IMG/VR virus record: IMGVR_UViG_2778261510_000005
DNA: 64,000 nucleotides
Source of the DNA: a virus
Taxonomy: Duplodnaviria > Heunggongvirae > Uroviricota > Caudoviricetes
Reading direction: 5' to 3' (one strand)
Shown: piece after piece, positions 1 to 64,000 of the stretch
Layout of the letters: each line of letters begins with the position of its first letter
Position numbering within the stretch: the stretch's first letter is position 1
Notes under the pieces: model-generated
What the model saw: only the letters and a program-made list of their open reading frames with translations
What the model was told of the DNA's origin: nothing
Database searches by the model: none
Program-made: the position numbers and the translations under genes

Positions 1-233
1 TATCGCTGGCCAAAGCCTTAGCGTAGGATTCCGCCCCCTCCCGCAAACGACCCCTATAATGGCAATGTGAATGTCTTCGTAGTTGACTAAAGCCACAACT
101 CAATTATAACAATTAATTATAGCAATGGTGGCTATTTTATTTATCGCGAATCACATTTTTTCTCTTCAGTACCTGTGTGCTATACTCCTTCTTGATTGAT
201 TGGATGCGGAATACAAACCCGCTCTTTTGTGCA

Positions 234-261
234 GCCTGGCTCCTTGCCAGGCTTTTTTTTA
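234..261 (+). terminator. Rho-independent terminator-like hairpin (GCCTGGC-loop-GCCAGGC) followed by T8
   Basis: Perfect 6-7 bp GC-rich stem directly followed by TTTTTTTT on the plus strand; preceded by a TGATTGATTGG motif at 195-206. Confidence 0.5.
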
Positions 262-570
262 TTTCATCATGGAAGCTGTTAACGCTTTGGACCTTGCTGA
301 ACTGATTGAGAGGACTTTGTCAACGTGCCCCAAAAATTCGCCAAACTCAGACATCACTTTAGCAAAACCGCGCCGTGCTTCTTCCTCGGTGGCGTTCATC
401 ACGAAATGTTCAGCACTACGCATACTTTTGACAGGGAACGCAACGGATATTGAGTCAATATCAGGCATCCTGTCGCTCAACTTTACAGTGACAATGACGG
501 CTGGCGACTGAATATTAGTGCTTACAGACAGCACTACATATTTTCCGTCGATGTTGAAATCCTTTCTCAT
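259..570 (-). CDS. Hypothetical protein downstream of cre (103 aa)
   Basis: ORF on same strand as cre, beginning 50 bp after the cre stop; the overlapping plus-strand ORF 200..511 looks less protein-like. No family recognised. Confidence 0.4.
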   Translation of the reverse strand: MRKDFNIDGKYVVLSVSTNIQSPAVIVTVKLSDRMPDIDSISVAFPVKSMRSAEHFVMNATEEEARRGFAKVMSEFGEFLGHVDKVLSISSARSKALTASMMK

Positions 571-586
571 ATGTCACCATAAATAT

Positions 587-603
587 CAATGAATTAGAGC
601 AAT
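587..603 (-). promoter_or_regulatory. Weak C1 operator-like site
   Basis: CAATGAATTAGAGCAAT; 3 mismatches to the reverse complement of the 17-bp C1 operator consensus. Confidence 0.3.
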
Positions 604-620
604 CATTTACGCGTTAATGG

Positions 621-1652
621 CTAATCGCCATCTTCCAGCAGGCGCACCATTGCCCCTGTTTCACTATCCAGGTTACGGATATAGTTCATGACAATATTTA
701 CGTTGGTCCAGCCACCAGCTTGCATGATCTCCGGTATTGAAACTCCGGCGCGGGCCATATCTCGCGCGGCTCCGACACGGGCACTGTGTCCAGACCAGGC
801 CAGGTATCTCTGACCAGAGTCATCCTTAGCGCCGTAAATCAATCGATGAGTTGCTTCAAAAATCCCTTCCAGGGCGCGAGTTGATAGCTGGCTGGTGGCA
901 GATGGCGCAGCTACGCCATTTTTTCTGACACGGCAAAACAAGTAGTTATTCGGATCATCAGCCACACCAGAGACAGAAATCCATCGCTCGACCAGTTTAG
1001 TTACCCCCAGGCTAAGTGCCTTCTCTACACCCGCGGTACTAACCAGCGTTTTCGTTCTGCCAATATGGATTAACATTCTCCCACCGTCTGTACGTGAGAT
1101 ATCTTTAACCCTGATCCTGGCAATTTCGGCTATACGTAACAGGGTGTTATAAGCGATCCCCAGAAATGCCAGATTACGTATATCCTGGCAGCGATCGCTA
1201 TTTTCCATGAGTGAACGAACCTGGTCGAAATCAGTGCGTTCGAACGCCAATGCCTGTTTTGCACGTTCACCGGCATCAACGTTTTCTTTTCGAATCCGCC
1301 GCATGACCAGTGAAACAGCATTGCTGTCACTTGGTCGTGGCAGCCCGGACCGACGATGAAGCATGTTTAGCTGGCCCAAATGTTGCTGGATAGTTTTTAC
1401 TGCCAGACCGCGCGCCTGAAGATATAGAAGATAATCGCGAACATCTTCAGGTTCTGCGGGAAACCATTTCCGGTTATTCAACTTGCACCATGCCGCCCAC
1501 GACCGGCAAACGGACAGAAGCATTTTCCAGGTATGCTCAGAAAACGCCTGGCGATCCCTGAACATGTCCATCAGGTTCTTGCGAACCTCATCACTCGTTG
1601 CATCGACCGGTAATGCAGGCAAATTTTGGTGTACGGTCAGTAAATTGGACAT
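621..1652 (-). CDS. cre: Cre site-specific tyrosine recombinase
   Basis: 343-aa translation begins MSNLLTVHQNLPALPVDATSDEVRKNLMDMFRDRQAFSEHTWKMLLSVCRSWAAWCKLNNRKWFPAEPEDVRDYLLYLQARGLAV and ends MVRLLEDGD, matching P1 Cre as I remember it; loxP lies about 420 bp upstream. Confidence 0.97.
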   Translation of the reverse strand: MSNLLTVHQNLPALPVDATSDEVRKNLMDMFRDRQAFSEHTWKMLLSVCRSWAAWCKLNNRKWFPAEPEDVRDYLLYLQARGLAVKTIQQHLGQLNMLHRRSGLPRPSDSNAVSLVMRRIRKENVDAGERAKQALAFERTDFDQVRSLMENSDRCQDIRNLAFLGIAYNTLLRIAEIARIRVKDISRTDGGRMLIHIGRTKTLVSTAGVEKALSLGVTKLVERWISVSGVADDPNNYLFCRVRKNGVAAPSATSQLSTRALEGIFEATHRLIYGAKDDSGQRYLAWSGHSARVGAARDMARAGVSIPEIMQAGGWTNVNIVMNYIRNLDSETGAMVRLLEDGD

Positions 1653-1659
1653 TTAACAC

Positions 1660-1881
1660 TCAGATGATGGTTTTAAGTAAAGTGTACAGGATCGGCTCTG
1701 CCTTTACCTGTTTATGGTTCTCGTCATAGAAACGCCAGCGACCGCGCGTGCGTTCTATTTTCTCTTCACCGAGCGATAATGACAGTTGGCAACTATCACG
1801 ATCAAACCCTTTTGCCCGCCAGTAACCACGGTTTTTCTCAAGCTCAAGATGAGTGGACACTTTAGCAGTTGAATATCCCAT
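1660..1881 (-). CDS. Hypothetical 73-aa protein between loxP and cre
   Basis: ORF with strong RBS (GAGGTG, 5-nt spacer, ATG) preceded by a CCAATCAATCA motif; may instead be cre leader sequence. No family recognised. Confidence 0.35.
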   Translation of the reverse strand: MGYSTAKVSTHLELEKNRGYWRAKGFDRDSCQLSLSLGEEKIERTRGRWRFYDENHKQVKAEPILYTLLKTII

Positions 1882-2070
1882 TTTTCACCTCTGATTGATT
1901 GGTGGTGCTAAGTGCGCTACGCGAAATCTGTAGGACTAACACCGTCAACTTTTCACAGATTTTACGTAGCGCAACCTTGATCAAATGATCAAGTGATCAC
2001 TATTTGACCTGCTAAGGTATTGAACTGTATGGATTTACAGGTAAATTGATCATATTCAATAACCCTTAAG

Positions 2071-2104
2071 ATAACTTCGTATAATGTATGCTATACGAAG
2101 TTAT
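2071..2104. other. loxP recombination site (13-bp inverted repeats flanking 8-bp spacer)
   Basis: Exact ATAACTTCGTATA-ATGTATGC-TATACGAAGTTAT. Confidence 0.98.
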
Positions 2105-2147
2105 CAGGTCCGAAGAGGAGTTTACGTCCAGCTGCGCACAAAAATCA

Positions 2148-2164
2148 AGAATTATTAGAGCAAT
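2148..2164 (-). promoter_or_regulatory. C1 operator (immC region)
   Basis: AGAATTATTAGAGCAAT; 2 mismatches to the operator consensus, reverse orientation. Confidence 0.6.
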
Positions 2165-2230
2165 AAGTTTTGAGAGAAAAATCCCACTCCACCAGCTAAA
2201 AACTGGATTGTTTTTCATAGTTGTTTGACA

Positions 2231-2247
2231 ATTGCTCTAATAAATTA
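2231..2247 (+). promoter_or_regulatory. C1 operator overlapping a promoter upstream of coi-c1
   Basis: ATTGCTCTAATAAATTA, 16/17 match to ATTGCTCTAATAAATTT, immediately after a TTGACA -35-like hexamer at 2225-2230. Confidence 0.75.
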
Positions 2248-2485
2248 TAGTTTTGCCGCCGTTTCGTAATACGACTTTGGATTCACTATTTAATGTGTCT
2301 TCAGCGTTGTAGAGCGGCTCAGAAGGAAATGAGCAAACAGGGAAACCTTATACAACGGCATTACAGCTATGCATTGCTCATCTTACACACAGCGCAATGT
2401 TGTTAGATTACCCCAGCATGGATCATGGGTGAAACAGTAGGTCAGAGCTTCAGGCTCTGTGTTGTCAATACAGTGAGGCATAATT

Positions 2486-2695
2486 ATGGCTTTCATTCAA
2501 CCAACCATCGACGACGTTAGACATTGCTCTAACGCTTTATCTGTAGACCCTGCCGAAACCGACGCTGCCCGCGCCATTGCTGAACACTACTCAAAGATAT
2601 CCAATCAGGAGTACCGCATCACCCAAGACGACCTGGATGACCTCACTGACACAATCGAATATCTCATGGCAACTAACCAGTTAGACTCACAATAA
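2486..2695 (+). CDS. coi: Coi, C1 inactivator
   Basis: 69-aa ORF immediately upstream of c1 on the same strand, the size and position of P1 coi. Confidence 0.8.
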   Translation: MAFIQPTIDDVRHCSNALSVDPAETDAARAIAEHYSKISNQEYRITQDDLDDLTDTIEYLMATNQLDSQ

Positions 2696-2805
2696 ATGCA
2701 CTAATAAATCTATTATTTTTGTTTGATCCCTCTATAATATAGGTCAGTAATGACCGGTTTTCTCAGCCGGGCGTTATTGACCATGTCAATTCTGGAGGAG
2801 GATCA

Positions 2806-3657
2806 ATGATAAATTATGTCTACGGCGAACAACTGTACCAGGAGTTCGTCAGCTTCAGGGATCTCTTTCTAAAAAAAGCTGTTGCACGCGCCCAACACGT
2901 TGATGCCGCCAGCGACGGTCGTCCTGTACGCCCGGTTGTCGTTCTACCGTTCAAAGAAACAGACAGCATTCAGGCTGAAATTGATAAATGGACTTTAATG
3001 GCGCGGGAACTGGAACAGTACCCAGACCTCAATATCCCAAAGACTATTTTATATCCTGTGCCTAACATCCTTCGCGGTGTGCGTAAGGTTACGACTTATC
3101 AGACAGAAGCTGTGAACAGCGTCAACATGACCGCTGGCCGCATTATTCATCTGATTGATAAGGATATTCGCATCCAAAAAAGCGCGGGGATCAATGAGCA
3201 CAGTGCGAAATACATAGAGAACCTGGAAGCAACAAAAGAGCTAATGAAGCAGTACCCAGAGGATGAAAAATTCCGTATGCGCGTACACGGCTTTAGCGAA
3301 ACAATGCTGCGCGTCCACTACATTTCCAGTAGCCCTAACTACAATGATGGTAAATCAGTTAGTTACCATGTGCCACTGTGTGGCGTGTTTATCTGCGATG
3401 AAACTCTCCGTGATGGAATTATCATCAACGGTGAATTCGAAAAAGCAAAATTTAGCCTTTATGACTCCATAGAACCGATCATCTGCGACCGCTGGCCGCA
3501 AGCAAAAATATATCGCCTGGCAGATATTGAAAATGTAAAAAAACAAATTGCCATCACTCGCGAAGAGAAAAAGGTTAAGTCAGCCGCATCAGTTACGCGC
3601 AGCCGTAAAACCAAGAAGGGGCAGCCAGTAAACGACAACCCCGAAAGCGCGCAATAA
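2806..3657 (+). CDS. c1: C1 master repressor of lysogeny
   Basis: 283-aa protein starting MINYVYGEQLYQEFVSFRDLFLKKAVARAQHVDA, matching P1 C1 in length and sequence as I remember it; cognate operators are scattered through the window. Confidence 0.93.
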   Translation: MINYVYGEQLYQEFVSFRDLFLKKAVARAQHVDAASDGRPVRPVVVLPFKETDSIQAEIDKWTLMARELEQYPDLNIPKTILYPVPNILRGVRKVTTYQTEAVNSVNMTAGRIIHLIDKDIRIQKSAGINEHSAKYIENLEATKELMKQYPEDEKFRMRVHGFSETMLRVHYISSSPNYNDGKSVSYHVPLCGVFICDETLRDGIIINGEFEKAKFSLYDSIEPIICDRWPQAKIYRLADIENVKKQIAITREEKKVKSAASVTRSRKTKKGQPVNDNPESAQ

Positions 3658-3689
3658 ATTATGCCCGGCATCAACCGGGCATTCTTCCA

Positions 3690-4808
3690 TTATTCAGCCG
3701 CCACCGGTTTTAACAAGCCAGCATCGAGCAGTTTACGCGTCAACCACTGCTGGCCTTTACCCGTTAATTGGGGCGTCAGCCGTATCTGGTAGCCATCTTC
3801 ATCATCCAGCACCACTTCTTTCACCGTGAAATACCCCGCGTTGATGTACTGCTGGAACGGCGCATTTTTACGTCCACCGGACGCTATCAGGATGCCGTTC
3901 TCCCGTAACCAGACAAACAGCGCGTTTTGCTTAAGTCCAACAACCTTTGCAAAATTCCCAATCAGGATCCCTTTAGCTACTGATACCCGGTCGGCAAAAT
4001 CGACTTTAAGAGCGGCGGCCACCAGCTGCTGATTTAGCTGGTGGGCTTTCTGTTCCAGAAGTTGCTTTTGTTCAGCCAGTTCGGCAGCCAGGCGTAGGGC
4101 TTCAGGAAGCGTCTGGGGGATTGCGATCGGTTGCTGTTCTTTTTGTCGGAAGTAGCTGTCTTCCAGTTTTTCAAAGAATGCCCATGCCTGATCGGTTTCG
4201 AGCATTTTAGCGTGGCGGGCTGCGCCGCGTTCTGTCCAGAGGGTGAGTGAGCGAACATTGCGAGCAATTTTTACAGAGTAGTTTAAAGCTACTCTGTGCT
4301 TCAACTCGCGCAATGATTCTCCTTCAACTTTGAAAAAGTGCTTCCCTTCAACAAAGCGTACTTTGTTCTCATGATGATTTTGGCGAATACGGATTGTTTC
4401 TGTCCCATACCCTCTAGCAAGAGTCTCGGTTGTCACTACACGCACTCCCTGCCATTCCAGAACGGGAATTTCATCAGACTGATTCTGAACAACCACCAGC
4501 TCCGATTCCTGAACTGAAGGTGCATGAATTTTTTCTAATTTAACGTTATTTGCTTTCATTCTGTGTGCCTCCTTGCGTGCTTCGGCTGCGACGGTTGCGT
4601 AATTCAGATGCCCCTGTTCGAGCAGGTATTCGCGGATATCAGACAACAGGATACGGTGAACCGCGTGTTTGTCCTTTCTCCGGTAAAGTTGTTTGGTGAT
4701 CATGAAGTAGTTGGCAATAACGCCTGGTATATCCCTGGTACTGATACAGGCAGTGTGCTGTTCAATTGCCTCGATCATCTCTTCACGGGTGACTAATGAC
4801 GTTCTCAT
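3690..4808 (-). CDS. Antirepressor-like protein, second Ant paralog (372 aa)
   Basis: N-terminus and C-terminal domain (IPQTLPEALRLAAELAEQK...GKGQQWL..KLLDAGLLKPVA) are paralogous to Ant at 51394..52431; about 400 bp is near-identical at nucleotide level. Start overlaps the stop of the upstream icd-like ORF. Confidence 0.75.
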   Translation of the reverse strand: MRTSLVTREEMIEAIEQHTACISTRDIPGVIANYFMITKQLYRRKDKHAVHRILLSDIREYLLEQGHLNYATVAAEARKEAHRMKANNVKLEKIHAPSVQESELVVVQNQSDEIPVLEWQGVRVVTTETLARGYGTETIRIRQNHHENKVRFVEGKHFFKVEGESLRELKHRVALNYSVKIARNVRSLTLWTERGAARHAKMLETDQAWAFFEKLEDSYFRQKEQQPIAIPQTLPEALRLAAELAEQKQLLEQKAHQLNQQLVAAALKVDFADRVSVAKGILIGNFAKVVGLKQNALFVWLRENGILIASGGRKNAPFQQYINAGYFTVKEVVLDDEDGYQIRLTPQLTGKGQQWLTRKLLDAGLLKPVAAE

Positions 4809-5026
4809 AGTCCCTCCTGAGCCGAAGCGTTAACAGGGAGGCACCAGTAACTGAGAGAATTGCGCGAATCGGTAGAAAAGCGGGCAGAGAAAATACAGGG
4901 AGCATCCGGAAGCTGAGAACGCGCCTCATCTTCTGTTGGTGCGATAACGAAGTGATAGTGACGTTTTTGGCAGGAGTAAAAGCGCCAGATAAATTCAGGA
5001 TGAGTTGGGGTAGGGATAGTAGCCAT
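4805..5026 (-). CDS. Icd-like small protein (73 aa) of a second immI-type cassette
   Basis: Internal ATG at 5026 with AAGGAGG RBS; MATIPTPTHPEFIWRFYSCQKRHYHFVIAPTEDEARSQLPDAPCIFSARFS parallels Icd at 52428..52649; same 4-nt overlap with the downstream ant. Confidence 0.55.
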   Translation of the reverse strand: MATIPTPTHPEFIWRFYSCQKRHYHFVIAPTEDEARSQLPDAPCIFSARFSTDSRNSLSYWCLPVNASAQEGL

Positions 5027-5190
5027 ATTGGCAGCCTCCTTAGACGTTGGTATGTAACCACCGCAGAAGAGACCAATCTTGCTGGCGGTGGACTGTACGG
5101 AGTTGGCCTTACTGGCGTCCAAGGTAACCAGCCTACCCGAAGGTAGCCCCATACAGCCCACCATTGTAGAGGTGTGCGTGTACGCCGATA

Positions 5191-5216
5191 CAAAAAAAAA
5201 GACGCGAGCGGCGTCT
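5191..5216 (-). terminator. Intrinsic terminator on the minus strand within the leader of the second icd/ant cassette
   Basis: AGACGC-GAGCG-GCGTCT hairpin followed, on the minus strand, by a U9 tract (plus-strand A9 at 5192-5200). Confidence 0.55.
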
Positions 5217-5340
5217 GTATCGCCTTAGACTTAAGCGGGAGGCCAATCCCGGCACCCGTTTTAATGAGGTGCCTGATAAGCATAAACCGAAAATGCCTCA
5301 AGGCGCAAGAGGTCAGGCTCAATGTAACATCGGTAGTTAA
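5217..5340 (-). ncRNA. Candidate c4-like antisense/leader RNA of the second immI-type cassette
   Basis: Lies between a C1 operator (5346-5362) and a terminator (5191-5216), upstream of the icd-like RBS; carries a second copy (5221-5229) of the RBS-region sequence CCTTAGAC (5038-5045), as in the P1 c4 decoy/target layout. Boundaries are guesses. Confidence 0.3.
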
Positions 5341-5345
5341 AAAAC

Positions 5346-5362
5346 ACAATTTATTAGAGCAA
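5346..5362 (-). promoter_or_regulatory. C1 operator upstream of the second icd/ant cassette
   Basis: CAATTTATTAGAGCAAA; 2 mismatches to the operator consensus. Confidence 0.65.
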
Positions 5363-5366
5363 ATAT

Positions 5367-6851
5367 TCATTCATTAAGCCATGCCAGAGCTTCATCAACC
5401 TGCGCTTCGTCTTCGACGCTAAGCACTTCATCCTGGGGAACATAATCCGCCAGCATAGCGAAACAATATGTATCCCAATGGTCTGGTGAGTGCAGGTTGA
5501 GTTTTTTCTTCATATCCTCCTTACTCATCACCTTCCATTGACCTGCGGAGTTAATCCCTACAGGGATTTTCGACGCTTCCTCAATAGTTTCATTACCCTT
5601 ATCCAGTCTCATACGACCAGATTTTACGGCCTCTGCGGCTTGAACGTTGGCATAAGCACGTTTATCAAAGTACAGGCTCTTATCTTCACGGCTATGCATC
5701 TTTTTACCCCAGCGTATACGCTGTACGGTAATACCATAATACTCGTACATCAGATCCGCCGTTGCTTTACCCAGGCCATCGCCGTCTATCGCTATGGTGA
5801 TATTTGGGAATCGCTCAGGATTACATTCTGCGAAAATTTTGGCGGCAAGCTGCGTTTCTGTAACGTCTGTGTATTCCAGCATTCGATAGTTGATTACACG
5901 GCGTTTATTTCGCTGGCCGGACACCATCATGATATTGATAACGGACTTATCCCGTCCCGTACCACCAGCAACGTCCACACATGCAAGCCAGCCCCATCCT
6001 TTGGCAATCTTGACTTTCCGCCGCGTTGCACGTTCAACCTCATCACGTCCAAGAAGGAAGCCATCCTGTGATTTAGGGAATAGGCCGCGTACCTTAATCA
6101 TGTACATAGGGTTATCACGCCCGCCGTACTCCGCCAGCTTCATTTTGATAAATGCTGGCGTTACCAACGGTGATTCCTCACTGTTAAGCGTGATCGCCGT
6201 ATAAACGCCATCAGGGTTACCAGGACGCTTGGCCAGTTTATGGTGAGTATCGTAGAAATAGCCGCTTGGGCGTGTAGGCTGTGACAGTAATAAGATGCGG
6301 TTATCCTGTCCGGTAAGAGCACCAGTGATGATACCGAAAGCTCTATCACTGACACCGGAGGCTTCATCGATAATATACAGAAGATGATCTGCGTGTTCAC
6401 CGGCGAGAGCTTCTTCACTTCCCAGACGAAAGCCCTTCGGTACTACAGTCCATACACCTTTACCAGTAACCTCATAGAAAGCGGTTTCTGTCAGAACAAA
6501 ATAATCAGCAAGCCATGGAAAACGGCTGGTGGCAGTAGCCCAGTTTATCTTGATGTACTTGAATATACCGGTCATTACCTGCTGAATTTTGTTCGCAACG
6601 ATAATGGCGCGGGCACCGGGATACATGATTATGAACAACATGATCATGATAGAAGTCATGTCTGATTTCCCGGTACCGTGACCAGACGAAACAGATGTCT
6701 TGCTACCCTGTTCCTGCACAGACTCAATAATCAGATCCTGCTGCCAGGTAGGTGTTTTGCCGAACAAAACATCAGCGGCAGCAATCCAGTCATAACGATA
6801 TAGCGCCACCAGCTCGCGCCAACGTGGATCCGTTACGCAACTTCTGGCCAT
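5367..6851 (-). CDS. pacB: Terminase large subunit PacB
   Basis: 494-aa protein directly downstream of pacA and overlapping its stop; size and position match P1 PacB. Confidence 0.85.
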
Positions 6852-8044
6852 TAATCATCATCCCCGTATAGCTTGCGGGTAACTTCTTCGTCTTCCTCCT
6901 CGTCTTCGTCCAGGTCTTGTTCCAGCCATGGGTCGTTTGATACACCTTCAGTATCAACATCTCCATAACCGCCTGTATCAACGATATCGGCGATTTCTTC
7001 CCTACGCTGCTCAATCCACAATGCGGCATCGGCGCGGCGGTTGGCGGCCCGTTCTCGCGCAACTTTGTCCAGATCTTCAAGAGAAGGGCCACCGACGGCT
7101 GTTTGCCTTTCCTCATCATCGGTATTGGTCTTAGGAGCACGCAGATCGGCTTTGATTTGCTCCAGCATCAGGGGCGGCACTTTCCCGCCATGCGCCTCGA
7201 TGAATTCAGCTGCTTCCAGCACTGACCAGTTATTTTCACGCTTTCGTTCGTATGCCAGCTTAACAATGCCAGCTTGCCCCATAGACAAAGCGTGCTTTTC
7301 CGCCTCCCGGCTTTCTTTTCGATAGTTATTCCGGATGCTGTAAATGGTGTTGATCAGGCTGCTTATCTGCGCGGAACAGCTGTTTAGCATGCTCGCGATA
7401 CGGTATTCAGGCGGAGTACCTTCATCATCGTCTTTTTGCTGATCGCGCATTTCCTGCACCAGGCGAATACACGTATCCCTGGCGTTCTCCAGCATAAGGA
7501 GGTGAGAAAGAGACTTTTCAAGAAGAGTGGTTTCCAGAACATCGGCCCCGGACCGACGCAACATAGCGCGCGCGGCCTTCCGCGCTTCAACGTTATCTAT
7601 CAGGTAATCGCCAGCTTCGAATTCAAAGCGTTCACCATCATCATCCAGGGTGTCGCGTTCCAGGCGATCACGTAAGGTCCGGTGGGCGCGGGTGATCACG
7701 TCATGATCATCTGAACGATCATTTATGCGCTTATTTTGGCGCTTCGCATTCTCGACTGCAGCACTGACAACGGCATTAACTCTCTGTTTTTCCGCTATTT
7801 CAGCCGCAATATGATCACCTGCATGTTGATCATTAGAGTGATCAATGATCATGCTTTTTAGTGGCTTCCTGACTGGCTTATTTGGCTTGCGGCTGTCCGC
7901 AGTCCTGGTGTCTTCTTTGAAGGCACGGAGATAACGACGTGCGGTATTAGGGTTAAGATTAAACTCGGCGGCATACTGTGCGATGGTGTAACCACCATCT
8001 CGCGCCAGGCGAGCAAAATTCTTCTTGTGATCGTCCCAGGTCAC
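6851..8044 (-). CDS. pacA: Terminase small subunit PacA (contains the pac site)
   Basis: 397-aa protein; N-terminus [39 protein letters not shown]; the coding sequence contains clustered TGATCA hexamers typical of P1 pac. Confidence 0.88.
7690..7855. other. pac packaging site (two clusters of TGATCA hexamers with Dam GATC sites)
   Basis: TGATCA at 7693, 7704 (plus GATC 7717) and at 7812, 7827, 7839, 7846, about 100 bp apart inside pacA. Confidence 0.75.
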
Positions 8045-8129
8045 TTATGCTTCCTTTCGTAAAAACTCTTTTTGACGCGAGGGTAACGAAAGTCACATGT
8101 CAAAAGGCCCGGAACGGGCAAGCAATCAA

Positions 8130-8582
8130 TCAGATACGTGCGGATGTGGCATTACCGTAATGACGGTGCTGACGGGCCACCTTATTGAAAAGTTGACGCG
8201 CCATTACCCAAGGCAGGTGCTCCCGGCGTTCCTTTTCGTCCTGCGTCATATAGAGTTCGTTCTGGAGTTTTTCATCAAACCGGCGCGGAGCGCGGCTGCG
8301 GCGAAAGAATTCAGGATTCAGAGAGTGGATCTGAAATCTACGTGGGCGTGTACTGTCATCAATCAAAACAGACGAATACTTAGACACAGCGATAGCCTTT
8401 AAGCGCAGATAAACATCGCGCTTATCGACATCCAGATGCGGGTATTCCTTTTCAAGGATTGCTGCGAGTTCTTTCGCTGATAGAAGAGATTTAGTGCGAA
8501 TCATGTAATCCGCAATCTCATACGATGTAATTCGTGAGTGATTTATTTCCATGAAGTGGCGTCCCTGCCAGTTAAGTAACAT
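8130..8582 (-). CDS. lpa: Putative late promoter activator (Lpa/gp10-like), 150 aa
   Basis: Assigned by size and position immediately upstream of pacA, as I remember for P1; not recognised by sequence. Confidence 0.5.
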   Translation of the reverse strand: MLLNWQGRHFMEINHSRITSYEIADYMIRTKSLLSAKELAAILEKEYPHLDVDKRDVYLRLKAIAVSKYSSVLIDDSTRPRRFQIHSLNPEFFRRSRAPRRFDEKLQNELYMTQDEKERREHLPWVMARQLFNKVARQHRHYGNATSARI

Positions 8583-8670
8583 CCTGTCACCTACTGATTA
8601 GCCCATGTCAACTAATCAACGACGAATATAATACCCTAGATTAAAGAAATAGCAATACATCAGAGCAATT

Positions 8671-9714
8671 TTATCTAACGCTCGACGAGTGACTTGTGAT
8701 AGCGCCGACTCCAAGCGCGTAATCAAAGAACAATCGTTGATGCATCGCCAGCCTGCCGTGCGTCTTCTCCCAATTATCGCGGTCACGCTCAATATCACGC
8801 TGGCATGACTGGCACAGAGGAATTGCGTAAATGTCATGCGCGCATAATCGACTATGACGAACGATATAAGGCGTAATGTGAGCGCCAGCTCCCGCCGCTC
8901 CACACCCACAGCATGGACGGGAAGCAACAAAGTCCATGTACTCAGGTAATTTTAGCGATTGCAGTTTTGGTATTTTGAAATGCGCCATGCCAGGGTCGGA
9001 GTCAACATCCACAGGGCATACTTTTGCACGCATCGGCGCGGCGCGTTCTTCCATCATCTGAACATATGCTGTAGCGCGATCGTCATACGGGCGAATATCC
9101 GCCTCTTTCAGAGGTCCGCTATCCTGCGTTGCGGCTTTCATCTTATTTATTGATATACGGCAGACTTCTTCCGGCATCAGGTGCATCATGTTGCGCATGA
9201 AAGCCCACCAGCACAGCTCCTGAATACTTAAATCATGGCTATTTGAAAGGCCCATTTCCTGACGGGCGACATCCAGTATCCAGTTAACGCGATTATTGTG
9301 CAGCGTTTCTTTCAGCTCATTAAAACCACGCATCCGGTAATGGTTATCGTGATGCCAGCACAACAACACCGCGCTATTGTCTCGTTCAGCGTGGACAATA
9401 TGGTTGTCACACCAACTACGATCTGCGGCCTGGCATTGCCCCTCTTTCCTACGCAACCACGCCACCAGCGCGTCAATTCCACCAATACGGCGAAACAGTT
9501 CATCGCTGTTAAAAAACGGCTGCAACGCCTCATTTGTTGCCATGGTTTGCTCGGAAACAACGAGGCCGTCGTCCATGTGCTCGATTAACTCACGCGGCAC
9601 CGGCTCCATAATAAATTTACGGCCAGCCTCCACCAGCTTTCTGACTTCCTGATCCACTTTGAATGTGGCGACGCCAAGCTCTTTTTGTACAAAGGGAGTA
9701 ATTACGGCTTTCAC
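8671..9714 (-). CDS. Hypothetical cysteine-rich protein (347 aa), possible Zn-binding C-terminal motif
   Basis: C-terminus [42 protein letters not shown]; RBS AAAGGTG preceded by CCAATCA. Confidence 0.6.
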
Positions 9715-9740
9715 ATCACACCTTTCATCACTGATTGGGT

Positions 9741-9920
9741 TTATCTGCTGCCCGGCATTCTCTGTTTAAGCACAACCATTTCCTGACGGCATAACACAGC
9801 AATAGCGGTCCTGGCACCAATTTGCTTACCAACCAGGTATTGCTTTACCTCGCGGCGACTCACGCCATCAAGAAGCATCTTTAACGCTTCACGGGACAAT
9901 TTGTTGTATTTGCGTGCCAT
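9741..9920 (-). CDS. Small basic protein (59 aa from the ATG after the doc stop), possible helix-turn-helix
   Basis: [40 protein letters not shown]...; its start abuts the doc stop. Confidence 0.45.
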
Positions 9921-9924
9921 TAAT

Positions 9925-10305
9925 CTACTCCGCAGAACCATACAATCTACGTAACGTGTCGGCGACAGAAGATACAGATATCTCTCCGGTCGCAGCCCCT
10001 ACGGTAAGGTCTGCCAGTTCAGGTGAATCAAATACCTGCACCCCGTTACGGCGTAGAAATAACAGCGCACTGTTTAGCGCGGTACGCTTATTGGCATCAT
10101 TGAATATATGCCCTCTCGCTGTAGCCACTAGGTAGGTGGCGGAGACTTCGAAAAGGTCGGTGATCTCTTCGTAGGCAACTCTGGCCTGAACTCTCCCGAT
10201 AATGGCCTCTGCCCTACCCGGATCTGACATTCCCGGCAGGCCGCCGTAGCGGTTTATATTCGCATCATGAAGCGCAATAAGTTCTTCCGGTGATATATGC
10301 CTCAT
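9925..10305 (-). CDS. doc: Doc toxin (death on curing)
   Basis: 126 aa, [78 protein letters not shown]; matches P1 Doc as I remember it. Confidence 0.95.
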
Positions 10306-10526
10306 TATCGGTTAACCAGTTCCTTGTTGGTGGAGTCCAGGGTGTCAAACAGGGATGCAAATTCAGCATCCAGCGCCGCTTTTTTGTAGGCTTCGAAAGT
10401 AGCCTTGCTGACAATTACTGCTGGCTCACGGCCTCTGCGGGTGATTTCAACCTCTTCCCCGGCTTCAACATTGTTGAGCACTTCAGAAAGGTTGCCGCGC
10501 GCGGTACGGAAGTTAATGGATTGCAT
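10305..10526 (-). CDS. phd: Phd antitoxin (prevent host death)
   Basis: 73 aa from the second [76 protein letters not shown]; stop overlaps the doc start. Confidence 0.95.
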
Positions 10527-10532
10527 AAACAC

Positions 10533-10558
10533 CTCGTGTACTCGTTATGTGTACACAA
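10533..10558. promoter_or_regulatory. phd-doc operator region (tandem GTGTAC palindromic sites)
   Basis: GTGTAC at 10535-10540 and GTGTACAC at 10549-10556, just upstream of the phd start. Confidence 0.55.
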
Positions 10559-10702
10559 TTATAAACTTCACAGGCATAAAGCACCAGCACTTTGCGGCTT
10601 AACAAACCTCTAGGCAGGTCATTCGTAGCCTAATGTCCGAACTGCTAAAGCATCCAAGTTGCTGTAGAATCACCGCCAATTACATAAGCCTGAAATAAGT
10701 GG

Positions 10703-12265
10703 ATGAAAATGACAAGTATTCAACAACGTGCAGAGCTTCATCGTCAAATCTGGCAAATTGCTAACGATGTCAGAGGTTCTGTCGATGGATGGGATTTTAA
10801 GCAATACGTTCTGGGCGCACTTTTCTACCGTTTTATCAGCGAAAATTTTTCCAGTTATATGGAAAATGGTGATGACAGCATCTGTTATGCGGCACTTGAT
10901 GACGGCATTATTACTGATGACATTAAAGACGATGCCATCAGAACCAAAGGCTACTTCATCTACCCCAGTCAGCTTTTCTGCAACGTAGCGGCGAAAGCAA
11001 ATACCAATGACAGACTGAATGCAGATTTAAATAGTATCTTCGTTGCTATCGAAAGCTCTGCTTACGGTTACCCTTCAGAAGCTGACATCAAAGGTTTGTT
11101 TGCTGATTTCGATACAACCAGTAACCGCCTGGGGAATACCGTTAAGGATAAAAATGCCCGCCTGGCCGCGGTTCTGAAAGGGGTTGAAGGGTTAAAGCTT
11201 GGCGACTTTAACGAACATCAGATTGACCTGTTCGGCGATGCCTATGAGTTCCTGATTTCTAACTATGCCGCGAATGCCGGTAAGTCCGGCGGCGAGTTCT
11301 TTACACCGCAGCACGTCTCTAAGCTGATTGCACAACTGGCTATGCACGGGCAGACCCACGTTAACAAAATCTACGACCCGGCAGCAGGCTCCGGTTCGCT
11401 GTTGTTGCAGGCTAAAAAACAGTTTGATGACCATATCATCGAAGAAGGTTTTTTTGGTCAGGAAATCAACCATACGACCTATAACCTGGCACGTATGAAC
11501 ATGTTTTTGCACAACATCAACTACGACAAGTTTGATATCAAGCTGGGCAATACGCTGACTGAACCGCACTTCAGAGATGAAAAACCGTTTGATGCCATCG
11601 TTTCTAACCCGCCGTATTCGGTGAAATGGATTGGCAGCGATGACCCGACGCTGATTAACGATGAGCGTTTTGCCCCGGCTGGCGTCCTGGCCCCCAAATC
11701 AAAAGCTGACTTCGCGTTTGTATTACATGCGCTGAACTATCTTTCGGCCAAAGGTCGCGCCGCGATTGTCTGCTTCCCGGGTATTTTTTACCGTGGCGGC
11801 GCAGAGCAGAAAATCCGTCAGTATCTGGTCGACAATAACTATGTCGAAACCGTGATTTCACTCGCACCGAACCTGTTCTTTGGCACCACCATTGCTGTAA
11901 ACATTCTGGTGCTGTCTAAACATAAAACGGATACCAAAGTTCAGTTTATTGACGCCAGCGAGCTGTTCAAAAAAGAAACTAACAACAATATCCTGACCGA
12001 TGCCCATATCGAACAGATTATGCAGGTATTTGCCAGCAAGGAAGATGTTGCCCATCTGGCGAAATCTGTTGCGTTTGAGACTGTTGTCGCGAATGACTAT
12101 AACCTGTCGGTGAGCAGTTATGTTGAAGCGAAAGATACTCGCGAAATTATCGATATCGGTGAGCTGAATGCTGAGCTGAAAACCACGGTCAGCAAAATCG
12201 ACCAGTTGCGCAAAGATATTGATGCGATTGTGGCTGAAATTGAAGGCTGCGAGGTGCAGAAATGA
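10703..12265 (+). CDS. hsdM: Type I restriction-modification N6-adenine methyltransferase subunit HsdM
   Basis: 520 aa with NPPY motif ([11 protein letters not shown]) and AdoMet-binding region ([10 protein letters not shown]); same length as EcoR124-family HsdM. Confidence 0.93.
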
Positions 12266-13431
12266 GCGAGATGAGTTATCTGGAAAAATTGCTGGATGGG
12301 GTTGAAGTTGAGTGGTTGCCATTGGGGGAAGTCTCAGCCTTAAGAAGAGGCAGAGTTATGTCAAAGGGATATTTAACTGAAAATTTTGGCCCATATCCTG
12401 TCTATAGCTCTCAAACTGCAAATAATGGGAAAATAGGTTCTATCAATACCTTCGATTTTGATGGCGAATATATAAGCTGGACAACAGATGGCGCAAATGC
12501 AGGCACTGTGTTCTATCGAACAGGTAAATTTTCAATAACTAATGTTTGCGGCCTGATTACATTAAAAAGTAAATACTCATTAATCTACAAATTTCTGTTT
12601 TACTGGCTAACAATAGAAGCCAAAAAACATGTTTACTCAGGAATGGGAAACCCCAAGTTAATGAGTCATCAGGTTGAAAATATACCTGTACCAATCCCCT
12701 GCCCGGATAATCCGGAAAAATCCCTTGCCATCCAGTCTGAAATCGTTCGGATTCTGGATAAATTTACTGAGCTTACAGCAGAGCTTACAGCAGAGCTTAC
12801 AGCAGAGCTTAGCATGCGTAAAAAACAATACAACTACTATCGCGACCAGTTGTTGAGTTTTAAAGAGGGTGAGGTTGAGTGGAAGACTTTGGGAACATTT
12901 GCAGATAATTTTGATTCTCTTAGAAAACCAATAACTAGTGGATTAAGGGAGACTGGAAATATTCCCTATTATGGTGCGTCAGGCATTGTTGATTACGTAA
13001 AAGATTATATTTTTGATGATGACCTGTTATTAATTTCTGAAGATGGTGCGAATCTTATTGCAAGAAATACCCCTATAGCTTTTAGCATTAGCGGTAAAAC
13101 GTGGGTGAATAATCATGCTCATGTACTTAAATTCAAAAACTACACTGAACAAAAATTTGTTGAATATTACTTAAACAATATCAATCTTACGCCGTACATA
13201 TCAGGAGCAGCCCAGCCAAAGCTAAATAAGAAAAACTTAGAAAGTATCCGTATTCCTAATCCATCACTAAAAGAAAAAGAGCGGATTGTTACTATTCTGG
13301 ATAAATTCGACACCCTGACTAACTCCATCACCGAAGGTCTCCCGCGTGAAATCGAGTTACGCCAGAAACAATACGAGTACTATCGTGATTTACTGTTCAG
13401 TTTCCCAAAACCTGAAACAGTCAGTAATTAA
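12262..13431 (+). CDS. hsdS: Type I restriction-modification specificity subunit HsdS (type IC-like, TAEL repeat)
   Basis: 389 aa, overlaps the hsdM stop; central conserved region carries [12 protein letters not shown] flanked by two target-recognition domains. Confidence 0.9.
12769..12810 (+). repeat. 12-bp tandem repeat GAGCTTACAGCA x3.5 encoding (TAEL)3 in the HsdS spacer region
   Basis: Perfect tandem copies at 12769-12780, 12781-12792, 12793-12804 plus a partial copy. Confidence 0.95.
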
Positions 13432-13552
13432 TTGACCATTGCTACCGACCGGGCCACCTTAACATCCGGTCTGTATATAGACTATTTTTTACACGCTGGA
13501 AGTCGCCCTTAAAGCTCTTCCGGCCCTTGCCAGACGGCACAAAGGATGCGCT

Positions 13553-16500
13553 ATGACTCATCAGACATACACCATTGCTGAATCCAATAACTTTATCGTT
13601 CTTGATAAGTACATCAAAGCTGAGCCAACAGGCGACAGCTACCAGAGCGAATCGGACCTGGAACGTGAACTGATTCAGGACCTGCAAAATCAGGGCTATG
13701 AATTTATACCCGTAAAATCACAGTCAGCGATGCTGGCCAACGTTCGGGAACAGCTTCAGAGCCTCAATGGTGTGATGTTTAATGACAGCGAGTGGCGGCG
13801 CTTCACGGAGCAGTATCTGGACAACCCCAGCGATGGTATTCTGGATAAAATCCGTAAAATCCATATCGACTATATTTGCGACTTTATTTTTGATGACGAG
13901 CGTCTTGAGAACATCTATCTGATAGATAAAAAGAATCTCATGCGCAATAAGGTGCAGATTATCCAGCAGTTTGAACAGGCAGGTTCTCACGCTAACCGTT
14001 ATGACGTAACTATCCTGGTTAATGGCTTGCCACTGGTGCAAATCGAACTAAAAAAACGCGGGGTGGCGATTCGTGAGGCTTTCAACCAGATACATCGTTA
14101 CAGTAAAGAGAGTTTTAACAGCGAAAATTCCCTGTTTAAGTATCTGCAACTGTTTGTCATTTCTAACGGCACCGATACCCGTTATTTTGCCAACACGACA
14201 AAGCGCGATAAAAACAGTTTTGACTTCACCATGAACTGGGCTAAAGCAGACAATACACTGATTAAAGACCTCAAAGACTTTACCGCTACCTTTTTCCAGA
14301 AACATACTCTGCTTAATGTTCTGGTGAACTACAGCGTTTTTGACAGCAGTCAGACACTACTGGTAATGCGACCGTACCAGATTGCCGCCACCGAGCGCAT
14401 TCTGTGGAAAATTAAGAGTTCCTTTACAGCGAAGAACTGGTCAAAACCGGAAAGCGGTGGGTATATCTGGCACACTACCGGTTCTGGTAAAACCCTCACC
14501 AGCTTTAAAGCCGCGCGTCTGGCAACAGAGCTGGACTTTATTGATAAAGTCTTCTTCGTGGTCGACAGGAAAGACCTCGATTACCAGACCATGAAGGAAT
14601 ATCAGCGTTTTTCGCCAGACAGCGTCAACGGCTCGGAAAATACCGCAGGACTTAAACGAAATCTGGACAAGGACGATAACAAAATTATCGTCACTACTAT
14701 TCAGAAACTCAATAACCTGATGAAAGCAGAAAGCGACCTGCCTGTATATAATCAGCAAGTGGTGTTTATATTTGATGAATGCCACCGCAGCCAGTTTGGA
14801 GAAGCGCAGAAAAACCTGAAGAAGAAATTCAAACGCTATTATCAGTTTGGTTTTACCGGTACCCCTATTTTCCCGGAAAACGCCTTAGGCTCAGAAACGA
14901 CCGCCAGCGTATTTGGTCGTGAATTGCATTCGTATGTAATTACCGATGCGATTCGTGACGAAAAAGTGCTCAAATTCAAGGTGGACTACAACGATGTGCG
15001 GCCACAGTTTAAGTCTTTAGAGACAGAAACTGACGAGAAAAAACTAAGTGCGGCTGAAAATCAGCAGGCGTTTCTTCATCCCATGCGTATTCAGGAAATC
15101 ACGCAATATATTCTGAATAATTTCCGCCAGAAAACTCACCGTACCTTCCCTGGCTCAAAAGGTTTTAATGCTATGTTGGCAGTGAGCAGCGTGGATGCCG
15201 CGAAAGCCTATTATGCGACGTTTAAACGGTTACAAGAAGAAGCCGCTAATAAATCGGCTACCTATAAACCGCTGCGTATTGCGACAATCTTCTCCTTTGC
15301 CGCCAATGAAGAACAAAATGCCATTGGTGAAATTTCCGATGAAACTTTTGATACCAGCGCAATGGACAGCAGTGCTAAAGAGTTTCTGGACGCTGCAATT
15401 CGTGAATATAACAGCCATTTTAAAACTAACTTTAGCACCGACAGTAACGGTTTTCAGAACTACTATCGTGATTTAGCCCAGCGGGTTAAAAATCAGGATA
15501 TCGATCTGCTAATTGTCGTGGGGATGTTCTTAACCGGCTTCGATGCTCCAACATTGAACACGCTATTCGTCGATAAAAACTTACGTTTTCACGGCCTGAT
15601 GCAGGCATTTTCCCGCACCAACCGCATTTATGACGCCACTAAAACCTTCGGTAATATCGTCACTTTCCGGGATCTGGAACGCTCAACTATTGATGCCATA
15701 ACGCTGTTTGGTGACAAAAACACCAAAAATGTGGTGTTAGAAAAGAGTTATACAGAGTATATGGAAGGCTTTACTGATGCTGCTACTGGTGAAGCTAAAC
15801 GCGGCTTTATGACAGTAGTTTCAGAACTGGAACAACGGTTCCCTGACCCTACCAGTATTGAAAGTGAAAAAGAGAAGAAAGACTTCGTTAAACTGTTTGG
15901 CGAATACCTGCGTGCCGAGAACATCCTGCAAAACTATGATGAATTTGCCACGCTGAAAGCCCTGCAACAAATCGATCTTAGCGATCCTGTTGCGGTAGAA
16001 AAATTCAAAGCAGAACATTATGTGGATGATGAAAAGTTCGCTGAATTGCAAACAATTCGTCTCCCTGCTGATCGCAAGATTCAGGATTATCGTTCTGCCT
16101 ATAACGATATTCGCGACTGGCAGCGCCGTGAGAAAGAAGCTGAGAAAAAAGAGAAATCAACCACTGACTGGGATGACGTGGTTTTTGAGGTTGATTTGCT
16201 GAAGTCTCAGGAAATAAACCTGGATTATATCCTTGGACTGATTTTCGAACACAACAGACAAAATAAAGGCAAGGGCGAAATGATCGAAGAGGTCAAACGC
16301 TTAATTCGTTCAAGCCTGGGGAACCGTGCTAAAGAGGGCCTGGTGGTCGATTTTATTCAGCAAACGAACCTGGATGATTTACCGGACAAAGCCAGCATCA
16401 TTGACGCATTCTTTACGTTTGCTCAACGCGAACAGCAACGTGAAGCAGAAGCATTGATAAAAGAAGAAAATCTCAATGAAGATGCAGCAAAACGCTATAT

Positions 16501-16669
16501 TCGCACGTCTTTAAAACGCGAATACGCCACCGAAAATGGCACAGAATTAAACGAAACATTACCAAAACTTAGTCCGTTGAATCCGCAATATAAAACGAAA
16601 AAACAGGCAGTTTTCCAGAAAATCGTCTCGTTTATTGAGAAGTTTAAAGGCGTAGGCGGAAAAATATAG
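13553..16669 (+). CDS. hsdR: Type I restriction endonuclease/helicase subunit HsdR
   Basis: 1038 aa with SF2 helicase motifs (TGSGKT Walker A, DECH box) and an N-terminal nuclease region; same length as EcoR124I HsdR. Confidence 0.93.
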
Positions 16670-16747
16670 CCCAATTCGTGTTTTTCTTGCGGGTTCTTAA
16701 TTAAACCCGCAAGAGCTCGTGGGGTTCCAAATGGCTAATATACTCCC

Positions 16748-16835
16748 CTTACCCATGCGCGACGATGCCGCCAAAAGTGATAGAGAACAGCCAGAAATAG
16801 ATCGCGGCCATAATGATTTTGAATGCCGTGTTCAT
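16748..16835 (-). CDS. Candidate small hydrophobic peptide (28 aa), possible type I toxin or small membrane protein
   Basis: MNTAFKIIMAAIYFWLFSITFGGIVAHG with AGGAG RBS 8 nt upstream; not in the supplied ORF track (below its length cutoff); a plus-strand terminator converges on its 5-prime region. Confidence 0.3.
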
Positions 16836-16863
16836 ATTTTCAGCTCCTGTGATTGATTGGATA

Positions 16864-16894
16864 CATGCCGCGCCTTGCGGCATGTTTTTATTTT
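16864..16894 (+). terminator. Rho-independent terminator on the plus strand (CATGCCG-loop-CGGCATG + T-run)
   Basis: 7-bp perfect stem followed by TTTTTATTTT; preceded by TGATTGATTGG. Confidence 0.55.
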
Positions 16895-16917
16895 CACTTT
16901 CTCTGTTTTAAAAATCA

Positions 16918-16934
16918 AGATTTATTAGAGCAAT
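16918..16934 (-). promoter_or_regulatory. C1 operator
   Basis: AGATTTATTAGAGCAAT, 16/17 match; flanking context AAAAATCAAGA is nearly identical to that at 2141-2164. Confidence 0.75.
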
Positions 16935-17440
16935 TATTGCTGATGGAGAAGCGCGTTTTCATACTCCCTGACCATTAACGTAAGTACGCCGTGACTCCTG
17001 AAAACACGCGCCACGTCAATCTTATCTTCCAGCGCGAACGCAATTTTACTTAGACCAATTTTCTTCAGGAGATCAATCTTTGCTGGACCGTCATTTCTGT
17101 CATCGGTGGCAGGACGCATAGATAGCAAAGGCTCAGTCCCATTTGTTACGTGCTTACGCAACCAGGCTCGTGTTTTATCCCTGGCTATCTCACAGCGCCC
17201 GGTTACAAACCAGAGGGTGTAAATGCCGGACAACTGGCGCACCATATCAATAACTGGAGTGATGGGAGCATCAGTGTCACAGGCAAGGTTAAACTCGTTC
17301 CAGTGCTCTGTTAATGCACCTTTGCCAGGTGGTGGAAGTAAATGCAGCCTGTCTTCCGTTGCCTCTGATATCGTCCCATCAATATCTACTATGACGATGT
17401 ACGGACGTTCCTGGTGTGCGTGTTTATTGAAAATACTCAA
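16934..17440 (-). CDS. HAD-superfamily phosphatase-like protein (168 aa)
   Basis: N-terminal IVIVDIDGTIS (DxDGT) motif typical of HAD phosphatases; might correspond to a P1 pap-like gene. Confidence 0.6.
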   Translation of the reverse strand: MSIFNKHAHQERPYIVIVDIDGTISEATEDRLHLLPPPGKGALTEHWNEFNLACDTDAPITPVIDMVRQLSGIYTLWFVTGRCEIARDKTRAWLRKHVTNGTEPLLSMRPATDDRNDGPAKIDLLKKIGLSKIAFALEDKIDVARVFRSHGVLTLMVREYENALLHQQ

Positions 17441-17512
17441 ATGCCCTCCTCATTGGACGAAAAAAATGCTGGTGGGAGCACTCCACCAGCATTAAAAGTG
17501 ACACTGTAACTA

Positions 17513-18775
17513 TCAGCGAACGTAAATAGTGCCGCCGTTCTCTTTTTCCCATGCATCGCTACGTGCATAGCAAACATCGAGAAGTCTTCTTGCCGCAGTT
17601 TCCTCTAAACCCAATTCGACAACCAACTGCTCATGACGGCGGGTAACCACATCAAACAGGGTATGCAGCCCTTTAGTTGCCAGATCATCAATGAATTCCG
17701 GTTCGAACGGCAGCTCTGCATCTGCCAACATAACCTCTTGCGCCCACTCAACTCGACGGACCAATTCCGGGCGGCGGCTTTCCATCTCTTTACAGATCAA
17801 TTCATGGAAGAACTCTACCCAACCTTCCGGCTGGAACTCGCGGAAAATTGCCAACGGCTGGAAGTTTGGCATCAACCATTCGTTGATTCGGATATCAATG
17901 GCATAGCCCATGTCGCAGCAGAACTGATAAGCAAAGTCCAGCTTAGACACGATATAAGGACGCTCGTTATTGAACTCTTTAGGCGATGAGATCCCATAAG
18001 CCAGGAGGCGCGGGAAGAAGGATATTTGCCCTAACGTCGGATGAAGTTTGCTTGCAGGGAAACGGCGCTCAGTAATGCCATACATTTCCTTCTTGAGCGT
18101 CGCAAATTTGGCATTCTCATTAACCAGCGCGGTAACCTCTGCTTTTTTATTAGCAAATGCCACGCGCGCTTCGCTTGCATCTTTAATAGTTTTTTTGAGC
18201 TGTTGGTTAAGGTCGGCGACCTGCTTACGCAGTTCCTGTCGCTCGCTTTTAGCTTTGTTATAGCGTTTCTCAAGGTTAAAAGGATCAAGTTTCATGATCT
18301 CTTTATATTGAGATTTTAGCGTTGAAATCTGTGAGTTCCGCAGTTCAACCATCGCGGTCATTTCATTGAGTTTTGTTTCCAGCTCAATGCTTATACGTTC
18401 GGCATTATCAGCACGCTGGTTGGCGTCATGCGTCGCATCGTCGAGCGCGTCCTGTTGCTGGCGTTTCAAATGTTCAATTTGCAGCTGAAGCTCTTCAATT
18501 TCTTTATCCTTCAGACCGAGATCCAACTGCATATTTTCAGCTGCATCTACCAGGGAGTTATGGCTATCAGCTTCTGCGTTATAAACATCAATAAGCTGTG
18601 CGTGAAGCATCTCCGCTGACTGAACCGCATTATCAAAAAAACGCGCTGTGAGGTCATCACAACTAACGCGGCGTTGCGCGGCCCGGATGTTCTGGATAAT
18701 GGCCTGGATACCGGCATTCAGGACGTCAGGGATAGATACATTTTCGATTGATTGGTTTTGTGCTGAAGTGATCAT
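17513..18775 (-). CDS. Hypothetical protein with long N-terminal coiled coil (420 aa)
   Basis: Heptad-rich, charged N-terminal half (EELQLQIEHLKRQQQDALDD...) and a Cys/aromatic-rich C-terminal domain; no family recognised. Confidence 0.65.
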   Translation of the reverse strand: MITSAQNQSIENVSIPDVLNAGIQAIIQNIRAAQRRVSCDDLTARFFDNAVQSAEMLHAQLIDVYNAEADSHNSLVDAAENMQLDLGLKDKEIEELQLQIEHLKRQQQDALDDATHDANQRADNAERISIELETKLNEMTAMVELRNSQISTLKSQYKEIMKLDPFNLEKRYNKAKSERQELRKQVADLNQQLKKTIKDASEARVAFANKKAEVTALVNENAKFATLKKEMYGITERRFPASKLHPTLGQISFFPRLLAYGISSPKEFNNERPYIVSKLDFAYQFCCDMGYAIDIRINEWLMPNFQPLAIFREFQPEGWVEFFHELICKEMESRRPELVRRVEWAQEVMLADAELPFEPEFIDDLATKGLHTLFDVVTRRHEQLVVELGLEETAARRLLDVCYARSDAWEKENGGTIYVR

Positions 18776-18776
18776 T

Positions 18777-18995
18777 TCAAAGTTCCGTATTAGCTTGTGC
18801 TTCGGTCATTTTTCCTAAGTATGAAGGAGGAAGGACTACGCAATTTGTATCCAGTCCCTCACCTATGGCAGCCTGTAAAATTCTGGCTAAGGTGAGTCTC
18901 TTGTTGCGATACCTGGTGATGACATGCCTGATACCGCCGGTCGGCGTAACAAAGGCGATCAGCCAGTAGTGATATTTCCGTCGGAATGGCCACAT
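18777..18995 (-). CDS. Hypothetical small protein (72 aa)
   Basis: ORF abutting the upstream gene, downstream of the operator-flanked hairpin at 19010-19075. Confidence 0.45.
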   Translation of the reverse strand: MWPFRRKYHYWLIAFVTPTGGIRHVITRYRNKRLTLARILQAAIGEGLDTNCVVLPPSYLGKMTEAQANTEL

Positions 18996-19009
18996 AGTGC
19001 ACCTTGTAG

Positions 19010-19026
19010 ATTGCTCTAATAAAAAA
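19010..19026 (+). promoter_or_regulatory. C1 operator-like site, left member of an inverted pair
   Basis: ATTGCTCTAATAAAAAA; 11-mer core perfect, 3 mismatches at the distal end. Confidence 0.5.
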
Positions 19027-19050
19027 CGTGATGAGTGTACATCACGTTTT
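19023..19050 (-). terminator. Perfect 10-bp inverted repeat hairpin (AAAACGTGAT-N8-ATCACGTTTT) between the two operators
   Basis: Followed on the minus strand by a U-rich tract; sits between convergently oriented operator copies. Confidence 0.45.
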
Positions 19051-19058
19051 AAAAATAT

Positions 19059-19075
19059 GGAATTATTAGAGCAAT
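19059..19075 (-). promoter_or_regulatory. C1 operator-like site, right member of the inverted pair
   Basis: GGAATTATTAGAGCAAT; core perfect, 3 mismatches distally. Confidence 0.5.
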
Positions 19076-19100
19076 ATTATTCTGATTCTCGCTCAAAAAA

Positions 19101-19778
19101 TCAGCTGATAAGGGGAAGCCAATCCTCTGACACTTCGCGAGGTCGCGGTTTGCCGTGGAAAAAGATTATTCGGCAGTCTTTTGGTAATGCCCCATTCCCC
19201 CTGGAGTAACGCGCGCTCGCATATTTTGAACCAGGTTCCACAACATCGGCCTTGTAACTTACAAACCATCCTGGATACAGATCCTGAAATGCTGGTGTAT
19301 CATCGCCCATAACCTTTCGTAAGAACCCCTGGTCCCCCCAGCACTCAGTAGTGACACAACGAGAAATCCAACCTTCCGGATCTTGCCAGAATGAACTCCA
19401 GATATGCGCTTTAACACTATTTGGTATCCACAGGGCACCGCTGCCACGATATTGTGGATGGTAAAAATCCCTAAGCATGGTGAAGCTGGTTGGTGGATGC
19501 TCTAGGATTGGGCGTATATCACCGGCAATAACCGTGTCCAAATCCAGATAGAACAGATCATCGGTTATATCCGGTCGGAACAACTCGATTTTCGCCCACC
19601 AGCCACGGCACTTTTGCCACTGGTTGATCAATGGGACAACTTTGACGCCAGGTACATGTAAACGCTTCAGGTCTGTCAGGCAAATAATTTCATAGCCTTT
19701 TGGCAGTTGATTAACCAGCCACTGCACATCGGAAGCGTTATAGTCACCACCAGAGCGAAAAACTAAAGCAATCTTCAT
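19101..19778 (-). CDS. Hypothetical protein with DxD motif, possible GT-A-type glycosyltransferase (225 aa)
   Basis: [12 protein letters not shown] resembles the DxD sugar-nucleotide-binding motif; weak inference. Confidence 0.5.
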
Positions 19779-20473
19779 GCTGCACCATCACCTTTCACTT
19801 TCACTTTCATCAATGTCAGGTTTCCGCAAAATACGGCACCAGTGTCGATATACTGCTGATTCCAGAATGTCTTCGGGCTTTTCACCGGAGTGTGACCAAA
19901 GATAAAACGATCTGCGCCCGAAATTTCGCCACCAATATCATCCATCGAATCACTGATACGCTCGCGCGCCCAGACAACGTTGAAAAGCGGCACCTCCTTA
20001 CCGAATTGGTATTCATTATCCGGATAGTCGGCATGGGCTATAACGATAGTTTCTTGCCCCGTGTTCAACTCAATGATATAGGGCAGACGCTTTACCAGCT
20101 CCACCAGCGCCCAGGCTAATATTTCCTGATCAGTGTCCAGCATGAAGAACCATTGTCCGCCATTCATTAGCCAGTTATTCACGTTGCCATCTGGACTTAA
20201 CGCATCAATCATCAGCCGCTCATGGTTCCCCATCACTGCCCTGAACCAGGGCATCTGCAATAGTTCCAGACATTCGACATTTTCAGTACCGCGATCGATA
20301 AGGTCGCCTACCGATATCAGTAAATCCTGCGCCGGGTCAAAATCCACACGATGGAGTTCGGACATCAGTCTGGTGTAGCAACCATGCAGATCACCAACAA
20401 CCCAGACATTCCTGTATTTGGTACCGTCGATACGGTGATAAATTGTGGGTGCCATCATGTATTCTTCAGCCAT
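19775..20473 (-). CDS. Ser/Thr protein phosphatase (calcineurin-like metallophosphoesterase)
   Basis: Metallophosphatase motifs GDLHG, GDLIDRG, GNHE; P1 carries a ppp gene of this family. Confidence 0.85.
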
Positions 20474-21081
20474 TCTTTAAGAGTCATCTGCGGAATACCT
20501 CCCATTTTCCCGCATGAAACAACGTCAATCTGTTCACGCGCAGACTGGAATAACAAAGGCAGGTGACTTAGATTTTTTGGCGTGCCGCCGGAGTGAACGC
20601 GTAGTTCTTGCGTAGCGTCAACGCCCACCAGAGCTACATGTTTGAATCCGATATGGAAAGCCAGGTTCAGAGCACCATATGCACTATTGCCGCTGGCAAT
20701 TTCATTCTCATCTTCGCAAAGGCCGAAATGTGCGGACCAGCGCCACGCCCACCACTCGGGAGAATTCGTATTTTTTGGCTCCATGCCACGTTCAGCCACA
20801 CGACGGAAGCACAGAACGCCGTCTCTGACTTCACGTTCTTTAACATCGGGTAGTGCCATGCAATAACAAACACCACGGCGACGGCGGCCACGACCAACGC
20901 GCCGCATATTGTCTGGCGATGGATCAAGTGTGAAAAAATAAGAAGCGCGGTTCAGCCAGTCGATGGCCCCATTGACCGCTATAATCGGCACTCCGCGCGG
21001 CGCAACAAAGTTTGCGGCGCTTGGACCACTGCCGACGATAATAACGCGATCACTGCCTCTAAATTTATTCTTGGGAAACAT
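20455..21081 (-). CDS. Hypothetical Rossmann-like protein (208 aa), paralog of the upstream gene
   Basis: IIVGSGPSA...IIAVNGA...LVGVD pattern shared with 20979..21641; AGGAG RBS before ATG at 21081. Confidence 0.6.
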
Positions 21082-32663: not shown

Positions 32664-34918
32664 ATCGCCATAACGTCATGAGCAACACCACGAGTGTCTC
32701 CCTTACAAGACACAGAACGTCTGGCAAAGAGAGGTTCCACTCTGAAGCCACTGTCCTGATAAAGTTCTCTGATGTTTGGCGCGCCACTGTTTGTAATGAG
32801 AACTTTTGCACCTCGACGATGAGCATCCGTCAACAGAGACACCAGGCGTTTTTGCTCTTCAAACTTAAAGTCATGACCGGAATAGTTCGTGAATCCCTCT
32901 GTATTTGGAAGCGGTTCATACGGCGGATCGCAAAAGATGACATCTCCTTCTCCGGCAGCTTCAATCACCGCTGCAAAATCACCGCATACAAACTCAGACC
33001 GCCCTTCCGCACCGAGGAAGGCTTCCATCTCCTGTAATGGGAAATACGGAGTTTTATACTTCCCATAACCGACATTGAACTCACCGGCCTGGTTGTAACG
33101 CGTCAATCCGTTAAAACAATGTCGGTTCAGGAACAAAAACGCCGCTGCGCGATGTAAATCATCATAGACTTGTTTGTTAAACGCATTCCGTACTGCCAGG
33201 TATCCTTCCTGTGTGTTGTAGTCCTGGAAAAAACGATGTGCCAGAGTGATAAGTGAATGCGCCTCGCGTTGCAGAGTCTTGTAAAAGTTAATCAGGTCAG
33301 CATTCACATCATTTAGCAGATTTTCCTGGTATCCGGCATTCATGAAGACAGCTCCGCCACCAACGAAAGGTTCAATCAGGCGCTTCCCTTCTGGCAAATA
33401 GCGAAAGATTTGTTCCAGAACACCAAATTTTCCACCAGCCCATTTGAATATGGACCGTTCGAATTCTGCCGCTGGTTTAACTTTTCGCTCTTTTGTTTCA
33501 CTTCCTTCTTTCTGCCGACATACGGCCTTAGTAATCCGATCGCCAATCCAGCGCATTACTGGTATTGCCATACTATTGCCGATCGCTTTGTAACGCGGTC
33601 CGTCAGCTGCAAGCATCGCGGCCTCTTCTTCGCTTAAATCTGGATAGTGATTGCGAAGATATGCCAGTTCATCTGAATTAACTTTTTTACGCTTTTCCGT
33701 CGGGATCAACGTATGCCCATCAGGAAAACCTTGCAGCCTTTCACATTCGACAGGGGTAAGACGGCGGACAGCTACTTCTGCGTTTCTTACTTCATAGCAA
33801 ACAGCTGTTGGATTTTTAGCCATTAGAGATGGTGAAGTATTCTTAGTTGCAGCATGTTGTGTACCGCTCATACGCTCAGGAAAAGCCAATGTAACAAGAT
33901 GCTCATGGCTTTCTTGCTCACGTGCCCGCAATGTACCATGCCCTTCTGACCAAAAACCTGCTCCTGTGCTGCTAAAAACGGCAAGGTCAGTGGCATCTTT
34001 AAAATCTCTTGCCTTTACTGTCGATGCGGTTTCATCGTCAATATATTCCCCAAATGCCGCCATCCTGAAAGCGTTTACGGCTTTCGTCGATTTCATACCG
34101 GGTGGCATGTCAGCGTGTAGGCATGGATTTAGGCTTTCGCCACTGATTGCAGCGCCATTTGCAATAATGGCGGAAGCGATTTCCTTCTTTTTTCGGCTCG
34201 GCGCAATATTCCGGCGCACGCCTTCGAACTCAAAAAGTACCGTTGCGGGATCGAAGTCTGTTCGAGCACTTGCGACAACAAACACGCGTCGGCGTCGTTG
34301 TGCCACTCCGAAGTATTGGGCATCAAGGATTCTCCAGGCCACCTTTCGCTGCGGTCCATAAATACAACCACACTGCGGCCACTTTGGAGCATGGCAACCG
34401 GTTTTGCCATCCCACCGCCAGAACGCGTTACTTTTTCCTGATTCAGGTCGATCACCTGGTTCAAATGGCGCATCTTCTCCAGCCAATCCGGCAAGGAAAC
34501 ATCCGAAGGCGTTATCTGCCGATGACAAGACTCCTGGGACATTTTCCCAGACGATAACGGCTGGTTTGAGAAATGACTCAGCCCGTTTGTCGTCAATTGC
34601 ATTTGCAAGCTCCACATACTTTAAAGTTAGCGCGCCACGCTCATCATCAAGCCCACCACCTAATCCTGCGATACTGAATGCCTGACAAGGTGTTCCCCCG
34701 ACGAGCACATCAGGGGATTCGATTTCCCCAGCCAGGACTTTTTGGGCAAGTTTTGTCATGTCGCCAAGGTTGGCGACATGGGGCCAGCGGTGCGCAAGAA
34801 CGGCAGATGGAAAAGGCTCGATTTCAGCAAACCACGCCGGACGCATACCCAACGGTTCCCAGGCAATACTCGCGGCTTCAATTCCACTGCAAACAGATCC
34901 ATAGCACAGCTCTTTCAC
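32654..34918 (-). CDS. dmt: Dmt, bifunctional DNA methyltransferase (C5-cytosine MTase N-terminal + Dam-like N6-adenine MTase C-terminal)
   Basis: 754 aa; N-terminal C5-MTase motifs ([14 protein letters not shown]) and C-terminal DPPY motif; same length as P1 Dmt. Confidence 0.88.
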
Positions 34919-35820
34919 TGCTTAGCCTCTCCACCAAGGGCATTTACCAGAGCATCAACCAGGCACGAAATTTCACTGGTCAACAGGAAGAAATCTGCGT
35001 CCAGTCGCTGCGCAACATCTTCATTATCAATATCAGAGTTCTGCTCAAGCAATTCATCCGCAAATTTGACGCTGGTAAGGCTGAAGTTATGGTCCAGTGT
35101 AAATTTAATGCGGTTCTGCCAGTCGAGTGCCAACTTAGTGACGAGCTTGCCAGCTTCCAGGTGTGTGGAAATTTCATCGCTTCCCAAATCCTGCTTTTTC
35201 ACTCGGGCAATACCGCCATCCTCAAGCACTGCCTTAAGTTCTGCCGCATCCCCCATTTGAAATCCTTGTGGAGCACTACCATCACGTACCCAGTCGGTCA
35301 GCGTTAATTCAATGGGATTTTCAACACTCAGGGGAACAACAGGAAGAGAACCCAGAGACTTACGCATAAGCGCGAGCATATCCTCTGCCTGCCGCGCGCT
35401 GGCATTGATATAGATACGTTTAGTTGAACCGTCGTAGATCGCCTGGATAACAGAAAACTTTGAAAAAGCCCGTGGCAGAAGAGAATGCAGAACTTCGTCT
35501 TTCAGGGAGTCCTTCTCTGTTTTCTTCAGTTTACGCGCTTGTTCTTGCTCAAGTTTTTCAATTTTTTCTTGAATAGCTCGCTGGATAACCGGCGGGGGAA
35601 GAATTTTTGTTTCGCGCTTTGCTTCAACAAGGATAAAACCATTTCCATGCATAGCGATAACTTCGGAATTATCACCAAATGGAGATACAAAACCGAACTT
35701 GGCCATATCCTGACTACCGCATGGCGTGAAAAGGATCATTTTCTTTTTATCTTCTAAGTCGGTCAGATCCGCCTCACGAGAAAGTTTATAAATAGTAATG
35801 TTTTTCCAGTGCTTAAACAT
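34915..35820 (-). CDS. hrdC: HrdC, RdgC-like recombination-associated protein
   Basis: Start at internal ATG 35820 ([13 protein letters not shown]...), like the RdgC N-terminus; the longer ORF reaches 35934; translationally coupled to the upstream gene. Confidence 0.8.
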
Positions 35821-36169
35821 GTTGTAACCCTTGAATATCAACCACAGAAAGCTCGTCTTTGTAGAAAAAGGCCAGGTTGTGGCACCCCCTCGTTTGAGCG
35901 TATGAGCTGGGACCAATTTCGTTCTTCCAGACAAATGGCTTCAAATCCGTACGGCGAAGCATAAAAACGCGATTTGTTCCGCTCTGATTCCCAATGAGGC
36001 AAAAGCCTTCTTTCACCTTGATAGCCTGCAAGTTGTCGAGTTCACCGCTGGTTACACGGCTATCGAACTCTTTGCGGCTTATTAGCTCCATCTGCATCTG
36101 ACGACTCCAAACAAATGCCCATTGAAGGGCGATGGCTGAATGGTACCGAAAATACGACATAAAAAACAA
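35813..36169 (-). CDS. Hypothetical protein (118 aa) upstream of hrdC
   Basis: ORF overlapping the hrdC start by 8 nt, directly downstream of a C1 operator. Confidence 0.5.
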
Positions 36170-36185
36170 TATTTATTAGAGCAAT
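36169..36185 (-). promoter_or_regulatory. C1 operator
   Basis: ATATTTATTAGAGCAAT, 16/17 match. Confidence 0.75.
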
Positions 36186-36266
36186 TTTGCAATAGTTGAA
36201 CTCCATGTAGACCACAAACAACCTGAGTTAAAATAACGAAAATCAGAGCAAATAATTGGTGATGAC

Positions 36267-36551
36267 GTGGCAAGTATTGCAACAAAAGACAGCATTTGTT
36301 CGGGGCACGGAGGATTCCCATCTAGGCCTCCTGTAGAGAGTGAACCACTACTTAAAGTCAACGGAGTCGAAGTGTTAGTTGATGGTAAGCAATATGCACA
36401 GCATACCGATGGAAACAGTACGCACGGTGGGCAAGCTATATCAACCAGGGCATGGTTTACCGTCAATGGTAAAGGGATCGTATGCGTTGGTGACCCTGTT
36501 TCATGCGGATCTACCGTAGCGTCCGGAGACGGCCTGGTTCAGGTAAGTTAG
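36267..36551 (+). CDS. PAAR-like small protein (94 aa, GTG start)
   Basis: Repeated xCxGHGG / VGDPVSCGS motifs resembling PAAR spike-tip proteins. Confidence 0.5.
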   Translation: MASIATKDSICSGHGGFPSRPPVESEPLLKVNGVEVLVDGKQYAQHTDGNSTHGGQAISTRAWFTVNGKGIVCVGDPVSCGSTVASGDGLVQVS

Positions 36552-36559
36552 GAGATATC

Positions 36560-37348
36560 ATGCTGGAAAAAGACTACCAGTTATCCGCATATAAAAAATT
36601 GGCCGCCGCCGGTGGGATGAAAACACCTGGTGCCATAACATCGGCACGAAACAGTGCTAACACAGCAAAACTGCTTGCAGAAGAATTGACCGGATTAATT
36701 CTGGATACAATTGTCTATCCCGACACTATTACCAGCTATGTTTCAACGATCAGAACAACCACAACCGGCTTAACGAACATTGTCGAACTGGCAACTAAGC
36801 ACGCGGACCTGTTGGCTGGTTATGCAGATCTGTCAATGCTGCTTCAACTCGATATTGGTTGGGATGTTTACTGCCGTGCTAATGAGCGAGAAGTATCAGA
36901 ACTGCCGATCTCTATTGCCATTGGTGATGTGACTATTACTAAATCGCTTGAGGACGCTGTAAACGCGCTTAATACATCAAGTTTAATCGCTGCTATGGGG
37001 GAGATTAACCAGACCCTTAACACTGGCTCAGGAAGCTCGTCAGGCTCTGGTTCAGGCGGCGGCACTGCCACTCCCCCACCAGCACTAACAGAAGAGCAAA
37101 TTGAATCTCTGAAAGTAGCAACTGAACAGTTTGGGGTTGTTTTCAACCAGACAACAGCGCCCACAACTGCGTTACAACAGCAGTATGAACGAGCGAATGA
37201 AAGCGCCAATGTAGCCATAACTGCTTATAACCATGCTATCGGTACTGCGCTTGCGGAAGCATCAGCAAATAAGGCCAGCACAGCCAGCGCAGTTGCTGCT
37301 TTGGTTCCTGATTCTGTTCTTGATGAATTAAACAAAGCGGCACAGTAA
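36560..37348 (+). CDS. Hypothetical protein with Gly/Ser-rich linker (262 aa from the RBS-preceded ATG)
   Basis: GGAGAT RBS before ATG 36560; internal GSGSSSGSGSGGG linker; the longer ORF starts at 36503. Confidence 0.65.
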   Translation: MLEKDYQLSAYKKLAAAGGMKTPGAITSARNSANTAKLLAEELTGLILDTIVYPDTITSYVSTIRTTTTGLTNIVELATKHADLLAGYADLSMLLQLDIGWDVYCRANEREVSELPISIAIGDVTITKSLEDAVNALNTSSLIAAMGEINQTLNTGSGSSSGSGSGGGTATPPPALTEEQIESLKVATEQFGVVFNQTTAPTTALQQQYERANESANVAITAYNHAIGTALAEASANKASTASAVAALVPDSVLDELNKAAQ

Positions 37349-37387
37349 CAAAGGACTTCATTGATAATTTTCCTTCAGGAGGAAGAC

Positions 37388-37810
37388 ATGTCATTCTTTT
37401 CTACGTTAAAAACAGCTTTGTCTTTGAAGGAGAAACTTGCTGCTACTGGTGTTCTTGTTCTGATTTGCGCACTTGTTGGTGCTGGGTTTGCATGGGAACG
37501 TCATCAGCTAAAGCAAGCCATCGAGAAAATTGGCAGTCTTGATCAGGCTGTTAAGGAACGTGATAAGTCAATAATGGATCTTAACCAGACCATTGAGACG
37601 ATGAACAAAGCAGATCAACATTTTCACAGCCAGGAAGTGAAAAATGAATCAGAGCAAGCCAAGTATGCTGACAGGCAAATGGAACGAAAAGCAGAAGTTC
37701 AGAAACAACTGGTTGCGGCGGGTAATGTTCGCCAGCGCATTCCTGCTGACACTCAGCGGTTGCTCCGGGAGTCGATCAGCGAATTTAACGCCGACGCCGA
37801 CAAAGGTTAA
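37388..37810 (+). CDS. i-spanin-like protein (N-terminal TM helix + periplasmic coiled coil)
   Basis: AGGAGG RBS; TM segment ATGVLVLICALVGAGFAW followed by a charged coiled coil; a lipoprotein ORF is embedded in another frame at its 3-prime end. Confidence 0.6.
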   Translation: MSFFSTLKTALSLKEKLAATGVLVLICALVGAGFAWERHQLKQAIEKIGSLDQAVKERDKSIMDLNQTIETMNKADQHFHSQEVKNESEQAKYADRQMERKAEVQKQLVAAGNVRQRIPADTQRLLRESISEFNADADKG

Positions 37811-37976
37811 CCACCCTGCCCCCAAAAGTGCATTTATGTGCAGGATGCCGGAGTTTAGCAGTGAATATTTTGATGATCTGCCAGCGTATATCCTCGATAC
37901 AGAAACGATGCTGATGGGGATTAACAGGAAGAATCGCAACGTTAATGATTACAACCGCGCTATCAGCGGTAACTAA
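37644..37976 (+). CDS. o-spanin-like lipoprotein embedded in/overlapping the upstream gene
   Basis: Lipobox LLTLSGC within a signal peptide, Pro-rich mature region; true start probably internal (ATG 37665 or 37725); overlaps the 37388..37810 gene out of frame. Confidence 0.5.
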   Translation: MNQSKPSMLTGKWNEKQKFRNNWLRRVMFASAFLLTLSGCSGSRSANLTPTPTKVNHPAPKSAFMCRMPEFSSEYFDDLPAYILDTETMLMGINRKNRNVNDYNRAISGN

Positions 37977-37987
37977 AAGGGATTTTT

Positions 37988-38380
37988 ATGTCTGATAAAG
38001 TAACAGTTAAGCAAACTATCAACAAAGCGACTTCAATCTATAAAATTGAGCAAATCACTGTTGGCAAGCCAGGATCTGAACAATACCGTCATGCTTTCGA
38101 ACTTGCCGATCAGCTTGGTTTAAAACACCCGGATTGTATCGAGCATGTATTTCCAACTTATGCTGATGAGCAATGTAATCAAGTGCTTATTGAAGAGGAT
38201 TTTTTCAGCACTGAAGAACGAGAAGGCGTTGATCGCTGCATTGGTGTGATTTGTTCTTCGGTAAGTGATGATTTATTCCCTAATGTTCCGGAAGGTGGTG
38301 GTGTTGGATACCAATTCCTGTATGAAGGCGATGAGCTTAAATGTTATGAACATGGTCTTCTTATCGAAAGCGTAGAATAA
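37988..38380 (+). CDS. Hypothetical protein (130 aa)
   Basis: ORF between the spanin-like pair and oriR. Confidence 0.6.
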   Translation: MSDKVTVKQTINKATSIYKIEQITVGKPGSEQYRHAFELADQLGLKHPDCIEHVFPTYADEQCNQVLIEEDFFSTEEREGVDRCIGVICSSVSDDLFPNVPEGGGVGYQFLYEGDELKCYEHGLLIESVE

Positions 38381-38420
38381 TACGGTTTCCTTCCAACCGG
38401 CTTTGTTGGCCGGTTTTTCA

Positions 38421-38690
38421 CTTATCCACATTATCCACTGGATAGATCCAATAATCAGGTCCATACAGATCCCAATTAGATCCATATAGATCCCTGATCG
38501 TCGTAGGCCGCGCCCCGTCTGGCTTAGAAGCCTTTCGCGATGTGTGCTGGAGGGAAAATGATGTGCGCTGGAGGGAAAAAAATGTGTGCTGACGGGTTGC
38601 TAATGTGTGCTGGCGGGATATAGGATGTGTGCTGACGGGAAAGCCTGGGTAGTTATCACCGCTTATAAAAACTATCCACATAATTCGGAA
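38421..38690. other. Plasmid replication origin oriR (DnaA boxes, GATC cluster, five 19-bp RepA iterons)
   Basis: Tandem DnaA boxes TTATCCACA/TTATCCACT at 38422-38439; five GATC in 7-bp repeats at 38441-38510; iterons (A)TGTGTGCTGGAGGGAAA at 38525-38640; another DnaA-like box at 38672. Confidence 0.9.
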
Positions 38691-38698
38691 AAAGTAAT

Positions 38699-39559
38699 AT
38701 GAATCAATCATTTATCTCCGATATTCTTTACGCAGACATTGAAAGTAAGGCAAAAGAACTAACAGTTAATTCAAACAACACTGTGCAGCCTGTAGCGTTG
38801 ATGCGCTTGGGGGTATTCGTGCCGAAGCCATCAAAGAGCAAAGGAGAAAGTAAAGAGATTGATGCTACCAAAGCGTTTTCCCAGCTGGAGATAGCTAAAG
38901 CCGAGGGTTACGATGATATTAAAATCACCGGTCCTCGACTCGATATGGATACTGATTTCAAAACGTGGATCGGTGTCATCTACGCGTTCAGCAAATACGG
39001 CTTGTCTTCAAACACCATCCAGTTATCGTTTCAGGAGTTCGCTAAAGCCTGTGGTTTCCCCTCAAAACGTCTGGATGCGAAACTGCGTTTAACCATTCAT
39101 GAATCACTTGGACGCTTGCGTAACAAGGGTATCGCTTTTAAGCGCGGAAAAGATGCTAAAGGCGGCTATCAGACTGGTCTGCTGAAGGTCGGGCGTTTTG
39201 ATGCTGACCTTGATCTGATAGAGCTGGAGGCCGATTCGAAGCTCTGGGAGCTGTTCCAGCTTGATTATCGCGTTCTGTTGCAACACCACGCCTTGCGTGC
39301 CCTTCCGAAGAAAGAAGCTGCACAAGCCATTTACACTTTCATCGAAAGCCTTCCGCAGAACCCGTTGCCGCTATCGTTCGCGCGAATCCGTGAGCGCCTG
39401 GCTTTGCAGTCAGCTGTTGGCGAGCAAAACCGTATCATTAAGAAAGCGATAGAACAGCTTAAAACAATCGGCTATCTCGACTGTTCAATTGAGAAGAAAG
39501 GCCGGGAAAGTTTTGTAATCGTCCATTCTCGCAATCCAAAGCTGAAACTTCCCGAATAA
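38699..39559 (+). CDS. repA: RepA plasmid replication initiator
   Basis: 286 aa, MNQSFISDILYADIESKAKELTVNSNNTVQPVALMRLGVFVPKPSKSKGESKEIDATKAF...; flanked by iteron arrays. Confidence 0.95.
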   Translation: MNQSFISDILYADIESKAKELTVNSNNTVQPVALMRLGVFVPKPSKSKGESKEIDATKAFSQLEIAKAEGYDDIKITGPRLDMDTDFKTWIGVIYAFSKYGLSSNTIQLSFQEFAKACGFPSKRLDAKLRLTIHESLGRLRNKGIAFKRGKDAKGGYQTGLLKVGRFDADLDLIELEADSKLWELFQLDYRVLLQHHALRALPKKEAAQAIYTFIESLPQNPLPLSFARIRERLALQSAVGEQNRIIKKAIEQLKTIGYLDCSIEKKGRESFVIVHSRNPKLKLPE

Positions 39560-39560
39560 G

Positions 39561-39805
39561 TGTGTGCTGGAGGGCAGCTGCATTTGAAAAATGTGCGCTG
39601 CCGGGTTGCGCCACGCAGTTTGCCCAGACATTCCCTCCAGCACACATCTAACCATCCAAGTTTCCCTCCAGCGCACATCTAATCTTCTATCTTTCCCTCC
39701 AGCACACATATTTGATACCAGCGATCCCTCCACAGCACATAATTCAATGCGACTTCCCTCTATCGCACATTCTGGTCCTGCATCATCCCTCCAGCACACA
39801 TCTAA
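39561..39805. repeat. incA copy-control iteron array (nine RepA-binding repeats in both orientations)
   Basis: Repeated GTGTGCTGGAGGG / CCCTCCAGCACACA units immediately downstream of repA. Confidence 0.9.
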
Positions 39806-39911
39806 TAGCCTCATCGCCATTTCTTTACGTGCAATAATTGACGCACGAATCAAAAAAAGTTGCACGTAGCAGAATCAAACGTACAATTCACTCATACGAA
39901 ATGATAAGGAG

Positions 39912-41123
39912 ATGATGATGAAACGCGATTACGGCGGTGTCGGCACCATAGCTCTTCGTGCAAGCGCATTACTTAAGGCCATGAGTCAGGATATTGAAGA
40001 TCAGCGCAAAGAGTTCAATCAGACCGAGTATTATCAGACGTTCACTCGTAACGCTGTGGCAAAGTTGCCGAAGCTGAGCCGCCGCATTGTGGAGCAGGCC
40101 ATCAAAGAGATGGAAGATGATGGGTACCAGTTCAACAAGAAACAGGTCGGTAACGTTGAACAGTACGCGCTGACCATCCAGAACGTCATTGATATCTATG
40201 CCCACCGTAAGATCCCCAAATATCGCGACATTCACAAATCGCCTTACGTTATTTTTGTCGTAAACCTGAAGGGTGGCGTATCCAAAACGGTTTCCACAGT
40301 CACGTTGGCGCACGCTCTGCGTGTGCATCAGGATTTACTGCGTCACGATCTGCGCATTCTGGTAATTGACCTTGACCCTCAGGCATCCAGCACAATGTTC
40401 CTCGACCATACTCACAGTATTGGTTCCATCCTGGAAACCGCCGCGCAGGCGATGCTGAACGACCTGGACGCGGAGACGCTACGCAAAGAGGTGATTCGTC
40501 CGACCATCGTTCCTGGCGTAGACGTGATTCCAGCCTCTATCGACGATGGCTTTGTTGCCAGCCAATGGAAAGAGCTGGTTGAAGAGCATCTTCCCGGACA
40601 AAATCAGTACGAAATCCTTCGACGCAATATCATTGATCGTGTTGCGGATGATTATGACTTTATCTTTATTGATACCGGTCCACACCTGGATCCGTTCCTG
40701 CTCAACGGTCTGGCGGCCAGCGATTTGCTGCTTACCCCTACCCCACCAGCCCAGGTTGACTTCCACTCAACACTGAAATATCTCACCCGTCTGCCAGAAA
40801 TGCTGGAGCAACTGGAGGAGGAAGGCGTAGAACCGCGTTTGAGCGCCAGCATTGGTTTTATGTCGAAGATGACCGGCAAGCGCGATCACGAGACATCACA
40901 CAGCCTTGCGCGTGAGGTTTACGCCAGCAACATTCTGGACTCTTCTCTGCCTCGTCTGGATGGCTTTGAGCGATGCGGCGAGTCTTTCGACACCGTAATC
41001 AGTGCCAACCCGCAATCGTATCCAGGCAGTGCAGAGGCGCTGAAGAAGGCACGAACCGAGGCCGAGCGTTTCACTAAGGCTGTGTTTGATCGAATTGAGT
41101 TTGTTAGGGGTGAGGCGGCATGA
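39912..41123 (+). CDS. parA: ParA partition ATPase (type Ia)
   Basis: 403 aa with deviant Walker A (KGGVSKT) and extended N-terminal DNA-binding region; diverged from P1 ParA but clearly homologous. Confidence 0.93.
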   Translation: MMMKRDYGGVGTIALRASALLKAMSQDIEDQRKEFNQTEYYQTFTRNAVAKLPKLSRRIVEQAIKEMEDDGYQFNKKQVGNVEQYALTIQNVIDIYAHRKIPKYRDIHKSPYVIFVVNLKGGVSKTVSTVTLAHALRVHQDLLRHDLRILVIDLDPQASSTMFLDHTHSIGSILETAAQAMLNDLDAETLRKEVIRPTIVPGVDVIPASIDDGFVASQWKELVEEHLPGQNQYEILRRNIIDRVADDYDFIFIDTGPHLDPFLLNGLAASDLLLTPTPPAQVDFHSTLKYLTRLPEMLEQLEEEGVEPRLSASIGFMSKMTGKRDHETSHSLAREVYASNILDSSLPRLDGFERCGESFDTVISANPQSYPGSAEALKKARTEAERFTKAVFDRIEFVRGEAA

Positions 41124-42085
41124 AAAAAATAGTTTCCCGTGGACGAGTGCTGGGCAAGAATAGCTCCGAGTTTGCTCGCATGCTTGAAGGCAGTGAAGGC
41201 ACCAAAACCTTTACCCTAAAATCTGGCCGCCAGGCTAAATTCTTGCTTACCGTCGTGCTGAGTGGTGAGATTGAGTCGCGCACGTTCGTTGACCCGGCAG
41301 TTAACGGCCGCGATCAGTCTCTGCTCACCCCTGAGTCGGTAAGCGATATTTCCCGCACCATTAAATTGCAACAGTTCTTCCCGGCTATCGGTCGTATGGT
41401 TGGGGAGCGCATTGAGGTATTGGACGGATCGCGTCGCCGTGCTGCGTGTATCTTCAATGAAACGAAATTTGAGATTCTGGTGACGAAAGATGAGATCAGC
41501 CTGGCGGATGCCCGCCAGCTGGCCATTGATATCCAGACAGCCCGCGAACACACTCTGCGCGAGCTGGGTAAACGCTTCGAGGTTATGTACGGTAAGAATA
41601 TGACCAAAGAAGAGATCGCCCGAGCTGAGAACATCTCAAAGGCTAAAGTGACGCGAGCTTTCCAGGCTGCCGCGGTGCCGGATGAGATGATTGCTGTCTT
41701 CCCCGTAGCCAGCGATCTCGCCCTTCCAGATTACCAGTTACTGCTCCAGATCGCCGAGGATGCTAACGCTAAAAGCGTGCCGATTGAAGAGCTGGTTGAT
41801 ACGGTGCGCGAACGAATTGCAGAGACTGAGGGCGCGAAAGAGGATAAAGCGAAGATACTGGCTATCTTCAAAGCGGAAAGCAAAAGCCTGAAGCCCGCGC
41901 CGGTTAAATCTGTGGTGGTTGAGAAGCTGCGAGACTTCTCTGACCGTCGCCAATATGCCCGAAAGAAGTCCGATCCGAAAAAACGGGTTGTCGCCTACGA
42001 GTTCTCCAGACTCCCGTCTGAAGTGCAAACTGAAATTGACGAAGCAATAAAAAAAATCATTGGGAAAATGTCTGCTGGGGAATAA
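41120..42085 (+). CDS. parB: ParB partition/centromere-binding protein
   Basis: 321 aa overlapping the parA stop; operon partner. Confidence 0.88.
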   Translation: MKKIVSRGRVLGKNSSEFARMLEGSEGTKTFTLKSGRQAKFLLTVVLSGEIESRTFVDPAVNGRDQSLLTPESVSDISRTIKLQQFFPAIGRMVGERIEVLDGSRRRAACIFNETKFEILVTKDEISLADARQLAIDIQTAREHTLRELGKRFEVMYGKNMTKEEIARAENISKAKVTRAFQAAAVPDEMIAVFPVASDLALPDYQLLLQIAEDANAKSVPIEELVDTVRERIAETEGAKEDKAKILAIFKAESKSLKPAPVKSVVVEKLRDFSDRRQYARKKSDPKKRVVAYEFSRLPSEVQTEIDEAIKKIIGKMSAGE

Positions 42086-42179
42086 TCCCGCTGGTGGGAG
42101 GCGGCTTTAGCCCCCTCCCCTGTCTAAAATGTCCCGCGCCTATTTCATGTATAAATATATGATATATATAGATATTCAT

Positions 42180-42260
42180 GAAAAATTTCAGACTGAAATT
42201 CCCACGGTTTCACGCCTGTTTTAGTTGGGGCCCTCCCCCGCACAAAAAATTTAAAAAATT
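42180..42260. other. Candidate parS centromere
   Basis: AT-rich region just downstream of parB with heptamer-like ATTTCAG / GTTTCAC boxes; no canonical P1 TCGCCA box B seen, so the partition specificity may differ. Confidence 0.35.
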
Positions 42261-42272
42261 ACTTTTAGCGAG

Positions 42273-42291
42273 AAAGTCAACAAGTGACTTT
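42273..42291 (+). promoter_or_regulatory. Perfect palindrome AAAGTCA-N5-TGACTTT upstream of the head gene, candidate late-promoter element
   Basis: Inverted repeat centred about 15 bp upstream of a TAAAAT -10-like hexamer, 40-60 bp before the major head gene start. Confidence 0.4.
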
Positions 42292-42330
42292 CAATAAAAT
42301 CTCTTCCGAAAAGGGATTCACACAAGTGCC

Positions 42331-44058
42331 TTGTGTTTAAGGAAGAGTAAATTGAGTAACTTACGCGAATACCAGAATCGTATTGCAGATATCGCAAAAC
42401 GCTCTAAAGCTGTGCTTGGCTGGGCAAGCACTGCGCAGTTCGGTACTGATAACCAATTCATTAAAGATGATGCCGCGCGTGCCGCATCTATCCTTGAAGC
42501 TGCACGTAAAGACCCGGTTTTTGCGGGTATCTCTGATAATGCCACCGCTCAAATCGCTACAGCGTGGGCAAGTGCACTGGCTGACTACGCCGCAGCACAT
42601 AAATCTATGCCGCGTCCGGAAATTCTGGCCTCCTGCCACCAGACGCTGGAAAACTGCCTGATTGAGTCCACCCGCAATAGCATGGATGCCACTAATAAAG
42701 CGATGCTGGAATCCGTCGCAGCAGAGATGATGAGCGTTTCTGACGGTGTTATGCGTCTGCCTTTATTCCTCGCGATGATCCTGCCTGTTCAGTTGGGGGC
42801 AGCTACCGCTGATGCGTGTACCTTCATTCCGGTTACGCGTGACCAGTCCGACATCTATGAAGTCTTTAACGTGGCAGGTTCCTCTTTTGGTTCTTATGCT
42901 GCTGGTGATGTTCTGGACATGCAATCCGTCGGTGTGTACAGCCAGTTACGTCGCCGCTATGTGCTGGTGGCAAGCTCCGATGGCACCAGCAAAACCGCAA
43001 CCTTCAAGATGGAAGACTTCGAAGGCCAGAATGTACCAATCCGAAAAGGTCGTACTAACATCTACGTTAACCGTATTAAGTCTGTTGTTGATAACGGTTC
43101 CGGCAGCCTACTTCACTCGTTTACTAATGCTGCTGGTGAGCAAATCACTGTTACCTGCTCTCTGAACTACAACATTGGTCAGATTGCCCTGTCGTTCTCC
43201 AAAGCGCCGGATAAAGGCACTGAGATCGCAATTGAGACGGAAATCAATATTGAAGCCGCTCCTGAGCTGATCCCGCTGATCAACCACGAAATGAAGAAAT
43301 ACACCCTGTTCCCAAGTCAGTTCGTTATCGCGGCTGAGCACACGGTACAGGCGGCGTATGAAGCACAGCGTGAATTTGGTCTGGACCTGGGTTCCCTACA
43401 GTTCCGCACCCTGAAGGAATACCTGTCTCATGAACAGGATATGCTGCGTCTTCGCATCATGATCTGGCGCACTCTTGCGACCGACACCTTTGACATCGCT
43501 CTGCCGGTTAACCAGTCCTTTGATGTATGGGCAACCATCATTCGTGGCAAATTCCAGACTGTATATCGCGACATTATTGAGCGCGTTAAATCTTCTGGTG
43601 CGATGGGGATGTTTGCTGGTGCTGATGCAGCATCTTTCTTCAAACAGTTGCCGAAGGATTTCTTCCAGCCAGCCGAAGACTATATCCAGACTCCGTATGT
43701 TCACTACATCGGTACCCTGTTCGGTAACGTGAAAGTGTACGAAGTACCTGCTGGTATTTGTAAGAACTTAACGACAGAGAACATTCAGTTCAGCTCGATG
43801 GATGTGCTGTGCTACGTCCGTGATGAAAATCCGGGTAAAGCAGGCTTCGTGACTGGTGATGCTGTCCCGGCCATCCCGTTCCAGCATCCGACCACTCCGG
43901 CGCTGGTCAACCGTACCACGCTGTGGGGTTCGGCTATCAACGATATGCACCCACGCAACGGCGCTGATTACTTCACTCGTGTAACGCTGACAATGGCCAA
44001 AAAAGGCGGGCTTAACTTCATAAGCGGCGACACGATTGATGCCGGTGACTCTGAGTAA
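42331..44058 (+). CDS. Major head (capsid) protein, gp23-like
   Basis: 575-aa ORF (TTG 42331; alternative TTG 42352 has a better GGAAGAG RBS) next to par, as for P1 gene 23. Confidence 0.7.
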   Translation: MCLRKSKLSNLREYQNRIADIAKRSKAVLGWASTAQFGTDNQFIKDDAARAASILEAARKDPVFAGISDNATAQIATAWASALADYAAAHKSMPRPEILASCHQTLENCLIESTRNSMDATNKAMLESVAAEMMSVSDGVMRLPLFLAMILPVQLGAATADACTFIPVTRDQSDIYEVFNVAGSSFGSYAAGDVLDMQSVGVYSQLRRRYVLVASSDGTSKTATFKMEDFEGQNVPIRKGRTNIYVNRIKSVVDNGSGSLLHSFTNAAGEQITVTCSLNYNIGQIALSFSKAPDKGTEIAIETEINIEAAPELIPLINHEMKKYTLFPSQFVIAAEHTVQAAYEAQREFGLDLGSLQFRTLKEYLSHEQDMLRLRIMIWRTLATDTFDIALPVNQSFDVWATIIRGKFQTVYRDIIERVKSSGAMGMFAGADAASFFKQLPKDFFQPAEDYIQTPYVHYIGTLFGNVKVYEVPAGICKNLTTENIQFSSMDVLCYVRDENPGKAGFVTGDAVPAIPFQHPTTPALVNRTTLWGSAINDMHPRNGADYFTRVTLTMAKKGGLNFISGDTIDAGDSE

Positions 44059-44118
44059 TCAGGGGAAGTTCTCCGTTTAACATAGCGCCCCCGTGCGGGG
44101 CGCATAACAGGGAAAGTT

Positions 44119-45708
44119 ATGTCTCAATATTCAATTCAACAGTCATTAGGTAATGCATCCGGCGTCGCGGTTAGCCCGATCAATGCCGATGCGACGTTAT
44201 CTACCGGTGTTGCATTAAATAGCAGCTTGTGGGCTGGTATTGGCGTATTTGCGCGTGGCAAGCCGTTTACTGTTCTTGCGGTTACTGAGTCCAATTACGA
44301 AGATGTTCTCGGCGAACCGCTGAAGCCGTCTTCCGGCTCACAGTTCGAACCAATTCGCCATGTATACGAAGCTATTCAGCAAACGTCAGGTTATGTTGTT
44401 CGTGCTGTTCCGGATGATGCGAAGTTCCCGATTATTATGTTCGATGAATCAGGCGAACCGGCTTACAGTGCGTTGCCATACGGTTCTGAAATTGAACTTG
44501 ATAGTGGCGAAGCCTTTGCTATCTACGTTGATGATGGTGATCCGTGTATTTCACCTACCCGTGAGTTAACCATCGAAACGGCAACAGCGGACAGCGCGGG
44601 TAATGAACGCTTCCTCTTAAAACTGACCCAGACGACTTCGCTCGGCGTGGTAACGACCCTGGAGACACACACTGTGTCTTTGGCGGAAGAAGCGAAAGAT
44701 GACATGGGCCGCTTGTGTTATCTGCCTACGGCTCTGGAAGCCCGTTCTAAATATCTGCGCGCGGTTGTTAATGAAGAGCTGATTTCGACGGCGAAAGTAA
44801 CAAATAAAAAATCGCTGGCGTTCACTGGCGGTACCAACGGCGATCAGTCGAACATTTCCACTGCTGCTTACCTGCGTGCGGTGAAAGTGCTGAACAATGC
44901 GCCGTACATGTACACCGCTGTTCTCGGCCTGGGTTGCTATGACAATGCGGCGATCACTGCGTTAGGTAATATCTGTTCTGATCGCCTGATTGATGGTTTC
45001 TTTGATGTCAAACCGACATTGACGTACACGGAAGCGATCTCTGCTGTTGAAGATACCGGTTTACTTGGTACCGATTATGTAAGCTGTGCTGTCTATCATT
45101 TCCCGTTCTCCTGCAAAGACAAATGGACCCAATCCCGTGTGGTCTTCGGTCTGTCTGGCGCGGCGTATGCGGCGAAAGCTCGTGGCGTCAAGAAAAACTC
45201 TGATGTCGGCGGTTGGCATTACTCACCGGCTGGTGAAGAACGTGCCGTCATTGCTCGTGCGTCAATTCAACCGCTGTATCCGGAAGATACCCCGGACGAA
45301 GAAGCAATGGTCAAGGGCCGTCTCAATAAAGTATCTGTAGGTACCTCTGGCCAGATGATCATCGACGATGCTTTAACTTGCTGCACGCAGGATAACTATC
45401 TGCACTTCCAGCACGTCCCATCCCTGATGAATGCAATCAGCCGTTTCTTTGTCCAGTTAGCCCGACAGATGAAGCATAGCCCGGACGGTATTACTGCGGC
45501 TGGCCTGACTAAAGGGATGACCAAACTTTTAGATCGCTTTGTCGCCTCCAGCGCTCTGGTGGCTCCTCGTGATCCTGATGCTGACGGTACAGAACCGTAT
45601 GTGCTGAAAGTTACGCAGGCGGAATTCGATAAATGGGAAGTAGTCTGGGCCTGCTGCCCGACTGGCGTAGCCCGTCGTATCCAGGGCGTACCGCTGCTTA
45701 TTAAGTAA
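44119..45708 (+). CDS. Putative tail sheath protein, gp22-like (529 aa)
   Basis: Large structural ORF directly following the head gene; assigned by position and size only. Confidence 0.5.
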   Translation: MSQYSIQQSLGNASGVAVSPINADATLSTGVALNSSLWAGIGVFARGKPFTVLAVTESNYEDVLGEPLKPSSGSQFEPIRHVYEAIQQTSGYVVRAVPDDAKFPIIMFDESGEPAYSALPYGSEIELDSGEAFAIYVDDGDPCISPTRELTIETATADSAGNERFLLKLTQTTSLGVVTTLETHTVSLAEEAKDDMGRLCYLPTALEARSKYLRAVVNEELISTAKVTNKKSLAFTGGTNGDQSNISTAAYLRAVKVLNNAPYMYTAVLGLGCYDNAAITALGNICSDRLIDGFFDVKPTLTYTEAISAVEDTGLLGTDYVSCAVYHFPFSCKDKWTQSRVVFGLSGAAYAAKARGVKKNSDVGGWHYSPAGEERAVIARASIQPLYPEDTPDEEAMVKGRLNKVSVGTSGQMIIDDALTCCTQDNYLHFQHVPSLMNAISRFFVQLARQMKHSPDGITAAGLTKGMTKLLDRFVASSALVAPRDPDADGTEPYVLKVTQAEFDKWEVVWACCPTGVARRIQGVPLLIK

Positions 45709-45717
45709 GGGAATACA

Positions 45718-46533
45718 ATGAGCAAAAACTTTTTTCAATCCGGGGCATTTTTGGGGAATGGACTGTCCCGTTTCGCTTTGAACTCTGATCCTGTGCAGCT
45801 GATGGAGTCTGCCCGAGCAAGCGCCGAACCGCCAACAGATCCGGTTATTAATAATAATCCGGAACCGGCGGCACAGACTAACGATAACGTTCCATCTGAT
45901 CCGGCTCCTGAGCAAATCCTGGAAGGGAAAGACGGTAAAGAATGGACCGTCGAACAGGCGCACCAGATGATTCTGGAAGCTGCAAATCGAAGTGCTATGC
46001 AGAATGCGTTGAGTGATGCGGCCGACGCCGTTTTCGCCTGGGCTGATAGCGGTGATCTGACTTTCGACTCCCTTGATGGTTTCGTTCAGGCTATCGCTGG
46101 TATCTCTGATGACGACGACTCCGAAGTTACAGAAGAACAGGACGATGCCTATAACGAAGCATGGGCAAATGTTGCTGACTTCCTCGCAGCATGCGGTGTA
46201 GATGATGACCTGATCGAAGCACTGGCTGACGATGAAGACGACGACGCTGCTGCTGATGTTGGTGCCTCTATCGCTGGTTTAGATAGCGACGACCGCGACG
46301 AACTGGAAGCGGCGTTTGTTGTTGCTGGCACTTCTGATGAAATGCTGACTGAAGCATTTAAGAAGGTTGTTCGTAACGGTGAGATCAAACTCATCCGTAA
46401 ACGCCTGCGTAAAAAACGTCTGACTGCGGCTCAAAAATCGGCGCTGAAAAAAGCGCGTCGTAAAGCCCAGACCGGCGCGGCAAAACTGGCCCGCAAAAAG
46501 TCAATGAAACTGCGCCGTAAGCGCCTCGGCTAA
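45718..46533 (+). CDS. Hypothetical virion-associated protein, acidic with basic C-terminal tail (271 aa)
   Basis: Extremely acidic central region and a Lys/Arg-rich C-terminus. Confidence 0.6.
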   Translation: MSKNFFQSGAFLGNGLSRFALNSDPVQLMESARASAEPPTDPVINNNPEPAAQTNDNVPSDPAPEQILEGKDGKEWTVEQAHQMILEAANRSAMQNALSDAADAVFAWADSGDLTFDSLDGFVQAIAGISDDDDSEVTEEQDDAYNEAWANVADFLAACGVDDDLIEALADDEDDDAAADVGASIAGLDSDDRDELEAAFVVAGTSDEMLTEAFKKVVRNGEIKLIRKRLRKKRLTAAQKSALKKARRKAQTGAAKLARKKSMKLRRKRLG

Positions 46534-46568
46534 AGGAGGAGGCCGGAGAACTCCGGCCTTTAACTTGA

Positions 46569-47150
46569 ATGGCACCTATACCTTATGGGGTTTACAGCCA
46601 GGCTGACGGTGTATCGCCATATCTGAAAGTTACTTTAACGAACTCTCAGTACCAGGTTACCGGATATATCAGCCAGGGAGCGGCAATGAACATGGCCCAG
46701 AATTGGGAAGCGCCGTTTACCGGTATGTCCATGGGATCTGTTTCTGGTGCTCTGGGTGGTTTTGTGCAAGTAGGTACTGAAACAACGTCGGTTGCCCGTT
46801 GGAATAGCTTAATGGTTTGGGAAGGGGGGACTCCGCCGACGTTCACGCTGCCTGTAACTTTCATTGCTTTGAACAATCCATTCATTGAAGTTTCAGGCGC
46901 TATCGCCGCGTTGACAGCCATGATTAGCCCGGAACTAAAAGCGGCCAATGTTGGTGGTCGAATCCCGGAGCGCGTGACGCTAAACATTGGTCGCCGGATC
47001 AACATCACCGATGTCGCCATCCAGGACTTAAGTTTTGATCTCGATGCGCCAAGGGACAGTAATGGATATTTCCTGAAAAACACCGTCAACCTCCAGTTGA
47101 CCGGTTCTTCGATATATAACAGCTCCGATATTGTTCGGGCGTTCCAGTAA
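46569..47150 (+). CDS. Putative tail tube protein (193 aa)
   Basis: Position after the sheath-like gene; size typical of tube proteins; no motif recognised. Confidence 0.45.
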   Translation: MAPIPYGVYSQADGVSPYLKVTLTNSQYQVTGYISQGAAMNMAQNWEAPFTGMSMGSVSGALGGFVQVGTETTSVARWNSLMVWEGGTPPTFTLPVTFIALNNPFIEVSGAIAALTAMISPELKAANVGGRIPERVTLNIGRRINITDVAIQDLSFDLDAPRDSNGYFLKNTVNLQLTGSSIYNSSDIVRAFQ

Positions 47151-47161
47151 AAGGATTTTAT

Positions 47162-47671
47162 ATGGGGCACAATAACACTAAGGGAAACCGTAAATTTATT
47201 AAGGGCCGCTATACTGCCAACGCGGCCAAAGGCGAACGACTGGTATCTTCTGAATTCCAGCTCACTTTTGCAGGCCATGAAGATATCAGCGTACTGGTTC
47301 GCACGTCGCAAATCCCTGAAATGACCCGCGAGGATGTGGAGGACTATGGCCCGAATGGTGTGAAGTTCAACCAGCACGGTCCAATCCGTAACTCCGGGGA
47401 AATCCAGGTCCAGTGCGTGGAGACTATCGAAGGCGATATTCTTCAGTTCATTAAAGATCGCATTGCGGCGAAGGACTATGTTGATATCACGATGGCTGCG
47501 ACCCCTGAATCCAAATCTTCCGGGGTTAACGCTGTGACAAAAGCTGCTACAACAATTGAAATGTTGGACTGCAAAATCTACAGTGATGCAATCGACTTTA
47601 GTACCGAAGATGTGACTGCCGCTGTGCGTCCGTCACTTCGTATCGTTTACAACTGGATTGAGTGGGATTAA
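47162..47671 (+). CDS. Hypothetical structural protein (169 aa)
   Basis: Last gene of the plus-strand structural operon before the terminator at 47690. Confidence 0.6.
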   Translation: MGHNNTKGNRKFIKGRYTANAAKGERLVSSEFQLTFAGHEDISVLVRTSQIPEMTREDVEDYGPNGVKFNQHGPIRNSGEIQVQCVETIEGDILQFIKDRIAAKDYVDITMAATPESKSSGVNAVTKAATTIEMLDCKIYSDAIDFSTEDVTAAVRPSLRIVYNWIEWD

Positions 47672-47689
47672 GAGTCACCCCTTGTATTT

Positions 47690-47715
47690 TAAAGCTCCTA
47701 CGGGAGCTTTTTTGT
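47690..47715 (+). terminator. Rho-independent terminator (AGCTCC-TACG-GGAGCT + T6)
   Basis: Perfect 6-bp stem followed by TTTTTT. Confidence 0.7.
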
Positions 47716-47754
47716 GCTTAAATTATGCCGGTATAGCGAAATTTTGAGCATATT

Positions 47755-48051
47755 ATGGAAATTGATTTTTCATACTCTCCTGAAACGATAGAACGAAGAT
47801 TCGAAATAATTGGATGCAAAACTATTTCAGAGGAGCATTATTGGATTCTCTATGATGCCAATACATGGTTATGTGCCTTAGCAGAATGTCGGCCATCGTT
47901 ATGTGCAGGGGAGGGAGGACTTCGACATAAGGTGCTGGCTACACTTGAAGTGAACACGTTACGATATTGGTGTGTCGAAATACTTAGGGATAACAAAGAA
48001 TTACATTTATTATTGCTGAATAAGTGTGCGCCTCTGCGCAGGAAAGCATAA
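47755..48051 (+). CDS. Moron: hypothetical Cys-rich small protein (98 aa) bracketed by terminators
   Basis: Stand-alone ORF between terminators at 47690-47715 and 48180-48220; AT-rich; no family recognised. Confidence 0.5.
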   Translation: MEIDFSYSPETIERRFEIIGCKTISEEHYWILYDANTWLCALAECRPSLCAGEGGLRHKVLATLEVNTLRYWCVEILRDNKELHLLLLNKCAPLRRKA

Positions 48052-48179
48052 GAAAACCCAACCGCCATACTGGAATTATCAGAAGAATATGTGCGGAAAG
48101 TTATAGCTAGCTATTGAAAAGCTAAAGTAGATCGGTTAGATTTACCTTACTCATCTACCATGCGTAGAAAGAGCGATCG

Positions 48180-48220
48180 AACCCGATACATAGCAATATG
48201 TGTCGGGTTCAGCTTTTTTA
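48180..48220 (+). terminator. Terminator-like hairpin (ACCCGATACAT-loop-ATGTGTCGGGT) followed by T-run
   Basis: 11-bp stem with one mismatch, then TTTTTT at 48214-48219. Confidence 0.5.
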
Positions 48221-48697
48221 TGTCCCAAGTGCTCTTTTTCTGCTTTGTTTGAGTGTTCTGATTTTACTGTCATAGGTTACAACATAGGCTGTTTTGAGAA
48301 GCCAATAGTCTCTACGTGCGGATAGCACAACAACGTAGTTTTCACACTCGTTCCAGATTACCCACTCTTCAGTTGGTCCTCGTCTTTCAGACCAACATGA
48401 TATATCGCAATGGTCATAATTCCTTATCATATGCGCGATCCAGCGGATCCGCTTACACCGTTCAAGATCAGGTATTCGTTCTTCTTCTATTTTTCCCTCT
48501 GATACTAAATGCCAAAATCCGAACTCTTTCCCATCATATTCCGGTGAATAACGTAATCGAACAGGGAGACCCTTAAACGTTATATTAGAGATTAAAATAT
48601 CTTCTCTAACAACATCATATACATCGTCTATATACTCTTGCCAACTTCCATTGAAGTACAATAAATCTGGCATTTGAAGCATCAGCGAGCCTCCCAC
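48218..48697 (-). CDS. Hypothetical protein (159 aa), distal gene of a two-gene accessory operon; possible HEPN-like Rx5H motif
   Basis: Overlaps the upstream gene by 16 nt; contains KRIRWIAH (Rx5H); AT-rich; no family confidently recognised. Confidence 0.6.
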   Translation of the reverse strand: MGGSLMLQMPDLLYFNGSWQEYIDDVYDVVREDILISNITFKGLPVRLRYSPEYDGKEFGFWHLVSEGKIEEERIPDLERCKRIRWIAHMIRNYDHCDISCWSERRGPTEEWVIWNECENYVVVLSARRDYWLLKTAYVVTYDSKIRTLKQSRKRALGT

Positions 48698-49386
48698 ACG
48701 AAAATATTAAATTTACTTTCTGTTGGAAGAGTGCTTTTTAGTAACTCCCTGTTTGTATGTGATTTTATCCTGTTTATGACTTGGATTTTTCCCGCGTTGC
48801 TATTCATTCCTCGATGAACGTAGCCTAACGCACCAATGAAAAGATCCGTTAGCTGCAATTGTTGCACTTCATGAGATCGTATATGTTGAATTCTGTTTAT
48901 CGACTCATGATTGTAATCATAGCGATCATTGTGAAGAACTCCTCTTAATTTCTCAATTTTTTCAATACCTAAAGTATCTTTTATATCTAGGTAGATATTG
49001 TATGTGTTGTTACTTTCTATTATGTTTTTTAAGACATAAAAAAACATCTTATAATAGAAAGTATTGTGATCTTGATGGAATCGAGCATGGTCCAGTTGCT
49101 CTTTATCAGGAACAACAACACCTCTAAAGCGCAATGCTGGGTTGCTGAAGAAGTAATCTACGACCTCTAAGTAAAATTCAACTTTGGACGCAGATACTTT
49201 AGTCCACTTGATTTCGAAATCAGGTTTTAAATTGTGTTTTAATTTTAATCCCTTGATGTCTCTAGCAATTTTTTTTGTGATAGTGCCAGGACACCAAAGC
49301 GCACCCAATACCATGACTTTATTATGATCATTTAGTAGGTGACAGGATTCATCGCAGAATACATTAAATGTTCTTCGGTTCAACAT
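48682..49386 (-). CDS. Hypothetical protein (234 aa) with N-terminal FCDES motif (possibly DUF3800-like), proximal gene of the accessory operon
   Basis: MLNRRTFNVFCDESCH... recalls the DE motif of DUF3800-type proteins (recollection only); very AT-rich coding sequence. Confidence 0.65.
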   Translation of the reverse strand: MLNRRTFNVFCDESCHLLNDHNKVMVLGALWCPGTITKKIARDIKGLKLKHNLKPDFEIKWTKVSASKVEFYLEVVDYFFSNPALRFRGVVVPDKEQLDHARFHQDHNTFYYKMFFYVLKNIIESNNTYNIYLDIKDTLGIEKIEKLRGVLHNDRYDYNHESINRIQHIRSHEVQQLQLTDLFIGALGYVHRGMNSNAGKIQVINRIKSHTNRELLKSTLPTESKFNIFVWEAR

Positions 49387-49554
49387 GTTAACTCCACTTA
49401 TTGTTAGGTAGAATTGTCCGTTAGTTGTTTATTAATTGCAATAATGGGACGTTCTGATTTGCTAACTACGTCATCTTACCAGGACGCCTATGAGTTTTCC
49501 TCATGGCAAACTAGAGGTGTTGAAAGTATGCATGGTTATAATTAGAGCAATCTA

Positions 49555-50400
49555 TCACCCTCTGAATCCTACCGGTATACCCCATTGTTCGTTATCTTTA
49601 TTTTTGGCTAATACCGCATTAAGTGCTTCGTTTACCGTCATGCAATGCGGTAGATTATCGAAGTTTGATATCCAGCCAATATCAGGAGAACGCTTGTTCT
49701 TCAGGTAAGCATATTTCCGCGCTGCCGCCTCTACTTTCTGCTTGAACTCATGTTTTTGAGCGCGTTTTTTGGATAACCGCAGATTGTCAGCCTTTGCTTT
49801 TGCCTCAGCGATCCATGAAGTCAGTTTTTTGAGGCTGGTCGTTCCGGTACCGCCGGAAACTGATCTTTTTGTTTTTTTAATTTGTGACTTCTTATTCTTT
49901 ATTGCCACGTCATCCTGACAGGGGGAGGGGGTATCATTTTGACATGGGGGTGTGGATAAAAAATCAAATAAAGCCAATGTCTTAGCGAGAACAGCTTTAA
50001 CCTTGGTTGCGGCTGAAGAGATCTTTAATTTGCTTTCAATCAGCGCGTTTTTAGCGTGTTGTGCGAAGGCCAAAAAGGATGGTGTAAACCGGTACAGGTT
50101 AGCGCGGCGTTCACGGTGATCGCCGATAACAATCTCTACCGACAGGATTCCTTTGTTTACAGCTTCACGGAATGCGCGAACGACGGTTGATTGGCTATAA
50201 CCAGTTTCTGCCGCGATCATGCGGTGAGGCTTGTGAATGAAGTATTCACTGGTTGTTGCCGCGAGATTTGCACATTGCGACAGGATATGCCCGGCGCTAC
50301 GGGATAGACCGGAGTGTGTTACAAAGCAGGCCAATTCATAGCCAGAAAAAGTAAAATCGCTCATCGTTATACAGCTCAGGAAAGTGACTTTAGCCAGCAT
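49555..50400 (-). CDS. repL: RepL lytic replication initiator (contains oriL)
   Basis: 281 aa including MSDFTFSGYELACFVTHSGLSRSAGHILSQCANLAATTSEYFIHKPHRMIAAETGYSQSTVVRAFREAVNKGILSVEIV; immediately downstream of kilA, as in the P1 kilA-repL operon. Confidence 0.88.
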   Translation of the reverse strand: MLAKVTFLSCITMSDFTFSGYELACFVTHSGLSRSAGHILSQCANLAATTSEYFIHKPHRMIAAETGYSQSTVVRAFREAVNKGILSVEIVIGDHRERRANLYRFTPSFLAFAQHAKNALIESKLKISSAATKVKAVLAKTLALFDFLSTPPCQNDTPSPCQDDVAIKNKKSQIKKTKRSVSGGTGTTSLKKLTSWIAEAKAKADNLRLSKKRAQKHEFKQKVEAAARKYAYLKNKRSPDIGWISNFDNLPHCMTVNEALNAVLAKNKDNEQWGIPVGFRG

Positions 50401-50429
50401 TACAATGCTGGTGGTTCTTACTACGTCTG

Positions 50430-51230
50430 TTAGCGCGTAGCCGCGACAGGTACCAGCACACCAGCATCAAGCAATCGCTTCATTAGCCACTGCTGACCTT
50501 TGCCGGTTATACGAGTCGTGAAAGAAATCCTGCTTCCGTTGCTTGTATCGATCACGGTTTCTTTGAGGGTGAAGTACCCACGGGATATGTATTCTTGTTT
50601 GGGGACGTTCCTGCGTTCACCGGTTGCGATCAGAATTCCGTTATCACGCAACCAGGTGAAGAGATAGTTTTGGCCCAGGCCGAGCACTTTGGCATAGTTG
50701 CCGATTAGAACCCCGCTGGCGGTAGCAACGCGTTCGGCGAATTCGACTTTAGGCGCATCCATAAGCATTTTTTGCTCCAGCCGTTGCTTTTGCTCTGCCA
50801 GGTCGGCAGCCAAACGGAGAGCTTCAGGGAGACTCTGCGGAATAGCAGGTTGCAATCTTCCGGCTCGATAGTCGATAAATGTCTGGTTTACCTTCAGCCG
50901 AAACGCGGGAGAAATCCAGCCTGCGTACTCCACAGCGAGCAATTCATGGGCAAACGTACCGCCGCCACGGCCTTCGAACGAAACTATGCAATTCTGCATA
51001 GTTTCTTTTTCAAGCTCTTCGATGAGCTGTTTGGCTGACAGCGTTCTTAGCCATTGAGCTGGCGCTTTATGGGCACCGAGTCCGCTCGCTCTGTGTAGAG
51101 CATTAAGGTTGTAACGGCCAGCGTGGTCGGTCGTAATTTCAACACCACAAATAACAGGCAGAGTGGTTGAAGGATCGACATTTTGATGAAGGTTTGATAT
51201 ATTCATATCCGCATTGAATGTTTGCTGCAT
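50430..51230 (-). CDS. kilA: KilA (KilA-N domain + antirepressor-type C-terminal domain)
   Basis: 266 aa; C-terminal IPQSLPEALRLAADLAEQK...GKGQQWL paralogous to the Ant C-terminal domain; preceded by a C1 operator. Confidence 0.82.
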   Translation of the reverse strand: MQQTFNADMNISNLHQNVDPSTTLPVICGVEITTDHAGRYNLNALHRASGLGAHKAPAQWLRTLSAKQLIEELEKETMQNCIVSFEGRGGGTFAHELLAVEYAGWISPAFRLKVNQTFIDYRAGRLQPAIPQSLPEALRLAADLAEQKQRLEQKMLMDAPKVEFAERVATASGVLIGNYAKVLGLGQNYLFTWLRDNGILIATGERRNVPKQEYISRGYFTLKETVIDTSNGSRISFTTRITGKGQQWLMKRLLDAGVLVPVAATR

Positions 51231-51299
51231 TTTTTCTCCAAATTTGCATCAACCTTCAATCACCAGCTCGAAATGGTGATTCTTTGTACTTAGAAAACG

Positions 51300-51316
51300 A
51301 AATTTATTAGAGCAAA
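51300..51316 (-). promoter_or_regulatory. C1 operator upstream of kilA-repL (Op53-like)
   Basis: AAATTTATTAGAGCAAA, 16/17 match, 70 bp upstream of the kilA start. Confidence 0.8.
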
Positions 51317-51393
51317 TTTTTCTAACTCGATCCAGATCGGGTTGGATGATCTGCTCAGAAACCTGCCAGTTTGCTGGCAGGTTTTTTCTTTTG

Positions 51394-52431
51394 TTAACCT
51401 ATTGCTACTGGTTTTAACAAACCAGCATCAAGTAGCTTGCGAGTTAACCACTGCTGGCCTTTACCCGTTAATTGGGGCGTCAGCCGTATCTGATAGCCAT
51501 TTTCATCATCCAGCACCACTTCTTTCACCGTGAAATACCCGGCGTTAATGTACTGCTGGCGCGGTACGTTTTTGCGCGCACCAAAAGCCATGAGAATGCC
51601 GTTCTGGCGCAACCATGAGAAAAGGGCGTTTTGCTTAAGTCCAACGACCTTTGCAAAGTTACCGATCAGGATTCCATTAGCCACTGATACCCGGTCGGCA
51701 AAATCGACTTTAGGTGCTGCGGCCACCAGCTGTTGTTCCAGATGCATTTTCTGTTCTGCCAACTCGGCAGCCAGGCGTAGGGCTTCTGGTAATGTTTGGG
51801 GGATCGATGGGGTAGGGGAGTTTGCCTGCTGCAATTCTTCCAGTTTGTCGATCAGCGAACGGCGGACAGCTTTTGATTCGCGCGCGGCGACTCGCAGGGC
51901 TTGTTTGTAGGTCATGGTTATGACAAGCATTGATGTTTTGTTCATTTTTTCCACTACACTTTTTGTGTAGTGCTCACCATCAAGCTCATCGAGTATTTTT
52001 TCGATGAATTTGTTGTTCCGAACCTCTGGTTCCCCACATAACTTACGCGCTTCATTGACCATCTTTAACAGTGTCTGGCTGTCGATTGTGTCTCCAGTGT
52101 TGGAGATAACATTCACAGTTGGTGATGGCGTAGCTAAAGCAACAGGTGCTGGTTTTTCAACATTCAAATTATTACCGGTCATTCTGCGCGCCTCCTTTCT
52201 CATTTCTGCTGCCACCGTTGCGTAACGTAGACGTCCTTGTTCAATCAAATAATCCCTGATCTCGGCTATCAGTAGCCTGTTGATCACAGCCTTATCTGTT
52301 CGGGTATAAAAACGCCTGGTTATCATGAAATAGTTGGCAATTGCGCCGGGGATCTCCCGTGTCGGCATACAGGCAGTATGCAGGGCGATCGCTTCGGCTA
52401 TGTCATTACGGGTGACGAGAGGTTTTTTCAT
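51394..52431 (-). CDS. ant: Antirepressor Ant (ant1/ant2)
   Basis: 345 aa; start overlaps the icd stop; placed between the c4 region and kilA-repL as in P1 immI. Confidence 0.82.
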   Translation of the reverse strand: MKKPLVTRNDIAEAIALHTACMPTREIPGAIANYFMITRRFYTRTDKAVINRLLIAEIRDYLIEQGRLRYATVAAEMRKEARRMTGNNLNVEKPAPVALATPSPTVNVISNTGDTIDSQTLLKMVNEARKLCGEPEVRNNKFIEKILDELDGEHYTKSVVEKMNKTSMLVITMTYKQALRVAARESKAVRRSLIDKLEELQQANSPTPSIPQTLPEALRLAAELAEQKMHLEQQLVAAAPKVDFADRVSVANGILIGNFAKVVGLKQNALFSWLRQNGILMAFGARKNVPRQQYINAGYFTVKEVVLDDENGYQIRLTPQLTGKGQQWLTRKLLDAGLLKPVAIG

Positions 52432-52649
52432 AAAACCTCCTGAACGTCGGCAGAGAAGGGGAGGTTCCAGTAACTAAGTGAATTGCGCGAGTTAGTTGAA
52501 AAACGGGCAGTAAAAATGCAGGGGCCATCAGGCAATTGAGAGCGTGCTTCGTCTTCAGTTGCTGCGATAACGAAGTGATAGTGGTGTTTTTTACAGGAAT
52601 AGAAACGCCAGATGAATTCTTGGCGTGCGCAAGGATTGGCATTAACCAT
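52428..52649 (-). CDS. icd: Icd (interference with cell division), small protein co-translated with ant
   Basis: 73 aa, MVNANPCARQEFIWRFYSCKKHHYHFVIAATEDEARSQLPDGPCIFTARFS; position and size as in P1 immI. Confidence 0.75.
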   Translation of the reverse strand: MVNANPCARQEFIWRFYSCKKHHYHFVIAATEDEARSQLPDGPCIFTARFSTNSRNSLSYWNLPFSADVQEVL

Positions 52650-52689
52650 AGTTACGGCCTCACAATCAGGTTTAACAACCTGCTACCCG

Positions 52690-52900
52690 CTGTCAAACAG
52701 GTGGCAGGACGTGACAGGGTTGACAGACTGGCGATTGTGAAACCAGCAGGCCGAAGCCTCCCCATCACGCCCCACCATAATTTGGGCGTAACGCGGTTTT
52801 ACGGACACAAAAATACCGCAATATCGGAAATCTGCGGTTGTCCGCACAATCATTCAGGCTGTCAAACCTGGTCGCAGAATTTGCTACGACGGCGGGAACT
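52690..52900 (-). ncRNA. c4: c4 antisense repressor RNA region (immI leader)
   Basis: Leader between a C1 operator (52965-52981) and icd holds short mutually complementary elements (CTGTCAAAC at 52690 and 52868; GTTGACAG at 52719) consistent with c4-type pairing; exact ends not determinable by eye. Confidence 0.4.
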
Positions 52901-52964
52901 ATAAGCCTGAACGATTAAAAGGTCAATATGATGCGAAAAGATAGCATTCGCCACTTAAAAATAC

Positions 52965-52981
52965 AAATTTATTAGAGCAGA
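52965..52981 (-). promoter_or_regulatory. C1 operator at the c4/icd/ant promoter (Op51-like)
   Basis: AAATTTATTAGAGCAGA, 15/17 match. Confidence 0.7.
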
Positions 52982-53262
52982 TGAGTGTCGTGCAATAGAT
53001 ATATTATTTGTGATGAAAAATAATGCAGAGGGATATTGTAACTTTAAGATGGATATCAATAGTCGATACATAAATTAAGTTAGCAATAAACTATTAACTT
53101 AAGAAATAATGCAGATGGTGAACTTGTCTCTGACTTTTCAGCTATACACAATAAGTTAGGGATAGCTTATAAAAAGTTGATTAATTGATATAAGTCAATG
53201 GGAGTATTCTTGTTTACTTTCCGTTCTCGTGGTAACTTCTCGCCGGTTTTTGTTTTTCTGGA

Positions 53263-53784
53263 ATGATTCTTATGTCTAAAAAGTATACTTTATGCGCTCT
53301 TGTTGTATCTGCAATTCTTCTTTCTGGGTGTCAATCTAGCGGTGCTGATTATGCTGCCGATGTTTATGATACCGCTCAATTGAATTCGAAGCAGGAAACA
53401 AAGACAGTCAATATTATCTCTGTGCTTCCAGCTAAAGTGAAAGTTGATAATAAAGCTAATAAAGAAGCGGCACAGACATTTGGTGCGGTACTGGGAGCTG
53501 TTGCTGGGGGCGTTGCCGGTTATAATGTTAAAGGCACATCGACACTGGGTGCTGTAGCTGGCGGTACTGGTGGTGCGGCTCTTGGTGCAGCGGCTGGTTC
53601 TTTGGTTAGTGATAAAACAATTGTTGAAGGTGTTTCACTGACTTATAAAGAAGGAACTAAGGTGTTCACTTCAACTCAAGTTGGTAAAGCATGCCAGTTT
53701 ACAACGGGGCTTGCTGTGCTTATTTCAACTAAAGATAATGAAACTCGAATTCAGCCAAATGCTACTTGTCCAGAAAAGAAATAA
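53263..53784 (+). CDS. Outer-membrane lipoprotein with glycine-zipper motifs (173 aa)
   Basis: Signal peptide plus lipobox (LLSGC); GAVLGAVAGGVAGY...GAVAGGTGGAALGAAAGS glycine-zipper region; AT-rich. Confidence 0.7.
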   Translation: MILMSKKYTLCALVVSAILLSGCQSSGADYAADVYDTAQLNSKQETKTVNIISVLPAKVKVDNKANKEAAQTFGAVLGAVAGGVAGYNVKGTSTLGAVAGGTGGAALGAAAGSLVSDKTIVEGVSLTYKEGTKVFTSTQVGKACQFTTGLAVLISTKDNETRIQPNATCPEKK

Positions 53785-53787
53785 TTT

Positions 53788-54327
53788 ATGAATAAAATTA
53801 TTTTATTTCTAATCTTTTCTACGTTTAGTGTAGGCACTGCCTTGGCTAACTCGTTGCAAAGTCAAATTGCTGCTATTGCTCAAGCGGAAAATGAAGGGCG
53901 AGCTAAAGAGCAGCAAGCTGAGGATGCCAGAAAAGAACTTATTCGCCAACAAGCACAAGCTGAACGTATTAGAAGAGAAAAAGCAGCATCTGCCGCTGCT
54001 GCACGCGAAAAACAGCGTGTTGCTGCAGAAAATGAACGTAGAGCGAAACGAGAAGCCGAGCTAGCAAATGACAAGAAGCGAGATCAAGCTTATGAGGATG
54101 AGCTTCGCAAGCTGCAACTCGAAAGCATGAAACTCGAACTGCAAGCAAAAGCGGCTCGTGTCCAGCGAGAAAACGATTTTATAGAGCAGGAGTTGAAGGA
54201 GAGAGCAGCTAAGACAGATGTAATTCAGTCTGAGGCTGATGCAAATAGAAATATTTCTACAGGAAGTAAAGATTTACTGCAAAGCGAAGGAAAAGCTAGA
54301 GAGAAGAAAGCTAGCAGTTGGTGGTAG
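53788..54327 (+). CDS. Secreted coiled-coil protein (179 aa)
   Basis: Cleavable signal peptide (MNKIILFLIFSTFSVGTALA) followed by a highly charged Ala/Glu/Arg/Lys-rich coiled coil. Confidence 0.7.
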   Translation: MNKIILFLIFSTFSVGTALANSLQSQIAAIAQAENEGRAKEQQAEDARKELIRQQAQAERIRREKAASAAAAREKQRVAAENERRAKREAELANDKKRDQAYEDELRKLQLESMKLELQAKAARVQRENDFIEQELKERAAKTDVIQSEADANRNISTGSKDLLQSEGKAREKKASSWW

Positions 54328-54366
54328 TAATCACTACGATTGCGAGCATACTGTCACAAATGACAA

Positions 54367-54974
<608 letters not shown>

Positions 54975-54984
54975 GGGGGCTGAT

Positions 54985-55596
54985 ATGGGGCTTAATGTTG
55001 CTTCAGTAAAGTCTTATGTATCTTCGGCATTAACGACGACATTATTTGGCTCCGGCGTTGGTGAGCGGGAAGTTGGTAAGCTGACGTCAATCATCATGAA
55101 CAAAATGCTGTTCGCGCAAGGATGGCAGTTCTCTGTCGAAGTTGATGGACTGGAGGGGGCAGACTTCTTTGCCAAAGATATTACCTACCACGATTACAGC
55201 ATCGAATATGAAACGATTAAAATCGGCGGAGGGAATATCCTTCAACCAACGGAGCGTTCGCCTGGGCAGATAACAATGATGGTCAGGGATACCGTTGATG
55301 GCCTCGTTTTGGACTGGTTTAAGACGGCAAAAAGTCGGGTGATCAATCCGGACGGTACCGGGAATATACCGTCTAAATATTTGCTCAATGTGCGTATTTA
55401 TCGGTTGCTGTCTTCCGGCTTAACCAAACTGGAAAATGAGATGACGGTATTCCCGGTCACTACCGGAGATGTCACCTATGCGCGGGATCAGGTTACGGAA
55501 TTTAAGTCATTCCCAATGACCTTCGCATTGCACAGCACGTTTAACCAATCCTCAAGTTCTTTGGCTTCCCTTCTGGGCTTTAGTTTTTCTCTTTGA
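54985..55596 (+). CDS. Hypothetical structural protein (203 aa)
   Basis: Tightly packed operon member. Confidence 0.6.
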   Translation: MGLNVASVKSYVSSALTTTLFGSGVGEREVGKLTSIIMNKMLFAQGWQFSVEVDGLEGADFFAKDITYHDYSIEYETIKIGGGNILQPTERSPGQITMMVRDTVDGLVLDWFKTAKSRVINPDGTGNIPSKYLLNVRIYRLLSSGLTKLENEMTVFPVTTGDVTYARDQVTEFKSFPMTFALHSTFNQSSSSLASLLGFSFSL

Positions 55597-55610
55597 ATTA
55601 AGGAGCAAGG

Positions 55611-56492
55611 ATGCTTTTACCCCTTTTCCCGCTACCATCGCGGCCAACTGAATTGATCCAGTTCCGTCAGCCAAATATTGCTGATGCGATGCGTTTCAAC
55701 TCGATAACACCGGAGGAACAAGAACAACAGACAACGGCGTATTTAAAAGCCTTGCTGGCTGAACCCGCGAAACATGATCCCCTGACATGGACGGCGCAGG
55801 ACCGGATTACCGCGTTATGGTGGATATTTACCGGCTCCCGTGAAACACCGGTCGAGACATTCACCTACACCTGTAAACATTGCGGTAAAGAGCATTATTA
55901 CGATTGCGATATGAATGCTCTGGCTGAAGATATCCAGGTCCTGGAAGTGGAACCTTTCATTGACGATATTGAGGTGTCTGTAGAGGGAGTGCCTTATCAA
56001 TGGCGTATCGTGCCGCTTGATGGTTGGGCAATGGAAATGCTGGAGATGCGCCGTGCAGCATTGCCACCTGAAGACGATGCGGAATTCAAAGAAGCGATCG
56101 TTGATTTGCGTTTTTGGGAATTCGCTTATCAGTGTGAGCTTTATAACGATGTTAGCGGTACTCGTGAAGATCAGGCTGAGCGTCGTTATGAAACGATTAA
56201 ACGGATGGCCATTGATACTGAATTTATGAAACTGGCGGCACACATCCGACTGGCTCATGAAAAGCTCGAACATGGTTTACCGTGCTACATCGATAAAGGT
56301 GAAATGCGTCTTCGTCTCCCGCCGCATAAATGCCCAAACCAAGATAAAAAGGAGTCCACAGAGGGTGCGTATACCCGTCTGTGGGTGCCCTTTCGGGCTA
56401 CCGACTTCATTCCACAGGTGGGGATTGAAAAGCTATCAGACCTTAGTGTCCAACCTGGTTTTGTATGGGGGTATACCGATTCAGGACGCTGA
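55611..56492 (+). CDS. Hypothetical structural protein (293 aa)
   Basis: Operon member immediately upstream of sit. Confidence 0.6.
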   Translation: MLLPLFPLPSRPTELIQFRQPNIADAMRFNSITPEEQEQQTTAYLKALLAEPAKHDPLTWTAQDRITALWWIFTGSRETPVETFTYTCKHCGKEHYYDCDMNALAEDIQVLEVEPFIDDIEVSVEGVPYQWRIVPLDGWAMEMLEMRRAALPPEDDAEFKEAIVDLRFWEFAYQCELYNDVSGTREDQAERRYETIKRMAIDTEFMKLAAHIRLAHEKLEHGLPCYIDKGEMRLRLPPHKCPNQDKKESTEGAYTRLWVPFRATDFIPQVGIEKLSDLSVQPGFVWGYTDSGR

Positions 56493-56573
56493 AAGGCTCA
56501 CTGAATCCTATGCGTTTTTCCTGTTGGAGAAGCTGGAAGAAAAACTTAAACCGAAACGGTAGGCGATAAGATC

Positions 56574-59500
56574 ATGGAAAGAAAAAACGCCAACATTGAC
56601 GATGTTATAAGGACAGTTGAAACCGCCAGCGCAAAAGAGCTGGAAGAGCTTGCAGGTATCCGGGAAGCTGTTGAAGATTTGAAAGGGGGACGCGTTGCTA
56701 CTGTTGATCCTGTCTCTCGCAGCGTGTCGGCATTAAATCGCACAATCGAAAATTCACGTCCTGACTTTGTGACCAAAGCGCCATCAGTAGACCCTATTGT
56801 TGACGCAATGAAACGGCTTAATTTAGGGGACGTTTCTCGTGTAGTTCAGGAAGATGTTGCTCAACAGGAACAGCGGGCCAAATCAACCACACCAAAGGGT
56901 AAAAAACGACGCAGGAAGGCTATACCAGAGGATGTAAAGGCACAACGGACCGAAGCAGCCGAACACGCTCGCGAAATGTTCGGTCAAAAAGGCGGTGCGC
57001 AAAAAAGCCAAAACCAACGCGATGCGCGTGGTCGTTTTATTGGAAAGTCAGGGAGTAAGGCCGCAGCGGAAGAAGCCCGTGCTGAACGAGCAGAAAAGGC
57101 CAGGCGAAAAGAGGATGATGAGCGTCTAAATGCTGAATCAGGTTTATTAAAAAAATTGTCAAAAGTAGCTGAAGGCATAGGTAACCCTTCAGAGACTCGT
57201 GCCGTCGATGCGTTAGGTTATGCCGTTGCTGGTCCATTGTGGGCAGCAGGGAAGGAGCTTGGCGGGATATCAAAAGAAGTTGGCGGATCGCTTAATGGTG
57301 CCAGAAAGTCTATTGCCGATGTGATTCGTGGCAATGACGATAACAGCCGTAGAAAAGGTTTTTTTAGGCGTAAATCGCAAAATAGTGTCGATGTCGTTCA
57401 GGTTAACACCCAAAAACGGACGGTTCAGGAACTTCAGGATCAGACCAGCGAAATTAAAGAGGGCAATGACAAGATTCTCAGCGCCCTTGATCAGATAGCC
57501 AAAAACACCGGGAAAAAGAAGGGCGGCTTGCTGTCCAAATTATTTAGCCTGTTAGGGAAGGGGGCCGGTGGTATTGCCTCCCTTATTTTTGGCCGTGGGG
57601 CACTAAAGAAAGTTGGCTCGATGGCACTCGGCGCTTTAGGTATTAAGGGGGTAGGGAAACTAGGGATTAAGGCGGTCGCAAAAGGCGCTTTACGTGCAAT
57701 TCCGCTAGTCGGCACGGTGGCTGGAGGTATCTATGATGCGGTAACCGGTTGGAATGATATAGAAGCGCAACGCCGAGCGTTTGGGCTTAAATCAGGACAA
57801 GATCCATCATTCCAGCAAAAAGCCGCTTATACGTTAGCTAATGTTCTTGATATGGGGGGACTGGTATCTGGTATTAGCAGCGCCATTGGTGAGGTTCTCA
57901 AATCACTTGGATTTGAGGATATCGGCAATATGTTGCAATCATTTTCGACGGAAAGTATTGCCCAGGCCATTGATAGCGGGGTTACCAACTTAGAAACATA
58001 TATTTCTAATCTTGGCGACACCATTTCTACCAAGTTCGATGATTATACAGCAAAGATTGGTGATGCTATTTCTGCATGGTTCAGTGACACCACAAAGAAT
58101 CTGAACGAAAAATTAGACGCCATCAAAAACTTCTTTACTGTCGATAACCTGAAACAGGTTTTCAGTGATGCAATTGATAGTGCAATTGATTTCATTAAGA
58201 ATCCTGGGAAATACATTAAAGAGGCTGGCAGTAATCTATGGAGTGCCGCAAAAGAGCTTTCAGGTGAGGTTGCAGATGCCGCTGTTCAGAGCACCCCTGT
58301 GGCCTGGGTTGCATCAAAGCTAGTCAACAAAGCGGATGCGAAAGAGGTTACACCTGAATTAAAAACACCAGCTAAAGAAAGTCAGGAGGACAATGCTCCT
58401 AAGACTGAATATACCCCTAAAAAGGCTAATATTGTCACTCGTGTTGTAAATGCATCCCTAGATACGGCGAAAGATAGCAATAAAACAGTTAAAGAAACTG
58501 CCAATCAGATTATCAATGCAAATGCCGTAGAAACGGGCAATCGCGCGTTGCAGAAAATTGATAATGCTATTGGTCAAAATAGCTCGTCATCATCCTCGCT
58601 TAATACCACTGGCACTAGGAATGACATTCAGAAAGCTGCGGATACCTACAATAATGGCAACTTGGATGTAAAAGTCGGAAGTCTTGGCGCTGAAGGTAAG
58701 GCAAATCTCGATAAGTTGGCTCCGTATTTTGCTGAACTAGAGAATAAATATGGCCTTCCTGAAGGTACTCTTTACGCGATCGCTGCAACTGAATCTGGTG
58801 GTGATCCTAACGCAAAATCTACGCTTACAAGATCACCAAATGGAAAGCTAAGTGGTGGCGCTCTCGGAATGTTCCAGTTTACGAGCGTTGCTCGTGAGGA
58901 AACTGGATTATCCCGGGAAGATTCTTTTAATCCGGAAAAATCGGCAGAAGCTGCGGCTCTTCTCATGAGCAAGTATCTGAAGCAAGCCAATGGAGACTTA
59001 AACGAGGCCATCACTGCATATAACGCTGGGTTTGGCACTATCAATAAGTGGAAAAAAGGCACAGGTGACTTATCGAAAGAAAACCGTGAGTACGCGATCA
59101 AGGTCAATACTCATCGTGCTCGCTATTTAGGTGGTGAAATCTATACACCTGGAGCAGGAGCACAGGGTGGGGCGCAATATGGAGTGAGGGGACCACTGCC
59201 TGATAACGCTGTTATCGATCAGTCTACTGGCTTGGCGTTTACCCCTGGTGATAGCCCGTTTGAGAAAGGCGGTCTGGTAGACAAAATCGGCAATGCTGTT
59301 GGCGTTAACGATCTGGTCAACAAATTCATGAATGGCCGGGGTATGCGTCGGGAAGTCGTTCAGGGAACGCTCGAAGAACGTGCACGAGGGAAGGGGACCG
59401 CAACAGCAGCTGGCAATGTGTATGTTGATACCCCGATGCCAGTTGAAGAGGCGCGTCCGGTGGCCAACAACTCAAGTTACTTTGACCAGCTCGGCGCACA

Positions 59501-59906
59501 AATGGGGATTGATGGACTATTCGATAAACTCCGCAACTCGCCGGGGATGCGGAAAAATAATGAGCCTGAACCAGCCTCCACGTCCCAGGTGACGACTGCC
59601 GCCAACGATTTGCAGCAACCAACCGGTCGTATGCAGATAGACGGACAGGTTATTAGTGACCTTGGCGGCTCCGGTGCCAAGCCGACAATGCAGTTGGCTG
59701 ATAATACCGTTTCACTTGATGGTGAAACGAAGCGGCTGTTTGCGCAGATGACCTCATTGCTTGCCAGGATTGAAGAGCACACCAAAGACTCGGCGAAAGG
59801 CCAGGGAACTGTCGTAAAGGTCAGCACGCCTCAGCCGGGCGTTATGCGCACGGTACCACTGTCAATTGATGATCCGTTGATGAATGACTACGCGAGAGTT
59901 GATTGA
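56574..59906 (+). CDS. sit: Sit, tape-measure-like structural injection transglycosylase
   Basis: 1110 aa with a soluble lytic transglycosylase domain (ESGGDPNAKS...GALGMFQF...AYNAG) in a long coiled-coil/Gly-rich protein. Confidence 0.88.
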   Translation: MERKNANIDDVIRTVETASAKELEELAGIREAVEDLKGGRVATVDPVSRSVSALNRTIENSRPDFVTKAPSVDPIVDAMKRLNLGDVSRVVQEDVAQQEQRAKSTTPKGKKRRRKAIPEDVKAQRTEAAEHAREMFGQKGGAQKSQNQRDARGRFIGKSGSKAAAEEARAERAEKARRKEDDERLNAESGLLKKLSKVAEGIGNPSETRAVDALGYAVAGPLWAAGKELGGISKEVGGSLNGARKSIADVIRGNDDNSRRKGFFRRKSQNSVDVVQVNTQKRTVQELQDQTSEIKEGNDKILSALDQIAKNTGKKKGGLLSKLFSLLGKGAGGIASLIFGRGALKKVGSMALGALGIKGVGKLGIKAVAKGALRAIPLVGTVAGGIYDAVTGWNDIEAQRRAFGLKSGQDPSFQQKAAYTLANVLDMGGLVSGISSAIGEVLKSLGFEDIGNMLQSFSTESIAQAIDSGVTNLETYISNLGDTISTKFDDYTAKIGDAISAWFSDTTKNLNEKLDAIKNFFTVDNLKQVFSDAIDSAIDFIKNPGKYIKEAGSNLWSAAKELSGEVADAAVQSTPVAWVASKLVNKADAKEVTPELKTPAKESQEDNAPKTEYTPKKANIVTRVVNASLDTAKDSNKTVKETANQIINANAVETGNRALQKIDNAIGQNSSSSSSLNTTGTRNDIQKAADTYNNGNLDVKVGSLGAEGKANLDKLAPYFAELENKYGLPEGTLYAIAATESGGDPNAKSTLTRSPNGKLSGGALGMFQFTSVAREETGLSREDSFNPEKSAEAAALLMSKYLKQANGDLNEAITAYNAGFGTINKWKKGTGDLSKENREYAIKVNTHRARYLGGEIYTPGAGAQGGAQYGVRGPLPDNAVIDQSTGLAFTPGDSPFEKGGLVDKIGNAVGVNDLVNKFMNGRGMRREVVQGTLEERARGKGTATAAGNVYVDTPMPVEEARPVANNSSYFDQLGAQMGIDGLFDKLRNSPGMRKNNEPEPASTSQVTTAANDLQQPTGRMQIDGQVISDLGGSGAKPTMQLADNTVSLDGETKRLFAQMTSLLARIEEHTKDSAKGQGTVVKVSTPQPGVMRTVPLSIDDPLMNDYARVD

Positions 59907-60262
59907 TGGCCAATAATAACGAAATTGATCCTTTGCTGACGCTGGAGTTATCCGGCGTAAAAACGTATGAGTCCCAGGAGGAGGCCTGGGGCGCTCGTTT
60001 ATATGAGTGGCTAAACACTTATCAGGGTGAGGTATACGGGGATCCGTCATGGGGCAATGTTTTACCGCAGTTTAAACACGAACCGACCAACTTGTCGCAT
60101 GTTCAAATTGCGGTTGAGGCAATGCTGTTGCAAAAACTGACGGTAGATTTACCTGACATACCGATTTCTGGCTTGTCAGTAGCCGAGGGAGATGCTTTTG
60201 ATAAGTTGAAAATATCCATTCGTATCAGGGATATAACTATCACACAGGACGTGGTGCTATGA
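59903..60262 (+). CDS. Putative baseplate wedge protein (gp25/W-like), 119 aa
   Basis: Size and position between sit and a large baseplate-like gene; overlapping stop/start. Confidence 0.5.
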   Translation: MMANNNEIDPLLTLELSGVKTYESQEEAWGARLYEWLNTYQGEVYGDPSWGNVLPQFKHEPTNLSHVQIAVEAMLLQKLTVDLPDIPISGLSVAEGDAFDKLKISIRIRDITITQDVVL

Positions 60263-61692
60263 GTAAAACAACACCGACTAAAGACAGTATTCGTGCAGAG
60301 TTTGAAGAGCTTGTCGAGAAAGATTCATTCTGGTCGAAGTTTGTCGGCTCTCAATTTGTCTCGATGCTGACATTGTTTATTACCCAGATTGTCTACAGGT
60401 GCTTTCAGTATGCCGATGCGGCGCTGGCTGAAGGCTTTATATCGACCGCGACGCGGCGTTCCTCTATCCTGGCAGCGGCAGAAACGAATAGTTACGTTGG
60501 TACCAAGCCAACACCGTCATCGGGGATGATTGAGATCACCGCCACAAGTGAAGATGCCCCAGCGGTAATCCCCAAAAACATGCCTTTAATATCTGACGAC
60601 CAGTACCCTTACATGACTATGGATGTATGCAGGTTGGTTGACGGCACCGGTACGGTAGAAGTGGCACAGTTGGAAATCCAGGAGGTGACATATACCGTTA
60701 CGGCAGCCAAAGAATTTCTGGAAGTCGTGTTATCAAAGGCTCTCACTGCTGTCTGCTATAAGCTGGAAGTATTCGTGACGACCGATGGTAAGACCACACA
60801 GTGGTCTTCCAGCACTATGTTCCGGTTAGCCGGTAGTAAAAGCCAGGTCTACGTTGAGTTTTATAAACCATCCGAGCAGTTGGGGGTTCGATTCGGTGAT
60901 GGGCTAATTGGGCAAATACCGCCAGAAGGCTCGACCATTACACTTAAGGTATGGTGCACCAACGGAGATATAACCTTGGTTGCTGGCCAAAATCTGACGC
61001 CTGTCGATTCTGCTGCTAATTTAGCTAATTTGATTTCAGTTAAGACAACGACACCCATAACCGCAGGTACCGATGCCGAAACAACGGAGATCACACGTAA
61101 TCGTGCACAATATTACCTTGCCTATGATGATCAGGTCGTATGGGGCGGGGACTATACGTATTTTCTGGTGCGTAACATCCCGGGACTGTCCTGGATAAAG
61201 GCATGGGGCGAAGGCCAGCAAGAGAAATTAGATGGTGCTTATAATGTTCGGAATATCAATAAGATATTTATTTCAGGATGGCATCCAAACAAAAGCCAGT
61301 CAGAGCTTGAAGAAATGATCCTGGCTGCCTTTAAGAAGGTGCCGAATGAGTTGAACAAGAAATTCTCGTATAAAGAGGTCAGAAAACTACCCTTTAAGAT
61401 CACCATCACCGGGCGGATATCGGCAAGCCTGACCATTGAGAACGTGACTGATGAGCTGAAGTCGGCACTGGAAACAAAATTTGGGCGCGACTCAACTTTC
61501 TTTGATCCGAACCGCGTCGGAAAGTACATCCTGATTAAGAAAAAAGACGTTTGGGCGTTTATCGAAACGCTGGGTTATTTCCGCGACTTTTATCTGGAAT
61601 TTGTCGAGTGGAATGAGTCCAACGGCTTTTACGATTTCGTTTATCTGGATACAGAAAGCTCCACCTTTAATATTTCGTATGAGGAGGAGTGA
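60259..61692 (+). CDS. Putative baseplate protein (J-like), 477 aa
   Basis: Large protein translationally coupled on both sides within the tail module. Confidence 0.55.
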   Translation: MSKTTPTKDSIRAEFEELVEKDSFWSKFVGSQFVSMLTLFITQIVYRCFQYADAALAEGFISTATRRSSILAAAETNSYVGTKPTPSSGMIEITATSEDAPAVIPKNMPLISDDQYPYMTMDVCRLVDGTGTVEVAQLEIQEVTYTVTAAKEFLEVVLSKALTAVCYKLEVFVTTDGKTTQWSSSTMFRLAGSKSQVYVEFYKPSEQLGVRFGDGLIGQIPPEGSTITLKVWCTNGDITLVAGQNLTPVDSAANLANLISVKTTTPITAGTDAETTEITRNRAQYYLAYDDQVVWGGDYTYFLVRNIPGLSWIKAWGEGQQEKLDGAYNVRNINKIFISGWHPNKSQSELEEMILAAFKKVPNELNKKFSYKEVRKLPFKITITGRISASLTIENVTDELKSALETKFGRDSTFFDPNRVGKYILIKKKDVWAFIETLGYFRDFYLEFVEWNESNGFYDFVYLDTESSTFNISYEEE

Positions 61693-62528
61693 TGCAGCGT
61701 TCCTGGTTTAATAACCGGCTTACATCAGCTAAGCAAAAGTCATTGCTCTATAAATCATTGGCTGATTTGGTTCAGTCAATGATGGACACCTTTGTTGACC
61801 CATGGTTGGAGCGAATTACCAACCGGAAGTCTATTTTCTCCATGAGCAAGGAGGATCTGGAGACCAGGACAAATGAACTTGGCCAGTTCTTTACTATCAG
61901 AACCTCGAACTCATCTTCCGTTCCGATGTTGTTACAACAGCGGCTTGATGAGATCCACTTTAAGGGAACTGAACGCCCTATAAACCAGACAATTTACCGC
62001 GAATTTAACGGTATTTCTGTTTTATGGGATCCGATATATGCACCGGTGGACCTTGAGCGTCATCCCTATGGCACGGTTCTAATACCAGAAAGCACACTGG
62101 AGACTACCGGCGGCACATTCGGCGAGATGTTTCTGACTTCCAGAGGGATGATCAGTATTCCCATAAACGACTTGGCCCGGACAATGGGGATTACTGGCAC
62201 GATAGATCAGTCCGCAATTACAGAAGAAATTCTCAGAAAGTTTAATCAGTTCGTAAAGCCTCTACTGCCACTGCATATAGTGTTTGATGGGCTTACGCTC
62301 TATTTGTCGGTTGTTGTAAATGAACAGGCCGACATGATCACTTTGAACGAGATTTCTGATACCGAAAAAGCGTACTGCTGGTTTGAAACTTCGGATACAA
62401 CTTCGCTTACTGGAGTTACGTCGATTAGCGCTCCGATCACTGCAACGCCGGGCGGCACTATTGTGAAAGCAACGCCTACGTTTGATCGCACCCGCGCAGA
62501 TGATTTGCTGCTGGATAGCGATGCCTGA
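61689..62528 (+). CDS. Putative tail/baseplate protein (279 aa)
   Basis: Operon context. Confidence 0.55.
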   Translation: MMQRSWFNNRLTSAKQKSLLYKSLADLVQSMMDTFVDPWLERITNRKSIFSMSKEDLETRTNELGQFFTIRTSNSSSVPMLLQQRLDEIHFKGTERPINQTIYREFNGISVLWDPIYAPVDLERHPYGTVLIPESTLETTGGTFGEMFLTSRGMISIPINDLARTMGITGTIDQSAITEEILRKFNQFVKPLLPLHIVFDGLTLYLSVVVNEQADMITLNEISDTEKAYCWFETSDTTSLTGVTSISAPITATPGGTIVKATPTFDRTRADDLLLDSDA

Positions 62529-62606
62529 CAATCACCCCGTCCGTAGGGCGGGGTGACAAGTTACTTCTCTTACAATGAGGCTTCACAACATTGATTAGGG
62601 AAAATC

Positions 62607-63041
62607 ATGTCTGACGTCTCAACAAACCTCTATAAGAGTCAGTTGTTGGACTATTACTATCAGCGGCGCGCTGAATCGTCCATTAACAAAGGCTCTCGAT
62701 TTTTAATCAGCAAGGCCGTTTTCGGTACCAGTTCGCTGGTTACCAAGAAAGGAGATGGCACTTATGAGATTGGAGAACTGCCAAAGGCTTTCGATCTGGC
62801 AGAACTGACCAGTCAATTTTGCACCATCAACCTCGTGCCAACCTACTCAGGTGGGATAATTACTGTCCGAATGGACCTTGATCAAAGCCAGTTGCAGGAA
62901 GGGAAAAACTACCCATTCAACACTCTGGTTGTTCTGGATAACGAGAACAAGCCAATCGCCATTATTTGTGTCCAGGAAGACTCGCTGTATGTGGGCAAAA
63001 CATATACCGCAGTTATGGCCATAAACACGACTACAGCATAA
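62607..63041 (+). CDS. Putative tail protein (144 aa) upstream of the tail fibre gene
   Basis: Position immediately before the tail fibre gene. Confidence 0.55.
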   Translation: MSDVSTNLYKSQLLDYYYQRRAESSINKGSRFLISKAVFGTSSLVTKKGDGTYEIGELPKAFDLAELTSQFCTINLVPTYSGGIITVRMDLDQSQLQEGKNYPFNTLVVLDNENKPIAIICVQEDSLYVGKTYTAVMAINTTTA

Positions 63042-63052
63042 GGATATGCTTG

Positions 63053-64000
63053 ATGAATGACGTTACAGTTGTCACATCGGTTACTTACCCATCACCCGAG
63101 TCGTTGGCTCTGGTGGCTGATGTGCAATACCACGAACCATATCTGTCAGCCGCGCTAAACCGAAAATTCAGGGGGATTGTTGACCCGGGATTTTATGCCG
63201 GTTTCTTACCTAAGCCTGGCGGTGGGATGAACCTGTTAATCACCTCAGTGGATGGTGATAAAACCGCAGGCGCGGCGTCGGTGGATATTGGTGAATTCTA
63301 CCAGGTAACTATTCAGCAACGTAAGGATATTTCTCTTGCACTTAGTGCAGGCAAGAAATATGCAATTGTGCTGAAGGGAAGATACCTCCTTGGAGAAGAT
63401 ACCTATCAGGTGAATACCGCGTCACATATTCATGCGGCTGAATTTGTTGCCAGAACCTATACCGATTCATATCAGTTAGGAGATGGGGAGCTGCTTGTTT
63501 GTACGGTGAATATCCCTGCTGGTGTATCTGCCATTACCCAAGAGATGATTGATACATCCGAGCGTATCAACCGCACGATCGGCATTGATATTTCAGACTC
63601 TGTAACCAGTAGCAGAAGTGATGTTGCTGCAAGTTCGCTGGCAGTTAAAAAAGCTTACGATCTGGCGAAAAGTAAGTATACGGCGCAGGATGCAAGCACA
63701 ACGCAAAAGGGATTAGTTCAGCTCAGTAGCGAAACTAACAGCGACAGCGAAACAATGGCGGCTACCCCTAAAGCCGTTAAGTCTGTAAAAGATCTTGCTG
63801 ATACCAAAGCGCCAATAGAAAGCCCGAGTCTGACAGGAACGCCAACCGCGCCGACGGCAGCGCAAGGTACAAATAGCACGCAGATCGCAAATACAGCCTT
63901 TGTTAAGGCAGCTATAACGGCACTTATCAACGGTGCACCTGGCACACTGGATACGCTTAAAGAAATAGCTGCTGCGATCAATAACGACCCGAATTTCAGC
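63053..64000 (+). CDS. Tail fibre protein, N-terminal part (partial, runs off the window)
   Basis: Open frame from ATG 63053 to the window end; contains the conserved tail-fibre N-terminal region (GLVQLSSETNSDSETMAATPKAVK...NSTQIANTAFV...GAPGTLDTLKEIAAAINNDPNF). Confidence 0.75.
   Translation, partial: MNDVTVVTSVTYPSPESLALVADVQYHEPYLSAALNRKFRGIVDPGFYAGFLPKPGGGMNLLITSVDGDKTAGAASVDIGEFYQVTIQQRKDISLALSAGKKYAIVLKGRYLLGEDTYQVNTASHIHAAEFVARTYTDSYQLGDGELLVCTVNIPAGVSAITQEMIDTSERINRTIGIDISDSVTSSRSDVAASSLAVKKAYDLAKSKYTAQDASTTQKGLVQLSSETNSDSETMAATPKAVKSVKDLADTKAPIESPSLTGTPTAPTAAQGTNSTQIANTAFVKAAITALINGAPGTLDTLKEIAAAINNDPNFS

Follow-up and report, generated by a model that had tools for sequence, protein, structure and literature searches.

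Bacteriophage P1, the source of Cre-lox, is among the most studied phages, and c4 is the sole P1-encoded regulatory RNA mentioned in the searchable literature. The c4 RNA of P1/P7 (RF01695) is a small RNA with short complementary boxes repeated in the phage genome, one of which covers a ribosome-binding site (RBS); it is processed from the transcript of its own targets and acts within the immI operon on the target sites a1/b1 and a2/b2. Small RNAs (sRNAs) such as OmrA/OmrB (RF00079), RybB and MicC are ~70-90 nt long and consist of a single-stranded 5' seed, a variable body and a terminator with a U tail, and those of the OmrA/RybB type act on several targets at or near the RBS. Among the phage-borne RNAs, host mRNAs or host sRNAs are the main targets of DicF, IsrK, AgvB/AsxR and StxS, and lambda OOP and P22 sar are cis-antisense to a single neighbouring gene. 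The trans-encoded type I antitoxins of the IstR-1/tisB, OhsC/shoB and Orz/Zor pairs show limited pairing to the 5' UTR of an mRNA for a tiny hydrophobic peptide.

Our analysis of a 64,000-nt stretch of viral DNA (the window) makes it fairly likely that P1 and its relatives encode an undescribed trans-acting base-pairing sRNA of ~70 nt with target boxes on phage mRNAs. Similar to c4, the candidate would be a P1-encoded small RNA with short complementary boxes repeated in the phage genome, one of them covering an RBS. In contrast to c4, it has a predicted promoter and terminator of its own and is separated from its boxes by >1.6 kb to as much as 18 kb; the C4 model matched the window at 5081-5168 and 52697-52782 only, with no match at 193-262, nor at 100-320 with E <= 10. 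The candidate has the layout of OmrA/OmrB, RybB and MicC, but its gene resides on a phage-plasmid and phage genes are the targets predicted for it, and the OmrA-B model, with which genuine OmrA and OmrB score 96.6 and 86.1 bits, had no match at window 100-320 with E <= 10. It would share a phage-borne location, a Rho-independent terminator and base pairing with DicF, IsrK, AgvB/AsxR, StxS, OOP and sar, but differs from them by an apparent regulon of 3-6 dispersed boxes on its own genome. Its pairing of 11-16 bp to the leader of a small hydrophobic ORF recalls the type I antitoxins, but this ORF is located 16.6 kb away rather than adjacent, and the predicted targets also include genes for non-peptide products (cra, pmgS and the JK004 Ref).

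A candidate sRNA gene opposite cre and c8

Judged by alignment, the window is a P1-like phage-plasmid, because both 73-2087 and 16745-17400 align to P1. The first stretch, which carries loxP, cra, cre and c8, aligns to P1 2015-1 in reverse orientation with 97% identity, and the counterpart of the second is P1 84482-83827 in the pap-pmgT region; the genes in these regions are mostly leftward. The homology starts at window position 73 (P1 2015), just upstream of ref, and positions 1-72 are non-homologous to P1; the ref region may have been replaced or rearranged left of the window.

An earlier note on this DNA had reported an 11-mer recurring three times. Indeed, TGATTGATTGG has three exact copies in the window, all on the + strand, but they are located at 193-203, 1892-1902 and 16850-16860, 1-5 nt from where they had been placed. 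The mean number of copies in dinucleotide-preserving shuffles was 0.08, and none of 100 shuffles reached three, indicating that the motif is more frequent than expected from composition. With one mismatch allowed, the window has 6 matches versus 1.87 expected, and one of these (18745-18755) coincides with the first codons of pmgS and is kept in relatives. The partial copy CCAATCA before a 347-aa gene, which is actually located at 9732-9738 and had been counted with the others, is ascribed to chance: the 7-mer occurs 10 times in the window versus ~8 expected, and no box precedes the orthologue of the 347-aa gene in Cronobacter phage JK004. The three exact copies are most likely non-equivalent, with copy 1 forming the 5' end of an sRNA-like gene and the others being boxes complementary to it.

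The candidate sRNA gene spans 193-262 (+, ~70 nt), as delimited by the predicted fold, a terminator scan and R1, a covariance model built from the sRNA variants described below. An extended -10 element read from the sequence, TGcTATACT (178-186, +), ends 6-7 nt before the seed UGAUUGAUUGG (193-203, +), which is predicted to be single-stranded to ~201, that is, over its first ~9 nt. The seed runs into hairpin 1 of the predicted fold (202-225, +), and a linker (226-232, +) connects this hairpin to a G+C-rich 8-bp terminator stem (233-253, +; terminator scan) that is followed by a run of eight U (T8 in the DNA; 254-261, +). The predicted fold has an energy of -23.2 kcal/mol (z = -3.2). The gene is positioned antisense in the c8-ref spacer, on the strand opposite to cre and c8, and its promoter-terminator pair is an orphan, facing a long run of opposite-strand genes without any co-directional gene to terminate. 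In silico, these features constitute an independent transcription unit, with a promoter and an intrinsic terminator carrying a U tail; the transcription start site, 3' end and abundance of the RNA are predictions. With 3-4 of 6 matches, the -35 element is weak, and a consensus promoter scan did not call the promoter. The ref operator is located ~60-75 bp upstream of the sRNA promoter without overlapping it; as the two are separate, the sRNA may be made in lysogens.

Nothing is annotated at this site of the c8-ref spacer in the detailed P1 record. Searching the whole window against Rfam at the gathering threshold gave no family matching the candidate, and at E <= 10 the surroundings of both the sRNA locus and the 16.8-kb locus returned just sub-threshold generic sRNA or terminator look-alikes (SorX, 22.6 bits; GcvB, 20.3 bits). 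Topic and literal-sequence searches of the searchable literature also gave no description of the candidate, in agreement with the earlier remark that the motif is not a described P1 signal. Copy 1 had further been assigned to the 5' region of a leftward gene. On the minus strand, 193-203 is followed by an SD-like AAGGAG, without a start codon or ORF, and neither the SD nor an ORF is kept in JK004 or in a Pantoea element, so a 5' UTR on the cre strand was rejected. The idea of an sRNA 3' module did not hold either, as the evidence makes copy 1 the seed at the 5' terminus of an sRNA-like gene that stands by itself on the other strand.

The same architecture, on the strand opposite to cre and c8, was found in every diverged relative reached, namely the Pantoea element (Cre 65% identical), JK004 (Cre 79% identical), the IMG/VR contigs L069, L073 and L140 and the metagenome contig L181. 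In P1, JK004, L073, L140 and the Pantoea element, TGnTATAnT is located 6-7 nt before GATTGATTG. Among nine variants, GAUUGAUUG is invariant, hairpin 1 varies in sequence by lineage with a constant predicted fold, and the terminator stem is 100% paired and includes two compensatory pairs in which both sides have changed. The seed is unpaired in all predicted folds of the window and its relatives, and the fold z-scores of the variants range from -2.9 to -4.0. A conserved seed that is accessible in the modelled folds, joined to a variable body, is the pattern expected of an sRNA. Model R1 had exactly one strong match per related genome (54-80 bits) and scored window 193-262 at 80.5 bits. Members of the P1 clade hardly differ between the -10 and the terminator, whereas the upstream flank towards Oref (the ref operator) diverges; an E. 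albertii plasmid carries a G-to-U change at the last seed position, and its cra box has no compensating change. P1-like phage-plasmids with the sRNA locus amount to ~700 plasmid records.

Scans of metagenome and viral sequences for the seed plus a terminator gave one new true homologue, L181, and their other new matches were assigned to chance. A weak R1 match in JK004 (13249-13316) was rejected as a gene-end terminator, and distant relatives of the JK004 g62 protein (42-48% identity, L145-L157) were accompanied by neither a box nor the sRNA. In unrelated phages (IMG/VR L061, L072, L108 and L120), TGATATAAT/TGATATACT is followed after 8 nt by GATTGATTGAATCACATAACAAA...AGGAG...ATG, which represents a promoter and a leader starting with the same 9-mer before a protein gene. 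The pattern scan that gave these loci was designed for exactly that arrangement, which is probably unrelated to the P1 sRNA.

Complementary boxes and their co-variation with the sRNA

As the DNA copies all point the same way, the sequence found on leftward mRNAs is CCAAUCAAUCA, which is exactly complementary to the seed. Box 1 (CCAAUCAAUCA; 1892-1902, -) is located in the leader of cra, at -21 to -11 from the ATG (1881), and is directly followed by the SD GAGGUG (1886-1891, -), giving the layout CCAATCAATCA-GAGGTG-aaaa-ATG. The putative regulated gene cra (1660-1881, -; 73 aa; phrog_804, function unknown), identified from the ORF list and the P1 annotation, is the first gene of the cra-cre operon. 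Box 1 lies downstream of the P1-annotated P3cre, and by this annotation only transcripts of this distal promoter carry the cra box. Box 2 (CCAAUCAAUCA; 16850-16860, -) is located in the leader of an ORF of 28 codons, at -25 to -15 from the ATG (16835), and is also directly followed by an SD, CAGGAG (16844-16849, -), in the layout CCAATCAATCA-CAGGAG-ctgaaaat-ATG. In P1, box 2 lies between the annotated C1-controlled P1/P2pmgT promoters (operator Op88) and pmgT. Box 3 (CCAAUCAAUCG; 18745-18755, -) has one mismatch and covers codons 7-10 of pmgS (start 18775). Pairing with the sRNA extends to 16 bp at box 2, G-U pairs counted, versus just 10-11 bp at cra and pmgS in P1. The SD and start codon that the motif had been said to precede on the minus strand are thus present for cra and the 28-aa ORF, but the 347-aa gene drops out with its chance copy.

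When a 13-nt seed was paired with the 772 ORF starts of the window, cra ranked first by duplex energy, the 28-aa ORF second and pmgS fourth; the top box duplexes had -15 to -15.7 kcal/mol (cra, -15.7) versus a mean of -6.4 (sd 2.0) for all starts. A scan with an 18-nt seed was discarded as uninformative, since G+C-rich pairing to the hairpin part dominated it. Comparison with the full P1 genome, as had been proposed, revealed the same three boxes and no further start-proximal ones. Copies of the 9-mer away from starts occur at 8123 and 27707 on the + strand of the window and at 82212 in JK004.

Across seven genomes or loci, we counted 21 non-self CAATCAATC sites, many of which are orthologous and not independent. 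Sixteen of them are located 0-17 nt 5' of a start codon, two lie in the first 30 nt of pmgS and three are elsewhere, so that 18 of the 21 boxes are found at translation starts. They span at least six unrelated contexts: the leader gene of the cre operon, Ref, two small membrane ORFs, pmgS and an opposite-strand Pantoea gene. This placement upholds the earlier proposal of a shared translational control element with regard to the boxes, but not the equivalence of all copies that it implied.

The diverged relatives each carry one sRNA gene and up to five boxes. In JK004, a 10-mer occurs six times, on one strand only; one copy belongs to the sRNA gene and the other five are boxes. These are located before the SD of the first gene of an operon ending in cra-cre, before a small hydrophobic ORF downstream of pap that is orthologous to the 28-aa ORF, before a second small membrane ORF with the same operator-hairpin-box-SD layout, abutting the ATG of a Ref homologue, and in codons 7-10 of pmgS, the same place as box 3 of the window. 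L143 has the same pmgS box 5' of the ORF, abutting the ATG; as this box is located in the UTR in L143 and in coding sequence in P1 and JK004, it is kept irrespective of coding. In JK004, L140, L141, L142 and Pantoea, the lox-proximal cra-cre operon has a box before its first gene, and this first gene differs among them. The Pantoea one is the first gene past a lox-like site and is unrelated to cra, but leads an operon ending in cra-cre; a further Pantoea box precedes an opposite-strand gene. The orthologues of box 2 in JK004 and L143 precede homologous small hydrophobic ORFs.

It is extremely unlikely that the repeats are chance occurrences or functionless relics of duplicated 5'-UTR cassettes. 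The leaders of the JK004 small ORFs (64.8 and 70.4 kb) do resemble duplicated operator-hairpin-box-SD modules, but the enrichment is far above chance in both the window and JK004, most boxes have the box alone and not its flanks in common, and boxes persist where the surrounding UTRs and even the first genes differ.

The flanks of the boxes follow the sRNA of their own lineage. GGC in the JK004-type sRNAs goes together with GCC in each of their seven boxes, and GGU in the L140/L141-type sRNAs with ACC or AUC in each of their six boxes, with A at the matching position. Position 10 of the Pantoea sRNA is U, and both Pantoea boxes have G or A there, not C. When the five sRNA types were assigned to the five lineages in all 120 ways, the cognate assignment had the highest total complementarity (42 versus a mean of 23). 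Complementary sites near the RBS that co-evolve with the seed, as seen here in silico, are expected of sRNA targets.

These data also bear on a protein recognition site, which the earlier note had listed as an option and which we now regard as unlikely. A phage protein (e.g. Cra or C8) or a host factor could bind such a site either in the mRNA or in the DNA immediately past the promoters, the copy near c8 being one more site and its RNA-gene features incidental. As a short direct repeat in tandem (CAAT-CAAT-CA), the box is plausible as a protein site; its position between promoter and SD varies little, and several boxes adjoin C1 operator-like sequences. In addition, the A after CAATCAATC is kept in nearly all boxes, even where it is unpairable with the sRNA, which hints at an additional constraint beyond pairing. 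However, a protein site does not predict that the box flanks co-vary with the 5' end of the lineage's own sRNA; moreover, the copy near c8 is always accompanied by an extended -10 at a fixed distance and a terminator, once per genome, and the pmgS box is kept both as coding sequence and in a 5' UTR.

A translational enhancer of the epsilon type, complementary to rRNA, was rejected. The boxes showed nothing special in complementarity to 16S/23S rRNA: their longest exact complementarity to 16S rRNA is 6 nt, and the best duplex (-10.1 kcal/mol) was equalled by 23 of 100 shuffled boxes.

The seed itself resembles that of OmrA, as nt 10-20 of OmrA read AUUGAUUGGUG and nt 10-18 are identical to nine seed nucleotides. 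The OmrA sequence compared here (locus L158, 401-488) scores as RF00079 and is carried by 5417 of 5426 E. coli genomes. We treat this likeness as a lead rather than as homology, and it could reflect coincidence, mimicry or shared targeting. That the boxes evolved as targets of host OmrA, with the phage RNA serving as its mimic or competitor, appears very unlikely. OmrA has 11 nt complementary to the cra leader (CACCAAUCAAU) in addition to the nine shared seed nucleotides, but the likeness was a post hoc observation, and among ~100 host sRNAs a 9-nt match to one of them is not unusual. Furthermore, the other boxes have no CAC extension, the lineage-specific flanks track the phage sRNA and not OmrA, and the phage RNA lacks an OmrA-B model match even at E = 10.

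In P1 and JK004, the pmgS box encodes Q-S-I at codons 8-10. The pmgS ORF of L143 (~657) begins right after the box, and the N-terminus of PmgS near the box varies by lineage; the annotated P1 pmgS start may deserve a check. The Pantoea alvi contig (L009) has the lox-like site ATTACTTCGTATAGCTCCAATTATACGAAGGAAT at 442-475, ~200 bp upstream of the boxed first gene, and three extra genes between lox and cra. Therefore, the Pantoea and JK004 lineages have a longer cre operon than P1.

The 28-aa ORF and the hairpin at 16.8 kb

The putative regulated gene behind box 2 (16749-16835, -) encodes a hydrophobic peptide of 28 aa, translated as MNTAFKIIMAAIYFWLFSITFGGIVAHG, which has no PHROG family. It is unannotated in the P1 records consulted, and SJ46 has a 44-aa "membrane protein" with a longer start. 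A conserved small hydrophobic ORF is found between the pap/Op88 promoter region and pmgT, with 28 aa in the window and 46-53 aa in the relatives (JK004, ~64630-64790; L143, ~2065), where the homologous N-terminal peptides read MHLIFKLAITAFYAWMLTVVITSF... (JK004) and MHTVFKLAMAAFYIWIFTIVFT... (L143). The product may be a membrane protein of small size or a peptide that resembles a toxin.

Directly upstream of box 2 lies a hairpin (16863-16885), which together with TTTTTATTTT on the + strand is terminator-like (z = -3.9). The earlier note had described two copies of the motif as followed by a terminator. Both hairpins are real (233-253 and 16863-16885), but only the first is conserved as a terminator. 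The pattern is half coincidence, because the second hairpin is a 5'-UTR stem-loop: its + strand T run coincides with the A/T-rich -10 annotated for P1pmgT on the other strand, and the orthologous hairpins before the boxes, at two loci in JK004 and in L143, have other sequences and no + strand T run. We thus read 16863-16885 (-) as a 5'-UTR stem-loop, located close to where the P1pmgT transcript is predicted to start, and not as the end of a second sRNA.

The alternative at this site is a type I toxin-antitoxin-like pair, in which the 28-aa peptide would be the toxin and a + strand cis-antisense RNA ending at 16863-16894 the antitoxin. This RNA, a second sRNA with the same seed, could start from a promoter inside the ORF or derive from the 3' UTR of the convergent hsdR. 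The ORF is small and hydrophobic and has 11-16 bp of complementarity to the sRNA next to its SD, and the strong + strand hairpin with its T run comes directly after the motif. The + strand has a CATAAT at 16809-14, the convergent hsdR (13553-16669, +) runs towards the site, and model R1 has a weak match there (19 bits). We nevertheless rate such a local pair as quite unlikely: the promoter scan gave no consensus + strand promoter at 16.8 kb, the T run coincides with the P1pmgT -10 region of the other strand and is missing from the orthologous hairpins, and P1 has no + strand gene upstream of the site. Neither the promoter scan nor conservation thus supports a local cis-antisense RNA at the 28-aa ORF, and the sRNA gene (193-262) neither overlaps nor adjoins the ORF (16749-16835). 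The toxin-antitoxin idea would be compatible with the trans-acting sRNA, which could itself act as the antitoxin.

Side by side with this ORF, the window carries a type I restriction-modification cassette, hsdM, hsdS and hsdR (10703-16669, +), in place of the P1 pmgT region, and P1 homology ends directly after the 28-aa ORF (16740-16828), beside this cassette. In ~280 mostly IncF plasmids, the same hsdR is followed by just the 3' part of the 28-aa ORF, cut by IS1. Because these plasmids keep the IS1-cut remnant behind hsdR, their sequences indicate that the hsd cassette moved out of P1-like elements. The plasmids were accordingly rejected as an independent context of the ORF, as their truncated copies moved with the cassette.

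Proposed regulation of P1 genes by the sRNA

In the mechanism that we propose, the trans-acting sRNA would be transcribed opposite cre/c8 from the extended -10 promoter and end at the intrinsic terminator. Its first 9-11 nt, (U)GAUUGAUUGG, would be single-stranded and pair with CCAAUCAAUC(A) boxes on phage mRNAs. The predicted targets in the window would be the leaders of cra and of the 28-aa ORF, the latter expressed from the pmgT promoters under C1 control, and, to a lesser degree, the first codons of pmgS. The boxes located 10-14 nt upstream of starts touch the SD and would fall inside the footprint of the initiating 30S subunit, so that pairing would block translation initiation, possibly followed by mRNA decay. 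The sRNA would also be fully antisense to any read-through transcript from c8 to ref. Pairing of enterobacterial sRNAs at the SD region competes with 30S binding, and translation repression is therefore the default inference; by this analogy the effect is probably repression, and activation is possible.

Gene anatomy and conservation, box placement and the co-variation of boxes with the sRNA are in silico observations, from which we infer RNA production, pairing in vivo, repression and the involvement of Hfq. In a preprint, RNA-seq of P1vir in an hfq mutant showed pmgS and pap to be over-induced and cra, cre and ref to be under-induced at 20 min (10.64898/2025.12.28.696737). The bearing of these data on the sRNA is ambiguous, and the sRNA locus is not reported there.

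More tentatively, with slightly less than even confidence, we suggest that the P1 family has a second RNA layer besides c4, in which one sRNA co-evolving with a regulon of RBS-adjacent boxes would control the lox-proximal cra-cre genes, Ref in some lineages, small membrane peptides behind C1 promoters and pmgS. If true, the P1 circuits for lysis-lysogeny and plasmid maintenance would gain a post-transcriptional level, with a regulon that takes in the first gene of the cre operon and C1-controlled transcripts, and phage lineages in which the seed of an sRNA and its target boxes evolve together would offer a clean natural case of such co-evolution. The sRNA locus is present in hundreds of P1-like phage-plasmids of clinical Enterobacteriaceae. 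The phenotype in lysogeny establishment that has been ascribed to the c8 ORF next to it might even be due in part to the sRNA, which might also tap the host OmrA regulon through the shared seed.

Apart from the sRNA, the window has a regular C4 and a1b1 (52697-52904; C4 match 52697-52782) and a second immI-like module (3690-5272, -) just downstream of pacB; P1 is not known to carry anything between c1 and pacB. The second module comprises two RNAs, one isrK-like (5195-5272, -), which scored 60.8 bits, and one a C4 antisense RNA (5081-5168, -), which scored 75.9 bits, together with an Ant anti-repressor of 372 aa (3690-4808, -) that matched phrog_63 with E = 1.9e-127.

Follow-up and report, generated by a model that had tools for sequence, protein, structure and literature searches.

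A 64-kb segment of a P1-like phage-plasmid with P1 gene order and exchanged cassettes

Gene content and collinearity with P1 and P7

The window, i.e. the whole stretch of 64,000 nucleotides analysed, carries the genes and sites listed in Table 1. On the P1 map (NC_005856) it reaches from the constant part of the tail-fibre gene S over the entire right arm and loxP up to the ref promoter (from P1 36894 over lox to P1 2024), in reverse orientation relative to P1. The statements on collinearity below refer to these 64 kb; the part corresponding to P1 2025-36893, about one third of the element and with ref, mat, res-mod, dar, portal, lysis, cin and the C-segment in P1, lies outside, as does the variable tail-fibre segment, S being represented by its 5' constant part.

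Table 1. Genes, RNAs and sites in the window (position 1 is the first nucleotide of the window; aa, amino acid identity; nt, nucleotide identity).
Feature	Position	Strand	Remarks
c8	262-570	-	P1 cre region; C8 96.1% (tblastn)
cre	621-1652	-	P1 cre region; Cre 100% (tblastn)
cra	1663-1881	-	P1 cre region; Cra 98.6% (tblastn)
loxP	2071-2104	-	P1 map origin; exact 34-bp match, 0 expected by chance; P1 alignment crosses the site
c1	2806-3657	+	Repressor (immC); C1 99.6% aa to P1, 280/283 to P7
Second immI-like cassette	3657-5368	-	Inserted; not in P1 or P7, whose pacB and c1 directly adjoin
ant-like ORF	3690-4808	-	372 aa; ORF6N and KilAC; Pfam ANT 6e-29; 55.5% aa to P1 Ant1
icd-like ORF	4805-5026	-	73 aa; 80% aa to P1 Icd; overlaps ant by ATGA
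a2/b2 targets	5040-5080	-	b2 overlaps the icd Shine-Dalgarno sequence
C4-type antisense RNA	5081-5168	-	Rfam RF01695, 75.9 bits (gathering score 45), full model 1-87
isrK-like leader with a1/b1 targets	5195-5272	-	Rfam isrK, 60.8 bits
C1 operator-like site TTTGCTCTAATAAATTG	5347-5363	-	At the promoter; 2 mismatches
pacB, pacA, lpa, pdcB, pdcA, doc, phd	5367-10526	-	P1 order; 97-100% (tblastn) except PacB
Type IC R-M cassette	10603-16744	+	Pfam domains
hsdM	10703-12265	+	
hsdS	12262-13431	+	
hsdR	13553-16669	+	
pap, pmgS-pmgL, 26, 25, 7, 24, 6, 5, dbn, ban, tRNA-Ile2(CAT)	16745-30309		Collinear P1 backbone; one 13.6-kb HSP, 98.4% to P1 84482-70924
SPFH/Band-7 cassette	30310-31397	-	ORF 30328-31155; in place of tciABC; Pfam Band_7; no P1 match
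plp (truncated), tRNA-Thr/Asn, dmt, hrdC, uhr, upfC, upfB, ppfA, mlp, upfA, oriR/incC, repA, incA	31398-39805		P1 HSP 96.5%
repA	38699-39559		RepA 286/286 identical to P1 and P7
P7-type partition module	39806-42213	+	98.8% nt to P7
parA	39912-41123	+	
parB	41120-42085	+	
parS	42131-42213	+	
23, 22, 21, pmgG, bplB, pmgF, rlfB, rlfA	42331-49386		P1 order; 94-100% (tblastn); HSP 97.1%
repL, kilA, ant1/2, icd, c4 RNA, a1b1 targets, Oc4	49555-52981	-	Canonical lytic replicon and immI
c4 RNA	52697-52782	-	
Oc4 operator	52965-52981	-	
upf50.5/upf50.0 region	52980-54355	+	In place of simCBA; 99.7% to P7; P7 annotation, Pfam; no P1 match
upf50.5	53263-53784	+	Lipoprotein
upf50.0	53788-54327	+	DUF5384
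pmgC, tub, pmgB, sit, pmgA, bplA, 16, R, 5' constant part of S	54408-64000	+	98-100% (tblastn) except Sit

Comparison of the window with P1 by blastn gave one collinear series of reverse-oriented HSPs from end to end, including window 64-2087 with P1 2024-1, 2088-3656 with P1 94800-93232, and 57653-64000 with P1 43259-36894. When 76 P1 proteins were searched by tblastn, 60 were placed, in strictly monotonic order (Kendall tau -1.0) and all on the strand opposite to their own P1 strand, while nine P1 genes from pmgT to humD as well as simCBA, tciABC and upl were without counterpart in the window. P7 (AF503408) is equally collinear, and no inversion, transposition or duplication relative to P1 and P7 was found in the 64 kb. 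Backbone nucleotide identity is approximately 97-98% to P1 and P7 alike, with kilobase blocks that are alternately closer to P1 and closer to P7.

A previous sequence-only reading of this DNA held that its gene order departs from that of P1. The whole-genome alignment suggested there as a check has now been run and revealed colinearity with a well-described P1-family genome, so that the claim is not borne out. Judged by the reference P1 map it was the gene order assumed for P1 that was at fault, and the apparent departure is explained by this mistaken map in combination with the reverse orientation of the window. On the other hand, the P1-like modules named in that reading are all present, and three of its four anomalies are real, being cassette replacements or insertions that leave the order unchanged.

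The structural, packaging, late-activator and lytic-replication genes in the window are full length with 89-100% amino acid identity, among them the contractile-tail/structural genes 22, 23, tub, sit and bplA. Cre is identical to that of P1 in all 343 positions. PacB has diverged from P1 (438/494 amino acids, 88.7%), compared with 97% for PacA and 99.3% for Lpa, and Sit, 90% identical to P1 and with an indel, comprises 1110 amino acids as compared to 1140 in P1. Matches to the C1 operator (17-bp, asymmetric and dispersed) number 15, against 0.37 expected, and occupy P1 operator positions; those near c1 lie at 2148, 2231 and 2695.

Cassettes exchanged within the backbone

The hsdMSR cassette takes the place of P1 84483-87969 (pmgT to humD) and is flanked by P1 DNA, with phd-doc on one side and pap on the other. 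Its position next to phd, in place of the humD side, had been recognized before and is real, albeit a known variable spot. The junctions, at P1 84482 and 87970, coincide with the sites at which homology to the flanks of hsd (EcoDXXI and R124/3) is annotated in the P1 record, and PMC12707154 refers to Tyndall et al. 1997. A replacement of P1 res-mod by hsdMSR was also considered and found to be mislocated, res-mod (P1 3.5-9.7 kb) being outside the window and hsd in the pap-phd interval.

The cassette belongs to the EcoR124 family, EcoR124I/II and EcoDXXI being the closest known type IC systems. HsdR and HsdM are near-identical to their counterparts in EcoR124, and matched the EcoR124 subunits in PDB over their full length with 2293 bits over 1038 amino acids and 1148 bits over 520 amino acids, respectively; the EcoR124_C domain was found as well (Pfam). 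In HsdS the N-terminal, central (TAEL) and C-terminal conserved regions are identical to EcoR124 HsdS in the alignment, but there are three TAEL repeats (LTAEL x3) as compared to two in the EcoR124 HsdS chain in PDB, and both target-recognition domains (TRDs) are divergent. Since both TRDs differ from those of EcoR124, the recognition sequence is expected to differ as well. No full-length high-identity match to hsdS was present among the enterobacterial plasmids in PLSDB, and a pair of recognition domains without such a match implies a putative new type IC specificity.

The partition module is that of P7. ParA agrees with P7 in 403/403 positions, ParB in 319/321 and parS in 81/83, where the box B hexamers of the P7 type are preserved, whereas identity to P1 is 58% for ParA and 43% for ParB on the amino acid level. 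ParA is thus clearly diverged from P1 ParA, as had been stated earlier, and yet identical to P7 ParA, for which reason a novel partition type was rejected. The oriR/incA DNA flanking repA aligns at 95-97% with P1 and P7, and the replicon is of the IncY type with incC and incA regions. Replicon incompatibility would be expected with both P1 and P7, and partition-mediated incompatibility is predicted to be of the P7 type and not of the P1 type.

In addition to the P7 pair upf50.5/upf50.0 at the sim position, the SPFH cassette at the tci position is 99.3-99.6% identical in MH422554, 813R1 and RCS47. According to a previous study (PMC9603915) the family has eight variable regions, which include simCBA, tciABC and pmgT-humD, and another study (PMC6906374) described P1-like plasmids with ant inserted between pacB and c1, with P7 parAB, and with a type I R-M system replacing pmg genes. 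Every variable locus of the window is thus a published hot spot.

The primary and the second immI cassette

The primary immI was supported by tblastn, by alignment with the P1 and P7 immI regions, by C1 operator matches and by Rfam scores of 68.4 bits for C4 and 47.1 bits for c4-a1b1. The sequence-only reading had regarded repL-kilA-immI between the tail genes and sit as anomalous. The position is real, but it is exactly the one in P1, where the reference order is sit-pmgB-tub-pmgC-[sim]-c4-icd-ant-kilA-repL-rlfAB-pmgF-bplB-pmgG-21-22. Paralogous similarities of ant, icd and kilA make up the only secondary HSPs of the window against P1 and P7.

The main C4 RNA is a hybrid with an a' element of the P1 type and a b' element of the P7 type, and all four mRNA targets (a1, a2, b1 and b2) covary to match it within 350 bp. 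In a survey of 80 P1-like loci the C4 RNA was P7/P7 in 35, P1/P1 in 17, P1-b/P7-a in 15 and P7-b/P1-a in 13; the source was viral contigs, a genome collection with one genome per species having yielded only two loci. The class of the window (P1-a/P7-b) was seen in 13 other loci. C4 and targets agreed in 75/75 loci with four readable targets, and in the remaining five no downstream pair could be located in the available sequence. No earlier description of this four-way combination of C4 and targets was found in the literature examined, and it provides a natural and well-ordered set of covarying sequences on the evolution of antisense-RNA specificity.

The sequence-only reading had noticed a second cassette of the immI type in the c1-pacB interval, and its presence, with C4 RNA, leader, icd and ant, is confirmed. 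The insertion point is the 27-bp spacer between pacB and c1. That the insert might be a mere ant paralogue was rejected, since Rfam and inspection of the sequence revealed a full regulatory cassette. By inspection, the targets are a1 TTGGCCT and b1 GTCTAAGG upstream of the C4 RNA, and a2 TTGGTCT and b2 GTCTAAGG(AGG) downstream. Their complements in the second C4 RNA are AGGCCAA and CCUUGGAC; a single G-U pair occurs in a2, in b1 and in b2, whereas a1 has none. A Pfam search assigned no family to the icd-like ORFs, nor to a 195-amino acid ORF overlapping the RNA region, which is probably not a gene.

Part by part the cassette follows the arrangement of the P1 and P7 immI regions (C1 operator, a1/b1 leader, C4, a2/b2, icd and a KilAC antirepressor). 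The second cassette differs from the primary immI in its target sequences (a TTGGCCT/TTGGTCT and b GTCTAAGG, as compared to a TTGACAG and b GATTGTG), in an Ant with only 55% identity to Ant1 and with an ORF6N domain, and in its position adjoining c1. Its leader matches Rfam isrK, known from the Salmonella Gifsy-1 isrK locus, and not c4-a1b1. The cassette is shared with 673R5 (98.3%), RCS47 (92%), where it likewise lies between c1 and pacB, and JL22 (88%).

Since C1 is 99.6% identical to that of P1, immC should be the same; C1 immunity is thus predicted to be as in P1 and P7, and the immI specificity to be that of neither. Together, the hybrid C4 RNA and the second, orthogonal cassette could leave the element without immunity to either P1 or P7 as far as immI is concerned, and the second cassette could supply an extra, independently gated antirepressor. 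Whether this set-up defines an unrecognized heteroimmunity class within the P1 family we would, on these alignments, rather doubt than affirm. If true, immI would represent a combinatorial lock with two digits, evolving under selection for new specificities.

Origin of the mosaic and comparison with known elements

We consider it highly probable (roughly 0.93) that the window represents about 64 kb of a P1-family phage-plasmid (Punavirus P1-type, IncY) of approximately 95-100 kb, with canonical gene order and differences at the level of cassettes. Relative to P1 there would be five changes, i.e. hsdMSR for pmgT-humD, the second immI module, the P7 parA-parB-parS, upf50.5/50.0 for simCBA and SPFH for tciABC. 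The sharp junctions and the alleles shared with other elements, the accessory cassettes being common to RCS47, 673R5 and many plasmids, suggest that the swaps most likely arose from homologous recombination of the flanks, which are highly conserved, with co-infecting or co-resident P1-like elements as the presumed partners. As predicted consequences, a type I restriction barrier of separate specificity would be gained, and the functions of HumD, Hot, Lxr, Sim and Tci would be lost.

That the modules were instead reshuffled into a non-canonical order, making this a structurally distinct lineage, is extremely improbable. The proposal came from an assumed P1 map only, and the four cassettes and one insertion do place other genes next to phd, c1, pacB, pmgC and ban, but it is already refuted for the 64 kb by the strict collinearity with P1 and P7 over the 60 genes, and both the location of repL-kilA-immI at its reference P1 position and the backbone identity to P1 and P7 speak against it as well. 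The suggestion of a recombinant or a distinct lineage thus stands in its first part, in the weak sense of mosaic P1/P7 alleles and shared cassettes, and fails in its second; judged from its sequence, the element falls within the ordinary P1/P7 cluster (Punavirus P1) and does not form a distinct lineage.

An assembly artefact, i.e. a chimeric contig derived from two co-resident plasmids, for instance one P1-like and one P7-like, might account for the alternation of P1-closer and P7-closer blocks, and for the fact that no identical record exists in the phage, PLSDB and complete E. coli collections. This is very improbable, because each junction coincides with a hot spot known from numerous finished long-read sequences of plasmids and phages, the backbone ORFs are all intact, and the covariation of C4 with its four targets within 350 bp recurs as the same class in 13 other loci. 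Moreover, with identical RepA proteins P1 and P7 should be IncY-incompatible with each other, and such plasmids should therefore rarely be co-resident. A defective, plasmid-only derivative that forms no phage, missing pmgT/U/V (putatively morphogenetic), hot, humD and sim, is unlikely, though it carries more weight. P1-like plasmids without lytic functions are documented (PMC6906374), and the pmgT-humD block (nine genes), simCBA, tciABC and upl do lack counterparts in the window. However, the phage genes present are full length and well conserved, the pmgT-humD block varies across the family, P7 included, and vB_EcoM-673R5, with the same hsd and ant arrangement, was deposited as a phage.

The phage-plasmid of canonical order is one more mosaic member of a very common group in E. 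coli, and the question of gene order matters little. What the allele calls (IncY replicon, P7 partition, immC, immI, an extra antirepressor cassette and a type IC system) would predict is coexistence with, exclusion of and restriction of relatives. Among complete E. coli genomes, 104 of 5,426 match at least 80% of window positions 1-25000 in one stretch, as do at least 132 plasmids, and hsdR, hsdM and the KilAC antirepressor are annotated under the best matches, among the matches listed. Neither the phage records nor PLSDB nor the complete E. coli genomes contain a sequence that is identical to the window or matches it at 99% or more over its whole length, and the exact combination of alleles is thus not documented. 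In the first 25 kb the best record reaches 98.1% identity, and the best-matching record changes from one third of the window to another.

Among individual relatives, vB_EcoM-673R5 covers 97% of window 1-25000 at 97.5% identity, including the hsd and ant cassettes, but is without the P7-type par module. RCS47 has the ant and SPFH cassettes, JL22 the ant cassette, and pTZ20_1P the P7 parAB together with the ant insertion; neither these four nor the approximately 100 related E. coli plasmids (about 95 kb) combine all alleles of the window. With P1 and P7 the window has gene order, orientation, loxP, Cre and RepA in common, in addition to C1 at 99.6%, and at par and upf50.5/50.0 it carries the P7 alleles. 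It differs from both by hsdMSR in the pap-phd interval, the second c4-icd-ant, SPFH replacing tciABC/terB, a diverged PacB, a shorter Sit and the hybrid C4 specificity.

Gene order in the window and in P1

When compared with the reference phage P1 (NC_005856) by blastn, the window forms one collinear minus-strand chain that starts at P1 36894, in the constant part of tail-fibre gene S, passes lox at P1 94800/1 and ends upstream of ref at P1 2024. Megablast of the window in three parts gave P1 coordinates that ran backwards and were contiguous, with 2088-25000 corresponding to P1 94800-76233, 25001-50000 to P1 76232-51126 and 50001-64000 to P1 51125-36894. By blastn, P1 covers 52,994 of the 64,000 bases if the weak icd/ant and parA matches (65-81% identity) are counted in. 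Sixty of 76 P1 proteins were located by tblastn; their positions fall strictly as the P1 coordinates rise (Kendall tau -1.0), all 60 genes lie on the strand opposite to that in P1, and the window is equally collinear with phage P7 (AF503408). The gene order is therefore that of the P1 map in reverse, and the departure from it reported in the sequence-only reading is not real. The position of repL-kilA-immI between tail genes and sit, likewise taken for an oddity, is the annotated order of the P1 reference (sit, pmgB, tub, pmgC, simCBA, c4, icd, ant1/2, kilA, repL, rlfA, rlfB, pmgF, bplB, pmgG, 21, 22, 23), and tblastn found the identical series from sit (56574-59906) back to gene 23 (42331-44058). 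The local differences noted in that reading are genuine substitutions and insertions of cassettes, but all lie at loci of P1-like phage-plasmids already published as variable, and leave the order unchanged.

Features of the window and stretches differing from P1 ("uncovered/weak" denotes no or weak P1 match by blastn)
Feature	Position	Strand	Basis and details
Beyond ref promoter	1-63		no P1 homology (blastn)
loxP	2071-2104		exact 34-bp match
Insertion, c1/pacB interval	3657-5368		uncovered/weak
Antirepressor-like ORF, 372 aa	4808-3690	minus	ORF6N and KilAC domains; 55.5% identical to Ant1
icd-like ORF, 73 aa	5026-4805	minus	80% identical to P1 Icd; ATGA overlap with ant-like ORF
Downstream targets, second cassette		minus	a2 TTGGTCT, b2 GTCTAAGG; b2 fused to Shine-Dalgarno AGG
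C4-2, C4 RNA of second cassette	5081-5168	minus	Rfam, 75.9 bits
Exposed elements of C4-2		minus	CCUUGGAC and AGGCCAA; sequence reading
isrK-like leader ahead of C4-2	5195-5272	minus	Rfam
Upstream targets, second cassette		minus	a1 TTGGCCT, b1 GTCTAAGG; sequence reading
C1-operator-like site TTTGCTCTAATAAATTG	5347-5363	minus	read from pacB stop; 2 mismatches to consensus
hsd stretch	10603-16744		replaces P1 84483-87969; uncovered/weak
hsdM	10703-12265		Pfam
hsdS	12262-13431		Pfam
hsdR	13553-16669		Pfam, including EcoR124_C domain
tci stretch	30310-31397		replaces tciABC; uncovered/weak
par region	39806-42181		uncovered/weak
C4 RNA of primary immI	52697-52782		Rfam, 68.4 bits
c4-a1b1 leader of primary immI	52851-52904		Rfam
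sim stretch	52980-54355		replaces simCBA; uncovered/weak
Lipoprotein gene, P7 upf50.5	53263-53784		Pfam; P7 annotation
DUF5384 gene, P7 upf50.0	53788-54327		Pfam; P7 annotation
Indel in sit, 81 bp	57572-57652		blastn against P1

A mosaic of P1- and P7-like alleles

In the phage collection the window matched P1, P7 and the P1-like phages RCS47, SJ46, JL22, vB_EcoM-673R5 and phi456, with 96-98% identity. A single stretch matching 80% or more of window 1-25000 occurs in at least 132 plasmids of PLSDB and in 104 of the 5,426 complete E. coli genomes; nearly all of these records are plasmids close to 95 kb in size, and the best matches among those listed carry annotations for hsdR, hsdM and a KilAC antirepressor. 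No identical record was found in the phage, PLSDB or complete E. coli collections (best 98.1%, first 25 kb), and different thirds of the window have different best-matching records; the window thus joins known alleles in a new combination. Within the P1/P7 group the element is an ordinary mosaic that had not been sampled before, and only mildly novel in its combinatorial C4 specificities, the full architecture of its second immI-type cassette and a type IC HsdS that is unlisted.

Binned by kilobase, the backbone shows roughly 95-99.9% identity to P1 and to P7 alike, with P1-closer and P7-closer bins alternating, a pattern consistent with repeated homologous exchanges between P1-like elements. 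Two stretches have diverged from both phages. One lies in the pacB stretch at 5367-7000 (77.5% nucleotide identity in 6001-7000; PacB 438/494 residues identical), flanked by pacA, lpa and c1 with 97-99% identity; the other lies within sit (58001-59000, 88% identical to P1 and 82% to P7), and Sit has 1110 residues against 1140 in P1, with 90% identity.

ParA had been described as clearly diverged from P1, and with 58% identity (ParB 43%; tblastn) it is; yet the protein is identical to that of P7 (403/403) and the 2.6-kb par region is 98.8% identical, so the diverged ParA is the P7 allele and no new type. ParB (319/321) and parS (81/83, with intact P7-type box B hexamers) also match P7, and RepA is identical to that of both phages (286/286). 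An earlier case of a P7 par allele in a P1-like plasmid is pTZ20_1P (PMC6906374). The upf50.5/upf50.0 pair in place of simCBA is 99.7% identical to P7, and at the place of tciABC stands an SPFH/Band-7 gene (275 aa; Pfam), 99.3-99.6% identical in RCS47, 813R1 and MH422554; both loci are listed hot spots (PMC9603915). With GC contents of 43.4% in the hsd cassette and 40.3% in the upf50 cassette, against 47.8% in the backbone, these AT-rich cassettes are consistent with the low GC of P1-like hot spots (PMC6906374).

At one end of the window the homology to P1 reaches only as far as P1 2024, a little upstream of ref, and many related plasmids likewise break at window 54-73; this AT-rich c8-mat junction is an insertion hot spot (PMC6906374). 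Elsewhere, P1 69775-70028 (254 bp, upl and the plp N-terminus) is missing at window 31552-31576. The HSPs on either side share 25 bp of the window, suggesting a deletion between short direct repeats.

Two immI-type loci

Rfam detected two C4 antisense RNAs in the window. The heteroimmunity of P1 and P7 was reportedly traced by Citron and Schuster in 1990 to a small number of base differences within immI. When the primary immI, the c4-icd-ant locus beside kilA and repL, was aligned with both phages, its C4 RNA turned out to combine a P7-type loop element b' (CACAATC) with a P1-type a' (CTGTCAA), and the mRNA targets correspond, b1 and b2 being of P7 type and a1 and a2 of P1 type (window 52640-52985, minus strand). 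All four combinations occur among the 80 P1-like loci that pattern scanning retrieved from IMG/VR and the genome collection: 35 P7/P7, 17 P1/P1, 15 pairing P1 b' with P7 a', and 13 as in the window. RNA and targets agree in 75 of the 75 loci with four readable targets, the downstream pair of the other five not being found in the sequence examined. With a- and b-type elements interleaved along the DNA (a1, b1, b', a', a2, b2), a hybrid takes several exchanges, or else compensatory changes that arose independently, which suggests that selection acts on C4 specificity. The four combinations may represent four immI specificities, in a system whose P1/P7 heteroimmunity has been ascribed to few base differences in immI (PMC6906374).

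The second cassette, already proposed between c1 and pacB, was confirmed by Rfam, Pfam, the operator and the sequence as read, and is not new: it occupies the same site in 673R5 (98.3%), RCS47 (92%) and JL22 (88%), and RCS47 is named in the part of PMC6906374 that concerns this insert. It is absent from P1 and P7, where about 27 bp separate pacB from c1. C1-operator matches number 15 in the whole window against 0.37 expected, and those other than the site in the cassette sit at known P1 operator positions. On the minus strand the parts follow as operator, a1/b1, C4-2, a2/b2, icd-like and ant-like ORF, a layout identical part for part to that of the primary immI. The recognition sequences, in contrast, are unrelated, and thus the two antisense circuits should be orthogonal. 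The leader matches isrK, an Hfq-binding RNA of Salmonella Gifsy-1, and not the c4-a1b1 family of P1, which points to kinship with antirepressor loci of lambdoid prophages. Two mechanical ORFs of 195 and 119 aa (4783-5370, minus strand) overlap the C4-2 and isrK-like RNAs, lack a Pfam match and are unlikely to be genes; the actual small gene here is the icd-like ORF.

The type IC hsd cassette

The replacement of the humD side of phd by hsdMSR, as first read, was upheld by Pfam and blastn, and is a known allele at an established hot spot: Zhang et al. (PMC9603915) list pmgT-humD as variable region 8, and pSvP1 carries a restriction-modification system of type I in place of pmg genes (PMC6906374). 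The cassette joins P1 DNA at P1 87970 and 84482. The P1 record annotates 87969-88647 as homologous to DNA upstream of the EcoDXXI hsd locus, and 84263-84482 and 84399-84482 as homologous to DNA downstream of the EcoDXXI and R124/3 hsd loci; the study of Tyndall et al. (1997, Mol Microbiol 23:729), among the references cited in PMC12707154, bears on these junctions.

Judged from their matches to the EcoR124 subunits in the PDB, HsdR (2293 bits over the full 1038 aa) and HsdM (1148 bits, 520 aa) are essentially the same proteins. HsdS (37.9% GC in its gene) agrees with EcoR124 HsdS in the conserved N-terminal, central and C-terminal regions, but has three LTAEL repeats where the PDB chain has two, and differs in both target-recognition domains. 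No enterobacterial plasmid in PLSDB matched this pair of domains from end to end (best cover 70% or less). On the other hand, the hsdS of a Lactococcus lactis plasmid (CP064340.1; 3997-5106 in L085) encodes a protein with 75% identity to HsdS residues 6-386, and the HsdM and HsdR of that plasmid are 80% and 78% identical to those of the window.

Follow-up and report, generated by a model that had tools for sequence, protein, structure and literature searches.

The closest described relatives of the locus examined here include the immI region of P1, the mechanism of which is documented in the literature (PMC8198154) and in the annotation of the P1 record, and the isrK-orf45-anrP locus of the Salmonella prophage Gifsy-1, for which IsrK read-through, trans-activation and a processed downstream RNA of ~80 nt have been reported (Hershko-Shalev et al., 2016; PMC4825925). 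The latter paper also draws a parallel to the CI RNA of P4. The Icd protein of P1 inhibits FtsZ (PMC11897509). The view found in textbooks, that a genome has a single immI, was shaped by laboratory P1 and P7. We analyzed a window of 64,000 nucleotides, the whole stretch of DNA taken from the IMG/VR virus record IMGVR_UViG_2778261510_000005 (Caudoviricetes), which carries an immI at the canonical position and a further cassette of the same type beside c1.

The insertion between c1 and pacB and its genes

In P1, the ends of pacB (93206) and c1 (93231) leave a spacer of 24 bp between the two stop codons. In the window its place is taken by a 1.7-kb insertion (3658-5366) with pacB as the upstream and c1 as the downstream neighbour. 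Judged from the sequence, the interpretation of this insertion as a complete second immI-type operon, consisting of operator, riboregulatory leader, icd and ant, is strongly supported. The features of the cassette and of the canonical immI were as follows:

3658..5366, minus strand: whole inserted cassette, delimited by comparing the P1 junction with the window
5347..5363, minus strand: C1 operator-like site TTTGCTCTAATAAATTG, 15 of 17 consensus positions matched
5321..5349, minus strand: putative upstream promoter (TTGTGT, 17-nt spacer, TACATT), placed by alignment with the annotated P1 Oc4/P2c4
5279..5308, minus strand: putative downstream promoter (TTGCGC, 18-nt spacer, TATGCT), weak consensus
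5193..5272, minus strand: IsrK-type RNA element (Rfam RF01394 match, terminator scan, a1/b1 covariation)
5087..5164, minus strand: c4-type antisense RNA (Rfam RF01695 match, fold, compensatory stem changes)
5035..5076, minus strand: sites a2 and b2 of the icd-ant mRNA, the target of c4
4805..5026, minus strand: icd-like gene, 73 aa, product 81% identical to Icd of the canonical immI
3690..4808, minus strand: paralog of ant with 372 aa, coupled to icd by ATGA (Pfam, BLASTP)
3700..4121, minus strand: direct repeat in the ant C-terminal region, counterpart at 51404-51804 in the canonical ant
3661..3682, minus strand: terminator-like hairpin between the convergent ant paralog and c1 (terminator scan)
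51394..52981, minus strand: canonical immI (Op51-like site 52965-52981, c4-a1b1 52851-52904, c4 52697-52782)
52428..52649 and 51394..52431, minus strand: canonical icd and ant1/2

Sequence comparison found the cassette absent from P1 and P7, and the matches in P1, P7 and phiW39 were restricted to its flanks, which agrees with a preliminary description of this DNA in which P1 was taken to have one immI. The cassette is nevertheless not a peculiarity of one genome, as the c1/pacB site is occupied in ~40% of the complete E. coli genomes that bear c1 (full cassette in 279 genomes, c1 in 697). The full cassette was also found in 290 PLSDB plasmids as well as in RCS47 and JL22, and the c1/pacB site was the same in 7/7 relatives compared. 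The insertion has been mentioned briefly in print (Venturini et al., 2019; PMC6906374), and a literature search, in which coverage of subscription journals was partial, found no functional study of it; the cassette is thus previously noted but not dissected.

Both gene pairs read in the preliminary description were confirmed on the minus strand (4805-5026, 73 aa, and 3690-4808, 372 aa, in the cassette; 52428-52649 and 51394-52431 in the canonical immI), together with the 4-nt ATGA overlap of icd and ant common to both (4805-4808 in the cassette). A tblastn search within the window located icd at exactly two places and KilAC genes at exactly three, and kilA (50430-51230) was correctly named there as the third gene with an ANT/KilAC domain. 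Pfam gave no match for either Icd of the window. The 73-aa icd frame was present in 61/62 homologous loci, the lone exception being truncated by a contig end, and its start codon alternated between ATG and GTG at a constant position.

The Ant paralog is a mosaic of an Ant1-like N-terminus (residues 1-95), an ORF6N middle domain (~116-202; PF10543, 69.7 bits against a cut-off of 27.8) and an ANT/KilAC C-terminus (260-361; PF03374, 100.9 bits against 25.3). It has 55% overall identity to the canonical Ant1 by BLASTP; its N-terminus is ~62% and its KilAC C-terminus ~88% identical to P1-type Ant. The middle domain is unrelated to the middle region of P1 Ant and has 50-68% identity to genes annotated as antirepressor/AntB in lambdoid phages, Stx-converting ones among them, those of Stx phages being the closest (68%). 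A search of PDB sequences with the paralog gave no match. A nested Ant2-like start at 4559 (codon 84; AAGGAGG, 8 nt, ATG; window 4574-4557) was kept in 52/53 homologues. The ant gene was intact at 370-372 aa in 47/62 loci and truncated or split in some relatives, for example in p1506-2, vB_EcoM-673R5 and a minority of IMG/VR loci. Its dN/dS was 0.31 overall (N-terminus 0.16, middle 0.42, C-terminus 0.09), the middle domain being the most variable part with 17-100% identity, while C1 is 95-99.8% conserved at nucleotide level across elements.

The leader and its pairing specificity

The window contains 10 C1 operator-like sites against 0.01 expected by chance, and the preliminary description had rightly placed one upstream of each icd/ant pair. 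The two 17-mers concerned, at 5347-5363(-) and 52965-52981(-), each differ from the consensus ATTGCTCTAATAAATTT at two positions. The site of the cassette begins 4 nt past the pacB stop codon and has its homologue in the Op51 region of the canonical immI, to which it aligns at 89.7% over 29 nt. Its core TTGCTCTAATAAATTG was invariant in 8/8 loci of the first set, and only four of the IMG/VR leaders carrying the operator departed from it, by single substitutions.

The -35 element of the putative upstream promoter overlaps this operator and the promoter is positioned as P1 P2c4/P51a, and the putative downstream promoter stands as far from the operator as P1c4/P51b does in P1, its predicted start being the 5' end of the IsrK-type element (5272). 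Both promoter-like elements match just 7/12 consensus positions, which is why the upstream one was not called; a sigma-70 scan of the leader found no promoter above its threshold, so the two were assigned by positional homology to P1 only.

The preliminary description had proposed a c4-like leader with a terminator. Rfam matches to both C4 and isrK and a hairpin with a T-run uphold these components, but their arrangement is different, an IsrK-type a1/b1-terminator element being followed by a separate c4. The small RNA expected at 5217-5340 was not borne out, as this interval is mostly promoter and the predicted RNA elements are the two at 5193-5272 and 5087-5164. The isrK model (RF01394) was matched at 5195-5272(-) with 60.8 bits against a gathering score of 50, over model positions 1-77/77 and with all its parts (the pair of 5' hairpins, the linker and the terminator hairpin). 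Hairpin 1 is followed by hairpin 2, which carries a1 (5240-5246, TTGGCCT) in its loop, then by b1 (5223-5230, GTCTAAGG), which is single-stranded, and by the intrinsic terminator (stem 5200-5216, T-run 5192-5200 in the terminator scan). The Rfam c4-a1b1 model (RF03163) reached 20.5 bits at 5232-5285, below its gathering score of 46.7, whereas the canonical immI of the window scored 47.1 bits.

The c4-type RNA matched Rfam C4 (RF01695) at 5081-5168(-) with 75.9 bits against a gathering score of 45. Its fold (MFE -40.1 kcal/mol, z = -3.56) has the architecture of the canonical c4, with b' (5117-5124, CCTTGGAC) in a hairpin loop, a' (5103-5109, AGGCCAA) in a single-stranded bulge and a ...CCACCGCCA tail at the 3' end, and in the long stem the short-leader and long-leader families differ by compensatory changes. 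In P1, c4 is released from its precursor by RNase P processing. A 119-aa ORF (4805-5164) and the frame annotated by PGAP as an 'ash family protein' were rejected as genes, because they overlie c4, the stems of which covary as RNA, and because their frame and length are not conserved between leader families.

Downstream, the target sites are a2 (5070-5076, TTGGTCT) and b2 (5038-5045, GTCTAAGG), the latter overlapping the icd Shine-Dalgarno sequence AAGGAGG (5035-5041), so that a' AGGCCAA pairs with a2 TTGGTCT and b' CCTTGGAC with b2 GTCTAAGG. Covariation was counted over 58 homologous loci, which comprise 20 distinct leaders. All 600/600 cells were paired (a1:a' 140/140, a2:a' 140/140, b1:b' 160/160, b2:b' 160/160), against 14-68% in slid-partner controls. 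Five a/b classes were distinguished (GGCC/GTCT, 27 loci; GAGA/GCAA, 14; GGAA/GCAA, 10; GAGA/GTCA, 7; GGAA/GTCA, 4), and in the long-leader family polymorphic columns were concentrated in the sites (12/45 versus 12/222 elsewhere; Fisher p = 7.7e-5). RNAduplex energies of whole c4 against whole target regions, in which intramolecular structure is ignored, did not discriminate, and the sites were therefore compared directly and by covariation counts. The two c4 RNAs of the window differ at their recognition sites (cassette AGGCCAA / CCTTGGAC, canonical CTGTCAA / TCACAATC). Since their a' and b' are unrelated and the cassette occurs in at least five classes, a dual immunity specificity fits the evidence, on the assumption that the cassette Ant would inactivate C1.

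Proposed mechanism and competing explanations

We consider it probable that the insertion is a functional second immI-type module, a C1-operator-controlled operon in which c4 controls icd and, through ATGA coupling, a chimeric antirepressor of the Ant1/Ant2 type, since the pairing is complete, five classes exist, ant has a dN/dS of 0.31 and the c4 loops are unlike the canonical ones. In a lysogen, C1 bound to the operator (5347-5363) would shut the upstream promoter, while the weaker downstream promoter, with its start at ~5272, would remain active, both by positional homology to P1. The intrinsic terminator (5200-5216) would stop most transcripts and so yield an IsrK-like RNA of ~80 nt that contains a1 and b1, and by analogy with Gifsy-1 IsrK a fraction would read through. 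The read-through RNA would be processed, as in P1 and P7, to a c4 RNA of ~78 nt (5087-5164), the loop b' and bulge a' of which would pair with b2 and a2 and occlude the icd Shine-Dalgarno sequence, with the proposed result that neither Icd nor Ant is made. On entry into a cell in which no c4 matches, which could also be a lysogen whose P1-like element belongs to another c4 class, both proteins would be made; Icd would block division and Ant would antagonise C1, and through the latter the cassette would add an immunity specificity independent of the canonical immI. The a1/b1 sites on the short IsrK-like RNA may compete for c4 and set the switching threshold, a role suggested by the trans-activation of Gifsy-1 IsrK. 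In the predicted MFE fold, the middle part of IsrK pairs in cis with the downstream RNA. P1 immI has no such intrinsic terminator between promoter and c4, so the stoichiometry and logic of the circuit may differ from those of P1.

Because the ORF6N middle domain of the cassette Ant is unlike the middle region of P1 Ant and resembles antirepressors of lambdoid phages, C1 may not be its target, and tight co-evolution of Ant and C1 would not predict a middle domain so variable beside a nearly invariant C1. The RNA switch could then work as described while the Ant paralog inactivates repressors that belong to other prophages in the same cell (of the lambdoid or Stx type) or acts as a Roi-like DNA-binding protein, the cassette being a C1-regulated weapon or accessory gene and not a second P1 immunity determinant. 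The similarity to Stx and lambdoid antirepressor/AntB proteins, the dN/dS of the middle domain and the annotation of the paralog as 'Roi' in JL22 and vB_EcoM-673R5 are consistent with such a role, and trans-acting antirepressors that induce other prophages are reported in Salmonella (PMC3121763). However, the Ant1-specific N-terminus, the nested Ant2 start and the KilAC C-terminus are shared with the C1-binding Ant of the P1 type and are under strong purifying selection, and the cassette lies under a C1 operator and adjoins c1 in each relative compared. We regard a target other than C1 as unlikely. The view of the cassette as an inert passenger, an immI duplicate in decay that has no present function, is disfavoured and extremely improbable. 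Its weak promoter elements and the truncated or split ant genes would suit decay, but the perfect compensatory covariation at three separate sites in five specificity classes, the icd frame intact in 61/62 loci, an ant that is intact in most loci with a dN/dS of 0.09-0.16 in the shared domains, and a site unchanged in hundreds of plasmids all speak for maintenance.

A mainly structural consequence, in which RecA-dependent recombination between direct repeats at a distance of 47.7 kb would delete part of the plasmid or split it, is very improbable. The 3' regions of the two ant genes are indeed same-strand direct repeats with exact runs of 47, 39 and 30 bp, but alignment gave only 81.1% identity over 423 bp in place of the near-identity that had been claimed, and a second shared block (icd and the ant 5' end) has 69.6% identity over 467 bp. 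At 81% identity the repeats are homeologous DNA, and hence poor substrates for the recombination envisaged in the preliminary description. Homeologous sequences recombine with low efficiency, and mismatch repair counteracts the process. Among the matches listed, moreover, most full-coverage records have at least two matching places, indicating that the cassette and the canonical ant co-exist stably, and the full cassette is carried by the 279 complete genomes counted above.

Returning to the second immI-type module, the data show that of the P1-like elements that occur naturally in E. coli, which are important carriers of resistance genes, ~40% have a second, independently specified c4/icd/ant circuit beside c1, the recognition nucleotides of which have diversified at three sites by fully compensated changes. 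If the Ant paralog acts on C1, superinfection immunity would depend on a multi-locus RNA code and not on the single distinction between P1 and P7, and the same code would govern how incoming relatives induce a prophage and how incompatible phage-plasmids compete. A wider reading is put forward tentatively, as a possibility. Natural P1-like phage-plasmids may hold two, sometimes three, orthogonal c4-type circuits that converge on one conserved C1, with 4-5 recognition nucleotides per locus diversifying under selection as a combinatorial 'immunity barcode' and the terminated IsrK-like small RNA serving as a c4 sponge. If the barcode is real, an incoming element would escape any resident in which even one matching c4 is missing, and would then induce or displace that resident; if the sponge is real, the circuit of the cassette could be tuned independently of C1 and IsrK of Gifsy-1 would be reinterpreted as an anti-c4 decoy.

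Comparison with described systems

The cassette joins two usually separate literatures, those of P1 c4 and of Salmonella IsrK, and offers a compact natural test system for the logic of antisense, decoy and target. By sequence it shares with immI of P1 and P7 the C1 operator overlapping an upstream promoter-like element and the second promoter-like element at an equal offset. Also shared are the c4 with loop b' and bulge a', the upstream a1/b1 and the downstream a2/b2, of which b2 lies on the ribosome-binding site of icd, as well as the 73-aa Icd (81%), the ATGA coupling, the nested Ant2-type start, the Ant1-like N-terminus and the KilAC C-terminus. As in the heteroimmunity of P1 and P7, few nucleotides set the specificity. 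Unlike their immI, which lies next to sim/kilA, the cassette lies between c1 and pacB, its a1/b1 element is of the IsrK type with an intrinsic terminator, its a' and b' sequences are unrelated to theirs and its Ant has ORF6N where theirs has the P1 Ant middle region. From the canonical cassette it differs in nucleotide sequence, with identity of only 70-81% in the shared blocks.

The same insertion occurs in RCS47, JL22, vB_EcoM-673R5, pTZ20_1P and hundreds of P1-like plasmids, with an unchanged c1/pacB site and gene order and 87-99% nucleotide identity. Among these relatives there are further a/b classes and a form in which an insert of 21 nt lengthens the leader, and neither their records nor Venturini et al. 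(2019) describe the operator, the IsrK and c4 RNAs or the specificity classes.

As in Gifsy-1, an RNA of the IsrK family stands ahead of downstream genes and ends in a Rho-independent terminator that would have to be read through, a downstream RNA of ~80 nt is complementary to IsrK (STnc1160 there, which is stable; a predicted c4 here), AUGA coupling leads into an antirepressor-like gene, and the cis pairing of the IsrK middle with downstream RNA resembles 'structure A', the predicted inactive fold. In Gifsy-1, however, the coupled orf45 overlaps the small-RNA region and a Q-like antiterminator, antQ, is a neighbour, whereas the cassette has a bona fide 73-aa icd between c4 and ant, no such neighbour and a P1 C1 operator. 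In its predicted features, the cassette therefore resembles the IsrK locus at the RNA level and not the Gifsy-1 circuit. The CI RNA of P4 with seqA/seqC, which belongs to the same Rfam clan as c4, is likewise a processed antisense RNA between upstream and downstream complementary sites on one transcript, but it causes premature termination of transcription of replication genes, and neither icd/ant nor a C1 operator is present. Finally, Ant/AntB of Stx-converting lambdoid phages and the Roi-type proteins of HK022 have the same ORF6N and KilAC architecture with the related middle domain described above, to which the cassette Ant adds the ~95 N-terminal residues specific to P1 Ant1, a nested start and an operon of the c4 type.

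The cassette at the c1/pacB junction

In the window, which is a P1-like phage-plasmid, 1,709 bp (3658-5366) stand in place of the 24 bp that separate the c1 and pacB stop codons in P1, with coi and pacA also among the flanking genes. The insertion had been read in the preliminary description as a second immI-type cassette; this reading is supported and can be sharpened to an operator, an IsrK-type element, a c4 RNA, icd and a coupled ant, and the anatomy claimed for it was confirmed with two corrections, to the repeat identity and to the small RNA coordinates. The cassette was not found in P1, P7 or phiW39; these three match only the sequence on either side of it and the 3' end of ant.

Features of the c1/pacB cassette and its surroundings
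2806-3657, plus strand: c1, flanking the cassette
3661-3682: terminator-like hairpin closing the cassette
minus strand, 372 aa: ant paralog, ATGA-coupled to icd
minus strand, 73 aa: icd, product 81% identical to the canonical Icd
5081-5168, minus strand: c4 RNA (Rfam 75.9 bits, gathering score 45)
5195-5272, minus strand: IsrK-family RNA element (Rfam 60.8 bits, gathering score 50)
5200-5216, minus strand: intrinsic terminator (last hairpin of the IsrK-family element and a T-run)
5308-5279, minus strand: putative downstream promoter-like element, TTGCGC-18-TATGCT
5349-5321, minus strand: putative upstream promoter-like element, TTGTGT-17-TACATT, -35 overlapping the operator
5347-5363, minus strand: C1-operator-like 17-mer, two mismatches to consensus
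5367-6851, minus strand: pacB, flanking the cassette
50430-52981: canonical immI and kilA
30228-30300, 31828-31900 and 31906-31978, minus strand: tRNA genes (Rfam 64.7-76.8 bits), ordinary for P1-type genomes

Ten C1-operator-like sites were observed in the window compared to 0.01 expected by chance. Two of the matches overlap in opposite orientation at 32636-32663 (32636-32652 on the plus strand, 32647-32663 on the minus strand) and look bivalent, the minus-strand match being a perfect consensus. Both promoter-like elements of the cassette match the promoter consensus weakly (7/12 each) and neither was called by a promoter scan of the leader; their assignment is inferred, and their offsets from the operator equal those of the annotated P1 promoters P2c4/P51a and P1c4/P51b.

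The Ant paralog is a mosaic. Residues 1-95 have ~62% identity to Ant1 and the C-terminal KilAC region has ~88% identity to the canonical Ant, while Pfam assigns the middle to ORF6N; among phages, this domain is closest to genes annotated as antirepressor/AntB in Stx-converting lambdoid phages (68% identity). An internal AAGGAGG-N8-ATG at codon 84 provides a nested start like that of P1 ant2.

RNA contacts and their conservation

The leader carries an upstream copy (a1/b1) of the sites that pair with the c4 recognition sites (a'/b'), and target sites (a2/b2) on the icd-ant mRNA. Within the IsrK-family element, a1 lies in the loop of the second hairpin and b1 in the linker; this stretch reached only 20.5 bits with the Rfam model for c4-a1b1, a model that the canonical immI does pass. 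The elements at 5195-5272 and 5081-5168 replace the small RNA previously proposed at 5217-5340. The c4 folds like its canonical counterpart, placing b' in the loop of a hairpin and leaving a' single-stranded (z-score -3.56 compared to -4.51), and the target sites follow downstream, b2 overlapping the icd Shine-Dalgarno. Two sets of ORFs lie on the c4 RNA gene and look like ORF-calling artefacts: a 119-aa ORF (4805-5164, minus strand) with its ATG inside c4 and in frame into icd, and a 39-aa 'ash family protein' called by PGAP in long-leader relatives (L004 2883-3002; L005/L006 2880-2999). They parallel 'orf45' of Gifsy-1, in which the nucleotide but not the amino-acid sequence is conserved (PMC4825925).

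Homologous cassettes were collected from three phage records, four plasmids and 79 IMG/VR loci; 62 of the latter were of the cassette type, and the 58 with a standard leader start gave 20 distinct leader sequences. Across these 20, a1:a', a2:a', b1:b' and b2:b' were Watson-Crick or G-U in 600/600 cells, and sliding the partner by 1-3 columns reduced pairing to 14-68%. Five combinations of recognition cores occurred (GGCC/GTCT, the window's class, 27 loci; GAGA/GCAA, 14; GGAA/GCAA, 10; GAGA/GTCA, 7; GGAA/GTCA, 4), with every change compensated at all three sites. In the long-leader family polymorphic columns were concentrated in the sites (12/45 compared to 12/222 elsewhere; p = 7.7e-5), and the short-leader and long-leader families differed from each other in the long c4 stem by compensatory changes. 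The 73-aa icd ORF was present in 61/62 loci, ant encoded 370-372 aa in 47/62, and ant dN/dS was 0.31 overall (N-terminus 0.16, middle 0.42, C-terminus 0.09). Pairing, compensation, ORF integrity and dN/dS together exclude a decaying remnant, and show that selection acts on the RNA-RNA contacts, both preserving and diversifying them.

Three IMG/VR loci (L034, L044, L063) carry a cassette of the same IsrK/c4/icd type that does not follow pacB, since the upstream context (…ACAAATTGCTCTAATTATTTTGT…) differs; in L044 the middle domain of Ant is unrelated, with 17% identity.

Relation to the canonical immI and distribution

The cassette and the canonical immI (ant 51394-52431, icd 52428-52649) have only two blocks of DNA in common, icd with the ant 5' end (69.6% identity, 467 bp) and the ant 3' end (81.1%, 423 bp; longest exact run 47 bp), so the near-identity earlier claimed for the ant repeat was not borne out. 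The direct repeats do lie 47.7 kb apart as the recombination proposal required, but this is a minor point: identity is 81%, the exact runs are short, and in most of the cassette-bearing plasmids listed the two copies coexist stably. The c4 recognition sequences (a'/b') are unrelated, AGGCCAA/CCTTGGAC in the cassette compared to CTGTCAA/TCACAATC in the canonical copy, and cross-repression between the two c4 RNAs is not expected. The canonical c4 (52697-52782, minus strand) and its targets (52647-52700, minus strand) combine a P1-type a' CTGTCAA (a2 TTGACAG) with a P7-type b' TCACAATC (b2 GATTGTGA), so that its immunity specificity is a hybrid of P1 and P7.

At a coverage of at least 80%, the full cassette was found in 290 PLSDB plasmids, in 279 complete E. 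coli genomes compared to 697 with c1 (~40%), and at the c1/pacB site of 7/7 inspected relatives. Its gene is annotated 'ant' in the RCS47 record, and the insertion is already mentioned, with RCS47, by Venturini et al. 2019 (PMC6906374). As an object the cassette is thus not new; P1-like elements are commonly polymorphic for it in nature, and it is not peculiar to this genome. In the searchable literature we found no description of its operator, IsrK and c4 anatomy, its specificity classes or the chimeric nature of its Ant, and it is an uncharacterised c4/IsrK-controlled antirepressor operon of a kind already known. In three PLSDB plasmids (H35, NZ_CP029181.1; H36, NZ_CP063488.1; H44) the full cassette was the only place matched in this search, and the canonical ant 3' end gave no match of its own; these plasmids may have lost the canonical immI while keeping the cassette.

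Some P1-like contigs carry a further canonical-type operator-c4-icd cassette in the cre-ref-mat region (L076, IMGVR_UViG_2648501186_000003 15411-20608; L081; L082; and L014/L080/L085 on one contig). The sequence on both sides of it matches P1 635-3462, which places it ~6 kb away from the c1/pacB cassette, and one 42-kb contig has three Icd matches. Among canonical-type cassettes the b' loop occurs in at least five versions and a' in two, always with a2/b2 to match.

Proposed working and known systems

Judged from P1 immI (as annotated in its record; PMC8198154) and the Gifsy-1 isrK locus (PMC4825925), to which the cassette is homologous, the upstream promoter would be shut by C1, and a constitutive promoter would yield mainly the terminated IsrK-like RNA. 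Processing of read-through transcripts would release c4, which would act at b2/a2 to block translation of icd and thereby of the coupled ant; where no matching c4 is present, Icd and Ant1/Ant2-like proteins would be made. P1 Icd inhibits FtsZ (PMC11897509).

What Ant acts on is the least secure step of this scheme. Because its middle domain is foreign and variable, the RNA switch might work while Ant acts on repressors other than C1. We favour C1 because the N- and C-terminal parts are shared with the canonical Ant, the cassette has a C1 operator and c1 adjoins it. Provided that Ant acts on C1, a dual-immunity function is plausible.

In Gifsy-1, read-through yields a processed ~80-nt RNA complementary to IsrK (STnc1160), and short IsrK RNA in trans raises downstream translation >100-fold (PMC4825925); the IsrK-like RNA of the cassette may likewise compete for c4. 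The minimum free energy fold of the full read-through leader (5020-5272, minus strand; -99.4 kcal/mol, z = -3.77) pairs a1:a' and b1:b' in cis. It is predicted to compete with the fold of c4 on its own, and is similar to 'structure A', the form of the Gifsy-1 isrK transcript that is inactive in translation (PMC4825925). The diversified, compensated RNA contacts are the pattern expected under the P1/P7 heteroimmunity paradigm.

What the first reader, a model, noticed from the sequence alone, without database searches (positions are those of the whole stretch)
10703..16669. Type IC-like hsdMSR system with a (TAEL)x3 slippage-prone repeat in HsdS, divergent from phd-doc
A complete type I system (HsdM 520 aa, HsdS 389 aa, HsdR 1038 aa) sits where I do not remember P1 having one; P1 itself carries a type III system elsewhere. 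The HsdS central region contains the 12-bp repeat GAGCTTACAGCA in three tandem copies. In the EcoR124I/EcoR124II pair, two versus three TAEL copies change the spacer length of the recognition site, so this repeat is a plausible specificity switch. The system is divergently transcribed from the phd-doc addiction module, forming a defence/addiction cluster.
Basis: partly seen in the sequence, partly recalled or inferred. Interest (0 to 1): 0.6.

Follow-up and report, generated by a model that had tools for sequence, protein, structure and literature searches.

The report
EcoR124-family restriction system in P1-like plasmid
This is an intact but ordinary type IC (EcoR124-family) restriction-modification system at a long-known spot next to phd-doc in a P1-like phage-plasmid; its 12-bp TAEL repeat, known to set the spacer of the DNA target, occurs as two or three copies in otherwise near-identical plasmids from public assemblies.

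Summary
hsdM (10703-12265), hsdS (12262-13431) and hsdR (13553-16669) are intact. A perfect 12-bp repeat, GAGCTTACAGCA x3.6 (12769-12811), encodes TEL-(TAEL)x3. phd-doc lies divergently upstream.

HsdM is 98.1% and HsdR 99.1% identical to EcoR124I. HsdS shares the EcoR124 conserved regions but has different target-recognition domains (TRDs). This is a true type IC system.

The location is not new. The cassette (10603-16744) replaces P1 humD-pmgT. Its end-points match those the P1 GenBank record marks as flanking the EcoDXXI hsd locus (Tyndall et al. 1997). In PLSDB, 671 plasmids carry this phd|hsdM junction and 478 carry the P1 reference junction.

Three TAEL copies is also the count in EcoR124II, EcoDXXI and EcoprrI.

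The switch idea gains support. The same TRD pair occurs with three copies (at least 24 contigs) and two copies (at least 21 contigs). Three plasmid backgrounds, 58-164 SNPs apart, each contain both forms within 0-1 SNP over 7.5 kb. That implies at least three independent gains or losses.

Four-copy alleles were seen only in disrupted systems.

The recognition sequence and the activity are untested. Verdict: new member of a known kind, low to moderate interest.

The parts
9925..10305 (-). doc, the toxin of the P1 addiction module (126 aa, Fic fold)
   Evidence: ORF. 98% DNA identity to P1 doc. Pfam Fic on the identical gene in related contigs.
10305..10532 (-). phd, the antitoxin (the annotated Phd of 73 aa ends at 10526; the ORF with a GTG start extends to 10532)
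   Evidence: PF02604 PhdYeFM_antitox.
10558..10586 (-). Pphd promoter, retained from P1 (-10 TATAAT at 10563-10558; -35 at 10586-10581). Coordinates are transferred by homology, within about 1 nt.
   Evidence: P1 record annotation of Pphd at L001 2526-2554, mapped through the blastn alignment. Sequence read.
10603..16744 (+). The 6,142-bp hsd cassette, which is the non-P1 DNA. It replaces the 3,487 bp of P1 that carry humD, lxr, hot, upfO/N/M and pmgV/U/T.
   Evidence: blastn of the window against P1: homology ends at window 10602 (L001 2570) and resumes at 16745 (L001 6058). These are the same end-points as the P1 record's misc_features for the flanks of the EcoDXXI hsd locus.
10703..12265 (+). 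hsdM, the N6-adenine methyltransferase subunit (520 aa). Motif I DPAAGSG and motif IV NPPY are present.
   Evidence: Pfam HsdM_N and N6_Mtase. 510/520 residues identical to the EcoR124 M chain 7bst_D. PADLOC MTase_I.
12262..13431 (+). hsdS, the specificity subunit (389 aa). N-terminal conserved region 12262-12333; TRD1 12334-12678; central conserved helix 12679-12894; TRD2 12895-13251; C-terminal conserved helix 13252-13428.
   Evidence: Pfam Methylase_S x2. In the alignment to the EcoR124 S chain 7bst_A the three conserved regions are near-identical and both TRDs are unrelated. Domain limits were read from that alignment.
12769..12811 (+). 12-bp tandem repeat GAGCTTACAGCA x3.6, encoding TEL-(TAEL)x3 in the central helix. 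It determines spacer length. Related contigs carry 2 or 3 copies.
   Evidence: TRF, sequence, alignments, literature.
13432..13552 (+). hsdS-hsdR intergenic region with one sigma-70-like match at 13459-13488 (TTAACA-18-TATTTT). This is a candidate for the separate hsdR promoter known in EcoR124I.
   Evidence: Consensus scan only and sequence. Weak: the region has fewer promoter-like hits than its shuffles.
13553..16669 (+). hsdR, the translocase-endonuclease subunit (1038 aa). D151/E165/K167 nuclease motif, K313 Walker A and D408-E409 DEAD box are all present.
   Evidence: Pfam HSDR_N, ResIII/SWI2_SNF2, T1R_D3-like, EcoR124_C. 1029/1038 residues identical to EcoR124I HsdR 2w00_A, with no substitution in the motifs.
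16934..17440 (-). pap (P1 acid-phosphatase-like gene), the first P1 backbone gene on the right of the cassette

Best explanation
The region is an intact type IC (EcoR124-family) restriction-modification system carried as a 6.1-kb cassette in a P1-like phage-plasmid. It sits between the phd-doc addiction module and pap, where reference P1 has humD to pmgT.

M2S1 would methylate adenines in a bipartite target, and R2M2S1 would translocate and cut unmodified DNA. This is inferred from near-identity to EcoR124I.

The two half-sites are read by the two TRDs of HsdS. Their identity is unknown. These TRDs differ from those of EcoR124I, and the pair is widespread in uncharacterised HsdS proteins.

The distance between the half-sites is set by the length of the central helix, which carries the TAEL repeat. 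Three copies, as here, should give a spacer 1 bp longer than the two-copy allele of the same TRD pair, as in EcoR124II versus EcoR124I.

In natural populations the 12-bp unit is gained and lost recurrently, in frame, by slippage or unequal crossing-over. Otherwise identical plasmids therefore carry alternative predicted specificities.

Shown here: gene integrity, family membership, cassette junctions, and the 2/3-copy polymorphism on identical backgrounds.
Inferred: enzymatic activity, the effect on the spacer, and the mutational mechanism.
For: Family and integrity:
- Pfam and PADLOC assignments.
- HsdM 98.1% and HsdR 99.1% identical to the solved EcoR124I chains, with catalytic motifs unchanged.
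- HsdS conserved regions match EcoR124 S, while the TRDs do not.

Context:
- Junctions at 10602/10603 and 16744/16745 coincide with the P1 record's notes on the EcoDXXI and R124/3 flanks.
- Tyndall et al. 1997 is cited in PMC12707154.
- 671 PLSDB plasmids share the phd|hsdM junction, against 478 with phd|humD.

Repeat and spacer:
- Review PMC3874165 states that EcoR124I (x2) recognises GAA N6 RTCG and EcoR124II (x3) GAA N7 RTCG. EcoDXXI and EcoprrI have x3, and engineered hybrids behaved as predicted.
- Removing one TAEL unit is used experimentally to convert EcoR124II to EcoR124I.

Polymorphism:
- The exact 389-aa protein is on at least 24 contigs.
- A 385-aa protein that differs only by one TAEL is on at least 21 contigs, in the same P1-like context.
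- Over doc to pap (7.5 kb), three haplogroups that differ by 58-164 SNPs each hold both states within 0-1 SNP: window x3 = L009 x2 = L011 x2; L004 x3 vs L010 x2; L007 x3 vs L014 x2.
- Fitch parsimony gives a minimum of 6 changes on the NJ tree. A conservative count is 3 or more.
- Two further TRD pairs in IMG/VR also show x2 and x3 (L032/L041, L049/L051). L049 and L051 are 99.6% identical over 10.4 kb with a single 12-nt gap.
Against: - No methylome or restriction data exist, so activity and the N versus N+1 spacer shift are not shown for this TRD pair.
- The recognition sequence could not be assigned, because REBASE was not available.
- hsdS was ascertained by exact protein match, so its own lack of SNPs is partly by construction.
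- The locus is recombinogenic: a SNP-free block of about 2 kb lies in backgrounds that differ by 1-2%. Some of the 2/3 pattern could therefore come from allele transfer rather than in-situ change.
- Most contigs are short-read assemblies and two are k=31 Logan contigs, so miscounts at a tandem repeat cannot be fully excluded. However, the three key pairs are NCBI assemblies and the tract (31-43 bp) is shorter than a read.
- The promoter assignments are consensus matches only.
Confidence: 0.8

Rival explanations
1. The three-copy tract is simply the fixed, standard state of the type IC family, and not a switch. The 2/3 differences between contigs reflect old, stably inherited alleles moved around by homologous recombination.
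For: EcoR124II, EcoDXXI and EcoprrI all have three copies, called 'the optimum number' in PMC3874165. In IMG/VR, 10 of 29 TRD pairs were seen only with x3 and 15 only with x2. The hsdS block is identical across backgrounds that differ elsewhere, which shows recombination at the locus.
Against: Three distinct backgrounds each contain both states with 0-1 SNP over 7.5 kb and 0-2 SNPs over about 17 kb. Explaining this by transfer needs two separate imports per background with identical break-points. In-situ gain or loss needs one event each. More distant relatives of this TRD pair (75-90% identity) all have x2, so x3 is derived within the P1-like lineage.
Confidence: 0.12
2. The system is an inactive remnant, for example silenced or non-functional with this HsdS, so the repeat number has no phenotypic consequence.
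For: No functional data exist. Type IC loci with IS insertions or frameshifts do exist.
Against: All three ORFs are full length. The 10 substitutions in HsdM and 9 in HsdR relative to biochemically active EcoR124I avoid the catalytic motifs. The identical gene set is conserved on dozens of contigs.
Confidence: 0.05
3. The 2-versus-3 copy difference is an assembly artefact of short-read or k-mer assemblers collapsing or expanding a tandem repeat.
For: Most contigs come from draft assemblies. In Logan (k=31) contigs a 43-bp periodic tract can form a cycle in the assembly graph. L011 and L016 are Logan contigs.
Against: The tract is far shorter than Illumina reads. Each state is seen on more than 20 independent contigs. 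The decisive pairs are all NCBI assemblies. Complete long-read genomes and plasmids also show x2, x3 and x4 alleles in this family.
Confidence: 0.03

Closest known systems
EcoR124I / EcoR124II (type IC prototype, plasmids R124 and R124/3)
   Same: HsdM is 98.1% and HsdR 99.1% identical, with the same lengths (520 and 1038 aa). The gene order hsdM-hsdS-hsdR is the same. The HsdS N-terminal, central and C-terminal conserved regions are shared. The TAEL repeat sits in the central helix, and the x3 count matches EcoR124II.
   Different: Both TRDs are unrelated, so the half-sites differ and are unknown. The repeat DNA is a different version: (GAGCTTACAGCA)n with a TEL lead, against GCACTTACCGCT(GAGCTTACCGCT)n with a TAL lead. 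This gives one more perfect unit at the same TAEL count.
EcoDXXI hsd locus (plasmid pDXX1) as described by Tyndall et al. 1997
   Same: The genomic setting is the same: P1 doc-phd DNA upstream and P1 pap-side DNA downstream. The homology end-points are the same as annotated in the P1 record (L001 1893-2571 and 6058-6277, against the window junctions at L001 2570 and 6058). It also has three TAEL copies.
   Different: The specificity subunit probably differs: no named EcoDXXI-like protein appeared among the hits that share these TRDs. The EcoDXXI sequence itself was not available for direct comparison.
Reference phage P1 (NC_005856)
   Same: The backbone on both sides is 98% identical (lox-cre-c8, c1, pacAB, lpa, pdcAB, doc, phd; pap, pmgS and onward).
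   Different: P1 has humD, lxr, hot, upfO/N/M and pmgV/U/T (3.5 kb) where this element has the 6.1-kb hsd cassette. The P1 R-M system is the type III EcoP1I, located elsewhere.
Simple-sequence-repeat phase-variable type I systems (e.g. those surveyed by Atack et al. 2020, PMC7383803)
   Same: A repeat tract inside hsdS changes length and alters the methyltransferase output.
   Different: Here the unit is 12 bp, so changes are always in frame. Only the spacer length is predicted to change, with no ON/OFF switching. The tract is short (2-4 units), so rates are expected to be far lower than for classical contingency loci.

Membership tests
Type IC restriction-modification (EcoR124 family) | HsdM and HsdR closely related in sequence to, and in principle interchangeable with, EcoR124I subunits | tested here: met
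   510/520 and 1029/1038 identical residues to PDB chains 7bst_D and 2w00_A. Pfam EcoR124_C at 1.9e-71. Complementation itself was not tested.
Type IC restriction-modification (EcoR124 family) | HsdS organisation: short conserved N-terminus, TRD1, central conserved helix with TAEL repeats, TRD2, conserved C-terminus | tested here: met
   Alignment to EcoR124 S (7bst_A). Conserved blocks aa 1-24, 140-211 and 331-389 are near-identical. TEL-(TAEL)x3 lies at aa 169-183.
Type IC restriction-modification (EcoR124 family) | Gene order hsdM-hsdS-hsdR, with hsdR separated and separately promoted | tested here: inconclusive
   The order, the 4-nt hsdM/hsdS overlap and the 121-bp gap before hsdR are confirmed. 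There is only a weak consensus promoter match at 13459-13488.
Type IC restriction-modification (EcoR124 family) | Catalytic motifs intact (HsdM motifs I and IV; HsdR PD-(D/E)xK, Walker A, DEAD box) | tested here: met
   DPAAGSG and NPPY are present in HsdM. D151, E165, K167, K313 and D408-E409 are present in HsdR. All are identical to EcoR124I in the alignments.
Type IC restriction-modification (EcoR124 family) | Bipartite asymmetric m6A target; ATP-dependent cleavage away from the site | not testable with these tools
   Needs a methylome and restriction assays.
P1-flanked type IC hsd loci (Tyndall et al. 1997) | hsd genes bounded by DNA homologous to P1 phd-doc on one side and the P1 pmgT-upstream / pap region on the other | tested here: met
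   98% identity to P1 up to window 10602 and from 16745. The end-points equal those annotated in NC_005856 for the EcoDXXI and R124/3 flanks.
Repeat-number specificity switch of the EcoR124I/EcoR124II kind | Same TRD pair found with different TAEL copy numbers | tested here: met
   The 389-aa (x3) and 385-aa (x2) proteins are otherwise identical, each on more than 20 contigs. Both states occur on three near-identical backgrounds.
Repeat-number specificity switch of the EcoR124I/EcoR124II kind | The copy-number change shifts the target spacer by 1 bp | not testable with these tools
   Shown for EcoR124I/II and for EcoR124-EcoDXXI hybrids in the literature. Not shown for this TRD pair.

The most novel reading that the evidence does not exclude
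The TAEL tract in P1-like phage-plasmids may act as a naturally toggling specificity dial. Otherwise identical plasmids flip between x2 and x3, with at least three independent events in this one allele and further cases in at least two other TRD pairs. This would create mutually restricting sub-populations of the same phage-plasmid and host lineage. Four-copy alleles appear only in systems that have been inactivated, which would fit a toxic or relaxed specificity. Because 90%-identity protein clustering merges x2 and x3, current methylome and defence annotations would systematically miss this layer of variation.
Probability: 0.4. Interest if true: 0.45.

Novelty: new member of a known kind. 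Interest (0 to 1): 0.28.

Why it matters
The locus is a textbook type IC system in a textbook place, so it does not open a new question. Three modest points follow from it.

1. It gives population-genomic evidence that the EcoR124I/II-type repeat change, known from laboratory strains since the 1980s, recurs in wild P1-like plasmids. Nearly identical plasmids and hosts may carry different restriction barriers.

2. Predicting specificity from TRD identity or from 90%-identity protein clusters will mis-assign the spacer. The x3 protein was absent from the large protein index even though more than 24 contigs encode it.

3. The phd|hsdM form of this P1 region is commoner among sequenced plasmids than the reference-P1 form. 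The 'P1 reference' is therefore the minority arrangement at this accessory-gene hotspot.

Tried and rejected
- Exact-sequence look-up of synthetic 0-, 1-, 4-, 5- and 6-copy versions of this HsdS. None was found, but the genuine 3-copy protein was also reported absent from that index, so the result is uninformative.
- The first protein search failed because of a queue time-out and was repeated.
- No PLSDB plasmid and no complete E. coli genome holds this TRD pair at full length. The comparison therefore had to rely on draft assemblies.
- The recognition sequence could not be assigned. REBASE is not available, the methylome papers examined concern other HsdS alleles, and PDB S subunits other than EcoR124 are too distant.
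- Papers not held in the library: Lobocka 2004, Gubler & Bickle 1991, Youell & Firman 2008. The statement that a four-repeat HsdS has relaxed specificity therefore rests on my memory and on the paper's title.
- Exact four-copy patterns gave no hit in IMG/VR. A BLAST of a four-copy query against complete E. coli genomes did find four-copy alleles.
- Structure prediction was considered and dropped. Coordinates cannot be measured with these tools, and the EcoR124I structure already exists.
- The consensus promoter scan gave fewer hits than shuffled sequence, so no promoter claim is made beyond homology to the annotated P1 Pphd.


Full report
**1. The observation.**
- hsdM 10703-12265 (520 aa);
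- hsdS 12262-13431 (389 aa, overlapping hsdM by 4 nt);
- hsdR 13553-16669 (1038 aa).

Tandem Repeats Finder reports GAGCTTACAGCA, period 12, 3.6 copies, 100% match, at 12769-12811. The sequence reads ACT (GAG CTT ACA GCA)x3 GAG CTT AGC, which translates to [16 protein letters not shown]. It is the only short perfect tandem repeat in the window. The other arrays are the P1 replicon iterons at 38.4-39.7 kb. doc (9925-10305) and phd (10305-10532) lie on the opposite strand, 170 bp from hsdM.

**2. What it is.**
- Pfam finds HsdM_N and N6_Mtase in the first protein, two Methylase_S domains in the second, and HSDR_N, ResIII/SWI2_SNF2, T1R_D3-like and EcoR124_C in the third. PADLOC calls them type I MTase, specificity subunit and REase.
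- Against solved structures, HsdM aligns end to end with the EcoR124 M chain 7bst_D with 10 substitutions in 520 residues.
- HsdR aligns with EcoR124I HsdR 2w00_A with 9 substitutions in 1038 residues. None falls in the nuclease motif (D151, E165, K167), Walker A (K313) or the DEAD box (D408-E409). HsdM keeps DPAAGSG and NPPY.
- HsdS aligns with EcoR124 S (7bst_A) only in the N-terminal, central and C-terminal conserved regions. Both target-recognition domains (TRDs) differ.
- That chain has [11 protein letters not shown] (two copies). The window has [15 protein letters not shown].

The system is therefore a genuine member of the type IC family, with the EcoR124 scaffold and a different specificity subunit.

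**3. Where it sits, and whether that is new.**
The window is a P1-like phage-plasmid:
- window 73-2087 is P1 lox-cre-c8;
- 8034-10602 and 16745-19400 are 98% identical to P1;
- 17-41 kb matches hundreds of P1-like plasmids.

P1 homology stops at window 10602, the end of humD in P1, 16 bp beyond the -35 of the annotated phd promoter. It resumes at 16745, just upstream of pmgT. A 6,142-bp cassette thus replaces 3,487 bp of P1 (humD, lxr, hot, upfO/N/M, pmgV/U/T).

The P1 GenBank record already marks exactly these stretches. It describes them as 98% identical to 'sequence upstream of EcoDXXI hsd locus' and 96-98% identical to 'sequence downstream of EcoDXXI hsd locus / R124/3 hsdR', with the same end-points. 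This is the finding of Tyndall et al. 1997 (Mol Microbiol 23:729), whose title says that type IC hsd loci are flanked by P1 DNA (cited in PMC12707154).

The arrangement is also very common:
- 1,569 PLSDB plasmids match the cassette, and 560 cover at least 80% of it;
- 671 carry the phd|hsdM junction, against 478 with the reference-P1 phd|humD junction;
- 1,291 of 5,426 complete E. coli genomes have a type IC hsdS-like match.

But the configuration is long known, and it is the majority form.

**4. The repeat.**
The review PMC3874165 states the following:
- The 12-bp TAEL unit is present twice in EcoR124I (GAA N6 RTCG) and three times in EcoR124II (GAA N7 RTCG).
- EcoDXXI and EcoprrI also have three copies.
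- EcoR124-EcoDXXI hybrids with altered copy number changed spacer exactly as predicted.
- The change is ascribed to unequal crossing-over.

Deleting one unit is used in practice to turn EcoR124II into EcoR124I. So three copies is not unusual in itself.

At the DNA level the window's tract differs from the EcoR124 version, which is GCACTTACCGCT(GAGCTTACCGCT)n. The lead codon here is GAG (TEL, not TAL). This makes one more perfect unit for the same TAEL count.

**5.
- No PLSDB plasmid or complete E. coli genome holds this TRD pair at full length. Each TRD occurs singly with other partners, as expected from modular reassortment.
- In the large protein collection, the best hits are 385-aa proteins with the same TRDs and one TAEL fewer. 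P0001 is identical to the window protein apart from that 4-aa gap.
- The exact 389-aa protein is encoded on at least 24 contigs, and P0001 on at least 21. All are in the same pacA-lpa-pdcB-pdcA-doc-phd / hsdMSR / pap-pmgS context.
- I aligned 7.5 kb (doc to pap) from 17 full-length loci. This gave 328 SNP columns outside the repeat and three tight haplogroups that each contain both states:
  - window, L093 and L008 (x3) with L009 and L011 (x2), at 0-2 SNPs;
  - L004 (x3) with L010 and L012 (x2), at 1-4 SNPs;
  - L007 (x3) with L014 (x2), at 1 SNP.
- The groups differ from one another by 58-164 SNPs. Over about 17 kb the key pairs differ by 0-2 SNPs plus the 12-nt indel.
- Fitch parsimony on the NJ tree needs 6 changes. 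Because of zero-length branches, a conservative count is at least 3.
- A TAL-lead version of the same TRD pair also exists as x3 (L019) and x2 (L100-L102, P0002-P0004).
- Among 56 type IC HsdS genes (29 TRD pairs): 36 came from IMG/VR, and the other 20 were the window, L002 and L003-L018, nearly all of them this one TRD pair. Of the 29 pairs, 15 were seen only as x2, 10 only as x3 and 1 as x1. Three were seen as both (this one, L032/L041 and L049/L051). L049 and L051 are 99.6% identical over 10.4 kb with a single 12-nt gap.
- More distant relatives of this TRD pair (75-90% identity) all have two copies. They come from Salmonella, Lactococcus, Streptococcus suis, Amphritea and metagenomes. Three copies is therefore the derived state here.

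Caveats:
- hsdS was ascertained by exact protein match.
- The locus recombines: a SNP-free block of about 2 kb spans backgrounds that otherwise differ by 1-2%.
- Most contigs are short-read drafts. However, the tract is shorter than a read, and the three decisive pairs are NCBI assemblies.

**6. Range of copy number.**
No four-copy tract was found in IMG/VR. A four-copy query against complete E. coli genomes found four records, representing three independent alleles, with TAL/SAL-(TAEL)x4:
- plasmid NZ_CP122941.1: same TRD1 as the window, hsdS cut by IS3;
- chromosome NZ_CP148583.1 and its sister genome: hsdM frameshifted;
- chromosome NZ_CP091427.1: same TRD1, hsdS C-terminus hit by ISVsa5.

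All are disrupted. In the IMG/VR sample, by contrast, at least 29 of 34 x2 loci and 16 of 19 x3 loci look intact. The sample is small. The pattern fits my recollection, supported only by the title of Gubler & Bickle 1991, that a longer linker relaxes specificity.

**7. Mechanism, with shown and inferred steps.**

Shown:
- intact genes of the EcoR124 family;
- a retained phd promoter, with a back-to-back arrangement in a 170-bp intergenic region;
- a 121-bp gap before hsdR;
- an in-frame 12-bp repeat that varies between 2 and 3 units on identical backgrounds.

Inferred from the family:
- M2S methylates a bipartite target, and R2M2S translocates and cuts unmodified DNA.
- The extra TAEL lengthens the central helix by about one turn and moves the TRDs one base pair apart. 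The x3 form would then recognise the same half-sites as the x2 form with a spacer 1 bp longer.
- The change arises by slippage or unequal crossing-over.
- A cell that switches survives thanks to the assembly-based restriction alleviation described for type IC.

Unknown:
- the half-sites;
- the switching rate;
- whether both forms are active.

**8. Verdict.**
The HsdS allele is an uncharacterised member of a known family. The added value is the evidence for recurrent natural 2-3 toggling. Interest is low to moderate.

Noticed in passing
L103 (NZ_CP122941.1 22618-25734), L104 (NZ_CP148583.1), L105 (NZ_CP091427.1): Four-copy TAEL alleles exist in complete E. coli genomes. All three independent cases are in disrupted systems: IS3 in hsdS, a frameshift in hsdM, and ISVsa5 in hsdS. 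By contrast, at least 85% of the x2 and x3 loci in IMG/VR look intact. The sample is small, but it suggests counter-selection of x4.
   Followed up: partly
L103 1021-1677: An hsdS with the same TRD1 as the window is cut by IS3 just after the central helix, while hsdM is annotated as intact (hsdR lies beyond the IS3 and outside the stretch fetched, so it was not examined). This is a natural analogue of the EcoDXXI-deltaC and EcoR124I-delta50 half-subunits, which dimerise and recognise a palindrome.
   Followed up: no
window 12262-13431 vs H63 (CP064340.1, 'Lactococcus lactis' plasmid, 239.7 kb), P0034, P0055, P0029, P0016-P0030: The same TRD1+TRD2 combination is conserved at 73-80% identity in Firmicutes, a marine gammaproteobacterium (Amphritea) and metagenomes, always with two TAEL copies. 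Enterococcus faecium plasmids share only the TRD2 half at 76% DNA identity. This TRD pair is old and widely spread.
   Followed up: partly
window about 11900-13900 (3' end of hsdM, hsdS, 5' end of hsdR): This block has no SNPs among plasmid backgrounds that differ by 1-2% in the rest of hsdM and hsdR and in the flanks. That indicates the hsdS allele has been moved between backgrounds by homologous recombination. The pattern is partly due to ascertainment by exact protein match.
   Followed up: partly
window 12262-13428 (protein): The 389-aa HsdS is reported absent from the 15-billion-protein index and from the homologue search output, yet at least 24 public contigs encode it. Indexes clustered at 90% identity hide x2/x3 variants, which are predicted to differ in specificity.
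   Followed up: yes
L013 12666-17158 (GCA_013759885.1): In one relative, the P1 DNA to the right of hsdR is replaced by a Tn3-family transposase and resolvase and a PAS/HAMP methyl-accepting chemotaxis-like gene. L100 has the same MCP-like gene on its left edge.
   Followed up: no
L002 (phage vB_EcoM-673R5, ON470615.2) 3176-9127: In this deposited P1-like phage genome, hsdM and hsdR are annotated as several fragments ('HsdR1', 'HsdR2', two M pieces). This is either real decay or sequencing frameshifts. Its HsdS (418 aa) has three TAEL copies.
   Followed up: no
window 38453-39709: These tandem repeats of 21-31 bp are the P1 plasmid-replicon iterons (GATGTGTGCTGGAGGGAAA-like). They are ordinary.
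   Followed up: no
window 1-72: The first 72 bases do not align with the first 10 kb of P1 (1-10000), the only part of P1 this stretch was compared with. Downstream of c8, where P1 has ref, this element may therefore differ from P1. The P1 res/mod region lies outside the window, so it cannot be told from the window whether this element also carries the type III system.
   Followed up: no

Follow-up and report, generated by a model that had tools for sequence, protein, structure and literature searches.

A candidate 28-codon first cistron and a reverse-facing terminator in the leader of the C1-controlled pmgT operon of P1-family prophage plasmids

In the stretch of viral DNA analyzed here, 64 kb long and referred to below as the window, a short hydrophobic reading frame lies on the minus strand downstream of the restriction gene hsdR, and a strong intrinsic terminator on the plus strand faces it. 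The locus raises the question of whether these elements form a type I toxin-antitoxin system, as the original prediction proposed, or belong to a different kind of genetic unit. P1 is a much-used phage, and phage-plasmids of the P1 type often carry resistance and defence genes. The reading favored here, to which a rough probability of 0.55 is assigned, is that the stretch represents the conserved head of an accessory, repressor-controlled early operon of P1-family prophage plasmids, with a 28-aa first cistron and a one-way terminator.

Position of the locus in the P1 backbone

Judged by nucleotide identity, the window is a P1-family phage-plasmid. The region is 94-99% identical to P1, P7, SJ46, RCS47 and other Punavirus genomes, as well as to 952 plasmids, with 96-100% also recorded for P1, P7 and SJ46. 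In the P1 reference record (NC_005856), its counterpart occupies the interval from pap to pmgT, where the operator OpmgT is annotated together with the predicted promoters P1pmgT and P2pmgT, but not the small ORF or the hairpin and terminator. By this homology, the stretch is the leader of the C1-repressed "pmgT" operon of P1 (Op88/OpmgT). The features of the locus are listed in Table 1.

On the minus strand of the window, the order of elements is pmgS (17513-18775), pap, Op88, the promoter, the hairpin and the small ORF. On the plus strand, hsdM (10703-12265), hsdS (12262-13431) and hsdR converge on the small ORF, which thus lies downstream of hsdR, as had been predicted. By comparison with P1, this type IC hsdMSR cassette stands in place of the pmgT…humD block. 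Further minus-strand ORFs are found beyond hsdM, including one of 126 aa at 9925-10305, and from the gene order in P1 and pSvP1 they would mark the position of phd/doc.

The variable region downstream of the small ORF corresponds to 'region 8' (PMC9603915) and to 'RD-5', where pSvP1 carries a type I R-M system instead of the pmg genes (PMC6906374). Since pap and pmgT/U/V are dispensable for lytic growth (PMC10695390), the module can be regarded as accessory. Nothing on the 28-codon ORF was found in the literature searched, which covered pmgT, Op88, the peptide sequence and the P1 transcriptome.

Table 1. Elements of the locus and its two flanking genes, with window coordinates
Feature	Position	Strand	Remarks
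28-codon ORF with stop, MNTAFKIIMAAIYFWLFSITFGGIVAHG	16749-16835	minus	probable single-pass membrane peptide; ATG 16835-16833, codons 16835 to 16752, stop TAA 16751-16749
27-nt leader with Shine-Dalgarno (SD) AGGAG (16848-16844), 8 nt before the ATG	16836-16862	minus	from sequence
Common breakpoint between …CATGGGTA and the following base (N), inside the stop codon	16749-16750	both	homology of all cargo classes ends here
GC-rich hairpin, 9 Watson-Crick pairs	16863-16885	both	plus strand: terminator stem; minus strand: predicted 5′-terminal stem-loop of the PpmgT transcript
T-run TTTTTATTTTC	16886-16896	plus	completes the terminator; its complement is the -10 and discriminator of PpmgT
Promoter P1pmgT: -35 TTGATT (16918-16913), 17-nt spacer, -10 GAAAAT (16895-16890)	16890-16918	minus	predicted in P1 annotation; PWM
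C1 repressor operator Op88/OpmgT, ATTGCTCTAATAAATCT	16918-16934	minus	starts at the pap stop codon; 1 mismatch to consensus
hsdR-proximal hairpin	16685-16714	both	no T-run on either strand, so not a canonical terminator
hsdR, type IC, 1038 aa	13553-16669	plus	converges on the ORF; first canonical downstream plus-strand terminator is 16863-16896
pap, HAD-type 3′-phosphatase/polynucleotide kinase-like	16934-17440	minus	upstream same-strand neighbour of the ORF; PF25109

The operator agrees with the 17-bp asymmetric consensus ATTGCTCTAATAAATTT in 16 of 17 positions, occupies the homologous position, and aligns to the NC_005856 protein_bind feature 'monovalent C1-controlled operator OpmgT; former Op88'. 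When up to three mismatches were allowed, 15 C1-operator sites were found in the window, compared to 0.37 expected. The C1 operator that the original prediction placed next to the terminator is therefore real and is the annotated P1 site. Binding of C1 to the Op88 operator is established for P1.

The neighboring minus-strand promoter, TTGATT-17-GAAAAT, reached a PWM score of 9.11, which lies in the top 0.007% of window positions (0.35 expected per kb per strand). The customary 7-nt spacing would place the transcription start at about 16885-16883, at the opening bases of the hairpin. Judged by its operator and promoter, the locus is one of the P1 C1-controlled operator/promoter units, namely Op88; existing records miss or mis-annotate its first cistron and its reverse-facing terminator.

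The small reading frame and its conservation

The 28-codon ORF with an AGGAG ribosome-binding site (RBS) on the minus strand was present as predicted, and its coordinates and SD spacing were verified. The best 19-residue Kyte-Doolittle window of the peptide has a value of 2.1, which is of transmembrane (TM) grade. The 64-kb window contains 591 ORFs of 20-60 aa that start with ATG; among them, the ORF ranks 12th by hydropathy alone, and an SD core of at least 5 nt was observed in four. It is the sole ORF that joins such a core with TM-grade hydropathy, a combination of which about 0.08 would be expected per window.

The peptide had no match at E ≤ 10 in Pfam, NCBIfam or PADLOC, toxin families included, and its sole match in PHROGs was to a family without assigned function (E = 0.16). 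Searches of 5.8 billion clusters and 1.84 billion representatives returned no relatives outside the P1 family, only P1-family copies with at least 92% identity. Distant blastn against phages added operator-like fragments only. Rfam matches were all below threshold, the best being GcvB with 20 bits, where the gathering score is 42. No minus-strand terminator was found after the ORF.

The peptide had also been described as too short for standard annotation, which proved incorrect, as a 44-codon version is annotated in SJ46, phi456, JL22 and RefSeq plasmids. This version is labelled 'membrane protein' in SJ46 and Orf75 in phi456, and across records it appears as either 'membrane protein' or 'hypothetical protein'.

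Conservation was followed in 81 usable loci gathered by anchoring on Pap; a contig search with Pap gave just two extra loci. The 28-codon frame was intact in 79 of the 81 loci, in line with the reading-frame conservation in related genomes that the original prediction called for, and the peptide was identical in 63 of them. Two loci had the ORF replaced from codon 20 onward.

In the 48 nt upstream of the ORF, three kinds of frame-breaking change were observed, together affecting 21 of the 81 loci: a CAA→TAA nonsense change, a 2-nt insertion in the loop (+2) and a 4-nt deletion (-4). In contrast, no frameshift or nonsense change was present within the 84-nt ORF among the 79 loci. The probability that all three breaks would land in the upstream 48 of 132 nt by chance is approximately 0.05, i.e., (48/132)^3. 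The 44-codon start, which lies inside the hairpin, has no SD and leads into a frame broken in these 21 loci, was rejected.

Within the 28 codons, nine nonsynonymous and six synonymous variants were recorded, a ratio that does not demonstrate purifying selection on the protein (binomial p of 0.09-0.18 against neutrality, in a family whose members are very closely related). Some of the nonsynonymous variants are harsh, e.g., L16Q and G22D. Codon-position diversity decreased from position 3 through position 1 to position 2, the same order as in pap, at few sites.

What follows the ORF differs among the loci. In about 50 of them, the stop codon is followed by GGGGGATGC and the pmgT ATG, with a 9-nt gap and with the pmgT SD overlapping the stop; in about 25, hsd-type sequence follows. 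In other cargo classes, the following gene is on the same strand as the ORF. Considering the RBS, the frame kept in nearly all loci, and the position between a regulated promoter and the SD of the next gene, this short hydrophobic frame has the appearance of a true cistron, and it is probably a real, translated micro-gene.

In six cargo classes, the base directly after the common breakpoint is A, A, T, C, T and G, respectively. Classes with T or C at this point have a longer ORF of 38-65 aa; loss of the stop codon, with a gain of 9-37 residues in the peptide, occurs in at least five cargo classes. One locus is a deletion that shares this left end and continues into P1 sequence, with the junction between GGATA and G. 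The right-hand cargo ends differ between classes. A mechanistic cause for the single-nucleotide precision of the breakpoint is possible, because selection for an intact ORF would permit breakpoints anywhere downstream.

Roughly one third of the plasmid matches, mostly conjugative F-type plasmids, cover only window positions 16600-16828, that is, the end of hsdR and the ORF cut at codon 3. The ORF is cut in these plasmids by an IS1 end, the InsA domains of which were verified by Pfam. A note in the P1 record, which assigns the DNA that follows hsdR in R124/3 and EcoDXXI to P1, agrees with these F-type relics, and the conserved unit explains this old observation on the two hsd loci.

Conservation at the nucleotide level exceeded that of the neighboring gene. 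Third positions of pap had a diversity of 0.10, and the operator and promoter one of about 0.046. Over 16870-16781, a segment that runs from the 3′ half of the hairpin through leader, SD and ATG to codon 18, the value dropped to 0.005-0.009, and it climbed back to 0.035 in the last codons of the ORF. Common synonymous variants occurred at 0 of 15 sites in codons 1-18 compared to 45 of 162 in pap (p = 0.013), and segregating sites numbered 4 of 27 in the leader compared to 61 of 162 pap synonymous sites (p = 0.027). A stretch of 196 bp was 97.4-100% identical in phages whose pap genes are 94-96% identical.

Coding alone does not account for the conservation of the leader and codons 1-18, which suggests a constraint at the RNA or DNA level. 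Given the few variants, this constraint is assigned to neither strand. A side-effect of cargo exchange near the boundary was rejected as the sole cause of the low diversity, because diversity rises in the last 10 codons, beside the boundary, and because P1-type and hsd-type elements have common island haplotypes.

These data also bear on an alternative in which the ORF is not a functional protein gene and the frame is incidental. The block would then be a conserved non-coding leader, acting as a 5′UTR or RNA element, or as a DNA site for cargo expression or the flank of a recombination hot-spot. A ratio of synonymous to nonsynonymous variants not significantly different from neutral is consistent with this, as are nucleotide conservation that includes synonymous sites and the leader, the tolerated stop-codon loss and C-terminal extensions, and a peptide without relatives outside one closely related phage family; the breakpoint common to all cargo classes suggests a DNA-level role of the flank.

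The non-coding alternative is opposed, however, by the joint rarity of ideal SD spacing and TM-grade hydropathy, and by an 84-nt frame free of breaks next to 48 nt that carry three kinds of them. The codon-position diversity ordered as in pap speaks against it as well, and the ORF is kept intact even where no gene follows, as in hsd-type elements. On balance, we consider the non-coding explanation unlikely, though it retains a real share of the probability.

The terminator and the toxin-antitoxin question

The plus-strand stem consists of nine Watson-Crick pairs and a G.U pair, followed by TTTTTATTTTC with 9 T in 11 nt. The folding energy of the hairpin was -17.5 kcal/mol on the plus strand (z = -4.6) and -16.3 kcal/mol on the minus strand, with z values of about -4.5 on both. 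Under strict criteria (at least 9 perfect pairs, at least 5 GC and at least 8 T in the next 11 nt), three terminators were found on the two strands of the 64-kb window, this one among them, and none in 20 dinucleotide shuffles. The strong plus-strand intrinsic terminator of the original prediction was thereby verified. On the minus strand, the stem is followed by AUCCAAUCAAUC, so that the element terminates plus-strand transcription only.

The hairpin was present in all loci examined, and changes were limited to the loop, the closing pair and G.U-compatible positions. The 81-nt segment with the hsdR-proximal hairpin has a folding energy of about -25 kcal/mol on either strand (z of -3.2 for plus and -3.4 for minus).

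The terminator faces convergent hsdR in about one third of P1-backbone plasmids; in P1-type elements, there is no known plus-strand gene or promoter that would need it. Upstream of the terminator, no plus-strand sigma-70 promoter above background was detected by PWM scan, by tool scan or by eye in the sequence common to all elements, the hsd-type flank and 700 nt of the P1-type flank. The best plus-strand PWM score was 5.46, of which about six are expected per kb. The motif CATAAT at 16809-16814 was considered as a plus-strand -10 and rejected, as it is without a usable -35.

In a type I toxin-antitoxin system, or under antisense control resembling one, the peptide would be a membrane toxin, and a plus-strand RNA, either a dedicated sRNA or the hsdR 3′UTR, would block its translation or trigger cleavage. 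The ORF is indeed small (<60 aa), very hydrophobic with a TM segment, and preceded by a strong RBS; the strong terminator faces it, hsdR is without a canonical terminator before that point, and the 90 nt upstream of the plus-strand terminator (16781-16870) are the most conserved part of the locus. What was not found, however, is an antisense RNA with a promoter of its own, a toxin unit that is autonomous and constitutive, or membership in a toxin family (Hok/Gef, Ldr, Ibs, TisB, ShoB, Fst and others).

With plus-strand promoters at background in the common sequence and in both types of flank, a dedicated antitoxin gene is not indicated. The sole good promoter for the peptide abuts the C1 operator, so the peptide should be silent in lysogens, unlike a constitutive type I toxin; the build-up of toxin mRNA in plasmid-bearing lysogens, on which post-segregational killing depends, would then not occur. 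In addition, the ORF lacks a terminator of its own, heads an operon in P1, and is dispensable in some elements. Folds of the mRNA other than the hairpin, among them SD-sequestering ones as in type I toxin mRNAs, exist but are not significant (z of -1 to -1.5), and variation among the loci is too low for covariation analysis.

The predicted plus-strand RNA ending at the terminator and antisense to the RBS would occur only as the hsdR 3′UTR, in hsd-type elements. The anti-SD motif CTCCT is present as stated, but, being the complement of the RBS, it provides no independent evidence. A stand-alone type I toxin-antitoxin module is not supported, the likeness being superficial, and toxin-antitoxin-like control in either form appears quite improbable.

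Equally hard to credit is the view that the terminator is a functionless relic or accident in P1, either inherited from hsdR after cargo replacement or a hairpin that chances to abut the AT-rich -10 of PpmgT: P1-type elements without plus-strand gene or promoter upstream of it, the double use of the T-run as -10 and discriminator, and the close relatedness of the family (pi about 0.1 at neutral sites), in which even a relic would have stayed intact, are all compatible with it, but the terminator is among the three strongest in 64 kb, its stem is kept in all loci with changes mostly G.U-compatible on the minus strand, and about one third of the P1-backbone plasmids have a convergent hsdR facing it.

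A proposed repressor-controlled operon head and its relation to known systems

If the stretch is the head of a C1-controlled early operon, the following course of events can be proposed. In a lysogen, C1 bound to Op88 would shut the adjoining minus-strand promoter. Upon induction or infection, the promoter would fire, and the transcript would start at the base of the hairpin and so carry a 5′-terminal stem-loop, which may contribute to RNA stability by analogy with the 5′ stem-loop of ompA. Ribosomes would use the AGGAG, and the resulting 28-residue hydrophobic peptide would be expected to insert in the inner membrane.

In P1, where the stop codon lies inside the pmgT SD, 9 nt before the ATG, the micro-ORF would be the first cistron and probably translationally coupled to the following cargo. 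In the window, the cargo is the convergent type IC hsdMSR, so the micro-ORF stands alone. The hairpin and T-run would act as a one-way terminator for transcription from the cargo side and would shield Op88/PpmgT, pap and pmgS from antisense read-through. As a by-product, the hsdR mRNA would acquire a 3′UTR of about 225 nt that is antisense to the peptide gene over its full length and to the RBS; this 3′UTR could damp leaky expression.

Recognition of the unit formed by the C1 operator, promoter, 5′ hairpin and 28-codon ORF fixes the annotation: the P1 reference is blank over the 190-nt leader, and the 44-codon frame of other records is wrong by comparison. The same unit is the invariant left edge of the cargo hot-spot pmgT…humD, which is often replaced by type IC R-M cassettes. 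A possible early-expressed membrane peptide and a possible antisense interplay with hsdR are points for experiment.

A bolder interpretation goes beyond the operon head and treats the block of approximately 135 nt (hairpin, leader and 28-codon ORF) as a module for RNA-level control and docking at the edge of the cargo hot-spot. Transcripts of convergent cargo, here hsdR, would end at the terminator and be cis-antisense to the RBS and ORF of a repressor-controlled, membrane-active peptide. We regard this as highly speculative. If true, a defence cassette would be linked to a prophage 'toxin' in a toxin-antitoxin-like manner, and the breakpoint, which at least six cargo classes and a deletion have in common, would be the mark of a site-specific cargo-exchange mechanism.

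When the operon-head reading is compared with known systems, the enterobacterial type I loci (hok/sok, ibs/sib, ldr/rdl, tisB/istR-1 and shoB/ohsC) share with the present locus a short, very hydrophobic ORF with a strong RBS, as well as an opposite-strand terminator placed so that an RNA ending there covers the RBS. They differ from it in that the locus described here has no antisense promoter, is under prophage-repressor control, has no terminator of its own, forms the first operon cistron in P1, and shows neither a sequence relationship to the toxin families nor a significant SD-sequestering fold.

'Excludon'-like 3′UTR overlaps and the oop RNA of lambda opposite cII are alike in that an opposite-strand transcript ends at an intrinsic terminator and is fully complementary to a phage gene and its RBS. 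In the present case, by contrast, the antisense transcript would be hsdR read-through, expected in hsd-type elements only. The 5′ stem-loops of the ompA type are comparable in that the predicted start lies on the first bases of a stable hairpin, with 0-2 unpaired 5′ nt, the start here being predicted from promoter spacing.

KdpF, AcrZ, MgtS and phage single-TM peptides resemble the 28-aa peptide in size, in a single hydrophobic helix with small-residue motifs (AA, SxxxG, GG) and in the first- or leader-cistron position, while none of them has homology to it. The locus is itself the P1 Op88/OpmgT unit, with the same operator and the same predicted promoters between pap and pmgT, the window differing in that hsdMSR takes the place of pmgT…humD. 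As Op88/OpmgT, it stands beside the other C1-controlled early operons of P1, such as Op72-ant, Op51-ban and Op86-lpa.

Cargo junctions next to the small ORF

In the related loci compared, the genes lying beyond the 28-codon minus-strand ORF (the cargo) differed from a common position onward. In at least six cargo classes, as well as in one deletion derivative, homology ended at one identical nucleotide, after …CATGGGTA, within the stop codon of the small ORF. The base directly following the breakpoint was A, A, T, C, T or G, depending on the cargo class. The right-hand ends of the cargo classes were not alike, and two classes re-entered P1 approximately 695 or 725 nt into pmgT. At the junction of locus L070, a microhomology (GGGTA/GGATA) was observed. 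The precision of the breakpoint across the cargo classes suggests a site-specific or other mechanistic cause.

A further group of related sequences, comprising about a third of the 952 plasmid matches, was formed by F-type conjugative or mobilizable plasmids, which carried the same hsdR end followed only by the segment corresponding to window 16670-16828. In these copies, an IS1 end, its InsA confirmed by Pfam, broke into the small ORF at codon 3. This arrangement explains the P1 sequence downstream of hsdR in R124/3 and EcoDXXI, mentioned in an old note, and implies that F plasmids acquired their type IC hsd cassette from a P1-like backbone.

Hairpins and terminators around the small ORF

In the 16863-16885 hairpin, a C→T change at the loop-closing pair was found in 11 related loci. 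With this change, a G.U pair is retained in the minus-strand RNA and the plus-strand pair is lost; in the spurious 44-codon frame, a longer version of the small ORF, it also turns codon 3 into a stop. Among the other rare stem changes, two were G.U-compatible on the minus strand only versus one on the plus strand, numbers too small to show on which strand the RNA is under selection.

The 81-nt segment holding the hairpin behind hsdR folded with approximately -25 kcal/mol on either strand. The T-run of this hairpin lies ahead of the stem, and neither strand has one behind it, so that the hairpin is not a canonical terminator; it may serve as a 3'-end stabiliser or processing site. The terminator between pmgS and pap, among the three strictest intrinsic terminators of the window, lies on the same strand as both genes, so that pap, and via pap the small ORF, may be insulated from pmgS transcription.

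On the plus strand, window 16808-16891 matched the Rfam family GcvB with 20.3 bits (gathering score 42, E = 0.031) and, more weakly, isrK. These sub-threshold matches, most likely driven by a terminator-like 3' end, provide no evidence for an sRNA.

Coordinates of the features (window positions unless stated otherwise)
Feature	Position	Strand	Remark
Common breakpoint of cargo classes	16749-16750; P1 NC_005856 about 84476-84477		related loci L001, L070, L087-L090
F-type plasmid copy (example)	L091 2501-2729 and beyond		NZ_CP018105.1
Strong hairpin	16685-16714		11-12 bp stem; 16 nt past hsdR stop
Intrinsic terminator between pmgS and pap	17467-17491	minus	
Second small hydrophobic ORF	24522 onward	plus	59 codons; 4-nt SD
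C1-operator-like sites	110-126, 587-603, 2148-2247, 2695-2711, 5347-5363, 19010-19075 (divergent pair), 22689-22705, 32636-32663 (overlapping pair), 36169-36185, 51300-51316, 52965-52981		≤3 mismatches

Other elements of the window

A second small, very hydrophobic ORF was noted, with a Kyte-Doolittle maximum of 2.47 (19-residue window).

Besides the C1 operator at 16918-16934, 14 more sites resembling the operator of C1, the P1 repressor, were found. These putative sites are consistent with the multi-operator immunity circuit of P1.

Follow-up and report, generated by a model that had tools for sequence, protein, structure and literature searches.

The ppfA and mlp genes of a P1-like phage-plasmid: a predicted two-component spanin pair of overlapped arrangement

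Introduction

Can two genes that lie beside a plasmid replicon, remote from the endolysin gene, encode the spanin of a phage? This question is raised by a pair of out-of-frame overlapping genes in a stretch of 64,000 nucleotides of viral DNA (IMG/VR record IMGVR_UViG_2778261510_000005). This whole stretch is hereafter called the window. The upstream gene encodes a small membrane protein and the downstream gene a putative lipoprotein (Table 1). An original prediction, made from the letters of the DNA, read the two as a spanin pair. Here we report the prior record of the pair, the evidence that both frames code, the relationship of the products to known spanins, and the expression of the transcription unit.

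Results

The pair corresponds to ppfA and mlp of phage P1

The 701 bases around the pair are 98.3-98.9% identical to those of P1, P7, RCS47, SJ46 and other P1-like phage-plasmids; for P1 itself the DNA identity is 98.6%. Judged from its sequence, the window belongs to a P1-like phage-plasmid, and the two ORFs correspond to ppfA (P1_gp064) and mlp (P1_gp063) of phage P1 (NC_005856). PpfA of the window differs from that of P1 in one residue (E76D). Mlp differs in three residues (N4S, L17Q and V32A), all of which are inside the signal sequence.

The P1 pair is already on record as a predicted spanin pair, in the literature from 2007, in a spanin catalogue from 2018 and in RefSeq product names. 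In Table S1 of SpaninDB (Kongari et al. 2018, PMC6139136), the pair of P1 NC_005856.1 is classed as 'ovl'. There, the i-spanin is gp064, with 140 aa, of which 104 are periplasmic, and with Cys in the TMD only; the o-spanin is gp063, with 110 aa, of which 71 are mature, a 39-aa signal and one periplasmic Cys. The signal of gp063 is flagged as 'Too long signal sequence' in the same table; gp063 is LipoP-positive with cleavage at the 39th position, and negative for the Prosite lipobox. Bednarek et al. 2022 names the P1 pair as spanins and credits Summer et al. 2007 with the identification. The text of Bednarek et al. interchanges the i- and o- labels of the pair, presents the spanin role as a prediction and speaks of 'yet another unlinked operon'. 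The RefSeq product name of mlp in NC_005856 is 'Rz-like spanin', and in MH422554, MH445380/1, ON018986 and KU760857 the pair is named Rz/Rz1 or 'outer membrane lytic protein / lipoprotein'. The original annotation of P1 described mlp as 'possibly involved in regulation of lysis (by homology)'. The statement in the original prediction that the P1 genes are annotated only as a periplasmic protein and a lipoprotein was mistaken: the catalogue of Kongari et al. 2018, RefSeq and GenBank already say spanin or Rz/Rz1. The comparison with published spanin catalogues that it had proposed finds the pair as gp064/gp063. We searched the literature after Bednarek et al. 2022 for an experimental test of P1 ppfA/mlp function and found none.

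Table 1. Positions of the gene pair, its signals and its neighbours in the window
Feature	Position	Strand	Description
upfC	36267..36551	+	PAAR-motif protein, first gene of the unit; Pfam PAAR_motif E=8.5e-6, phrog_281 E=2e-30
upfB	36503..37348	+	function unassigned; phrog_1559 aligns to aa 20-281 only
ppfA Shine-Dalgarno AGGAGG	37377..37382	+	read from the sequence; also in Table S1 of Kongari et al. 2018
ppfA	37388..37810	+	predicted i-spanin, 140 aa; cytoplasmic N-terminus, TMD, helical periplasmic domain
ppfA TM helix LAATGVLVLICALVGAGFA, codons 17-35	37436..37492	+	Kyte-Doolittle 19-residue maximum, mean 2.35
mlp Shine-Dalgarno-like AGGAAG	37632..37637	+	within ppfA codons Q82-E83-V84; AGGAGG in four relatives
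mlp	37644..37976	+ (+1 frame relative to ppfA)	predicted o-spanin precursor, 110 aa; signal 1-39, mature 40-110
Dual-frame stretch, 167 nt	37644..37810	+	PpfA residues 86-140 = Mlp residues 1-56
mlp lipobox codons L37-S38-G39-C40	37752..37763	+	match to regular expression; lipidation-Cys codon 37761-37763
upfA	37988..38380	+	last gene of the unit; phrog_1453
Intrinsic-terminator-like hairpin and T-run	38395..38415	+	8-pair stem with 5 G-C pairs, then TTTCACTTAT

Predicted topology of PpfA and Mlp

The ppfA gene starts with ATG. Its product possesses a single hydrophobic segment (residues 17-35), and 36% of the remaining 104 residues are charged. From this pattern, PpfA is predicted to be a type-II protein with a single N-terminal TMD and with its bulk in the periplasm; we infer the N-in/C-out orientation. 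The hydrophobic residues between positions 37 and 80 recur with a period of 3.45-3.5 residues, and this periodicity was attained by only 1 of 2000 shuffled sequences (0.05%). An AlphaFold2 model built on a 13-sequence alignment, the confidence of which is modest (mean pLDDT 68), contains a helix at residues 13-110, a break at residues 111-119 (AAGNVRQRIP) and a second helix at residues 120-137. Thus, PpfA has the single N-terminal TMD and the mostly helical periplasmic domain with an internal break that are looked for in an i-spanin. Its periplasmic part contains no Cys. The heptad periodicity, the charged residues and the modelled helices bear out the initial reading of one N-terminal TM helix followed by a charged coiled coil.

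The lipoprotein ORF with the lipobox LLTLSGC that had been described in another frame, overlapping the 3'-end of ppfA, is found as mlp. LSGC within this segment matches the pattern [LVI][ASTVI][GAS]C. All eight sequences compared carry Ser at +2, and none carries Asp there. With a signal sequence, a lipobox and this Ser residue, Mlp is expected to receive a lipid and to be directed to the outer membrane. Mlp thus has the lipobox signal and is free of an inner-membrane retention signal, as looked for in an o-spanin, with the caveat of a 39-aa signal and a negative Prosite result in the table of Kongari et al. The mature part (71 aa) contains six Pro residues, clustered at TPTPTKVNHPAP, and five of them are within its first 21 residues. 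The description of the mature part as Pro-rich therefore holds for its N-terminal portion and not for the remainder. Mlp has one further Cys, C66, which is invariant in the eight sequences. A periplasmic Cys in either subunit is one of the features of spanin pairs (at least one is present in 507 of 528 catalogued pairs; criteria of Summer et al. 2007 and Kongari et al. 2018), and in this pair it is supplied by C66.

The genes overlap and both frames code

The spanin genes of a phage may be embedded, overlapped or separated, and here they are adjacent and overlapped. The pair had been described at first as having embedded architecture. By the definitions of Kongari et al. 2018, however, it is overlapped and not embedded, because mlp shares 167 nt with ppfA and extends 166 nt beyond the ppfA stop codon.

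The length of the mlp ORF is not evidence by itself, because an antisense ORF of 96 aa (37649..37939) occupies the same DNA. Therefore, the coding status of mlp has to be judged from relatives. Cronobacter phage JK004 encodes a PpfA that is 59% identical, and four contigs from Klebsiella/Salmonella-type P1-like plasmids encode proteins of about 60% identity. Two distant relatives with about 30% identity in PpfA came from searching 1.84 billion representative proteins with a profile: a set of P1-like contigs of ~92 kb with the same synteny (P0077) and a 1.2-kb contig (P0084). The +1 ORF, an ATG preceded by a Shine-Dalgarno sequence and the lipobox are preserved in JK004 and in the relatives L086-L089, L090 and L093. 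In all seven lineages the ORF has 109-111 codons, and the ATG is 38-39 codons ahead of the lipobox Cys. The residues L34, L35, L37, C40 and C66 do not vary among the eight sequences, nor does a C-terminal motif (Y-I-x-D...N-x-K-N...N-x-Y).

We estimated dN/dS by the Nei-Gojobori method over five lineages. In DNA that belongs to mlp only, dN/dS was 0.085 in the mlp frame versus 1.9-2.2 in the other two frames; in ppfA-only DNA it was 0.19. In the shared stretch, dN/dS was 0.19 in the ppfA frame and 1.87 in the mlp frame, so that selection at the protein level does not show up in the mlp frame of this part. Pairwise nucleotide identity was highest in the shared stretch (0.82, versus 0.71 in ppfA-only and 0.755 in mlp-only DNA), and the dS of the ppfA frame fell from 1.24 to 0.68 there. 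The high identity and the halved dS are as expected for dual coding. Taken together, the estimates show that both genes are under selection. The signal-sequence end of Mlp is shaped mainly by ppfA.

These values bear on the view that the +1 ORF is open by chance and that ppfA is the sole gene. ORFs of around 100 aa are common at this locus, as the antisense ORF exemplifies, and gene callers omit the mlp ORF in most of the related contigs. However, the low dN/dS of the unshared part against values of about 2 in the other frames, the invariance of the ORF, lipobox and second Cys across seven lineages, and the homology of Mlp to P2 LysC (see below) all oppose a chance frame. We rejected this view on the comparative evidence and regard its probability as negligible. 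On the same evidence, the mlp frame is a coding one.

PpfA and Mlp are probably remotely related to the P2 spanins

PpfA matched phrog_89, annotated as 'Rz-like spanin', with E=1.1e-24 over residues 21-139, although this match is partly circular if PpfA is itself a member of that group; P2 LysB matched the same PHROG with 5.8e-61. Mlp matched its own family, phrog_30284 (E=1.8e-76), and phrog_456 (E=3.8e-5). P2 LysC in turn matched phrog_456 with 1.7e-31 and gave a reciprocal match to the PHROG of P1 Mlp with 5.4e-4. When the Mlp family profile was aligned with P2 LysC by hhalign, the probability was 94% (E=1.3e-7, 34% identity, 65 columns). In this alignment, the lipobox Cys residues are paired, as are the second Cys residues, the latter in a C-x-MP motif. 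When the PpfA family was aligned with P2 LysB, represented by one sequence, the result fell short of significance (hhalign probability 2.5%). The best NCBIfam matches of the two proteins were LysB and LysC, both below the cut-off (TIGR03495, 17.9 versus 92.75 bits; NF038368, 14.4 versus 27 bits). Neither protein had a significant match in Pfam, and the models Rz (PF03245) and Rz1 (PF06085) were not matched at E<=1. Searches of PDB sequences with both family profiles returned chance coiled-coil matches only and no solved relative.

By these comparisons, the pair is probably a distant relation of the spanins of P2 and not of lambda Rz/Rz1; Mlp is best described as a remote homologue of P2 LysC and not as its equivalog. 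The kinship fits the original P1 remark on mlp and lysis 'by homology'. The search of 1.84 billion representative proteins gave 30 matches, nearly all of them from the narrow P1-like family or fragments. Scans of genome and viral contigs detected near-identical P1-like loci only, and tblastn against phage records recovered JK004 as a single divergent relative. Sequence alone does not allow the PpfA/Mlp family to be followed to the lysis cassettes of other phages.

The pair belongs to a late-expressed unit that is unlinked to the lysis genes

In P1, the genes are arranged in the order upfC-upfB-ppfA-mlp-upfA. They are co-directional and are flanked by the divergent dmt/hrdC/uhr operon and by oriR/repA. 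The real start of upfB is probably ATG 36560: an AGGAGA is located 5 nt ahead of this codon, and upfB relatives have 258-260 aa and begin with MLEKDYQL. The upfA slot is variable, and relatives carry a Gp49-family gene or nothing in its place. From its position and structure, the hairpin downstream of upfA is likely to mark the end of the transcription unit.

A location in the lysis cassette is typical of spanin genes but does not strictly define the class, and this pair lies elsewhere, among a PAAR spike-tip gene, genes of unassigned function and the plasmid replicon. A tblastn search of the 64-kb window with P1 Lyz, a query that was verified against P1 records, gave no match. On the P1 map, lyz occupies 20.3-20.9 kb and ppfA/mlp 63.4-63.9 kb, and the two loci are about 43 kb apart. 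These results agree with the observation that no holin or endolysin gene is visible near the pair.

We compared the expression of the unit with that of other P1 genes in published RNA-seq data for P1vir (PMC8201110, Table S1, WT). At 10 min, the values for upfC, upfB, ppfA, mlp and upfA ranged from 4.1 to 5.6, and at 30 min from 10.5 to 11.2. The means for lyz, lydA, lydB and lydD were 4.7 at 10 min and 11.0 at 30 min, and those for structural genes were 4.2 and 11.2. The flanking genes uhr, hrdC, dmt, repA and parAB had already reached 7.4-9.5 at 10 min. Because the values from upfC to upfA match those of the lysis and structural genes, the unit is late, as expected of a spanin. Thus, in these published data the pair is expressed late alongside the holin and endolysin genes.

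The only promoters that the P1 annotation gives in front of ppfA are predicted sigma-70 promoters. From the annotated P1 promoters LPlyz, LP23 and LP26, we derived a box for late promoters that depend on Lpa (AAGTNACTT-N4-TANNNT) and scanned the window with it. The scan recovered LP23; between 35800 and 37400 there was no match of 6/8 or better.

When the sequences upstream of upfC were aligned, TAnnAT at 36229-36234 was invariant. A weak box, AAACAACCT (5/8), is placed 4 nt upstream of it, and the corresponding box in the relative L088 reads TAATGACAA. The combination of an Lpa-like box and TAnnAT upstream of upfC is a suggestive lead to a late promoter.

Mutants of lambda Rz/Rz1 form plaques under ordinary conditions. 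In a CRISPRi screen of P1 (PMC10695390), the EOP was 1.3/1.2 for ppfA and 0.24/0.19 for mlp, and both genes were scored as non-essential for plaques. Bednarek et al. 2022 states that spanins are dispensable for the lysis of shaken cultures. Since phages can do without spanins in many laboratory settings, the plaque result does not bear on spanin function and is at most weak evidence against such a role.

Location, promoters and knock-down could also be explained if the two proteins act together in the envelope but not in lysis, for instance in superinfection exclusion, in a change of the envelope made by the plasmid prophage or in assistance to the PAAR/baseplate genes of the unit, and resemble spanins in topology only. 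The pair shares its unit with the PAAR gene upfC, adjoins the plasmid replicon and is far from lyz and lydAB; the promoters annotated before ppfA are of the sigma-70 type; and plaque formation survives the knock-down. However, the kinetics are those of the lysis and structural genes and not of a lysogen-type gene. In addition, PpfA shares a PHROG with P2 LysB, Mlp aligns with LysC at 94% probability, the P2 pair sits in a lysis cassette, and the paired, overlapped architecture is retained wherever the family occurs. We therefore consider a non-lysis job very unlikely.

Start of the lipoprotein

The long signal sequence raises the issue of where translation of mlp begins. The upstream ATG at 37644 is the only candidate start with a Shine-Dalgarno sequence, which is present in 7 of 7 lineages (AGGAGG in four). 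The conservation of this element is not independent evidence for the start, because the same bases encode the invariant Q82-E83 of PpfA. The region ahead of the lipobox has drifted in sequence, and yet its length (38-39 aa) and its composition (7-8 K/R and 0-1 D/E) are kept. Its first ~25 residues are 40% identical, versus 74-80% for the rest of Mlp.

One explanation is that the spanin pair is real but that translation of the lipoprotein begins inside the frame, at a codon located 16 codons upstream of the Cys (TTG 37713 in the window), which would make the 39-aa signal an artefact. A possible start codon is found at -16 in 5 of 7 lineages (ATG in L086, L088 and L089; TTG in the window and L090). 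The poor conservation of the first 25 or so residues, the dN/dS of 1.87 for the mlp frame in the overlap and the flag for excessive length in the table of Kongari et al. 2018 are in line with such a start. Furthermore, the alignment with P2 LysC begins no earlier than residue 27 of Mlp, and LysC possesses no such extension. In contrast, none of the internal candidates has a Shine-Dalgarno sequence, whereas the upstream ATG has one in all seven lineages; JK004 and L093 are devoid of any start at -16; and the length and basic character of the extension are maintained. On balance, we consider the internal start unlikely.

Another idea is that the conserved region of 38-39 residues is a working feature, which might gate or slow the export of the o-spanin, or that two starts might give a long and a short precursor. 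We regard the probability of this idea as low. In either case, P1-type phages would gain control of lysis timing at the spanin step, beside their unusually complex holin set.

Discussion

We propose that ppfA and mlp, in their overlapped arrangement, together specify a two-component spanin for a phage of the P1 type, and we estimate the probability of this predicted function at roughly 85%. The spanin reading of the original prediction is thus supported by the TMD and helix topology of PpfA, the lipobox of Mlp, the gene overlap, C66, selection on both frames, the homology to LysB/LysC and late transcription. Against it we count the unlinked location, the 39-aa signal, the absence of a Pfam Rz/Rz1 match, the null hhalign result for LysB, the absence of an Lpa box of 6/8 or better and, with little weight, the CRISPRi result.

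By analogy with lambda Rz/Rz1, PpfA would be anchored in the inner membrane and Mlp, by its lipid, in the outer membrane, and the two would bind through their C-terminal periplasmic parts. The complexes would then bridge the periplasm through the mesh of the cell wall, and C66 of Mlp may form a homodimer disulfide. The SAR-endolysin Lyz would destroy the wall, with the timing under the control of LydA/LydB. Complexes freed by the loss of the wall would fuse the inner and outer membranes, as proposed from lambda, and the phage would be released.

As a discovery, this matters little. The present analysis adds modest support to a spanin pair that was already predicted in P1, in the form of selection on both frames, the homology link to P2 LysB/LysC and the match to the late class in published RNA-seq. 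P1 is also a good case of lysis genes that are dispersed across several unlinked units.

Apart from the P1 pair itself, P2 lysB/lysC is the closer of the known systems compared. Both pairs are overlapped, and their dimensions are similar (141 + 96 aa with a 146-nt overlap in P2; 140 + 110 aa with 167 nt in the P1-type pair). In contrast to the P1 pair, which is unlinked, lysB/lysC lies inside the Y-K-lysA-lysB-lysC cassette. Mlp further differs from LysC by about 22 extra basic N-terminal residues and by a longer conserved C-terminal part (INRKNRNVN-YNR). With lambda Rz/Rz1, the pair shares the predicted topology and the presumed mechanism, namely a type-II coiled-coil i-spanin and a small Pro-containing lipoprotein in the +1 frame. 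However, the lambda proteins have no detectable sequence similarity to PpfA/Mlp (Pfam, E<=1). Rz1 is encoded wholly within Rz, whereas mlp runs 166 nt past ppfA, and Rz has two periplasmic Cys residues whereas PpfA has none.

Late expression and composition of the upfC-upfB-ppfA-mlp-upfA unit

The promoters annotated for the upfC-upfA unit are of the sigma-70 type only. Upstream of upfC, a TAnnAT hexamer (TAAAAT) is invariant in five diverged relatives. It is preceded, at a distance of 4 nt, by AAACAACCT, a weak Lpa-like box. In the contig L088, the counterpart of this box is TAATGACAA, which is close to AAATGACTA of P1 LP26. As judged from these motifs, the region may be an unannotated late promoter. 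If this promoter is real, it would account for the late kinetics of the unit in RNA-seq despite the sigma-70-only annotation.

The upfC product is a PAAR-motif protein resembling a spike tip, so a probable virion component is encoded together with the spanin genes in one late transcription unit. In the P1 annotation, upfB starts at ATG 36503, which gives it a 49-nt overlap with upfC. However, its alignment to the PHROG begins only at residue 20, the relatives are 258-260 aa proteins with the N-terminus MLEKDYQL, and AGGAGA is located 5 nt upstream of ATG 36560. The true start codon is probably 36560. At the 3' end, a terminator-like hairpin lies between the late unit and oriR/repA and sets them apart.

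Features in and around the upfC-upfA unit
Feature	Position	Strand	Remarks
Candidate late promoter	36216..36234		Lpa-like box and hexamer
TAnnAT hexamer	36229-36234		TAAAAT, upstream of upfC
upfC	36267..36551	+	PAAR-motif protein, T4 gp5.4-like spike tip
Annotated to probable start of upfB	36503..36562	+	ATG 36503 to ATG 36560
Mlp signal sequence	37644..37760	+	
Variable slot	37988..38380		3' of mlp
Terminator-like hairpin	38395..38415	+	8-bp stem then T-run; 15 nt past upfA stop

The content of the slot downstream of mlp differs among relatives: P1 and Cronobacter phage JK004 carry upfA, the contigs L088, L089 and L090 carry a Gp49-family (PF13876) gene, and L086 has no called gene. In phage JL22, upfA is interrupted by a blaCTX-M-55 insertion (PMC9603915).

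Variation in the predicted spanin proteins

Several PpfA/Mlp "fusion" proteins of 193-195 aa, relatives of the products of 37388..37976, are present in public assemblies (P0003, P0024, P0039 and P0041). They are products of single-base indels in one of three A-runs, where the reading shifts from the PpfA frame to that of Mlp following PpfA residue 85, 97 or 138. Either the indels arose in assembly, or the spanin genes are decaying in plasmid prophages resident in their hosts.

The signal sequence of Mlp has a basic N-terminal extension of ~22 residues. Across seven lineages, the length before the lipobox Cys (38-39 aa) and the charge are kept, while the sequence is not. P2 LysC, a homologue of Mlp, possesses an ordinary short signal.
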